Virus record (IMG/VR): IMGVR_UViG_3300016484_000428
Span: 1 to 33,560 of that record
DNA: 33,560 bases
Source: a virus
Taxonomy: Duplodnaviria > Caudoviricetes
Strand: one strand, 5' to 3'
A program made the translations under genes and the position numbers. Positions 1 through 33,560 of the stretch are shown here, in pieces (the stretch's first letter is position 1; each line of letters opens with the position of its first letter). The notes beneath the pieces were generated by a model that saw only the letters and a list, made by a program, of their open reading frames with translations, was not told the DNA's origin and did not search any database.

Positions 1-1024
1 CAGGTGACAGCATCTGCGCCGAGTTCGTCGTGAACAGCACGTTGCCCGTGCCGCTCTGCTGGCCGATGAGCTGCTGTTCCCGCTGCACGCCGCCCGGGGC
101 ATCGCCAATTGGCACGTTGAGAATCGTGAACGTCTGCTTGCGCAGCAGCTCGCGCACCTCGCTGATGCAATTGTAGAGGTCGATGTAGAGCTGCGGGTCG
201 CCGAGCACCGATCGCCCAATAAACGGCGTCAGGGCGCGGCGCTTGGCATACAGGACAAACGCCGGGACCACGCCGAAGTCGTGCGTGCCCTGGCTAATGA
301 CCTTGCCGTTGCGCGTGCGCAGAATCCAGCCCTCGGCATTGACCTCGCGGACGCGAATCTCGATGCTGCTCGCCGTCAGGGTCTTCTGGTAGCTCTCGCG
401 CGGCACCGCCTCGAGGAACTTGACCGACCGCAGTGCGCCCTGCTCATCGACCAGCCAGTCGGGCACGTCGATGGGCGTATACCAGCGCACGACCGCGCGG
501 CGCGGGTCGTCCGGCAGCACATCCACGTAGCCCCAGAGGTGCCCGAACGCCGCGCACGGCCCCCACGCTTCGTGGAGCAGGTCGTCCCACGTGTTGCCGA
601 GCCCGTCGGCATTGCGCCAGAACTGCATCAACGGGCTGTTCATGTCGAGCTGGCCCGCGCCAGACGTCCGCTCGGGCTTCATGCGGAACAGCAGGCCCTG
701 CAGCTGCTCGATGAGCGTGGCGGCGATGTTCTCGTAACGCGCCAGCTTGCGGCGCTCGGTCAGCTTGGGTGAAGCCTGCTTGGGGCTCGGGTTGACCTCA
801 TAGCGCAGCACGTTGCCGTTGCTGTCGTAGATGGGAATGCTGTGGTCCAGCCACTCGCGGGGGTGCGCGATAAGGTAGGGCCTGCTGTCGTCGATGAAGC
901 CCCCGCCGCCCTCGAAGACATCCAGCAGCTTAGTCCAGATGTCGCGGTAGCGGAGATAGAGCGGGTGCGTGACTCCCAGCACGCTTGACGGCGTGCCGGT
1001 AGGCGTAGACGCAGGAATAGCCAC
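1..1024 (-). CDS. Portal protein, SPP1 gp6/DUF4055-like (module 2), 3' end beyond the window
   Basis: Not in the ORF track (runs off the edge). Manual translation from GTG at 1024: MAIPASTPTGTPSSVLGVTHPLYLRYRDIWTKLLDVFEGGGGF..YLIAHPREW..RRKLARYENIAATLIEQLQGLLFR..FWRNADGLG..HDFGVVPAFVLY..YIDLYNCISEVRELLRKQTF; open for 341 codons; downstream of terL. Confidence 0.75.
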   Translation of the reverse strand, partial: MAIPASTPTGTPSSVLGVTHPLYLRYRDIWTKLLDVFEGGGGFIDDSRPYLIAHPREWLDHSIPIYDSNGNVLRYEVNPSPKQASPKLTERRKLARYENIAATLIEQLQGLLFRMKPERTSGAGQLDMNSPLMQFWRNADGLGNTWDDLLHEAWGPCAAFGHLWGYVDVLPDDPRRAVVRWYTPIDVPDWLVDEQGALRSVKFLEAVPRESYQKTLTASSIEIRVREVNAEGWILRTRNGKVISQGTHDFGVVPAFVLYAKRRALTPFIGRSVLGDPQLYIDLYNCISEVRELLRKQTFTILNVPIGDAPGGVQREQQLIGQQSGTGNVLFTTNSAQMLSP

Positions 1025-1030
1025 GCTTGA

Positions 1031-1059
1031 AGTTTGCGTGTTCGCTTACATGGTGTCAA
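1031..1059 (-). promoter_or_regulatory. Putative sigma70 promoter for a leaderless portal-2 mRNA
   Basis: TTGACA (1054-1059) - 17 nt - CAAACT (1031-1036) - 6 nt - GTG start; no Shine-Dalgarno upstream. Confidence 0.55.
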
Positions 1060-1081
1060 CCGAATAGCCCCACATCTGGGC

Positions 1082-1303
1082 CTACGGCTTGCGCAACAGC
1101 GTGATGTGCACCTCGTAGCCGAGCCCGTCGGCGAACCGCACGAAGGTATCGACGCTGGTGTTCTCGCCGTTGGCGATGCGTTGGAGGGTGCTCTCCCCCA
1201 CACCGGACCGTTTTGCGGCCTCCTGCAGACTCCACCGATTCGCAGCCAGCACCAGCCGCAGATGCCGACGCAGTTCCCCCCGCATCCTCTCTACTGCGGT
1301 CAT
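1082..1303 (-). CDS. XRE/Cro-type helix-turn-helix protein (73 aa)
   Basis: WSLQEAAKRSGVGESTLQRIANGENTSVDTFVRFADGLG; ATG at 1303 overlaps the HNH stop (ATGA). Confidence 0.8.
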   Translation of the reverse strand: MTAVERMRGELRRHLRLVLAANRWSLQEAAKRSGVGESTLQRIANGENTSVDTFVRFADGLGYEVHITLLRKP

Positions 1304-1782
1304 GTCGTTACCGTTTTGCCCTCTCTGACTGCACGCCAGTAGTTGCGCGGCATTCGGTTTTGTGCCTGTTGCGCGACAGTTGCCCATCTGACATTACCTG
1401 GCGCATAGTTGCCGAGCGGGTTGATTCTGTCGATTGAGCAGCCCGCTGGTCGTGGTCCGACTTCGGCAAAAAATTGCTCGAAAGATTCAAACAGAAACTT
1501 GACATTTTCATAAGCGGGATGGTGTTTGCCACCATCAACTGCCCGTTTCTTGGCCCTCGCATAACTTCGATACGCATAGGCTTTCACAGGGTCGTTCTTG
1601 ATTCCAGTGCCAGCGCGTGGGTGCGGCTTATCCTCAAATCTGGTTTGATTCCGGCATGTTTTACAGAAAAGTTCGCGGCCAAGACTTTGTGCTTTCTTGA
1701 CCACATCAGCTCTTGTCAAGCGCGAGACGCGACACCTAGGGCAGCATGTTTCGACTCGCTTATTGAAGTTAGGCATAACCAA
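1300..1782 (-). CDS. HNH homing-type endonuclease
   Basis: CxxC pairs at the N-terminus; GPRPAGCSIDRINPLGNYAPGNVRWATVAQQAQNR HNH motif; visibly lower GC than its flanks. Confidence 0.85.
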   Translation of the reverse strand: MVMPNFNKRVETCCPRCRVSRLTRADVVKKAQSLGRELFCKTCRNQTRFEDKPHPRAGTGIKNDPVKAYAYRSYARAKKRAVDGGKHHPAYENVKFLFESFEQFFAEVGPRPAGCSIDRINPLGNYAPGNVRWATVAQQAQNRMPRNYWRAVREGKTVTT

Positions 1783-1803
1783 ATGGTAGCACTACCACTT
1801 GGT

Positions 1804-2094
1804 TTATTTCCATTTAATTTTGTTTGCCCACCACGCCGCCGACATCGGCCCCTTGGCGATGTTTTCGGCGTGGCGGGCCCGGAAGGCCATCCGACGCTCG
1901 CGGTTGGCCTCCGACTCGCCCTCCCGATGCGGCGAGCCCTTCACGCCCTGCTGGCCGAACCGGATGGTCTTCACTTCGTCGCCCTGCTTCGCCACCACGA
2001 CGTGCGATTTCGTCGGGTGGTTCGGCGTGCGCTTGGGCTGGTTGTAGCCCTCGACGCCCGCCGCCTCGAGTCTCGGGTCACGCTTCTTTGCCAT
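1804..2094 (-). CDS. Small basic phage protein (96 aa)
   Basis: MAKKRDPRLE..KRTPNHPTKSHVVVAKQGDEVKTIRFGQQG..RRMAFRARH..SAAWWANKIKWK; GGAGG RBS before ATG 2094. Confidence 0.7.
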   Translation of the reverse strand: MAKKRDPRLEAAGVEGYNQPKRTPNHPTKSHVVVAKQGDEVKTIRFGQQGVKGSPHREGESEANRERRMAFRARHAENIAKGPMSAAWWANKIKWK

Positions 2095-2287
2095 CGTCTG
2101 TCCTCCGTGGGAATCCTCGCACCTTGTCTGCCTTGGTCTGCTCGTAGGCCCAGAGGCCGAACTGCCAGACCGCAATCGCTCCGGCCAGCAGCCCGAGCAG
2201 GTAGGCCGCCCACCCAGGCACCGGCACCGCCACCACCAGCGCCCACAGCAGCACGAACCACGCCAGCGCCACACACAGCCGTTCCAT
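2078..2287 (-). CDS. Small membrane protein with two TM segments
   Basis: Two hydrophobic stretches; GGAGG RBS directly after the terL stop. Confidence 0.6.
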   Translation of the reverse strand: MERLCVALAWFVLLWALVVAVPVPGWAAYLLGLLAGAIAVWQFGLWAYEQTKADKVRGFPRRTDDGKEA

Positions 2288-2296
2288 GTCGCCCTC

Positions 2297-3571
2297 CTAC
2301 AGCCAGCCCACGGTCGCCATGCCCACGCCGCCCCGCTGCACGAGCGGCCATTCCTGCGCGACGGCGTAGCCGAAGGCGTCGGAGATGTGCGTCAGCAGCG
2401 GGTTGCGCTTCTTGTCGAGGTCGCCGTTGTCGGCAAACACGACCTGCTCGAGGTCTGCAATCAGATGCTCACACGCCGGGTCCACCACTAGGTGCGACTT
2501 GCCGTCCATCGTCTGGCACCGGGCATTCACCGCCGCCACACGGTCGCGGACGTGCGGGTTGGCTTTCGGAATATACCACTGCGCGTGCGGGAACACCTCG
2601 CGTAACACGGCATGGTCGGCAGGGCCGGTGGTCTTGGCGGCTTGGCCACTGGCGTCGCCGTAGATGCGCAGCTGGCCCGTCCATCCCGCCGACTGCAGTA
2701 GCTCCTTGGCGCGCAGCGCTGCCGCACGGGTCGCCTCGCCCCCGGCATGGGCAATCCAGATTTCGCGCCACACGTGGCACTCATCGCCGATGCGCTGGAA
2801 GATGACGCCCGTCGATGGCTGCACGTTGAAGTCGAACGCCAACCCGACCCACGGGCCTGGCTGGAGGTGCACGGCGCGGCGGTGCTGCTGGCGGTCGAAG
2901 GCGTAGTAGGCGCGTCCGGCGACGGCCTCGAAGCTGGCCTCCCACTCCTGCCGAAAGGTGCGCGGGTCGGTCGTCTGCCGCGCTTCCTCGATTTCCTGCG
3001 GGTCCAGCGTCGGGTTGTCGATGCTCTTGAACTGCCACGAGGCCCACGAGCGCCAGCGGTCGTCCGTGGACTGCCCCCGCTCGAACAGGGCGTGGAAGTG
3101 ATTGAACGACTTCGGCGTGCCGATGAACAGCGCCGGGGCGCGATAGTCGGCCAGCGCGGGACGGATGGCCCGTTCCCATGCGTCCGGTTTCATGTCGGCG
3201 AACTCGTCCAGCACGGCAAACCGCAGGCCGCGGCCCACCAGGTCGTCGGGGTTGTCGGCCCCGTGCAGGCGTAGCTCGGCCCCGTTGCGCAGGCGAATGG
3301 ACAGCTCGGACTCGTTGACTTTCTCCACCCATGACGGGTGCAGGGACTCCTTGAGGTCGTCCCACATGATGTCCTTGGCCGCCTTGAGCGTTGGGGCGAC
3401 ATACCAGTAGCGGCCTTTCCCGCCACGCAGGGCGCGGGTGTTGAGCTCGACGCGCGCTAGGTAGGTCTTGCCGATGCGGCGACCCGCGCAGACCACACGA
3501 AATCGCTTCCGACTGCGGAAGACTTCGGCTTGCTTGGCGTGTAGCGCAAAGCGCCACGGCTCAGTCGTCAT
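2297..3571 (-). CDS. terL: Terminase large subunit, Terminase_6/PBSX-like (module 2)
   Basis: Walker A AGRRIGKT, Walker B AVLDEFAD, motif III IGTPK, nuclease DFNV..YGDASG..HISDAFGY; 424 aa intact. Confidence 0.92.
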   Translation of the reverse strand: MTTEPWRFALHAKQAEVFRSRKRFRVVCAGRRIGKTYLARVELNTRALRGGKGRYWYVAPTLKAAKDIMWDDLKESLHPSWVEKVNESELSIRLRNGAELRLHGADNPDDLVGRGLRFAVLDEFADMKPDAWERAIRPALADYRAPALFIGTPKSFNHFHALFERGQSTDDRWRSWASWQFKSIDNPTLDPQEIEEARQTTDPRTFRQEWEASFEAVAGRAYYAFDRQQHRRAVHLQPGPWVGLAFDFNVQPSTGVIFQRIGDECHVWREIWIAHAGGEATRAAALRAKELLQSAGWTGQLRIYGDASGQAAKTTGPADHAVLREVFPHAQWYIPKANPHVRDRVAAVNARCQTMDGKSHLVVDPACEHLIADLEQVVFADNGDLDKKRNPLLTHISDAFGYAVAQEWPLVQRGGVGMATVGWL

Positions 3572-3857
3572 CGCGCGGCTTCAGGCCCTCGCCAGGCTGG
3601 AGCAGGTCGATGATGACCGGGGCCATCGGGACGTTGTGCTCGATGGTTTCCTTGGGCTTGCCGTAGGCGTAGTGGTAGAGCAGGGGCTCGACGGCTCCGG
3701 CAGTGCCCTCGCGCAGGCGGGTCTTGAGCGCGGCGATGTAGGCCGGGTCTTCGAGCAGCGCCTGCGAGGCTTCGCGGATTTCGCGCGTGGCCTTGTTCGG
3801 GGTGCCCTTCTTGCGGCCCCCGGTCTTCGGTGCGCCTTTCGGTCGTCCTCGTGCCAT
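3561..3857 (-). CDS. terS: Putative terminase small subunit (module 2)
   Basis: GRPKG/GGRKKGTPNK N-terminus, YAYGKPKE motif, overlaps the terL start. Confidence 0.7.
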   Translation of the reverse strand: MARGRPKGAPKTGGRKKGTPNKATREIREASQALLEDPAYIAALKTRLREGTAGAVEPLLYHYAYGKPKETIEHNVPMAPVIIDLLQPGEGLKPRDDD

Positions 3858-3915
3858 GTAAACTACTCTACAGTAGAAAAGGGGTTTTATTGGTGGTGTG
3901 GTTTGTTTGACACAC

Positions 3916-4125
3916 TCAGTGTTTCGTCTTGCACTCGGCCATCAGCAGCTCGCGGGTTTCGGTCTCGCTGGTCACGTCTTCGTCCTCGATGAGGTCGAGC
4001 AGGGCCATTGCGCAGAGCGCCGACAGGCTCAGGCCGTAGCTGGCGGCGATGCGGACGGCCTTGTCGTGCTGGGCGTGACTCACCCATGCCGTGATGGCGC
4101 GGCCCTCGGCGCGGCGGTCAGGCAT
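3916..4125 (-). CDS. Ribbon-helix-helix-like DNA-binding protein (69 aa)
   Basis: ITAWVSHAQHDKAVRIAASYGLSLSALCAMAL strand-helix-helix pattern. Confidence 0.5.
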   Translation of the reverse strand: MPDRRAEGRAITAWVSHAQHDKAVRIAASYGLSLSALCAMALLDLIEDEDVTSETETRELLMAECKTKH

Positions 4126-4528
4126 GGAGATGGGCCCGGGAGAAACAGGCGAGGATGCGAGCCCGCGCCACGCCGGTTCTGACATCTTGAGGCGTCACGG
4201 GCACAAAGCGATAGCCTGCGGCGGCAATGGCCGCTTGCTTCTCGAAGTCTTTGACCAGCCCGCTGCCGCGCCCGTGCTTGCCGCCCGTCCAGATGCCGCC
4301 CTGAATCTCGACGGCCACACCGGGCCAGCCGCTGGCATCGCCGACGAGAAGGTCGATGCGCCACCGCCGCGTCGCGTGGAACCGCTGCTCTGGCAACACC
4401 ACAAGGTCAGGCCGCGCCTCGCGCAGCTGCGCCAGCAGGGTCGCCTGCGGGCCGCTTAGGCCGTCACTTCTTGTCGGGCGTCGGCGTCCAGCCCTGCTTG
4501 CGGAGGGTGCCGTAGATGTAGGCATCAC
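4118..4528 (-). CDS. PD-(D/E)XK endonuclease, DUF559/Vsr-like phage family
   Basis: EQRFHATRRWRIDL..VAVEIQGGIWTGGKHGRGSGLVKDFEK..GYRFV; GTGA overlap with the upstream nuclease stop. Confidence 0.75.
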   Translation of the reverse strand: MMPTSTAPSASRAGRRRPTRSDGLSGPQATLLAQLREARPDLVVLPEQRFHATRRWRIDLLVGDASGWPGVAVEIQGGIWTGGKHGRGSGLVKDFEKQAAIAAAGYRFVPVTPQDVRTGVARARILACFSRAHLHA

Positions 4529-4607
4529 GTCGCGCTCCCGTCAGGCCTTTCTTGGCCGCTTCCTTCTTCAGTGCCGCCTCGATTTTCCCGAAGTTTTCCT
4601 TGGGCAT
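4464..4607 (-). CDS. Small basic protein (47 aa) fully overlapped by its two neighbours
   Basis: Manual translation MPKENFGKIEAALKKEAAKKGLTGARRDAYIYGTLRKQGWTPTPDKK; GGAG RBS; GC3-rich codons. Confidence 0.6.
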   Translation of the reverse strand: MPKENFGKIEAALKKEAAKKGLTGARRDAYIYGTLRKQGWTPTPDKK

Positions 4608-5022
4608 GGGGGTCTCCGGCGGTCAGTGTAGCACGGGCCCCCGTCCACGGCTGGCGCTTGGTCTGCCCGTCGTAGGGCCGCGCCAGCTTGGCGGCAATGA
4701 GTGCCTGCTGCACCGTCTCTCCGGTGTCCTGGTCGATGAGGGTCGCCAGCAACCGCCCGAACTTGTCGCGCCCGTCGCGCACGGTCCGCAGGATGATGCG
4801 GTCGGCCCGTGCCTCGCACCACTGCGCGACCAGCGCTTGGGCGTCATGCGCCATGCACCGCTCGTCGAAGGTCTTCCCGCGCAGCTCTGGCGTGTCGATG
4901 CCCTCCAGCCGCACGCGCACGGTCAGGCGGGCGTGGAAGCCCAGCTCGACCTCGAGCTCGACCGTGTCGCCGTCGATGACGTCCAGCAGACGGCAGCGGT
5001 AGTGGTAGCGCGGGTCGGTCAT
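4525..5022 (-). CDS. Thermonuclease (SNase-like) family nuclease
   Basis: VIDGDT..VRLEGIDTPE..DKFGRLLA..LARPYDG motifs; ATGA overlap at 5019-5022. Confidence 0.85.
   Translation of the reverse strand: MTDPRYHYRCRLLDVIDGDTVELEVELGFHARLTVRVRLEGIDTPELRGKTFDERCMAHDAQALVAQWCEARADRIILRTVRDGRDKFGRLLATLIDQDTGETVQQALIAAKLARPYDGQTKRQPWTGARATLTAGDPHAQGKLRENRGGTEEGSGQERPDGSAT
4625..4633 (-). promoter_or_regulatory. Putative extended -10 promoter (TGcTACACT)
   Basis: TG-n-TACACT 17 nt upstream of the 47-aa ORF start; no recognisable -35. Confidence 0.4.
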
Positions 5023-5333
5023 GGCGTCTCCTCCTCCTGTTCGCAATAGGCGCGCACTCGCTCAAGGTCTGGCCACCCCGACTTCGTGACCGCTCGCCCG
5101 ACGAGGCTGTCATGTCCAACGTGCTGGTCAAAGTACCTGCACATCTGTGCAAGCGCATCGTCCAATTCCGCCGCTCTGAAGCCGCGTGCGCTGATGACCC
5201 CCACCAGCCACTCCGTGCTGACATACCAATCGTCGCCGGCAGTATAGATGCAGCCGCTGCCGCACGGCAGCGACTCGATCAACTCCTCCACAAGATGAGT
5301 CCGGTGCGTGTTGTTCATGACGTCATCTGTCAT
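5019..5333 (-). CDS. Hypothetical protein (104 aa)
   Basis: ORF coupled by ATGA overlaps at both ends. Confidence 0.6.
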   Translation of the reverse strand: MTDDVMNNTHRTHLVEELIESLPCGSGCIYTAGDDWYVSTEWLVGVISARGFRAAELDDALAQMCRYFDQHVGHDSLVGRAVTKSGWPDLERVRAYCEQEEETP

Positions 5334-5401
5334 CTCGGCCCCCCGTTTGCTTTGCTATTTAGCATTGCAACCATTGCTAACATTGCAACATGCCCGGTCA
5401 T
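5330..5401 (-). CDS. Putative 23-aa micro-ORF (MTGHVAMLAMVAMLNSKANGGPR)
   Basis: ATGA overlap with both neighbours; contains three 9-bp tandem units beginning CATTGC. Confidence 0.4.
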   Translation of the reverse strand: MTGHVAMLAMVAMLNSKANGGPR

Positions 5402-6162
5402 CGTGGCCACCGCCTGCGATACTCGGCCAGCATCGTATCAGCTATGATCACTCGCTTTTCTCCCGTGATGTACTCCGACACGCATCGGAAAAAGACCTCG
5501 CGCCAGATGTCTTCGTCGCTGGGGCGTGAGCTGTCAAGGATTGCTTGACCGTTGGCCATGTCGAGGTTCTGCGCGGATTGGTCGGTTGGCCTGTCCGCGC
5601 CTGCCTGCTGGAGCCGATACACCTGCTGACGGGCGTGGTCACGCTCGCGCTGATGCTGGTCGATAACTTTCGCGGTGACCTTCGCGAACTCGTCATACTG
5701 CACCTGCACCCGCGTTAGCTTCTTACGAGTCTCGTGCAGTTCGACGGTCAGTCGCTCCACCTCGGCCAATGCTTTGTTCCCATCGGCCACGACCCGGTCG
5801 GTTTCGGCCTCTTCCGCTGCCGCTGCGGCTTCGGCGTGGGCCTTCATTTCGTCGGCCTGCTCGACCGCTACGGTCAGCGCCCCGACCTGTTCTTTCAGGC
5901 GCTCAACCTCGGCCTGTGCCGCGTCGCGCTGGGCAGTGAGCTGCTCCACCTCGCCTGCAACCCAGCGCAGCTCGATGCCGTCGGCCCGCGTCCGGTGCAG
6001 CTCGGTCGTCAAACCAGTGATGTGCGTCTCCATCTCAGTCTGGCGTGCCGTCAGCCGCTCGAACTCGGCTCGATGGTCGTCGTAGCGCACCCAGTCGCCA
6101 CTGCTCGCTGGCATCATCCCGCCGCCGCCCCAGATCGTAACAAACCGCTCGATGTCACTCAT
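5398..6162 (-). CDS. Coiled-coil hypothetical protein (about 254 aa)
   Basis: GDWVRYDDH N-terminal motif followed by repeated (A)EVERLT heptads; GGAGG RBS. Confidence 0.65.
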   Translation of the reverse strand: MSDIERFVTIWGGGGMMPASSGDWVRYDDHRAEFERLTARQTEMETHITGLTTELHRTRADGIELRWVAGEVEQLTAQRDAAQAEVERLKEQVGALTVAVEQADEMKAHAEAAAAAEEAETDRVVADGNKALAEVERLTVELHETRKKLTRVQVQYDEFAKVTAKVIDQHQRERDHARQQVYRLQQAGADRPTDQSAQNLDMANGQAILDSSRPSDEDIWREVFFRCVSEYITGEKRVIIADTMLAEYRRRWPR

Positions 6163-6434
6163 CGTCCCCTCCATTCCGCTTTTTCTCGCGCCCGCCCGGC
6201 AGTCTCCACGTCGAGCATCGCGTCCAGCAGCTCGACCACGCTGTCGCGCATCTGCTTCGTCGAGACGGTCTGCCCCCCTTGCAGATGCACCAGCAGGTCG
6301 CGCAGCGCGACAATGGCCCCGCGATACCGTTCTCGCCGGTTCCAGTGCTTGACGATCTCTGCCGTCTCTCGGCAGTAGGTCTTCGGCGGTGTGGGAACTG
6401 CCGAGGATTCCTCGGGCGTTGGCGTGTCACTCAT
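6159..6434 (-). CDS. Hypothetical protein (91 aa)
   Basis: MSDTPTPEESS..; ATGA-coupled on both sides. Confidence 0.55.
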   Translation of the reverse strand: MSDTPTPEESSAVPTPPKTYCRETAEIVKHWNRRERYRGAIVALRDLLVHLQGGQTVSTKQMRDSVVELLDAMLDVETAGRAREKAEWRGR

Positions 6435-6649
6435 CGCCCATCCTCCATCATCGCCCGGATGCGCCGCCCGATCTCGTCGGCCGTCTCTTTGGCTTCGCCG
6501 GGGCGGGCCTTTGCGCCCACCTGGTCGGCCACGAGTGCGGCCCGTCCCAGCATGGCGTTGCACAGATAATCCGTCTCTGCGCTGACCTGTCGTAGCTGGT
6601 CAGCCATGCCGCGAAGCATGATAAGGATGTCGTTTACCCTGTCGCTCAT
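6431..6649 (-). CDS. Hypothetical protein (72 aa)
   Basis: MSDRVNDILIMLRG..; ATGA-coupled, GGAGG RBS. Confidence 0.55.
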   Translation of the reverse strand: MSDRVNDILIMLRGMADQLRQVSAETDYLCNAMLGRAALVADQVGAKARPGEAKETADEIGRRIRAMMEDGR

Positions 6650-6882
6650 GCCGCCCCTCCCGTCGCCCGCGCATACCGCTGCTGCGCCCGCGCCTGCGCG
6701 ATGATCGCGTCGATCTCGGCCGGCGGCAGATCTAGCGTGTCGTCGATCGGCTCGCCCAGGCTGCGCCGATACCAGACGCGCACGGCGCATTGCTTTTCGG
6801 CATACTTCGCCGCCGTCCCCTGCGGCCCCTTCTTCGCCCGCACCGGCCGGCCGCACCCGCACGCGCACAGCCCGCCGGTCAC
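6646..6882 (-). CDS. Hypothetical protein with a CACGCG zinc-binding-like motif (78 aa)
   Basis: GTG start overlapping the previous stop; CACGCG..C. Confidence 0.55.
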   Translation of the reverse strand: MTGGLCACGCGRPVRAKKGPQGTAAKYAEKQCAVRVWYRRSLGEPIDDTLDLPPAEIDAIIAQARAQQRYARATGGAA

Positions 6883-7067
6883 GACCGCGCCTCCTTGAGC
6901 ACCGCCTGCGCCTCGACGAACCGCGGATCGCGCGGGTCGGTCGCCTCCCATTCGGCCAGGCCGACGCCCACGCGCTCCAGCTTCAGCGCCATGCGCCACG
7001 CTGCCGCCCAGCCCACCACCACGCCCAGCAACAGGCCCCCAAACAGACTGATCCAGATCTCGCCCAT
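6879..7067 (-). CDS. Small protein with an N-terminal TM helix (62 aa)
   Basis: MGEIWISLFGGLLLGVVVGWAAAW; AAGGAGG RBS. Confidence 0.6.
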   Translation of the reverse strand: MGEIWISLFGGLLLGVVVGWAAAWRMALKLERVGVGLAEWEATDPRDPRFVEAQAVLKEARS

Positions 7068-7096
7068 GTCGTCCTCCTTCGTGTGTGTGTGTGAAC

Positions 7097-7276
7097 CGAC
7101 CAGCCGGGCGGGCCGTGTCTCCTCAGCCCCGCGCCCGCTCTCCCACAGGCCCGGCCCCATGCCGGCCGGCTGGTCGTCTACCGGATGCCCTCGGCGGGGC
7201 CTCCCAGCCCCGGCCACGCGGCCGGCGGGCGTGTTTTCGTGCTGCCAGACCGGCAGCCGCCCGGCCCGCCGAGGGC
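7097..7276 (-). ncRNA. Candidate structured RNA/DNA element with two multi-stem domains
   Basis: Perfect inverted repeats 7097-7107/7166-7176 (11 bp) and 7187-7198/7265-7276 (12 bp) enclosing nested stems (7210-7225, 7241-7257, 7226-7231/7258-7263); fills the largest intergenic gap in the window. Confidence 0.45.
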
Positions 7277-7283
7277 CTCCACC

Positions 7284-8267
7284 TTACCGGCCGCGCTGGT
7301 CGTGCAGCGTGCGCCAGTATCGAATCTCAGCCAGGGCCAGCACGATCAGCAGCGACAGACGCGAGCCGACTGACGGCCCGAACCCCGTCAGCTCTGCCAG
7401 CTCATCGTCGCTCATCAGCGGAGCCCCGGCCGGCGGCACCACCGGCGGGGCGACCGCCACGGGCTCGGCCGCTGGCACCGCCTGCGGGGCCGCCTGCGCC
7501 TCGACCGTCGCCGGGGCGACCTGCGCATCGGCCGCCAGCTGCTGGGCCTCCTGCGACGCCCGGATGGCCGCTTCGGCCGCCTCCAGCCGGCGCGCCAGCT
7601 CGTCGGCCCGTTCCCGCTCGGCCCGTGCCGCATCGTCGGCCGCCTGCCGCTCGGCCTCCAGCCGCTCGCGCTCGACGGCCACCGCGTAGGCCAGCTGCAG
7701 CTGGTCGACGATCTCAGCCCGCAAGGCCACGCCCTCGTGGTGCCGCTCCTCGAGCCCGTCGAGGCCCATCGTCCGCGCATCGGCCAGCTTGGCCGCAATG
7801 GCCTCGCTGGGGGCCGTCGACGGCATGGCCAGCGCCCGCAGCCGCCCCAGCACGTGCGCGATCCGCACCTGCCGGGCCTCTTCGTCCAGCTCCCACTGCG
7901 TCAGCGGGGCCCGGACGGTGCCCTTCAGGGCGTCGAGGGCCTCGCGGATGCGCCGGCGCTGGGCGTCGACCGCGGCCGATTTGGCCTTCCAGTCGGCCAC
8001 GAGATCCTTGCCCAGGTCGTCGAGGGCTGTCTTCGTCCGCGCCACCCGGTGCGCCAGGCTGGCCAGCTCGGCCCGACCCGCGCGCGTGTCGGCCGTCAGC
8101 CCGTCGGCGGCCTGCCGCGCCTGCCGCTCGACCTCCTCGATGATGGCGTCCACACTGTGCGGGCTGGCGTAGACCGTCACGGCCGTGACCGTCGTGCCGA
8201 CCGGCACCAGATACCCGGTCACTCGATCACTGTCGACCGGCACCGTCTCAGAAATGATCAGGCTCAT
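7284..8267 (-). CDS. Phage coiled-coil protein of the type found beside recombination genes (327 aa)
   Basis: GRAELASLAHRVARTKTALDDLGKDLV..VDAQRRRIREALDALK..VRAPLTQWE; ATGA-coupled to the exonuclease. Confidence 0.6.
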   Translation of the reverse strand: MSLIISETVPVDSDRVTGYLVPVGTTVTAVTVYASPHSVDAIIEEVERQARQAADGLTADTRAGRAELASLAHRVARTKTALDDLGKDLVADWKAKSAAVDAQRRRIREALDALKGTVRAPLTQWELDEEARQVRIAHVLGRLRALAMPSTAPSEAIAAKLADARTMGLDGLEERHHEGVALRAEIVDQLQLAYAVAVERERLEAERQAADDAARAERERADELARRLEAAEAAIRASQEAQQLAADAQVAPATVEAQAAPQAVPAAEPVAVAPPVVPPAGAPLMSDDELAELTGFGPSVGSRLSLLIVLALAEIRYWRTLHDQRGR

Positions 8268-8911
8268 GACCGCCCTCCGCGCCAGTGCCCCAGCCGCTCG
8301 GCCAGCGCCCGCGTCAGTCGGATGTCCGACAGGACGTGCGACTTGATGCCAGTCCAGTCGCCAGCCGCATACAGGGCCGCGATGTCGCTGCCGCTGATCG
8401 TGTCGTCGACCGGCAGGGCGAATCGGCGGGCGAACCACTTCAGCGACCGCGCCTGAATGGCCCCGTTCCACGTCAGGCGCAGCATGAGGTCGACGCAGGG
8501 CGTCCGATACTTGTCGAGGCTCACCGGCGGGGCCTTGACGCCCAGCAGGGCCGACCGGGCCAGCAGCACCGGCAGGTCGAAGGACAAGTGATTGAACCCG
8601 ATGATCGACGCCACCAGCCCTTCCTTGTGGTCGAGGGCCAGCTGCCAGACCTGCCGCAGCAGCTCGGCCTCTTCGGCCTCGTCAGCGGCCGTCAGGACGT
8701 GCTCGACCTGGTCGCCGTCGATGATGCCCACAGCGACCACACGAGCCGTCCACGGATACAGCGCGGCTCGGCTGGTCTGCTCGGCCTGCTTCTCGGCCAC
8801 GTAGGCCGCGATCTTCGCCGGGTCTTTGTAGTTCGCCGGCGCTGTGACGGGCTCGGCCAGATCGGCTGCCCCGTCGATGGCCACAGTTTCAATGTCGAGG
8901 ATGATCGCCAT
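8264..8911 (-). CDS. Stand-alone 3'-5' exonuclease (DnaQ/PolB proofreading-like)
   Basis: ExoI ILDIET, ExoII GFNHLSFDLP, ExoIII HVLSD. Confidence 0.85.
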   Translation of the reverse strand: MAIILDIETVAIDGAADLAEPVTAPANYKDPAKIAAYVAEKQAEQTSRAALYPWTARVVAVGIIDGDQVEHVLTAADEAEEAELLRQVWQLALDHKEGLVASIIGFNHLSFDLPVLLARSALLGVKAPPVSLDKYRTPCVDLMLRLTWNGAIQARSLKWFARRFALPVDDTISGSDIAALYAAGDWTGIKSHVLSDIRLTRALAERLGHWRGGRS

Positions 8912-8925
8912 GTGGTCGCCTCCCC

Positions 8926-9462
8926 TCAGAAGGGAATGTCATCCGCGTGGACGTCCTCGGCCGGGGCGTCGACCGTCTGCGCGACCGGGCCGGCGTCGAC
9001 CGCCTGCCGATCCTTCACGCGCACATAGCCGGCCGAGATCGGCAGTTTCGGTGTGCGTGCGGCCAGCGGCATGATCGCCGCAATGTCGGCGTAGGTCTTG
9101 CCGTTGCGCGAGGTGTGCATGACGTTGATCAGGCACCCGGCGCCGATCAGCTTCTCGAGGTCGAACTGCTGCAGCTCCTCGGCCGTGAACGCCCGCCCGC
9201 GCCACGACTGCAGGTCGGCCCGCAGTCGGGCCTTCTCGTGCAGACTGGCCGTGTAGCGGCTCGACACCGTATAGGGCCGCCCGTCCTCCATCAGCTCGGC
9301 CAGCTGCCAGATGATCCGCACCTTGTGCGCGGTCTTCTTCTGCCCCTGCCACTCGCTCTCGACGATGCCGAGATCGACCACATCACAGCACACTGCCTGA
9401 TGCACACCCGACGGGGCCGGTGAATAGTCGCCCCCGCCCCCTGCCGAAACATGAATTGCCAT
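8926..9462 (-). CDS. Single-stranded DNA-binding-like protein
   Basis: beta-rich body (HQAVCCDVVDLG..SLHEKARLRADLQSWRG..FDLEKLIG) and an acidic SSB-type C-terminus DDIPF; AAGGAG RBS. Confidence 0.7.
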   Translation of the reverse strand: MAIHVSAGGGGDYSPAPSGVHQAVCCDVVDLGIVESEWQGQKKTAHKVRIIWQLAELMEDGRPYTVSSRYTASLHEKARLRADLQSWRGRAFTAEELQQFDLEKLIGAGCLINVMHTSRNGKTYADIAAIMPLAARTPKLPISAGYVRVKDRQAVDAGPVAQTVDAPAEDVHADDIPF

Positions 9463-9502
9463 TGCTGTCGCTCCTTGTTGGGTTGTCTACGGTCTTACCT
9501 GG

Positions 9503-9736
9503 TCAACATTCGGCCACACGCGCGGGCAGCTCCCGCACCATCTCGGCCGCTTTCTCCATGAGGGCATGCAGCCCCTCGTCTGTCCCGCCACTATCGGCCC
9601 ATGCCTGCACCAGCAGCATCGCCAGCGCGACGGTGACGTGCAGCTCGGTCGCCTTAGGCCGGTGATGGATGGTCCGCAGGATCGCCCGCTGCATGGCCAC
9701 GATTTCGGCTATCTCCTGCGCCTCATAACTGGTCAC
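9503..9736 (-). CDS. Hypothetical protein (77 aa)
   Basis: GTG start MTSYEAQEIAE.. overlapping the previous stop; GGAGG RBS. Confidence 0.5.
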   Translation of the reverse strand: MTSYEAQEIAEIVAMQRAILRTIHHRPKATELHVTVALAMLLVQAWADSGGTDEGLHALMEKAAEMVRELPARVAEC

Positions 9737-9912
9737 TTCGGCACCCTCCGCTGCAGCTTCTGCAACGCCTCGCGCCAGTCGTGGTCGTTCTGCTCGAGGT
9801 CGAGCCGCGCCTGCGTCAGGCTGGCATGCGTCAGGACCACCCAGAACACCAGCGCCCCGACACACATCAGCAGCCCGCCGATCGCCAGCCCGCAGGCCAC
9901 AGCGCCCGTCAC
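9733..9912 (-). CDS. Small membrane protein (59 aa)
   Basis: Manual: MTGAVACGLAIGGLLMCVGALVFWVVLTHASLTQARLDLEQNDHDWREALQKLQRRVPK; GTGA overlaps at both ends. Confidence 0.55.
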   Translation of the reverse strand: MTGAVACGLAIGGLLMCVGALVFWVVLTHASLTQARLDLEQNDHDWREALQKLQRRVPK

Positions 9913-10151
9913 TGCGGCCCCCGCTGCCGGCGCTCGCGCACCTGCGACTGTATCTCGGTGTAGATGCGACGTGACGATCGATCCTTCGCATCCTGTAACC
10001 AGACTTCAATATCGCGCTGCAGCCGCTGCTCGGCCTGCCGCTCCCGCTGCCATGCAATCGCCGCCGGCAGCGCCACCTTCCAGCCCAACAGTGCCACGGC
10101 CAGCGCTGACAGCGTCACCACCACGGCCACCACGACATCGCCCAGCATCAT
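9909..10151 (-). CDS. Small membrane protein (80 aa)
   Basis: MMLGDVVVAVVVTLSALAVALLGW TM segment followed by a charged helix; ATGA overlap. Confidence 0.55.
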   Translation of the reverse strand: MMLGDVVVAVVVTLSALAVALLGWKVALPAAIAWQRERQAEQRLQRDIEVWLQDAKDRSSRRIYTEIQSQVRERRQRGPQ

Positions 10152-10294
10152 CGCCCATCCCTTTCTGCCAGCTGCAGGCCGGCCCACAACAGTCGAATCG
10201 TCATCTCCCGCACGGTCAGATTCTGCCGCGCAGCCTCGCGTTTGACGGCTGCCACCAGCGCCGGGTCGAGGCCGCGCAGCACAAGGGTCGGCAT
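10148..10294 (-). CDS. Arc/FitA-like ribbon-helix-helix protein (48 aa)
   Basis: MPTLVLRGLDPALVAAVKREAARQNLTVREMTIRLL; GGAGG RBS, TAATG overlap. Confidence 0.7.
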   Translation of the reverse strand: MPTLVLRGLDPALVAAVKREAARQNLTVREMTIRLLWAGLQLAERDGR

Positions 10295-10542
10295 TAGTCC
10301 TCCACCTGGACGGCCACGCGCTCGGGTCGCAGATAGGCCATGCGCCCGCTGGCCGTCTGCCATGCGCGCAGCTCGATCTCGCCGTCTTCGGCGTCTTCGG
10401 CAATGCGCGCGTAGGCATGCACCGCTTCGTCCAGCTCGGCCACCTCGTCAGCCTCACAGCACCATTCATACAGCAGCCACTGCTTGATCTGCTCCAGCCC
10501 GCGCTCGGTCACGCGATACATCGTCGTGAAATTGGTTGTCAT
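10294..10542 (-). CDS. Acidic hypothetical protein (82 aa)
   Basis: MTTNFTTMYRVTERGLEQIKQWL..; GGAGG RBS 8 nt upstream. Confidence 0.55.
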   Translation of the reverse strand: MTTNFTTMYRVTERGLEQIKQWLLYEWCCEADEVAELDEAVHAYARIAEDAEDGEIELRAWQTASGRMAYLRPERVAVQVED

Positions 10543-10558
10543 GGTCATGGCCTCCGTG

Positions 10559-10590
10559 TCAGAGACGGGCCTAGCGGCCCGCCCCCCTGA
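10559..10590 (-). other. Strong stem-loop at the stop of the first early gene
   Basis: Minus strand TCAGGGGGGCGGGCC-GCTA-GGCCCGTCTCTGA; pairs with G-U only on the minus strand; no U tract. Confidence 0.45.
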
Positions 10591-10870
10591 TAGCGCCGAC
10601 GTGCTGGCTGGCGATCTTTCCACTGATCGCGTCGGCCCAGCCGACCAGGGCGTACCCGCCGCGATTCAGGATCGTAGTCGTACGGTTGGAGACAAACGCG
10701 CCATCAGGACGCTGGAACCAGAAAATGTAGTCGGCCCACACCTTCCGGCCGTTGCCCTTCCGGTAGGCACCGATCGGCGACCGCGACATGAAAAAGCCGT
10801 CGCGCACAAGTTTCGCCTCGACCTCTCGCGTCTCTGTGCCGATGGTAATGGTGAAGGTTCTGGTCTGCAT
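10571..10870 (-). CDS. Hypothetical protein, first gene after the strong promoter (99 aa)
   Basis: MQTRTFTITIGTETREVEAKLVRDGFF..; AGGA RBS. Confidence 0.55.
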   Translation of the reverse strand: MQTRTFTITIGTETREVEAKLVRDGFFMSRSPIGAYRKGNGRKVWADYIFWFQRPDGAFVSNRTTTILNRGGYALVGWADAISGKIASQHVGAIRGAGR

Positions 10871-10935
10871 CTCATCCTGCTCTCTGCCCTGTGGTGGGCC
10901 GGCGTGTCGTCCGCGGTAGTGCGTCCGACAGGTGG

Positions 10936-10972
10936 AGAATAACACCGCTGGAAATCGTGTCAAGCCTTTTTT
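10936..10972 (-). promoter_or_regulatory. Strong sigma70-type (early) promoter
   Basis: A-tract (UP-like) - TTGACA (10958-10963) - 16 nt ending in TGn - TATTCT (10936-10941), within an AT-rich gap. Confidence 0.7.
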
Positions 10973-10997
10973 CTGCGGCCCGAAAGATTTTACATGC

Positions 10998-11504
10998 TTA
11001 ACGTTTCCGACCTGCCATGTAGAGATCGCCACGGTCGAGGTAGGCCAGCGCGTCGACGACTTCCAGCCCGACCGCCGTCATCGCTGCCCGCAGGGTTTCG
11101 GGCGACACGTTGGCGTAGTACTCGCCATACCGCAGCGGACCGCCGTCCACGGCCGAGTGCGGCCGCCGCGGCTCCGTCGCGCACGTCACCAGCACCAGCC
11201 CGCCCGGTCGCAGGCGCTGCGCGGCATTGGCCAGGATCGGCCCGGTCAGGGGCGTGTGCTCCAGCACCTCGCAGCAGACGACCACATCAGCCGGCCACGG
11301 CGGGGCCGCATCCTCGCCGGGGCCGACATAGTCGACACCGGGGCCGGGGCTCAGGTCGCAGCCCCACCATTCAGCGACCTGACCGGCGCGGGCCGCCTGC
11401 CGCGCGCTGCCGTTGACGTTGCGACTGCCGATCTCGAACACGTGCAGACCGTTCGGCAGCGGGTCCAGCTGGGACGCGATGAACTGCAGGGCTTCCAGAT
11501 GCAC
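10998..11504 (-). CDS. Class I SAM-dependent methyltransferase (168 aa)
   Basis: VFEIGSRNVNGS, GCDLSPGPGVDYV, DVVVCCEVLEH, LRPGGLVLVT; GTG start with GGAGG RBS. Confidence 0.85.
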   Translation of the reverse strand: MHLEALQFIASQLDPLPNGLHVFEIGSRNVNGSARQAARAGQVAEWWGCDLSPGPGVDYVGPGEDAAPPWPADVVVCCEVLEHTPLTGPILANAAQRLRPGGLVLVTCATEPRRPHSAVDGGPLRYGEYYANVSPETLRAAMTAVGLEVVDALAYLDRGDLYMAGRKR

Positions 11505-11506
11505 GG

Positions 11507-11827
11507 TCAGTCCTCCACGCAGACGCAGGGCCCAGAGCCCAGCGCCGGGTAAATCCGCAGGCCCAAGGCCACGGCCGCCGCCACCTCCAGCCGCGCCCCG
11601 CGTGACCGCTCCCAGCCTGGGAGCAGCCGCAATTCGTCGGCCAGCCGCAGATGCCACAGACAGACCAGCATGCAGGCCCACCACGGCCGGTGTGGCGGGT
11701 TCAGCGCGGCCGGGTTGATCACCGACAAGCCCCGCCGCTCGAGGGCTTCCTGAGCCGCGAAAAACGCCCCGAAGTTATACTTGGGCCGGCCGGTCATAGG
11801 CCCGGCGATATAGGCCAGCCGCCTCAC
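11507..11827 (-). CDS. DUF4406 / nucleoside 2-deoxyribosyltransferase-like protein
   Basis: AYIAGPMTG..YNFGAF..VINPA..LLPGWERSRGARLE. Confidence 0.8.
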   Translation of the reverse strand: MRRLAYIAGPMTGRPKYNFGAFFAAQEALERRGLSVINPAALNPPHRPWWACMLVCLWHLRLADELRLLPGWERSRGARLEVAAAVALGLRIYPALGSGPCVCVED

Positions 11828-12201
11828 GCGCCGGCCTCGTCGCCCGGATCGGCGTGCTGCCAGCGGTGCGCGGGCTCGTCGATGGCGTCGGCCGTCACGG
11901 TCACGGCCGCCCGCGCGCGCAGCGACCGCACGATCAGGGCCATCGCCGCCAGATCCAGCAGCGTGTCGTCGAGGCTTTCATGATTCGGCACGCGCTCGCC
12001 GTCGCGCGTCAGGTTCATCAGCCGGTGATACTTCTCGCTGAGCCGCAGCTGGGCCGCGCGCCAGGCCGGCACGCCGTTGTCGTCGGCCGACACCTGGTAA
12101 TTCCGCAACGGGTCGCTCGCGTCGGCGTAGTCGTGCCCCTTCGAGAGGTGCAGCGCGCGCAGCTCGTCGAGCGCCTGCAGAAACTTCGGATCACCCGCCA
12201 T
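11824..12201 (-). CDS. Nucleotide-modification-associated domain 1 (DUF1599)-like all-alpha NTP pyrophosphohydrolase
   Basis: SKGHDYA..DPLRNY..RLSEKYHRL..ESLDDTLLDLAAMALI. Confidence 0.7.
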   Translation of the reverse strand: MAGDPKFLQALDELRALHLSKGHDYADASDPLRNYQVSADDNGVPAWRAAQLRLSEKYHRLMNLTRDGERVPNHESLDDTLLDLAAMALIVRSLRARAAVTVTADAIDEPAHRWQHADPGDEAGA

Positions 12202-12558
12202 CTATCCCTCCTCGCTGTGTCGCACGGCCACCGGCCGGCGCTGTCGTCTCCGTCGTCGTAGATACTGCCCATACCACCAGCGGATCTCGTCGTCGCTGAG
12301 ATACCGCATTAGCCGTCGCTCTTCGGCCGCCACACGCCGCTCGCCCCAGCGCGGAAACCGCCGGTGCAGCAGCTCATGCAGCAGGGTCGACACCGTGGCC
12401 GGGGCCGGGTCGATGATGATCGCATCCGTCTCCCGGTCACAGAGGCCATGCACATGATAGCCGGGTTCGACCAGTCGCGCCTCGACGATACGACCGCGCC
12501 TCAGCTCGTCGGCCAGCAGGGCCAGCCGCGCCCGCGCCTCAGCGCTGCCGACTGCCAC
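12202..12558 (-). CDS. Small zincin-like HEXXH metallopeptidase-domain protein
   Basis: HGLCD..IIIDP..TLLHELLH..E. Confidence 0.6.
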   Translation of the reverse strand: MAVGSAEARARLALLADELRRGRIVEARLVEPGYHVHGLCDRETDAIIIDPAPATVSTLLHELLHRRFPRWGERRVAAEERRLMRYLSDDEIRWWYGQYLRRRRRQRRPVAVRHSEEG

Positions 12559-13627
12559 GCGCGGCCTTCCCCCGCAGCCACGTCAGATAGTCGGCCGCCG
12601 ATTCCGGGTCGAAGAGCGTGACGATCAGGCGCGGGTCGTCATCCGCGAATCGCGGATCGATCACCGTCACCGGCGCGCAGAAGATGTCCTGATTCGCCAG
12701 CCCCAGCTTCTCGGCGTAGCGGTCATGTTTCTTGTAGCTGCTGACCCGCAGCGCGTGCGAGATCAGGCCGCTGGCCGGGTCCTTCACGACCTGATAGCCG
12801 CTCACGTGCGTGTGCCCGCAGGCCAGGACGTGATCGCGCCAGCCCATCGTCGCGGCCTTCGTCGGCCCGTGCGCCGTGTTCCACATGCTGTGTCCCTTGA
12901 AGTCGTGCCGGGCATTGATGCGGATGCTGCGGCCGCCTGGGAACGTCAGCTCCAGCCGCGCGCCGTGCTGCCGATATAGGCTGTTCGACTGCTGGGCGAA
13001 CCACGCCACCGGGTCGCCCGCGCCTGACCACGCATCGTGATTGCCGCCGATCAGGTAGAGCCAGCGCATCGACCGAATGAACCACTCCACCAGCACCAGC
13101 GCCTCGCGGGCCGACGTGCTCTGCTCGCCGTAAAGGTGCGCCAGCCGGCCCACCCAGTTGTTGCTGAAGTCCCCGACATTCGCGCCCAGCAGGCCCGGCG
13201 TGGCCTGCACGAGGGCCACGTGCCGCTCGATCAGCGCGATGTCGGTGCCGTCGTCGTCGAGGTGCGGGTCGCCGCCGTGCAGGATGCCGATCGGGCCGTC
13301 CAGCTGCACGCGGATCGGAATCAGCTTGCGCGCCTCGGCCGCCTGATGCTTGCGCGCGTAGGCCACCCGACGACTGGCCAGCAGCTCCTCGGCCGTCGGC
13401 AGGCTGTCGGGCAGGTCGTCAGCGACCGTGAAGTCGCCGGCGTCGTCGTCGAGGGCCCGCGTCAGAACGTCCTGCCCAAACCGCTTTTGCGCGTCGCGGA
13501 TCTGATGGCCCAGCGTGCTTAGCGGCACCTCGCTCTTGCGACTGGCCACGCTGACGTTGCCGCCGTGCTGCCGCACCAGCTTGACCGCCGCCCAGAGCAG
13601 ATCGTCGGTGCGCCGTGCGGCCGGCAC
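12539..13627 (-). CDS. HTH + calcineurin-like metallophosphoesterase
   Basis: N-terminal GNVSVASRKSEVPLSTL HTH; GDPH, VGDF, GGNHD, ARHD and CGHTH motifs. Confidence 0.8.
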   Translation of the reverse strand: MPAARRTDDLLWAAVKLVRQHGGNVSVASRKSEVPLSTLGHQIRDAQKRFGQDVLTRALDDDAGDFTVADDLPDSLPTAEELLASRRVAYARKHQAAEARKLIPIRVQLDGPIGILHGGDPHLDDDGTDIALIERHVALVQATPGLLGANVGDFSNNWVGRLAHLYGEQSTSAREALVLVEWFIRSMRWLYLIGGNHDAWSGAGDPVAWFAQQSNSLYRQHGARLELTFPGGRSIRINARHDFKGHSMWNTAHGPTKAATMGWRDHVLACGHTHVSGYQVVKDPASGLISHALRVSSYKKHDRYAEKLGLANQDIFCAPVTVIDPRFADDDPRLIVTLFDPESAADYLTWLRGKAARGSRQR

Positions 13628-13743
13628 TACCGGGGCCCCCGCGGGTCGTCAGGGTCATATGGCAGCCACCACAGCGCGCCGACGATCAGCAGGGCATAAC
13701 ACACCGCCACAAGGGTCGCGAACCCGATCAGCCATCCTGACAT
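13627..13743 (-). CDS. Single-TM micro-protein (38 aa)
   Basis: Manual: MSGWLIGFATLVAVCYALLIVGALWWLPYDPDDPRGPR; GGAGG RBS; abuts both neighbours. Confidence 0.5.
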   Translation of the reverse strand: MSGWLIGFATLVAVCYALLIVGALWWLPYDPDDPRGPR

Positions 13744-13848
13744 CTACCCGCCTCCGATCCCCACATACGCGCGCCCGCAGGGGCACCAGACATACCCGCC
13801 GCGGGCCATCTGCACCAGACGCCCGCAGCCACATTGCACGCTGGTCAC
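13744..13848 (-). CDS. Zinc-ribbon-like micro-protein (34 aa)
   Basis: Manual: MTSVQCGCGRLVQMARGGYVWCPCGRAYVGIGGG; CxCG..CxCG; GTGA overlap. Confidence 0.5.
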   Translation of the reverse strand: MTSVQCGCGRLVQMARGGYVWCPCGRAYVGIGGG

Positions 13849-14015
13849 TTGTCGGCCAGCAGGCGCTCAGCCAGCCAGCGCAGCAGGGCCTTCCAGCCGG
13901 GCCGCTTCGGCGGGGGCGTCGGGCCGCCGGTCGTGCTGGTCGGCCCCAGCGGCGGCGGGGCCCCGGCCGCATCGCGCAGCCAGCCGGGCATACGAATCGC
14001 AGCATGGTCACTCAT
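13845..14015 (-). CDS. Pro-rich small protein with a C-terminal amphipathic helix (56 aa)
   Basis: MSDHAAIR..PPPKRPGWKALLRWLAERLLADK; GGGAG RBS. Confidence 0.5.
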   Translation of the reverse strand: MSDHAAIRMPGWLRDAAGAPPPLGPTSTTGGPTPPPKRPGWKALLRWLAERLLADK

Positions 14016-14319
14016 GGCAATCTCCCTTGTAATGGTGGCCCCCCAGCAGTCGCACCGCGGCCCAGCGCCACCACGCCATCGGGGCCCACACGCCGAGCCG
14101 ACTGCGTCGCTGATGGCACCGCCGAAACTCGGCATCGGCGTCGCGCCGGCTGATGGGCCTGCCGTCGATGCGCCGGCCCGTCCGGTAGTGAATGTCATGC
14201 TCGTCGCAGCACTCACGGAAGATCTGCAGCGTCGGCCCAGAGCAGCCATCGCCGCCCAGCTGGCGCGCGTAGTCCTTCACGCGCTGCCAGTAGCCCACAT
14301 CCGACGGCGGCACCGTCAC
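14008..14319 (-). CDS. Phospholipase A2-like protein (103 aa)
   Basis: DGCSGP..CCDEHDIHY..ADAEFRRC..AVRLLG, the prokaryotic PLA2/DUF1353-type His-Asp signature; GTGA overlap. Confidence 0.6.
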   Translation of the reverse strand: MTVPPSDVGYWQRVKDYARQLGGDGCSGPTLQIFRECCDEHDIHYRTGRRIDGRPISRRDADAEFRRCHQRRSRLGVWAPMAWWRWAAVRLLGGHHYKGDCHE

Positions 14320-14891
14320 CGGGGCGGCCCCCCGACCGTGCCCGTGACCTCGCCGATCAGCTTGGCGCGCAGCCGCAGCGGAATGCCCGCTGCCAGTGCG
14401 GCCTCGAGGCGCTGCACGCCCTCGGCCGTCAGCGTGCTGTTGTGCGCCAGCAGGTCGAGCCGCTGCTGCACGGCCTCGACACGGGCCAGCACGTCGGCCA
14501 GCGTCGGCCCGGCCGGCACCGGCGGGGGCGTCGGGCCGGGGGCGGGCGTCGGGGCGAACGTCGCCGGGTCGACCGCCGGCAGCCACGGCCGGCCCGACGG
14601 GTCGCCGTGGTAGGGCACCTCGGCCCACTGCGGCCGCGACTCCGCGCCAGCCGCCTGCAGGATGTCGATCAGCGTGTTGGTCGTGCGGTAGTGCAGGATG
14701 TCGTGCGCGATCCGTGCGCCATTCGGCAGCGTCGACGCCTTGCCGTTGGGCTTGGCCGAGACGCCCCAGGCTGGATCGGTCTGCGCCAGCCGGTAGGCGA
14801 CCTCGTTCGTCAACAGGCCGCACTCGTCGTCCGTCAGCAGCGCGCCGAACTTGGCCCGCACCGCCGCCACCACCTCAGGCCGTGGCTGCAT
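14316..14891 (-). CDS. Hypothetical protein: globular domain + Pro linker + coiled coil (191 aa)
   Basis: ECGLLTNEVAYRL..WGVSAKPNG..IAHDILHY..IDIL..PQW, then a PTPAPGPTPPP linker; GGAGG RBS. Confidence 0.6.
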   Translation of the reverse strand: MQPRPEVVAAVRAKFGALLTDDECGLLTNEVAYRLAQTDPAWGVSAKPNGKASTLPNGARIAHDILHYRTTNTLIDILQAAGAESRPQWAEVPYHGDPSGRPWLPAVDPATFAPTPAPGPTPPPVPAGPTLADVLARVEAVQQRLDLLAHNSTLTAEGVQRLEAALAAGIPLRLRAKLIGEVTGTVGGPPR

Positions 14892-15090
14892 GATCGCCCT
14901 CCTGCTGCGCCGGCGTCATCGTCTCAGCGGCATCGTCCATCTGGTACGCGACCGCTGCGTCGAGCCCGGCGGCTTCGTAGGCCGCGCGCCGCCTGGCCTG
15001 ATACTTGCCCCATTCCGTTTCCAGCCCGCGCCTCAGCACGACGCCCTCGAGCTCGATGGCCTTGATCTGCCAGTAGTGCTTGCCGTCCAT
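14875..15090 (-). CDS. Hypothetical protein (71 aa)
   Basis: AAGGAG RBS; ORF fills the gap. Confidence 0.55.
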   Translation of the reverse strand: MDGKHYWQIKAIELEGVVLRRGLETEWGKYQARRRAAYEAAGLDAAVAYQMDDAAETMTPAQQEGDHAATA

Positions 15091-15120
15091 GTCCCTACTC
15101 CTTCTCGGCCCTGCGGCCGG

Positions 15121-15576
15121 TTAACTCAGATGCACCGTCGGCCCGACCGCCAGCAGCCCATAGGCCAGCCGCGTCTCGTTGCCGCTATCCGTTCGCTTCA
15201 ATTCCCACCAGTACGACCGCTGTGCAATGGTCATGTTCGCCGCGCTCAGACTGACTGTGGCCCGCTGTGTGTTGCTGGTCGGGTTCTGATGGTAGCTGCC
15301 GCTGATGGTGATGCCGCTGCCGGTCGTCTTCGCCAGCACGGCCTGCGCGTCCGGGTCGCTGAGGTCGTCCTTCAGCATCCAGGACAAGCCCCAGCCGGTG
15401 ATCTCGCGGATCGTCGTCTCGGTCGTGTCGGTGTAGGTCGTAAACGCCAGGCTGACGTCGCACCCGTAGTCTACATGGATCGTCGTTTGAATCCCGCCCA
15501 CTGCCGCCCCCTCCAGTGCGATCGACGTGATGCCGGCCGCGTGAATCAACATCGAACCCTCGACCGCTTGTGCCAT
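15121..15576 (-). CDS. BppU N-terminal-like beta-sandwich virion protein
   Basis: DYGCDVSLAF..ITGWGLSWMLK..ATVSLSAANMTI..YWWELKRTD..RLAYG pattern. Confidence 0.55.
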   Translation of the reverse strand: MAQAVEGSMLIHAAGITSIALEGAAVGGIQTTIHVDYGCDVSLAFTTYTDTTETTIREITGWGLSWMLKDDLSDPDAQAVLAKTTGSGITISGSYHQNPTSNTQRATVSLSAANMTIAQRSYWWELKRTDSGNETRLAYGLLAVGPTVHLS

Positions 15577-16070
15577 CAGACGAACTCCATCAGACGATTC
15601 AGCCAGCCGCCCGCGAAGACGCGCTGCGACGGGTCACTGAGCAGCCGCGCCAGATGCCGGCCCCGCGCCTGCAGCACCGACCGCCGCAGGGCGTCCGCGC
15701 CCTGCACCGCCACGGCCGAGAGCGTCTGCGGCCCGATCGCCCCGTCGACCGTCACGCCGGCCGCCCGCTGCAGATCCATGATCGCCCGCCGGGGGCCGCT
15801 ATGCGCACCGTAATCCACCAGCAGGGCCCGCAGCCGCGGGTCGACGATCTGATCGAAGCCGGGGGCCTCGACATACTGCCGCAGGTAGATTGCCCGCGCC
15901 TCGGCCTCCGTCAGCCGCTGCACGTCCTCAGCCGTCACCGGGGCCTTGCGCCACGCTGAGAGCGTCGCGCGCGTGATGCCGTAATTCGTCGGCCCGCCTC
16001 GGTCGTGCGGATGGTCGACATAGCCGCCCTCCCGCCGCAGCACCTCGGCGAGGATCTCGTCGGTCGTCAT
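15576..16070 (-). CDS. Endolysin, glycoside hydrolase family 108 with a C-terminal PG-binding domain
   Basis: REGGYVDHPHDRGGPTNYGIT, LQRAAGVTVDGAIGPQTL, FAGGWLNR. Confidence 0.9.
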   Translation of the reverse strand: MTTDEILAEVLRREGGYVDHPHDRGGPTNYGITRATLSAWRKAPVTAEDVQRLTEAEARAIYLRQYVEAPGFDQIVDPRLRALLVDYGAHSGPRRAIMDLQRAAGVTVDGAIGPQTLSAVAVQGADALRRSVLQARGRHLARLLSDPSQRVFAGGWLNRLMEFV

Positions 16071-16312
16071 CGGTCGGCCCACCACTGGATCAGCGTCACC
16101 AGCACGACGACGACACCGGCGACCGTGCCGCCGGCCAGCATGCCGACGCGGCCGGGGCTGCGGTCCTCGAGGATCGCCACCTTGCGCTCGAGTGTCGCCA
16201 CGCGCCCGTTCTGCTGGGCGACCTTGTCGCGCAGCTCGGTCAGCAGCGCGACGACCTGATTGTGCCGCTCGTCCAGCAGCTGCCAGAACAGATCGTCGTC
16301 AGGCCGTGGCAT
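16067..16312 (-). CDS. Holin-like protein (coiled coil + C-terminal TM)
   Basis: QNGRVATLE coiled coil followed by a hydrophobic tail; directly upstream of and coupled to the endolysin. Confidence 0.55.
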   Translation of the reverse strand: MPRPDDDLFWQLLDERHNQVVALLTELRDKVAQQNGRVATLERKVAILEDRSPGRVGMLAGGTVAGVVVVLVTLIQWWADR

Positions 16313-16580
16313 CGTCGGTTCCCGTGTCCGGTGCGGGCTTGGCTGGCAGCGCCATCGTCACCGGCATCCCCGCAAACGCCGACATCTGCGGCAGCAGAGT
16401 CTGCATGAATGGGCGCAGCGTCGCCGCGAACTGCGCCGCCGCCTCGGGCGGTGCCGTCATGCTGCGATGTCCGACCGGGCCGAGCGTATCGTCGACCAGA
16501 TCCACCCCCGCTGTAAAATGAATTGCGCCGTCGGCGCCGACGGCGATATGCGCCGTGATCCAGTTGCCTTTGATTGCCAT
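16299..16580 (-). CDS. Hypothetical tail-fibre-associated protein (93 aa)
   Basis: GAGG RBS; located between the fibre and lysis genes. Confidence 0.55.
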   Translation of the reverse strand: MAIKGNWITAHIAVGADGAIHFTAGVDLVDDTLGPVGHRSMTAPPEAAAQFAATLRPFMQTLLPQMSAFAGMPVTMALPAKPAPDTGTDDATA

Positions 16581-16597
16581 GCCCGCCCCTCGCGTGG

Positions 16598-17002
16598 TTA
16601 TTTGCAGTAATTCAAATGCAGCCCGACGACGGCCAGCCGATTTGTGCCGTCGATTGACCGCAATGTGAGATCATCGTTTCCATCGAGGTCGGCATCCTTC
16701 GGCCCATTGCCGACCACAAACCACCAGCCGCGCACGGGCAGATACCACATGAGCTCCAGACAGAGGCCGGACGTCGGATTCCACGCCATCAGGCCGCTCC
16801 GGCGCGGATGCACGCGGACCAGCTGAAACTCTCCGGTCGGATGATAGAGCAGCCACGCCGCCACGCCGTCGACGACGACCGGAAACGGCGTGGTGTCCTG
16901 CAGGCCGTACTGTGCCAGGCTGACATCAAGTTTTGCAGTTTGTGCTGAGGCATGCGCGGTCATGGTGACCGCCAACAATACCGCCATCCATCCTGTTTTC
17001 AT
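16598..17002 (-). CDS. Secreted protein with a signal peptide and a DxDxDG loop (134 aa)
   Basis: MKTGWMAVLLAVTMTAHASA|Q signal peptide; DADLDGNDD; GGAGGAG RBS. Confidence 0.6.
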   Translation of the reverse strand: MKTGWMAVLLAVTMTAHASAQTAKLDVSLAQYGLQDTTPFPVVVDGVAAWLLYHPTGEFQLVRVHPRRSGLMAWNPTSGLCLELMWYLPVRGWWFVVGNGPKDADLDGNDDLTLRSIDGTNRLAVVGLHLNYCK

Positions 17003-17022
17003 TGCTCATCTCCTCCGCGCCA

Positions 17023-18423
17023 TTATGACAGCGCCGTCGTGCTGACAAGATACGTGTTGGCCGCCATCGCCAGCTGCAGGGCATTCCCCGATCGGCTGTA
17101 CGTGCGCGCGGTTGGCGATCCGTTGCTGTTATAGGTGACCACGACAGTCGGAGCCACGTTACGGCTGGCCATGACCACATCGCAGAATGAATTACTCGTC
17201 AGAAATTCATTGCCCGTCACCACAACCAAAGAACCGAAGAACTCCGCATCAGCCAGGATCGTCGTGGCCGTAGTGCCAACGGATTGCGTTTGATACCCGG
17301 CGAAGATCTTGCGCTGCAGGCCCACGACCAGCTGGACCTGATTGTTGGACGACTCGACCAGATAGGTATCGCCCGTGCCCGCCGAGCCGTCGAGGTAGAG
17401 ACGCGCCGTGGCATTGATCCCGATGTTCCCGCCGGTCCCTACCCTGAACTTGGTCGTAGCAGATCCATTCGTGGCGACCTGAAAATCGTAGCCGGTTTCG
17501 ACGAAAATTCCGACGTTGCCGTCACTTGTTCCAGAGTACAGGCCGACCTGCGAAAAATAGCCGCGCGTTGATCCGTTCTCTGCTAGGAAGATCCCGGTTT
17601 TGCCAGCAGTGGCCTGATTGAATCGAGCGACCACGCTTCCCGCAGCGCCGGTGACATCCAGCCGGTAGCTCGGCGACGTGCCGATCCCGAGGTTGCCTGC
17701 CAGGCGTGTAACCTTATCGCCGCGAAACTCTGCGATGTCGGCACCAGCCGAATCGGTAATCAGAAACGTTTCAGAGGCCGACGTGCCAGGCACGCCGATC
17801 AGAAACGAGCCAGTGACATACCGCCCGAACCGGCCACCGAATGATCCGACCGTGGTGCCCCAATCAAGATACTTGCCTACGGTGAGCTTCAAGTGATCGT
17901 CGAACACATACCCGCTGCTGGCCCCGGCAAAGGTCAGCGTGTTGGCACTATGCGTGACCGTGATATCGCCGTTGTCAAAGTTGATGACCGCGCCTGACGC
18001 GAGGAACAGGTCACTCCACTGCGTGGTCGTGGTGCCGAGCGCCGCCCCGTCATTGGTGGCGGGGCGCAGAGGCCCATTGGCAAACGTGTAGCCATTCGCT
18101 GCGCCCGCAAACGCCAGCGCATCCGTGCTGTGCGTGATCGTGACGTCGCCGCTGGCGAAGTTGATCGAGCCGCCCGAGGGCAGATTGACCACCGACGCGA
18201 TCAGCGGGGCATAGGCGCTGTCGTCGCCCTCGCGCACGGCCAGCGTGCCCGATTCCAGATCCAGCCGCACGCCGGCTGTGGTCGCCGCGCCGATGATCAC
18301 GGCTGTGTCGAAGACTGGCGCGGTCTTCAGGTAGATCAGGTTATTGACGATGTCGGCATTCCAGACCGCCGGCGTCACAAGGAAGCCGAGGCTGCGGGTT
18401 GCGGGCGTGGTCCAGACAGACAT
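17023..18423 (-). CDS. Tail fibre / receptor-binding protein (466 aa)
   Basis: G/S/T/N-rich beta repeats, GNLGIGT/GNIGINA motifs, internal duplication INFASGDVTITHS/INFDNGDITVTHS; position after the tail tip gene. Confidence 0.7.
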   Translation of the reverse strand: MSVWTTPATRSLGFLVTPAVWNADIVNNLIYLKTAPVFDTAVIIGAATTAGVRLDLESGTLAVREGDDSAYAPLIASVVNLPSGGSINFASGDVTITHSTDALAFAGAANGYTFANGPLRPATNDGAALGTTTTQWSDLFLASGAVINFDNGDITVTHSANTLTFAGASSGYVFDDHLKLTVGKYLDWGTTVGSFGGRFGRYVTGSFLIGVPGTSASETFLITDSAGADIAEFRGDKVTRLAGNLGIGTSPSYRLDVTGAAGSVVARFNQATAGKTGIFLAENGSTRGYFSQVGLYSGTSDGNVGIFVETGYDFQVATNGSATTKFRVGTGGNIGINATARLYLDGSAGTGDTYLVESSNNQVQLVVGLQRKIFAGYQTQSVGTTATTILADAEFFGSLVVVTGNEFLTSNSFCDVVMASRNVAPTVVVTYNSNGSPTARTYSRSGNALQLAMAANTYLVSTTALS

Positions 18424-18434
18424 CGTGATCGCTC

Positions 18435-19946
18435 CTAGAAGGACAGCCGGGTCGACACGCCCAGCTCGCTAAAGTTTGCCACACCGAGCGCCCAATAGAC
18501 TGAGGTATCGGCCGGGGCCAGCCCCCACGTGACGCGCGGAATACCGGGGGCGACCACCTCCAGATCGACCGACTGGATATAGTAGGACGCCGACACGCCA
18601 GTCACCGTCTCCGCGAGGGCGATACGGTCGCCCACGTCGCGCGCCAGAATCTGCGTCTGCAGCGCGGCTGTGCTGGGGGCGATCGCCATCGCCGCGACAT
18701 TCAGCGGGCTGCCGTACAGGCCCAGCGTATAGAGGGCGATGTCGCTGCCGACCGCCGGGTTGTTCAGGTAGGGCAGATCGAGGTTCGCCACCTGCTCGCC
18801 GTAGCTGGCCAGCAGGCTGGTATTTTCGGCTTCGGCCACCGTGTTCTCGTAGTCGTAAATGCCCTTCCCCCGCGCCTGCAGCTTCGTCACGTAGCCCGTG
18901 CTTGTGCCTGTGTTCGTCAGCTCCCAGCGCACGCCGTTCCCGCCCAGGCTGGCCACGACCGTCAGCGACGCCGTGAGATCCGTGCCGCTACCATCGGCCG
19001 CGCTGTTGAAGGTGTAGTCCGTCGTTGCGACGGGCGTGACCATGTCGTAGCCGCCCACGCGCGAGGCCCGGTCGTTTGGGTCGGTGTACGGGCCCAGCAG
19101 CGTGACCGTCTGCCCGCCGTCGATCTTCGTCGACGACTGCAGGCGATACAACACGACGGTCGCCGTATCCACCACGCGCGGATGCGCGACCACCTGCACG
19201 CGCGTCAGCAGGTTATCCCGCGTCGCCGTCACGCCCAGATCCCTCATGCTGTTAGTGAAGGTTGCCGCATCCGTCTGGTTGATACGATCCGAGCGCGCTT
19301 CGAATGTTGCTTGCCCGGTGCCCTTCACGTAGAAATAGCCCAGCTCCGACAGCGTGACACGGGCGATCTCCTGCAGGATCGGGTTCGGCTTGTCGTCGCG
19401 CGCGGTGTCGAGGGCATATGCAAACGTCTCGCGGCCAGTATCAATTAGCTGCGACTCTGGCGACCGCGGCACGTTGCCGATCAGCAGGCTGATGATCTCG
19501 TCGCTGCGCTTGTTCAGCTGCGTGATCAGCCCCGCGACGGTCGCCCGCGCGGCCTCATCGATCCAGTCAGCCGCGACCACCTGCACCGCCCGCGGCCCAT
19601 ACGTCCCGGCGACCGGCACCAGCGACACGATCGAGCCGATGAACTTCACATACCAGGTCGACGTGGCCGGGTCCTGCAGCTGCACGCGCACGCGGATGCC
19701 AAGGTTAAACCCTGTCCGCACTGATGGACCGCCCGGCGAATAGTAGCCGAGGGTTGATGCGCTGTTCCTGGCGCTGTTGTTCAGGCTAAAGCTACAGCTG
19801 CCCGCGCTCGCCGTGCGATCGGCCGGGCCGGCCCCACGGATGCCGTAGCCGATGCGGATCGACGACAGCACGTCGGCCGTGATCGCCGTCCAGCCGGCCC
19901 CGCGGCCGCTCAGCTCAAGCTCGACACGTGGCGTGACATTCGGCAT
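18435..19946 (-). CDS. Tail tip / minor tail protein (503 aa)
   Basis: Immediately follows the tape measure; beta-rich; RDVGDRIALAE..YYIQSV C-terminal pattern typical of hub proteins. Confidence 0.7.
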   Translation of the reverse strand: MPNVTPRVELELSGRGAGWTAITADVLSSIRIGYGIRGAGPADRTASAGSCSFSLNNSARNSASTLGYYSPGGPSVRTGFNLGIRVRVQLQDPATSTWYVKFIGSIVSLVPVAGTYGPRAVQVVAADWIDEAARATVAGLITQLNKRSDEIISLLIGNVPRSPESQLIDTGRETFAYALDTARDDKPNPILQEIARVTLSELGYFYVKGTGQATFEARSDRINQTDAATFTNSMRDLGVTATRDNLLTRVQVVAHPRVVDTATVVLYRLQSSTKIDGGQTVTLLGPYTDPNDRASRVGGYDMVTPVATTDYTFNSAADGSGTDLTASLTVVASLGGNGVRWELTNTGTSTGYVTKLQARGKGIYDYENTVAEAENTSLLASYGEQVANLDLPYLNNPAVGSDIALYTLGLYGSPLNVAAMAIAPSTAALQTQILARDVGDRIALAETVTGVSASYYIQSVDLEVVAPGIPRVTWGLAPADTSVYWALGVANFSELGVSTRLSF

Positions 19947-19948
19947 GA

Positions 19949-22435
19949 CTACCCCGCCACCAGCACGGCATCGCGCACCGCCCGCGCCAGCGCCTGCGGC
20001 AACATCTGCATATCCGACCGCAGCCCGGCCACCTCAGCCGCGACCGCCTCCGACATCCAGCCCACGCCCATCGCCTCAGCGAATGCGCCCGCCTGGCCAC
20101 GGGGCACCACGGCCTCGTCGCCGTGCAGCATCGTCGCCGTCCCGCCGCCGAAGTTGCGGAACCATGAGCCCGTGCGTGCTTTGGTGCCGCGCGCGTAGCC
20201 CTCGCCGACGCGCGTCGGGTCGCCCTCCTGCTGCGTGTTGATGCTGATGTCGATCTCGCGGGGCAGGTCGTCCAGGGCCGAACTGACGCGCTCGATCGCG
20301 TCGACCGCCGTCTGGCCCTGCTGCTTCATCTTCGCTTCGATCTCGGCAATGACCGCTGCGCTGGCCTGCGCGCCCTGCTTGCTCGACTGCCACAGCCGCT
20401 CGGCATCACGCAGCGCCTCGGCTTCCGTGCGTCCCATCGCGATATAGGCGTCGCGAATGGCAATCACGGTCATCTTCCACGACTCGTTGCCCGCCTCGTT
20501 CTTCTGCGTCTGCGTCAGCAGGCCGGCCAGCTGCTTCTCGAAGTCGGCGACCGCCTGCCGTCCGCGCAGCTCCTCCTGCGACGGGCCGCCGAAGATCGAC
20601 TTAAAGAATCCTGCGATCTTCTCAGCGACCGGGCCGAACATCGGGCCCAGCGTCGGCAACAGGGCCGTCACGGCCGTGCCGATGCCGAAGGGCAGCGCGG
20701 CCGTGATAGCTGGGCCGAACTTCGTGGTGAAGGCCTGCATAAGGTTCGTCCCGATGCTGGCCCCGGCCGCACCGATCACCGAACCGCCGCCCTGAATGGC
20801 CGCGATAATCGACTGTGGCACGCCCTGCATTAGGCCGGCAAACCTGCTCACCGACTTCGTGCCGGCATCCTCCAGCACCGCCGACAGGCCCGAGATCGAC
20901 GGGGCCAGGACCGCGCCCGTCGCCATTGCCCACTCCTCTGTTGCCTTCTTCGCGGCCGCCGATGCCTTCGCCGACTCGTTGATCGACGTGTAGAGCAGCG
21001 TGCCATCGGCCTCGAGCCCGCGCGCGATGTTCTGCAGCGAGACGCCGGCATCGTCGATCGCTGGCTTCAGCTCGACGAAGTTGCCAGCCAGCGACTTCAC
21101 CGACTTGGCGAACTTATCGGTTTCGTCCTTCGCCGCCTTCTTGACCTTCGTGACCTTCTCAACCTTCTCGCTGTAGTCGCCGACGATCGGGGCCGCCGCC
21201 GCCACTGCGGCCGTGGTCGGCTCGACCGCCTTCTTGCCCATGTCCGCGATCGCCTGCCGCGCCTCCGCGGCCGACTGCCGCATCGACGCGATCGCCTCGG
21301 TCGTGATGCCCAGCTTGTCGGCCAGGAAGGGCACTTTCTGCGCCATCTCGCCAATGGCCGCGACGCCCTCGAGCACGGTCACTTTCCACGCCAGCAGGTT
21401 CGCCCGCAGAAAGTCGAAGCCCTTCGCCACATACTGCGCGGCTTGCCCGAGCACGCGGCCCAGGAGGTCGGCGATCAGCTCGATCGCCGGGGCCAGCGGC
21501 CCGAGCACCTGCCCGATGAGGCTGAGCCCGGCGGTAGCCAGCCGGCCGAGGGCATCGCCGGCCGCGTCACCACCGGCGACTGTTTCTTCGCTGAGGATCG
21601 CCCCGCTCGTTTCGGCCTGCTTGGCCAGCTCGGCCAGATTGCCACTGAACGCCGGCAAGAGATCCGCGCCGGCCTTGCCGAATACCTGCGTGGCAATCGT
21701 GGCCCGCTCCATCGGATTCGGAATCTTTGCGATGGCATCGCCGATCGTGGTGAAGGCCTGATCCGGCGACATCTTCAGCAGGTCGGCCGTGGAGAGGTTC
21801 AGCGCCTGCAGGCCGGCGACCGCGCTCTTGTCGCCAGTCACGAGGGCCTTCGACATCTTGGTCACTGCGCCACTGACCTGGTCGAGGCTGATGCCGGCCT
21901 GCTCCGTCACGTAGCCCAGCGTCTGCAGCGCGGTCGTGCCGATCCCCGTCTTCGCCGATAGGTCGGTCAGATTGCCGGTCAGGTCGAGCAGCTTTTTCCC
22001 GGCCGCGACGATCGTGCCGGCAATGGCGATCGGGCCGAGTGCGGTCATCAGCGAGGCCCCCACCGCCTTGATCGGAGCAGGCAGGGCCGCGAACAGGCCT
22101 TGCGTGGTCTTCGTCGCGTCGTTCAGCTTGACGATCTCGGCCGGCGCCTCGAGGCCCAGCGCCTTCATTTTCGCCAGCGCCTCGCCAGTCGTGCGATTCA
22201 CGCGGGCCATTTCGGCCTCGGTCAGCTTCGATGCCCCGCCGATCTCCTGCACCGCCAGCGCGGCCGCCGAGGCCTGGCGAATGATGCTCTCGCCACTGAA
22301 GCTATTGCCGACGCGCGTGACCGTGCTGGCCGTCACGCCGGCCGCTTGACCGATCTTGTCGAGCGAGCCCTGCGCGGCTTGGGCCTTCGCCAGGAAGTCG
22401 CTGAAGTCAGCTCGGAATGTCGCTACGACTGCCAC
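19949..22435 (-). CDS. Tape measure protein (828 aa)
   Basis: Ala/Gly-rich helical protein after the tail chaperones; LSAKTGIGTTALQTL, FGKAGADLLP and C-terminal YARGT..LHGDEAVVP motifs. Confidence 0.9.
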   Translation of the reverse strand: MAVVATFRADFSDFLAKAQAAQGSLDKIGQAAGVTASTVTRVGNSFSGESIIRQASAAALAVQEIGGASKLTEAEMARVNRTTGEALAKMKALGLEAPAEIVKLNDATKTTQGLFAALPAPIKAVGASLMTALGPIAIAGTIVAAGKKLLDLTGNLTDLSAKTGIGTTALQTLGYVTEQAGISLDQVSGAVTKMSKALVTGDKSAVAGLQALNLSTADLLKMSPDQAFTTIGDAIAKIPNPMERATIATQVFGKAGADLLPAFSGNLAELAKQAETSGAILSEETVAGGDAAGDALGRLATAGLSLIGQVLGPLAPAIELIADLLGRVLGQAAQYVAKGFDFLRANLLAWKVTVLEGVAAIGEMAQKVPFLADKLGITTEAIASMRQSAAEARQAIADMGKKAVEPTTAAVAAAAPIVGDYSEKVEKVTKVKKAAKDETDKFAKSVKSLAGNFVELKPAIDDAGVSLQNIARGLEADGTLLYTSINESAKASAAAKKATEEWAMATGAVLAPSISGLSAVLEDAGTKSVSRFAGLMQGVPQSIIAAIQGGGSVIGAAGASIGTNLMQAFTTKFGPAITAALPFGIGTAVTALLPTLGPMFGPVAEKIAGFFKSIFGGPSQEELRGRQAVADFEKQLAGLLTQTQKNEAGNESWKMTVIAIRDAYIAMGRTEAEALRDAERLWQSSKQGAQASAAVIAEIEAKMKQQGQTAVDAIERVSSALDDLPREIDISINTQQEGDPTRVGEGYARGTKARTGSWFRNFGGGTATMLHGDEAVVPRGQAGAFAEAMGVGWMSEAVAAEVAGLRSDMQMLPQALARAVRDAVLVAG

Positions 22436-22595
22436 AGGCGGCCCCCCGGTGATCTTTCGTGTTGCTCGTCGCGCAGTTGCTCGACCAGCACGTCATAAAC
22501 CGTCAGCGGCAGGGCCTCGAAGTCCTGCCACGTCCAGCGCATCAGTCGGCAGATGCCGAGCCCGGCGCGGATGTACTCGCGGTAGGGTTTTCCCC
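22423..22595 (-). CDS. Tail assembly chaperone -1 frameshift extension (gpT-like)
   Basis: GGGGAAAACCCT at 22584-22595; the -1 frame reads KPYREYIRAGLGICRLMRWTWQDFEALPLTVYDVLVEQLRDEQHERSPGGRLWQS* to TAG at 22423. Confidence 0.7.
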
Positions 22596-22949
22596 GCGTG
22601 ACGCCTCCTGCGCCTCAATGTGTGCCCGCACCGCAGCCTCGATGCGATCCCAAGCCGGCTTGGCCAGACTGTCGACCGCCGCCGGCGTGAAGGGCACGAC
22701 GCGCCCGCCGTCCTCCGTCAGGTTCCAGTCGACGATATAGGCCACCGTGTTCGCCTTCCAGATGGCCGCCAGATCGGGCTCGACAGTGCCGTTGGCGCGC
22801 ACGCTCTTGACCAGCGACTGCTGCACCGCCATCGACTCGCCCACGGTCAGCTCGCGCTTGACCGTCACCGTGTAGCCGTCGCCCAGGTCGAGATCGACCG
22901 TCGCCGGCGTGACAAACCATCGGATACTCTGCGGCTTTTTGCGTGTCAT
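22542..22949 (-). CDS. Tail assembly chaperone (gpG-like, 135 aa)
   Basis: MTRKKPQ..AYIVDWNLTEDGGRVVPFTPAAVDSL; ATGA start; position before the tape measure. Confidence 0.75.
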   Translation of the reverse strand: MTRKKPQSIRWFVTPATVDLDLGDGYTVTVKRELTVGESMAVQQSLVKSVRANGTVEPDLAAIWKANTVAYIVDWNLTEDGGRVVPFTPAAVDSLAKPAWDRIEAAVRAHIEAQEASRGENPTASTSAPGSASAD

Positions 22950-23218
22950 CGTCGCCCCTTCTGCTGTTGTGGCCCCAGCGTCACCGACAGCTGCGAGCCG
23001 TTCACGGTCATGCCTTCCACCGGATAGATCAGGGTCTGCCGTCCCACGTGCAGCAGGGCCGTCAGCGGCTCCTGCCCCATGCGGTAGGCGTCTTGCGTGA
23101 CCAGCTCGGCCTCGAGGGTCGCGCCGGTCGGGTGCGTGTGGAGACGCCACGGGCCGAACACGCAGGCGGGCAAATACGCCCACCGCAGCTCACCCGTGAC
23201 GCCTCGCACCTGCATCAT
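22946..23218 (-). CDS. Hypothetical tail-region protein (90 aa)
   Basis: Fills the gap between tail tube and chaperone; coupled stop/start. Confidence 0.55.
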   Translation of the reverse strand: MMQVRGVTGELRWAYLPACVFGPWRLHTHPTGATLEAELVTQDAYRMGQEPLTALLHVGRQTLIYPVEGMTVNGSQLSVTLGPQQQKGRR

Positions 23219-23226
23219 GTGCCGTC

Positions 23227-23634
23227 CTACGCGCGCGTGACCGCGCCGTTGAACACGAGGTTACCGCTGATGCTGACCGCCCCGCCAACGCTATCCTCGA
23301 CCGTCACCGACGTCGGCCACGCCTGCCCGGCCCAGTACCTCGTCGGGGCGCTGGCCGACGGGTACAGGTAGCACGCCACCGTGCCGCTGCCCTGCGCCTG
23401 GTCGAATGCGTCGAAGGGAATATCCGCATCGTCTGCGAAGAAACCGCTGAAGCTGGCATTCGCCGACTTGATCCCCATCACAAACGTTGACCAGCTGTCG
23501 CCCAGGCTGGTCACGTCGGCCGTGGCCTGCTCAATGTTGATCGTCCACTGCGTCAGGTTCGCCACCGACGACGCCGCACCGGCATTCGTCGCGGCCAGAT
23601 ACAGGACGCCCCCGCGCCCGTGATACTTCGGCAT
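23227..23634 (-). CDS. Major tail (tube) protein (135 aa)
   Basis: MPKYHGRGG..QWTINIE..DVTSLGDSW..GIKSANASFSGF..YWAGQAW..ISGNLVFNG tube-fold pattern; GGAGGAG RBS. Confidence 0.75.
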   Translation of the reverse strand: MPKYHGRGGVLYLAATNAGAASSVANLTQWTINIEQATADVTSLGDSWSTFVMGIKSANASFSGFFADDADIPFDAFDQAQGSGTVACYLYPSASAPTRYWAGQAWPTSVTVEDSVGGAVSISGNLVFNGAVTRA

Positions 23635-23636
23635 GG

Positions 23637-24686
23637 TTACTCTCCTCCGCGCGTCCAGCGCGCCAAATCCGTCATCATCTGCTGCGCGCGTGCGTGCCAG
23701 TTGGCCCCGGCCACCCTGGCCCGCGCCTGCGTCGCACACGCCTGACGCCTGAGCGGGTCAGCCAGCAGCGCCCGTATCAGCGCGCCGGCCTCCGCGGGCG
23801 TCGTGAACGTCGGCACTGATGTGCCGAACCATTCGGCCACCTCAGCCCGGTGATCCGTGATCACACAGCAGCCGGCAGCGGTCATTTCGACAATGCGCGG
23901 GTTGACTGATTCTGCCACATGGCCCGCGCGTGGCGTCCTGAAAAAGTTGATCGTCACGGCCGCCGTTTTCGCCAGTCGCACCAGCTCCGCATTGGGCACC
24001 AGCCCGCCCTTGATGTAGGCCTGCAGCGGGCTCGCCTTTGGGATCAGCTCGGTCGTGCCGTACAGGTGCAGGTCGATCCCAGTCCAGTCGATGGCCTCGA
24101 ACCACGCGATCCGCTCCGCGAAGTAACTGCCGCAGAACAGCACGTCACACGGCTGCACGGGGGCGGCCGTCGCGACGTCATGCACGCCCGGCCGCCAGGC
24201 ATGCGGCAGGTAGGCCGTCCGCGGGTTGACCGCGCGGAACGCCTCGATGGCCGCGCGCTCGTGCGTCCAGACGCCGTTGACCAGGGCCGCCAGCCGCAGC
24301 TCGTCGTCGATGTCATAGGGCGTCTCGGTGCAGAGCATCCAGACGCGCAGCCCGGCCCGCTTGGCCAGCGCGATCTTCTCAGGCGGCAGGAACATGGCCG
24401 ACACCACAACCAGATCGGTGCAGTGCTTCTCCAGCGCCCGCTCGATCAAGCCCGTCGTCGCCATATGTAGCGTGTCGGCAGCCGACGGCTTCGGCCAGTG
24501 CTGGCCCTGCTTCTCCCGCCGCTGCTTGCGCCAGAGGTAGTGCAAAAAGCTGTGCCAGCGCTCGATGCGCCCATCCAGCCGCCACTCGACCACCTGCGCG
24601 CCCTGCGCCCGCAGGCCTTCCACGACCGCCGTATACACGTCGTGCGTGGCCCACGACGCGCCCGGATGGCAGACCAGCATCTTCAT
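23637..24686 (-). CDS. GT-B glycosyltransferase (CgeB / Glycos_trans_1_2-like, 349 aa)
   Basis: DVLFCGSYFAER, DLHLYG, AAVTINF..SVNPRIVEMTAAGCCVITD..R. Confidence 0.8.
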   Translation of the reverse strand: MKMLVCHPGASWATHDVYTAVVEGLRAQGAQVVEWRLDGRIERWHSFLHYLWRKQRREKQGQHWPKPSAADTLHMATTGLIERALEKHCTDLVVVSAMFLPPEKIALAKRAGLRVWMLCTETPYDIDDELRLAALVNGVWTHERAAIEAFRAVNPRTAYLPHAWRPGVHDVATAAPVQPCDVLFCGSYFAERIAWFEAIDWTGIDLHLYGTTELIPKASPLQAYIKGGLVPNAELVRLAKTAAVTINFFRTPRAGHVAESVNPRIVEMTAAGCCVITDHRAEVAEWFGTSVPTFTTPAEAGALIRALLADPLRRQACATQARARVAGANWHARAQQMMTDLARWTRGGE

Positions 24687-25108
24687 GCCGTCGGCTCCAC
24701 GATCACGCGATACAGGCCGCCGCGATGCTGATAGCGCAGATCCCGGTCTTCGTCGATCTCGACCGTGGCGATCCGCTCCTCGCGCTGCATCAGCGTCAGC
24801 GTGTAGCCGGTCGGTGACATCGTGCCGTTCTGCAGCAGCACGTGAATCCGATCCGCGCAGGTCTGCACGGCCGACGCGGTCATGCTCTGCTGCACCGCCT
24901 TGACCAGATACAGAAACGACTCGAAGCCCTGCTGTCGCCGCAGCAGATACTGATCTTCGTGCGTCATCTGCTGCACGATCACGAATGGCTCGGCCACACC
25001 CTGCGGGGCCACCTCCCGATACACGCCGCCGGGGGCCGCCGCCATCAGGGTCGCATCGCCTTCCAGCTTGGCGATCAGTGCCGTGTCGACCGCCTGACTA
25101 CTGGCCAA
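24683..25108 (-). CDS. Tail completion/terminator protein (gp17/DUF3168-like)
   Basis: ALIAKLEGDATL..GGVYREVAP..PFVIV..YQHRGGLYRV. Confidence 0.75.
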   Translation of the reverse strand: MASSQAVDTALIAKLEGDATLMAAAPGGVYREVAPQGVAEPFVIVQQMTHEDQYLLRRQQGFESFLYLVKAVQQSMTASAVQTCADRIHVLLQNGTMSPTGYTLTLMQREERIATVEIDEDRDLRYQHRGGLYRVIVEPTA

Positions 25109-25499
25109 CGGTGCCCCCCGTGATGGTCGCGCCGGTCACGCGCTCGACCATCCGCAGCAGGTCGGCGTAGAAGTCACGCCGCACGCGGGCCGCGACTTCG
25201 CCCATCACCGGCCTGGCCGGCTGTCGGCGCGTGCCGTACTCGTAGATGTGCGCGTGCGGAGCCGTGCTCTTGACGATCGACAGCACGCGGTGCCCGTCGC
25301 CCTTCACGCGCACGACGCGCACGCCCTTCCGAAGGTTGCCCGTCGGGCCCTGCGGATACGCGGCCTTGACCTCCTCGACCGCGCGCGTCGCGGCCTCGTC
25401 AGCCAGCCGCTGCCCGTCGTCCGTGCAGGCCTCAGCGAAGCCGGCCACCAGCTTCTTGAGATCGTCGAGGCCCTGCAGCTCAAGCGTCGCGGCCGCCAT
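25098..25499 (-). CDS. HK97 gp10-like tail/neck protein (133 aa)
   Basis: LQGLDDLKK..P..TGNLRKG..HAHIYEYGT..PARP; TAATG start. Confidence 0.8.
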   Translation of the reverse strand: MAAATLELQGLDDLKKLVAGFAEACTDDGQRLADEAATRAVEEVKAAYPQGPTGNLRKGVRVVRVKGDGHRVLSIVKSTAPHAHIYEYGTRRQPARPVMGEVAARVRRDFYADLLRMVERVTGATITGGTVGQ

Positions 25500-25831
25500 T
25501 AGAGCTGCTCCTCGCATGCCAGCACCAGCCAGCGGTCGCGCTCCTGGATGTTCTGCAGGCCGCGCACATTGAAGTATCGCCCGTCGTAGGTCAGCCGGCT
25601 GCGCGTCGTCACTCCGTCGTGCCAGCGCATCGTGACAATGTGCGAGATCGGGGCCTCGATGGTGTTGCCCACCAGCCGCTCGATGTTGCTCGCCGTGGCG
25701 ACGTCGATCCGCGCCCACACGGGCGACGGGCTCGCCGCCACCCAGGCATCGGTATAGCCGCCGTCACCGTCTGCCGTGCGCGTCGGGTTGGCAATCGCCA
25801 CACGGTGTCGCATCTGCCCGATCTGCGTCAT
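25499..25831 (-). CDS. Head closure protein (SPP1 gp16-like)
   Basis: GQMRHRVAI..DGDGG..WARI..HIVTMRW..RLTYDGRYFNV..LACEE. Confidence 0.85.
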   Translation of the reverse strand: MTQIGQMRHRVAIANPTRTADGDGGYTDAWVAASPSPVWARIDVATASNIERLVGNTIEAPISHIVTMRWHDGVTTRSRLTYDGRYFNVRGLQNIQERDRWLVLACEEQL

Positions 25832-26442
25832 GCCGCCTCGATCAACCGATAGGGGCCCAGCAGCCGCTCGACCGTGAACCGTGTGCTCTGCACCATCGTA
25901 CCCGTGATAGTTTCCTGCCGCTGCTCATATAGGTCGCCCAGCAGCAGATAGATCGCCGACTTGATGCCGTCTGGCACCTGCGGGGCCGAGCCATAGCCCA
26001 CGACCACGCGCACCGTGACGGGGCGATCGGGCTGCGTCGACAGGGTCGGCAGCGTCACGCCGTCCGCAATTTCAATGGTGCCGCGGCCCGCCCTCGGCCC
26101 AGCCTGCGCGCGCACGACATACTGGCTGGCCGCCAGCGTCTGCGTCACCTGGTCTTCGTCGATGTAGCTGATCGAGGTGATCGACTGCAGCGGAGCATAC
26201 GGCACGACCAGCGGATCGCCGATGATCGGCCAGCCCGCATACCGGAAGTCCATCGTCTGCGTGCAGAGGGCACGTCGTGTGTAAGTTTCCACCCACTCGC
26301 GCGCCGACACCTGCATGGCCGAGATCAGCGTGTCATCGCTGGCGTGGTCGACGCGCAGAAACTGCTTGCACTCCGACAGCGTCAGCGGCTCGACCGCCGG
26401 GCCCGTCACGAGCGACGCGATCGGCTGTCGTCGCCAGCTCAT
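25828..26442 (-). CDS. Head-tail connector (HK97 gp6-like)
   Basis: PAVEPLTLSECKQFLRVD..DDTLI..AREWVETYTRRAL..VPDGIKSAI..LYEQR..LLGPYR. Confidence 0.88.
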   Translation of the reverse strand: MSWRRQPIASLVTGPAVEPLTLSECKQFLRVDHASDDTLISAMQVSAREWVETYTRRALCTQTMDFRYAGWPIIGDPLVVPYAPLQSITSISYIDEDQVTQTLAASQYVVRAQAGPRAGRGTIEIADGVTLPTLSTQPDRPVTVRVVVGYGSAPQVPDGIKSAIYLLLGDLYEQRQETITGTMVQSTRFTVERLLGPYRLIEAA

Positions 26443-26645
26443 GCCGCCACCTCAGCCACCCGCCGCTTGCGCTGCGGGGCTGCGAGAATGGCCTGCTGAT
26501 ACGGGGCGTGCCGCGCTTCGGTCACGCGCTCGGCCGCGCCCTGCGCGATCAGTGCGGCCTCGAGGCCCGCCGGCAGCGCGCACACCTCGCCGGCGGCCAG
26601 TCGGCCGACGTCAGACAATCGGATCTCGGTCAGCAGTCGCACCAT
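26439..26645 (-). CDS. Small hypothetical head-region protein (68 aa)
   Basis: GEVCALP..ALIAQGAAE motif; ATGA-coupled. Confidence 0.6.
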   Translation of the reverse strand: MVRLLTEIRLSDVGRLAAGEVCALPAGLEAALIAQGAAERVTEARHAPYQQAILAAPQRKRRVAEVAA

Positions 26646-26669
26646 GTCAGGGCCTCGCGGAAGGGCTGC

Positions 26670-26698
26670 GGGGCCGCTGCCGTCATGACAGCAGCCCC
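26670..26698 (-). terminator. Stem-loop after the capsid/decoration genes (mRNA stabiliser or weak terminator)
   Basis: GGGGCTGCTG-N9-CAGCGGCCCC 10-bp stem with one G-U pair; no clear U tract. Confidence 0.4.
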
Positions 26699-26710
26699 GG
26701 CAGTGTGTGA

Positions 26711-27136
26711 CTAGGCAAACGCCTGATCGCCCACGGGGGCGATGTGCGGCAGGCCCTGCACCGCGACGGCAGAAAACGCCGCGACTGCGGTGCCGGTTTC
26801 GGTCGCCACGAGACGGGCGTAACGCTTCCCGCCGCTGTAGCCCATCAGGCCGACCTTGTTGCTGGCGCTGGTCGCATTGATCACCAGGTTGCTGCCAAGC
26901 AGACCAGTCGCCGCCGTCACCGTGGCCCCGTCGCTCAGGTCCGATGCGTCACCGGCCTGAATCGTCAGGGTAAAGTAGTTGCTGGCATCGGCCGTCGTGA
27001 CCGTCGCCAGCTGCACCACGAACGTGCAGGCGTCGAAGCCCTGCATGTCGATGATGTTGGTGCCGTTCGCCGTGGCCGACCGATCAGCGTAGTTGAACGC
27101 CGAGGTGACCTTCGTCTGGTTCAGTGAATCGCGCAT
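26711..27136 (-). CDS. Probable capsid decoration / minor head protein (141 aa)
   Basis: Directly after the capsid gene with AAGGAG RBS; jelly-roll-like (IDMQGFD..IQAGDASDLSD..GYSGGKRYARL). Confidence 0.6.
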   Translation of the reverse strand: MRDSLNQTKVTSAFNYADRSATANGTNIIDMQGFDACTFVVQLATVTTADASNYFTLTIQAGDASDLSDGATVTAATGLLGSNLVINATSASNKVGLMGYSGGKRYARLVATETGTAVAAFSAVAVQGLPHIAPVGDQAFA

Positions 27137-27149
27137 GTCGTCGTCTCCT

Positions 27150-28340
27150 TTACGCCGAGAACTTCAGGAACTTGATCGCGTCGAAGTCGACGACGCCGCC
27201 GCCCACGCGACGGGTCGCATGGAAGGTGATGTAGGGGTTGTTCGAGAAGGGGTCACGCAGCACCGACAGGCCGAGCCGGTCGACGACCATGTACCCGTTG
27301 CCGAAGTTGCCGAACGCGATCGACAGCGAATCGGCACCAACCGCCGGCATGTCCTCGGCCTCGACCACGTTGTAGCCCAGCAGCACCGACGGATTGCCGG
27401 CCTGCGTCGAGGGCTGCCAGATGTAGTCGCCGCCGCTGGTCTTCAGCACGCGGACGGATGCGAGCGTCGCCTTCGACATCATGAACACGGCACCCTGTCG
27501 GTAGCCCGACTTCAGCTTGCCGGTCAGGTCGATCAGCTTGTCGACGCCGTTGGCATTGCTGCCGAAGCCGCCCGACGTGCCGGTCGCCACGTGCTCAAGC
27601 TGACCCCACGCGCGGGAGCTGTCAGCCGTGGCGGCCGTGGTGTAGGTCGTGATCCCGCGCGGGCGTCCGACGCCGCTGCCGGTGATGAATGCAGTCTGCT
27701 CGCTCAGGGCGAAGTCACGGGCGATGCTGTCCGACAGCCACTGCTCCACGTTGACGGCTGCGTCCTCCAGCATGTTGGGCCCGATGCGCGGGCTCGACCG
27801 CTGGTTGTTGACCTCGATGCGGTACTTCTTCAGCGTCGGCGTGGCCGGGTCGGTGCTGGTCGTCACTTCGTCCAGCCACGACACCGACAGCTGGCCATAC
27901 GACACCACACCCTCGACGGCATTGCCGCTGATGGTCTGAATGCGCGCGACCTGACGCATGGGCGAGCCGTCGAAGAGCCGCTGCACCAGCGGGCCGACGA
28001 CCGACTCGGGCACCAGGTAACCGCCGTTCTCGTTGTCCGAGATCCGCATGGCCTTCGCCTGCGGAGCCGCATCACCGCGACGCAGCCACGCGCTGAACGC
28101 CGCCTTCTGCTCGTCGGGCTGACCGCTGGTCGGGGCCGCCGACGCGCGGGTGATAGCCGCCTCGGTCGCCTTCAGCCGCTCGGCCAGCTGGTCCAGGTCG
28201 GTGTTGATCTTGTCGATCTTGGCCAGGTGATCGCCCTGCCCCTGCTTCTCCTCGATCGCCTTCAGGCGGGCATCGTTCGCGGTCTTGAGTGCCTCGAACG
28301 CGGCCGCCTGAGCGTCGAGCACCTGCTTCACGTTGTCCAT
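27150..28340 (-). CDS. Major capsid protein, HK97 family
   Basis: Coiled-coil delta domain, GGYLVPE, AFITGSG..PRGI, GDYIWQP, AFGNF, RVGGGVVD. Confidence 0.95.
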   Translation of the reverse strand: MDNVKQVLDAQAAAFEALKTANDARLKAIEEKQGQGDHLAKIDKINTDLDQLAERLKATEAAITRASAAPTSGQPDEQKAAFSAWLRRGDAAPQAKAMRISDNENGGYLVPESVVGPLVQRLFDGSPMRQVARIQTISGNAVEGVVSYGQLSVSWLDEVTTSTDPATPTLKKYRIEVNNQRSSPRIGPNMLEDAAVNVEQWLSDSIARDFALSEQTAFITGSGVGRPRGITTYTTAATADSSRAWGQLEHVATGTSGGFGSNANGVDKLIDLTGKLKSGYRQGAVFMMSKATLASVRVLKTSGGDYIWQPSTQAGNPSVLLGYNVVEAEDMPAVGADSLSIAFGNFGNGYMVVDRLGLSVLRDPFSNNPYITFHATRRVGGGVVDFDAIKFLKFSA

Positions 28341-28349
28341 GCTCGTCTC

Positions 28350-29756
28350 CTACGGATTGAACCGCCGGCACAATGCCGCGGCCTCGTCTGCTGTCAGATC
28401 CGGTGCGCTTGCCTCACGCAGCGCCCGCATGCCCGCCGTCGCCACAGCCTTCGCCTCGGACCGCGAGAAGCCTGCCTCACGCAGGATGCGCTCCAGTCCT
28501 CGGTAGCTGCCGCTTCGGGCGTCCTTCACGGCCGCGACGCGCGCGTCCGTATTCGCAGGGAACGTCACCAGGGACGTTTCCCACAATTCAATGCCGACCA
28601 GCTCGCGCACGTCGCGCTCACGGTCATACCGCTCGCCGCTGACGGAATAGCCGATGGACAGGCCAGACAGCGCGCCCATCTTCAGCAGGGCATAGGCCTC
28701 GCGGCCCAGCTGCGTGTCGGCCAGCTCGCCGACGACGTGCAGCCCGCGCGCGTCCTCCCGCATCGACCGCCACACGCCAATTACCTGTGACGGGTCGTGC
28801 TGCCAGAGCATCGCCGGCATGCGCCCTGATCCTTCAGCCTTGCGGATCGTGTCAGCGAATGCCCCAGGCATCACGACATCGCCGTAGCTGTCGACGACGC
28901 CGAACACAGAGCCGTAGCCCTCGAACGTGCGATCCGCGTCCAGCGCTTTGTAGCTGCAGGCGACCGCCTTGATCTCGCGGCCGGCCGATGTGGCGCTGCG
29001 CGCCACGTCGAGTGCGTCGTCGATTCGCATCATCTCCTCGCGCTTTCGTGTCGACCAGCTCTGGCCCGGATCGCCGCCCCACAGGGCCCACGCGATGCGG
29101 CCAGCCGATGGGTAGCCATCCTCGTCAGGCCGGTAGCCCTGCCCTTCCTTGTCGACCTCATGCCGGGCAAACCAGGCCGCCATTGTGATGATCGTTTCTG
29201 GCGTCATCTCGTCGCCAGACAGGATCTGCCGCGCGCGTCGCACTGCGACACCAGTGCCCCCACGGCCAAACTGCTCGCGCCAGTCGAGCCCCCGCTGGGC
29301 TTCGGCGCGCATCGCGCTTGTCGGCTGCAGATCAATCGGCTCGCCACGATAGACCGCGCGCACCTCGTCGGTGTCGGTCAGGAACTCCTCGGCCGTCAGC
29401 GCCTGCAGGCCGAGCCGGCGCGCCATCTGCCGCACCCCTGCGTCATTGTCGACAGCGGATTCCAGTTCGTCGCCATACTCTTCAATCAGCAGGCTGTACT
29501 TATATTCCTTGAACGCCAGGGCCACATTCGGGCCGGTGCGATCCGCGAAGTCATTCAGGTGCAGCTCGTCGAATGGCACACCGTTCGCACGCAACCACGC
29601 GCGCGTGTCGTCCATGCGATCGACCGTCCGACTGGAGACGATCAGAAACCGATCACCGTTGTCTGCCATTGCGCGCATGCGCGCGATCAGCGGCTCGCGT
29701 GGCGTATCGCCGCTGGTCGTCAGCGTGCCGTCGATGTCGATGATGTATGCCGACAT
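28350..29756 (-). CDS. Prohead protease (HK97 family) with an N-terminal HAD-like domain and a middle domain
   Basis: N-term IIDIDGTL..IVSSR..FKE..AVDND; middle AQRGLDWR..GRGGT..WFARH..GRIAWALWGGD; C-term FEGYGSVF..LWQHD..GLSIGY..ETSLVTFPAN. Confidence 0.88.
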   Translation of the reverse strand: MSAYIIDIDGTLTTSGDTPREPLIARMRAMADNGDRFLIVSSRTVDRMDDTRAWLRANGVPFDELHLNDFADRTGPNVALAFKEYKYSLLIEEYGDELESAVDNDAGVRQMARRLGLQALTAEEFLTDTDEVRAVYRGEPIDLQPTSAMRAEAQRGLDWREQFGRGGTGVAVRRARQILSGDEMTPETIITMAAWFARHEVDKEGQGYRPDEDGYPSAGRIAWALWGGDPGQSWSTRKREEMMRIDDALDVARSATSAGREIKAVACSYKALDADRTFEGYGSVFGVVDSYGDVVMPGAFADTIRKAEGSGRMPAMLWQHDPSQVIGVWRSMREDARGLHVVGELADTQLGREAYALLKMGALSGLSIGYSVSGERYDRERDVRELVGIELWETSLVTFPANTDARVAAVKDARSGSYRGLERILREAGFSRSEAKAVATAGMRALREASAPDLTADEAAALCRRFNP

Positions 29757-30979
29757 CAGGCCGTGCCTCCATTGCGCGGCTGCCCGATCGGCTGCATGTT
29801 CAGCGGCTCGAGGTAGTCGTCGCCGCCCGGCACCTCGTCGAGGTTCTCCAGTCGGCGAATGTCGTTGATCGACAGGAAGCCCGCCTGTCGGCCAACCATA
29901 TAGGCCTGATACCGGCTGGCGATGTCGCCACGCAGCAGGCCGTCCAGTTGGAACTCGAAGAAATAGTTACGCCGCTGCTGCGCCGAATCCGACAGCAGGC
30001 TGGCATGCAGCACCTGCTCGAACAGCACCGCCCACGGTCGGATGCAGTGCTGCACGAACTCAATCGATTGGTGTTCGATATTCGAGAATGTCGAACGCTC
30101 CAGATCGCCGATCATGTGCGCCGGCACGCGGAACGCCGCCGCGATCTCCGTGCGCGTGAACTTGCGCGTTTCCAGCAGCTGCAGGTCTTCGTTGGTCATG
30201 CTGATCTTGTCGACCTGCATGCCCTCCTCGAGGACGGCCACGCGGCCGGCCTTGCGCGCGCCACCGTAGGCGGCCTGCCAGGATTCCTTCAGCCGGGCAG
30301 CGGCCTCCTCGTCCAGCACCTGCGGATGTCGCAGCACGAGGCCTGGCGTGGCGTCGTTCTCCAGCAGCGTCCGGCCGTAGACCTGCGCGCTGTGCGCCGT
30401 GTCGATGATGTCGGCCGCATCCTGAATCAGCGACCGCCCCATCAGGCCCGACGTCGACAGGCCGCGCAGGTGCAGCACCTTCGGATAATCGCCAGCGAAC
30501 GCCTGCCGATACTCGCGCGCCCCGCCCTCGGCCAGCGTGTAGCGATACACCGGCCCATACGCCCCGCGCTGCACGTCCATGCGCGACGGGTCCAGGATGT
30601 TCAGCTCGCGCACGAAGCCGTCGACGCGCACGATCTCGGCGTAGGCGTTGCCGTGCAGCAGCACGTGCGCCATCATCTGCTCGCGCCATTCGGCGCTGGT
30701 CTGGAAGGGGTTGGGTTTCCACCGCAGCAGCTCGGCCAGCGGATCGTTATCCTGCCGCTGCTTGCCTGATGCCGTGCGCCTGTACAGCAGCAGCGGCAGC
30801 GTGCCAATGGTCTGCGCGATGACATTCACGCAGGCCAGCACGGTCGACACCTTCAGGGCATCGTCCTCGCCGACCTTGCCCGTACGCAGGAAGTCCGAGA
30901 CCAGCTGCTGCAGGGCCGTCGACTTCGCCCGCCTGGGGGCCGGTACCGCGCCGATCAGGCGCTCAAGAATAGTAGGCAC
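29756..30979 (-). CDS. Portal protein, HK97 family (module 1)
   Basis: VLACVNVIAQTIGTLP, PNPFQT, LLHGNAY, VLHLR, QLLETRKF..EIAAAFRVP, FSNIEHQ, INDIRRLENL. Confidence 0.95.
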   Translation of the reverse strand: MPTILERLIGAVPAPRRAKSTALQQLVSDFLRTGKVGEDDALKVSTVLACVNVIAQTIGTLPLLLYRRTASGKQRQDNDPLAELLRWKPNPFQTSAEWREQMMAHVLLHGNAYAEIVRVDGFVRELNILDPSRMDVQRGAYGPVYRYTLAEGGAREYRQAFAGDYPKVLHLRGLSTSGLMGRSLIQDAADIIDTAHSAQVYGRTLLENDATPGLVLRHPQVLDEEAAARLKESWQAAYGGARKAGRVAVLEEGMQVDKISMTNEDLQLLETRKFTRTEIAAAFRVPAHMIGDLERSTFSNIEHQSIEFVQHCIRPWAVLFEQVLHASLLSDSAQQRRNYFFEFQLDGLLRGDIASRYQAYMVGRQAGFLSINDIRRLENLDEVPGGDDYLEPLNMQPIGQPRNGGTA

Positions 30980-30987
30980 GCGCGTCT

Positions 30988-31021
30988 CGTGCCGTCGATG
31001 CGGATCGCATCCATCGGCACG
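30988..31021 (-). promoter_or_regulatory. Hairpin in the portal-1 leader
   Basis: CGTGCCG..GATGCG-ATC-CGCATC..CGGCACG ending 8 nt before the GTG start; no clear SD. Confidence 0.4.
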
Positions 31022-31053
31022 GCGTCAGTATGTCGACGCGCGCGCGTGATGTG

Positions 31054-31248
31054 CTACAGGTCGTTGCCGTTGCTGCCGTTGGTTTCTGCTCGCTTCCCCG
31101 GATCAACGTCGTCACGTCGCACGAACACACGGCGCGCGGCCGGTGAGGCCTTCGTCGACTGCACCGCGCCCTTGTCGATCCAGTTGCGGATCGTGCGCTT
31201 CGTCACCCGCGCGAGGCTCGCGGCCTCGTCCATCGTGATCCACTGCAT
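31054..31248 (-). CDS. Excisionase/MerR-like (HTH_17) DNA-binding protein (64 aa)
   Basis: WITMDEAASLARVTKRTIRNWIDKG..RVFVRRDDV. Confidence 0.8.
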   Translation of the reverse strand: MQWITMDEAASLARVTKRTIRNWIDKGAVQSTKASPAARRVFVRRDDVDPGKRAETNGSNGNDL

Positions 31249-31251
31249 CGG

Positions 31252-32955
31252 CTACCCCCCCAGAATGATCAGGCCGCGATCGCGCGGGCCTTTCGGTTTC
31301 GGCGTCAGCTGCGGCAGGCGTGACAGCGCCATGATCAGCGCAACCACGCCGTCGATCTTCTCGGCCGCCCGCGCCTTGTCGGGGGCCACATTGCCGTTAG
31401 GGTCTGTCCTGACAATCAGATTGTCAGCCATCCAGCGCAGCACCGGATGGCCACCGTGCTGCAGCTGCCCCTTCGCCACGAACTCGGCCAGTTGCTTCGT
31501 CGGTTCGCTGAGCGTGCGATAGCCCTGCCGAACCTCGACCGGCGTGAGCCCGTCGGCCTGCAGCTCCGTCGCCAGGCTGGTTGCATTCCATGAATCGTAA
31601 GCCAGCTCCCGCACGTCGAACTCGCGCGACAGCTCCAGCAGGGCCGCACGGATGAACGCCTGGTCGATGACGTCCCCCGGCGTCACCTGAAGATACCTGG
31701 CCCGCACCCATGCCTCGAGCGGCACCAGCGCCCGCCGCGATTGCTGCACCGCGGCCTCTGGGGCCCAGATGGTCGGTAGCACGATCACGCCGCCATCAGG
31801 CCGACGGAACACGGCCACGGCCGCCGTGAAATCGAACTTGGCCGAGACATCCATGCCGATCACGCAGGGCTGCCCGCGCAGCGCAGCCCGGTCGATCGTG
31901 GCGCTGTTTGCCTCGCTGTCCCACTGCGCCATCGGTAGATACCGCTCGGCCGCCTGCACCCATTGACCGAGATGCAGCCGCCGAAACTCCGACTCAAATG
32001 CTGGGATGTGCTGCGCCTGCAGGCACTTGCGCGCGAGGTCGTCGGCCTTGACCGACACGCCAAAATTAGGATTCGCCTTGCGCCAGATCGCCGGGTCGCG
32101 CCAGTCGTCCTTCGGGTCCGCGCCAATGATGCAGCCGAACCATGACGGATCGTCGACGATGCCGCGCACGACCTGGCTGCTGTACTGATGATGGTCTGCA
32201 CACACGCCCGTCGTGCCCACGCCGGCCGTCGTGATCTCGAACAGCAGCGGCTGCCGTCGTGTGCCCGTGCCCGTCGACAGCACGTCGATCACACCGCTCG
32301 ACTTCATGGCGTGGATCTCGTCGATGATGATCCCGTTGGGCCTCAGCCCGTCGAGCGTATCCTCGTCGCCACCCAGCGGCACCAGCTTCGACGCGCTGGC
32401 GTGGTGCCACAGATGGGTCTTCAGCGGCTCGATGCGCTGGGCCAGCGCCGGCACGCGGAGCACCATCTGCCGCGCCGTCTCCCATGTGATCTTCGCCTGG
32501 TCCTTCTTGGTCGCTGCGCAGTAGACCTCCGCGCCGGGCTCGCCGTCGAAGGCCAGCAGGCGCAGGGCGATCCCGGCCGCCGTGGTCGACTTGCCCTGCC
32601 CCCGCGGCTGCTCGCAGTAGGCCTGACGGAACCGCCGCCGGCCGTCCTCGAGCAGCCAGCCGAACAGGCTGCCGACAATAAACCGCTGGAACGGCTGCAG
32701 GTCAATCGGCTGCCCCGCCCATTCGCCTTTGTAGTGCCGCAGCTTGCCGAAGAATGCGATCGCCAGCTCGGCCGTCTCTGGCGACCACCGCCAGCCGCGA
32801 TCCCGTGCGACCGTCAGGTCGGCCAGGTGCCGCGCGCACGCCGCCCGCAGCAGCTCGCCGCCAGGCTCGTCGCCGTCGGCGACACGCCGCGCGTAGGCCG
32901 TCGCGCCGTCAGGCGGGGCCGGTGTGATCGCTCGCCGTCTACGCGCTGGGCTCAT
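31252..32955 (-). CDS. terL: Terminase large subunit, Terminase_1/HK97-like (module 1)
   Basis: Walker A PRGQGKST, Walker B IIIDEIH, ITTAG, WRKANPN, GMDVSAKFDFTA, KIDGVVA; 567 aa intact. Confidence 0.95.
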   Translation of the reverse strand: MSPARRRRAITPAPPDGATAYARRVADGDEPGGELLRAACARHLADLTVARDRGWRWSPETAELAIAFFGKLRHYKGEWAGQPIDLQPFQRFIVGSLFGWLLEDGRRRFRQAYCEQPRGQGKSTTAAGIALRLLAFDGEPGAEVYCAATKKDQAKITWETARQMVLRVPALAQRIEPLKTHLWHHASASKLVPLGGDEDTLDGLRPNGIIIDEIHAMKSSGVIDVLSTGTGTRRQPLLFEITTAGVGTTGVCADHHQYSSQVVRGIVDDPSWFGCIIGADPKDDWRDPAIWRKANPNFGVSVKADDLARKCLQAQHIPAFESEFRRLHLGQWVQAAERYLPMAQWDSEANSATIDRAALRGQPCVIGMDVSAKFDFTAAVAVFRRPDGGVIVLPTIWAPEAAVQQSRRALVPLEAWVRARYLQVTPGDVIDQAFIRAALLELSREFDVRELAYDSWNATSLATELQADGLTPVEVRQGYRTLSEPTKQLAEFVAKGQLQHGGHPVLRWMADNLIVRTDPNGNVAPDKARAAEKIDGVVALIMALSRLPQLTPKPKGPRDRGLIILGG

Positions 32956-33436
32956 CGTCGAAGGGGTCGATCTCCCGCGCCGGCTCGACCGGCACGCGGA
33001 GCAGGCTGGCCGGGTTCAGGACCAGATCGTTCTCCAGCGCCCGCGCCTTGTCGAGCCACGACCGCAGCATCGCATCGGCCGGGTTCGCCTTCACGATCTC
33101 GCGCGTCGTCCCATCGGGCTGGCACTGCGTCGTGATGATCACCGGGGCCGACTCGCGGACGATCTGCGTCAGCCGCTGCACCTGCGCCATTGCGACGCAA
33201 TAGCGGCCCAGCGCATCGACCGACTTGTCGCTGAGCCGGCCGTCGGCGGCCAGCCTGGGGGCGTAATACCGCCAGATCTCCAGCTCAGGGCCGGTCAGAT
33301 AGGCCGGGGCGTCGGGCGGGGCCGGCATGACCGGCAGCTGGCGCGGCCCGCCTGACCGCTTGCCGGGCTTCGTCATCGACCGGCCGCTGCCGATCTCGGG
33401 CAGCCGACCGCCGCGCGCGTGTCCTCCTGATGGCAT
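32939..33436 (-). CDS. terS: Terminase small subunit, P27-family-like (module 1)
   Basis: PPDAPAYL..EIWRYYAP..DALGRYC..KANPA..LVLNPAS; GGAGG RBS. Confidence 0.85.
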   Translation of the reverse strand: MPSGGHARGGRLPEIGSGRSMTKPGKRSGGPRQLPVMPAPPDAPAYLTGPELEIWRYYAPRLAADGRLSDKSVDALGRYCVAMAQVQRLTQIVRESAPVIITTQCQPDGTTREIVKANPADAMLRSWLDKARALENDLVLNPASLLRVPVEPAREIDPFDDEPSA

Positions 33437-33462
33437 TTTTTCGCCTCCGTTCGGTGTAGTTT

Positions 33463-33491
33463 ACCCTAATTTCAGCTTCAGCCTGACGCAA
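33463..33491 (-). promoter_or_regulatory. Putative late promoter of the morphogenesis operon
   Basis: TTGCGT (33486-33491) - 17 nt - TAGGGT (33463-33468) upstream of terS. Confidence 0.4.
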
Positions 33492-33492
33492 T

Positions 33493-33530
33493 CTGTCCTA
33501 TTTTGTGGATAGACTGTCCTGTTTTGTGGA
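33493..33530. repeat. 17-bp direct repeat pair with a 21-bp period
   Basis: CTGTCCTATTTTGTGGA (33493-33509) and CTGTCCTGTTTTGTGGA (33514-33530), one mismatch. Confidence 0.8.
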
Positions 33531-33560
33531 CGTTTTGAACCGCCCGTGGTCGCGCGCACT

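Follow-up and report, generated by a model that had tools for sequence, protein, structure and literature searches.

The window, as we call the whole 33,560-nt stretch of viral DNA analysed here, carries two sets of DNA-packaging genes that are both real but probably belong to two different aquatic phages. We put at about 90% the probability that it is an assembly chimera, in which two ordinary phages from one sample were joined via common DNA. The original prediction had described two unrelated packaging/portal modules in a continuous phage gene string, and this observation is confirmed in its coordinates and gene identities; of the four interpretations offered with it, the assembly chimera is favoured, and the two-particle genome, the phage-satellite fusion and the tandem prophages found no support. 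Phage A, with an HK97-type head and probably cos ends, would account for the window from 33560 to ~5400, and phage B, which has a phrog_2 terminase, an SU10-type capsid and a closed relative of 34.4 kb, for ~4930 to 1.

Two unrelated packaging modules

The phage A arm (6695–33560, minus strand) comprises a cos-like end, an HK97-type head module, and tail, lysis, nucleotide-metabolism and early genes. TerS (32939–33436) matches Pfam Terminase_4 (E 5.9e-14) and phrog_83, and its match to TIGR01558 (P27 family) falls below that model's cut-off. TerL (31252–32955), of the HK97/Terminase_1 type, matches TerL_ATPase, TerL_nuclease and phrog_9 (E 1e-162), and is followed by the portal (29756–30979; TIGR01537 portal_HK97), the prohead protease (28350–29756; Peptidase_S78) and the major capsid protein (27150–28340; TIGR01554), all on the minus strand. 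With connector, tail and tape measure genes extending to ~17 kb, these profile matches bear out the predicted HK97-type module of Terminase_1-type TerL, portal, protease, capsid and tail.

The phage B arm (1–4644, minus strand) encodes a phrog_503 protein, a small ORF, a putative terS, terL, phrog_7595, an HNH insertion, an HTH protein and the 5' part of a portal gene. The Terminase_6-type label given to its TerL (2297–3571) is upheld by matches to Terminase_6N (E 2.9e-11) and phrog_2 (E 3e-43). The ORF proposed as terS (3561–3857) is present and overlaps the terL start, it has viral hypothetical proteins as its Atlas neighbours, and no Pfam, PHROGs or NCBIfam family matches it above cut-off, so that the putative terS identity is one of position. 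The gene at <1–1024 is indeed a portal (phrog_145, E 4.7e-19), truncated by the contig end to 341 of 541 residues; the SPP1/DUF4055-like label is weakly suggested by a sub-threshold DUF4055 match of the full-length copy in a closed relative (G001, E 0.0022). Both TerL proteins keep, as predicted, motifs that we take to be Walker A/B-like and nuclease-like; BLASTP finds no relationship between the two (best E 0.26), and by HMM they belong to different families.

Several features had made the junction look seamless, and these hold as well: every called gene runs in the same direction (minus strand), the composition scan gave no GC step at the junction, no att-like repeat was found there and no long exact repeat among the matches listed, and the 59 ORFs scanned include no integrase or host gene. 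Scans of the window likewise returned no tRNA and no terminal repeat of at least 10 nt, and comparison of positions 1–8000 with named phage records gave only short matches to 10 records, none covering more than 3%. None of eight test proteins from the missing parts, including the DnaB, initiator and HNH proteins of phage A, has a match in the window, so that the window as it stands lacks a replication module.

Relatives with one module each

The B module sits in a 34,398-bp IMG/VR record with direct terminal repeats (G001), a closed phage that matches window positions 5027–1 at ~95% nucleotide identity and whose completeness CheckV gives as 73%. Phage B resembles G001 (phrog_2/Terminase_6N TerL, phrog_145 portal, SU10-type capsid) in gene order and in its TerL (99.8% amino-acid identity), portal (98.8%) and putative TerS (98%), and differs from it by a 513-bp HNH insertion in the window copy; outside this insertion the arm is ~95% identical in nucleotides and 95–100% in amino acids to G001, L001 and L002. 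G001 has its own portal, scaffold, capsid, tape measure, fibre, Erf, exonuclease and initiator genes, and gave no match to the A-type terS, terL, portal, protease or capsid. Headful packaging may be the mode of phage B, being associated with its phrog_2/Terminase_6N-type set; the closure of G001 with terminal repeats fits a headful phage without showing circular permutation.

The A arm is tiled by six overlapping independent records (L006, L010, L040, L222, L223 and L138) at 79–95% nucleotide identity, and a further record, G002 (70–76%), bridges it from 13.9 to 7.9 kb. The tail-fibre region at ~16.6–18.5 kb is unmatched, L222 and L223 spanning this gap with other sequence. A glycosyltransferase gene sits among the tail genes of phage A. 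A-type relatives (G002, L138, L099 and L100) leave the SNase-like gene at the junction into another ORF, followed, within the reach of each record, by initiator, DnaB and HNH genes and a cos-like end, all missing from the window; G002 then continues into the A-type terS and terL. Each arm thus matches a different genome and diverges from it past the junction. Phage A DNA likely has its physical (cos) end at 33551–33560 (minus strand), to judge from the register of contig starts: the window starts in the same register as L006 and L007, L100 stops on the opposite side, and G002 has 10 nt between the corresponding positions, as read from contig sequences. An HNH gene adjoins the putative cos upstream of terS in L100 and G002 and is absent in the window. 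Summing lengths puts the phage A genome at about 34.0 kb.

Three of three records that cross both boundaries of the junction block connect like with like (G001 B to B via its terminal repeat, G002 and L138 A to A), a tally of only three, all short-read assemblies; L002 stops short of the block, and L001, L099, L100 and L139, which cross one boundary only, were left out. The search for both terL types together, as proposed for IMG/VR, went against a shared genome, the whole records G001 and G002 carrying one module each. Both modules were found together in 0 of 237 loci, several of them from the same record and none longer than ~21 kb, compared with the 23.6 kb separating the B-type terL from the A-type capsid gene here.

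Phages A and B have a parallel gene order with parallel lysis and early modules and unrelated head modules. They have fibre, lysin and phosphoesterase homologs in common at 58–80% amino-acid identity, which suggests a related host. A host search yielded one distant locus for the B-type terL, three for the capsid and 16 for the A-type terL; three of these 16 are Vicinamibacterales MAGs (37–51%), and the top match (67%) is a 6-kb contig from a Nitrospirota bin.

The shared block and its contig depth

The arms meet in a block of homology common to A and B (4645–6694) that consists of a run of small ORFs, the last being an SNase-like nuclease gene (4525–5022, minus strand; Pfam SNase, phrog_452). 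In the alignment this gene has a B-type 3' end: it encodes 165 residues in the window, A-type copies end near residue 129, and L138 and L099 follow window residues 1–129 and then diverge. The SNase query returned at least two close metagenome loci (L138 and L139) among at least 80 loci listed, from 35 of 64 parts of the collection. L099 matches G001 at 98.5% identity over 413 nt, and L139 reaches 100% over 664 nt.

The join may be explained by a 460-nt core (4930–5389) of this block, likely identical in the A and B phages of the sample. Such a core would give the assembly graph an X-shaped node, through which the assembler likely passed from A into B; the A-to-B path likely exists solely in silico. 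The joining repeat is absent within the window and common to two genomes instead.

We examined this region in X1, the probable source run and so perhaps not independent of the window, where depths are summed contig depths, neither copy number nor read depth; the data of all 22 runs listed consist of contigs. The core is a single 460-nt contig in X1, which we regard as a collapsed node and the likely misjoin point. Its depth of 16.9 approximates the sum of its flanks (9.4 on the left; 7.8 and 7.3 on the right), and the block averages 14.0 vs 9.6 and 7.1 on the arms. The summed contig depth expected of a chimera at the junction segment is thus found in X1; the depths of the two arms that the window leaves out (the exit proper to A, the entry proper to B) are implied by subtraction. 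Both unused exits expected of a chimera at a shared segment are present in X1: the loose end at 4645 matches A's continuation (L100) at 30 of 30 positions and that at 6694 matches B's upstream sequence (G001) at 27 of 30, the best unrelated matches scoring 19–21 of 30. The right-hand exit motif has no exact match among viral contigs, and L137, found by an 18-nt motif, was dropped as a chance hit with no other similarity.

A real minor recombinant is an unlikely alternative. In a co-infection by A and B, a single crossover in the block would give an A-B cointegrate, which the A terminase would package starting at cos and running on into B DNA, and the assembler would have followed a true minority path. 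Judging from the sequences, the two phages appear to exchange the SNase block in nature, and single-crossover molecules may therefore exist at low frequency. The near-identical block copies in both lineages, the common homologs pointing to a related host, the Erf-like annealing protein and exonuclease encoded by B, and a window of 33.6 kb close to the 34.0 kb estimated for A all accord with such a molecule. Against it, the depths add up with two molecules alone, and the exits of both parents exist; such a cointegrate would be missing the second cos and the replication genes of A, and the A-to-B path is seen in no other record. Were the junction real, cos-type and putative headful-type phages would recombine freely via the SNase block, with dual-packaging hybrids formed and packaged in nature, a prospect to which we give an equally small chance.

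One stable genome building two particle types is very improbable, even with two intact-looking terL genes, co-oriented genes and no GC step. Both findings named beforehand as telling against a single two-module genome were made, namely relatives with one module and a depth step between the arms: 9.2 for B (2.5–4.7 kb) and 7.3 for A (6.4–7.4 over 6.7–11.5 kb) in X1. The B/A depth ratio is 1.34 in X1 and 0.47, 6.19 and 0.43 in three other runs (four runs from four studies), so the arms do not co-vary and their relative depth differs ~14-fold between runs. Moreover, the B module lies in a closed genome without module 1, and A relatives return to the A-type terS via replication genes and HNH.

Tandem prophages, or a phage and a capsid-forming satellite integrated side by side, are scarcely credible: an excisionase-like HTH gene (31054–31248, minus strand; profile match) speaks for them, but there is no integrase or host gene among the 59 ORFs and no tRNA, the switch is located within a block of homologous genes instead of at genome ends, contigs of other assemblies start at the right end as they would for free virion DNA, and B, with tail and lysis genes of its own, is no satellite. 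Capsid-forming (cf-PICI-like) satellites have their own head module, an integrase and no tail genes; this candidate was rejected, A and B both carrying tape measure and fibre genes and the proteins scanned including no integrase.

Known systems and significance

The assembly chimera that we favour has a precedent in de Bruijn graph assemblers, whose chimeric contigs arise at regions conserved between co-occurring genomes, according to the excerpted text of PMC11443906. As there, a near-identical segment is common to two genomes and the graph cannot pair upstream with downstream contigs; unlike the strains of one virus in that excerpt, the two phages here have unrelated head modules and only downstream modules in common. 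For phage A, the closest parallel is HK97-type cos packaging by TerS, TerL and the HNH protein gp74 (PMC9410871, in part), for which that source states 3' ends of 10 nt in the legend of Fig. 1 and of 12 nt in the Discussion. Phage A shares with that system a Terminase_4 terS, a TerL_ATPase/nuclease terL and an HK97 portal and capsid, and apparently also, in its relatives, an HNH gene just before the putative fixed end and ~10 nt missing between contig ends; it differs in the glycosyltransferase among its tail genes and in that no integrase was found. The relation of A to B recalls lambdoid-style modular mosaicism, in which groups with different gene content carry highly similar transferred genes (PMC9836094, in the portion available). 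Parallel gene order and different head modules are common to both cases; unlike the lambdoid case as given there, A and B are uncultured aquatic phages of high GC in which no integrase was found, and the exchange is inferred from few contigs.

Among the titles in a partial coverage of the literature, none describes two complete, mutually unrelated packaging modules within a single phage genome. To our knowledge, tailed phages follow a rule of one terminase and one portal, which dual-packaging hybrids, if true and stable, would overturn. For virus catalogues the window, as judged here, is a warning that two phages can hide in a contig that is seamless, co-oriented and even in composition; a record with two terL types should have its graph checked. 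The remaining interest lies in two aquatic lineages with unrelated head and packaging genes that appear to exchange a block of ~2 kb, with identity as high as 100%.

Gene content of the window

The window is a complete virus record of 33,560 bp with no terminal repeat, and the genes named in the original prediction are present, every one on the minus strand. The right module holds a terS (Pfam Terminase_4), a terL (TerL_ATPase and TerL_nuclease, phrog_9) and the HK97 portal, protease, capsid, connectors, tail tube and tape measure; the left module holds a second terL (Terminase_6N, phrog_2), along with a portal (phrog_145) truncated where the contig stops. The two TerL proteins are indeed unrelated (best BLASTP E 0.26), and motifs of Walker A/B-like and nuclease-like type are preserved in both. 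The predicted left-module terS is present as an ORF but has no family match above cut-off, so the name terS2 is positional only. As predicted, no integrase was found among 59 scanned ORFs and the GC content does not step at the junction; no tRNA was found in the window.

A 513-bp low-GC (0.50) HNH endonuclease insertion at 1307-1819, between phrog_7595 and an HTH gene, is missing in the relatives L001, L002 and L003 and is likely a mobile homing endonuclease. At 29352-29771, a 420-bp insertion places a domain resembling HAD/PNKP phosphatases (a sub-threshold Pfam match, E 6e-5) in frame in front of the prohead protease ORF; it is missing in L006-L009, L011, L012, L032 and L040. The phrog_1376 gene (7296-8279) is a variable accessory gene, cleanly missing from relative L138, and a joint in sequencing run X2 skips 7292-8279.

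A probable X-shaped node at the junction

We conclude, with a probability of about 0.9, that the contig is an assembly chimera, one of the options originally offered, of two ordinary co-occurring phages, A (33560-6695) and B (4644-1), which share the block between them. Summed node depth, unused exits and records pairing like with like support this reading. The 22 listed runs were compared by words of window 3000-9000, 99% of which occurred in one run (X1), 36-48% in 19 others and next to none in two; X1 may be the source of the window. Depth over 2500-11500 was profiled from contigs in four of the 22 runs, as contig rather than read depth. In X1 it was 9.2 at 2500-4684, 9.4 at 4658-4959, 16.9 at 4930-5389 (one 460-nt contig), 7.8-8.5 across the pieces listed within 5547-6284, and 7.3 at 6661-9536, the depth of the 460-nt node being about the sum of those of the two arms. 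The B/A depth ratio, 1.34 in X1 and 0.47, 6.19 and 0.43 in three other runs, fits two independent populations, with the caveat that summed contig depth measures abundance only roughly.

Of the six loose ends listed for X1, two fall at the edges of the block. That at 4645 agrees with L100 at 30/30 and with L099 at 28/30 positions, A's own continuation, and that at 6694 agrees with the B-type virus record G001 at 27/30, B's own upstream; best unrelated matches reached 19-21/30. The sample therefore appears to contain each of the four arms of an X-shaped node, and the window's path through it is A-in, B-out. All three other records crossing both block boundaries pair like with like: G001 is B-B (via its terminal repeat), and the A-type virus record G002 and L138 are A-A. 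Joins between contigs across conserved regions are undecidable for de Bruijn assemblers (PMC11443906). Both modules occurred together in none of 237 loci (module-1 markers in 84, module-2 markers in eight), a weak tally given short and overlapping loci. A rare true A-B hybrid molecule, though improbable, is the one rival to the chimera retained, because block exchange would proceed via single-crossover molecules.

Phages A and B

The right arm is part of phage A. Between the right end and the SNase gene it is tiled by independent records (L006, L010, L040, L222, L223 and L138) at 79-95% nucleotide identity, and G002 bridges 13.9-7.9 kb of the window at 70-76%; the tail-fibre region varies among relatives. 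The phosphoesterase, methyltransferase, ssb-like gene, exonuclease, small ORFs and SNase stand in identical order in G002 and the window. Past SNase, G002 continues, unlike the window, into an initiator, DnaB, HNH and then terS1-terL1, and L138, L099 and L100 exit the SNase gene as G002 does. None of eight test proteins from the parts missing in the window matched it, and the contig therefore lacks a replication module. Summed lengths give phage A a genome of ~34.0 kb.

The register of the right end (33551-33560) is shared by the starts of two relatives (L006:1 and L007:1, printed sequences compared), L100 ends across that site ~10 nt away, and 10 nt separate the positions in G002 equivalent to the two contig ends. 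This is likely the cos site or end of phage A. Lying beside an HNH gene, the candidate would resemble the HK97 arrangement, in which the cos end adjoins an HNH gene (PMC9410871). Relatives of terL1 occur in 16 genome loci, three of which are Vicinamibacterales MAGs (L240, L241 and L247, at 37-51% aa), a weak lead to a possible host.

The left arm is part of a separate phage, B. A terL2 search returned five viral loci, three at 100%, and the terL2 loci align with window 5027-1 at ~95% nucleotide identity. The one reaching further upstream, L003, diverges from the window there; its record, G001 (34,398 bp, direct terminal repeats, CheckV 73%), continues after the portal with its own scaffold, SU10-type capsid, tape measure, fibre, Erf, exonuclease, initiator and methyltransferase. 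The window's genes for fibre, lysin and phosphoesterase, and a number of its small early genes, also have homologs in G001 (~40-80% aa). Nowhere in G001 is there a match to terS1, terL1, portal1, protease or capsid1. The proposed single genome with two packaging systems is most likely not real, and among the paper titles searched none described a genome in which two complete packaging modules, unrelated to each other, occur together.

In each phage a glycosyltransferase gene lies among the virion genes, that of A at 23637-24686, between tail terminator and tail tube, and that of B at L133:9200-12133, where it follows the capsid gene and encodes 977 aa; a putative role in virion glycosylation is possible.

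A block common to both lineages

Stretches of the SNase block (4645-6694) show 98.5-100% identity between the A and B lineages despite their unrelated head modules. Over 413 nt (L099:1-413), L099, whose exit leads into A genes, shares 98.5% identity with G001, and over 664 nt (L139:1235-1898) L139, whose entry is A-like, shares 100% with it; these short contigs could be chimeric too. Judging from these alignments, the block appears to have been traded between the A and B lineages in nature. Among lambdoid phages, gene blocks are known to pass from one group to another (PMC9836094).
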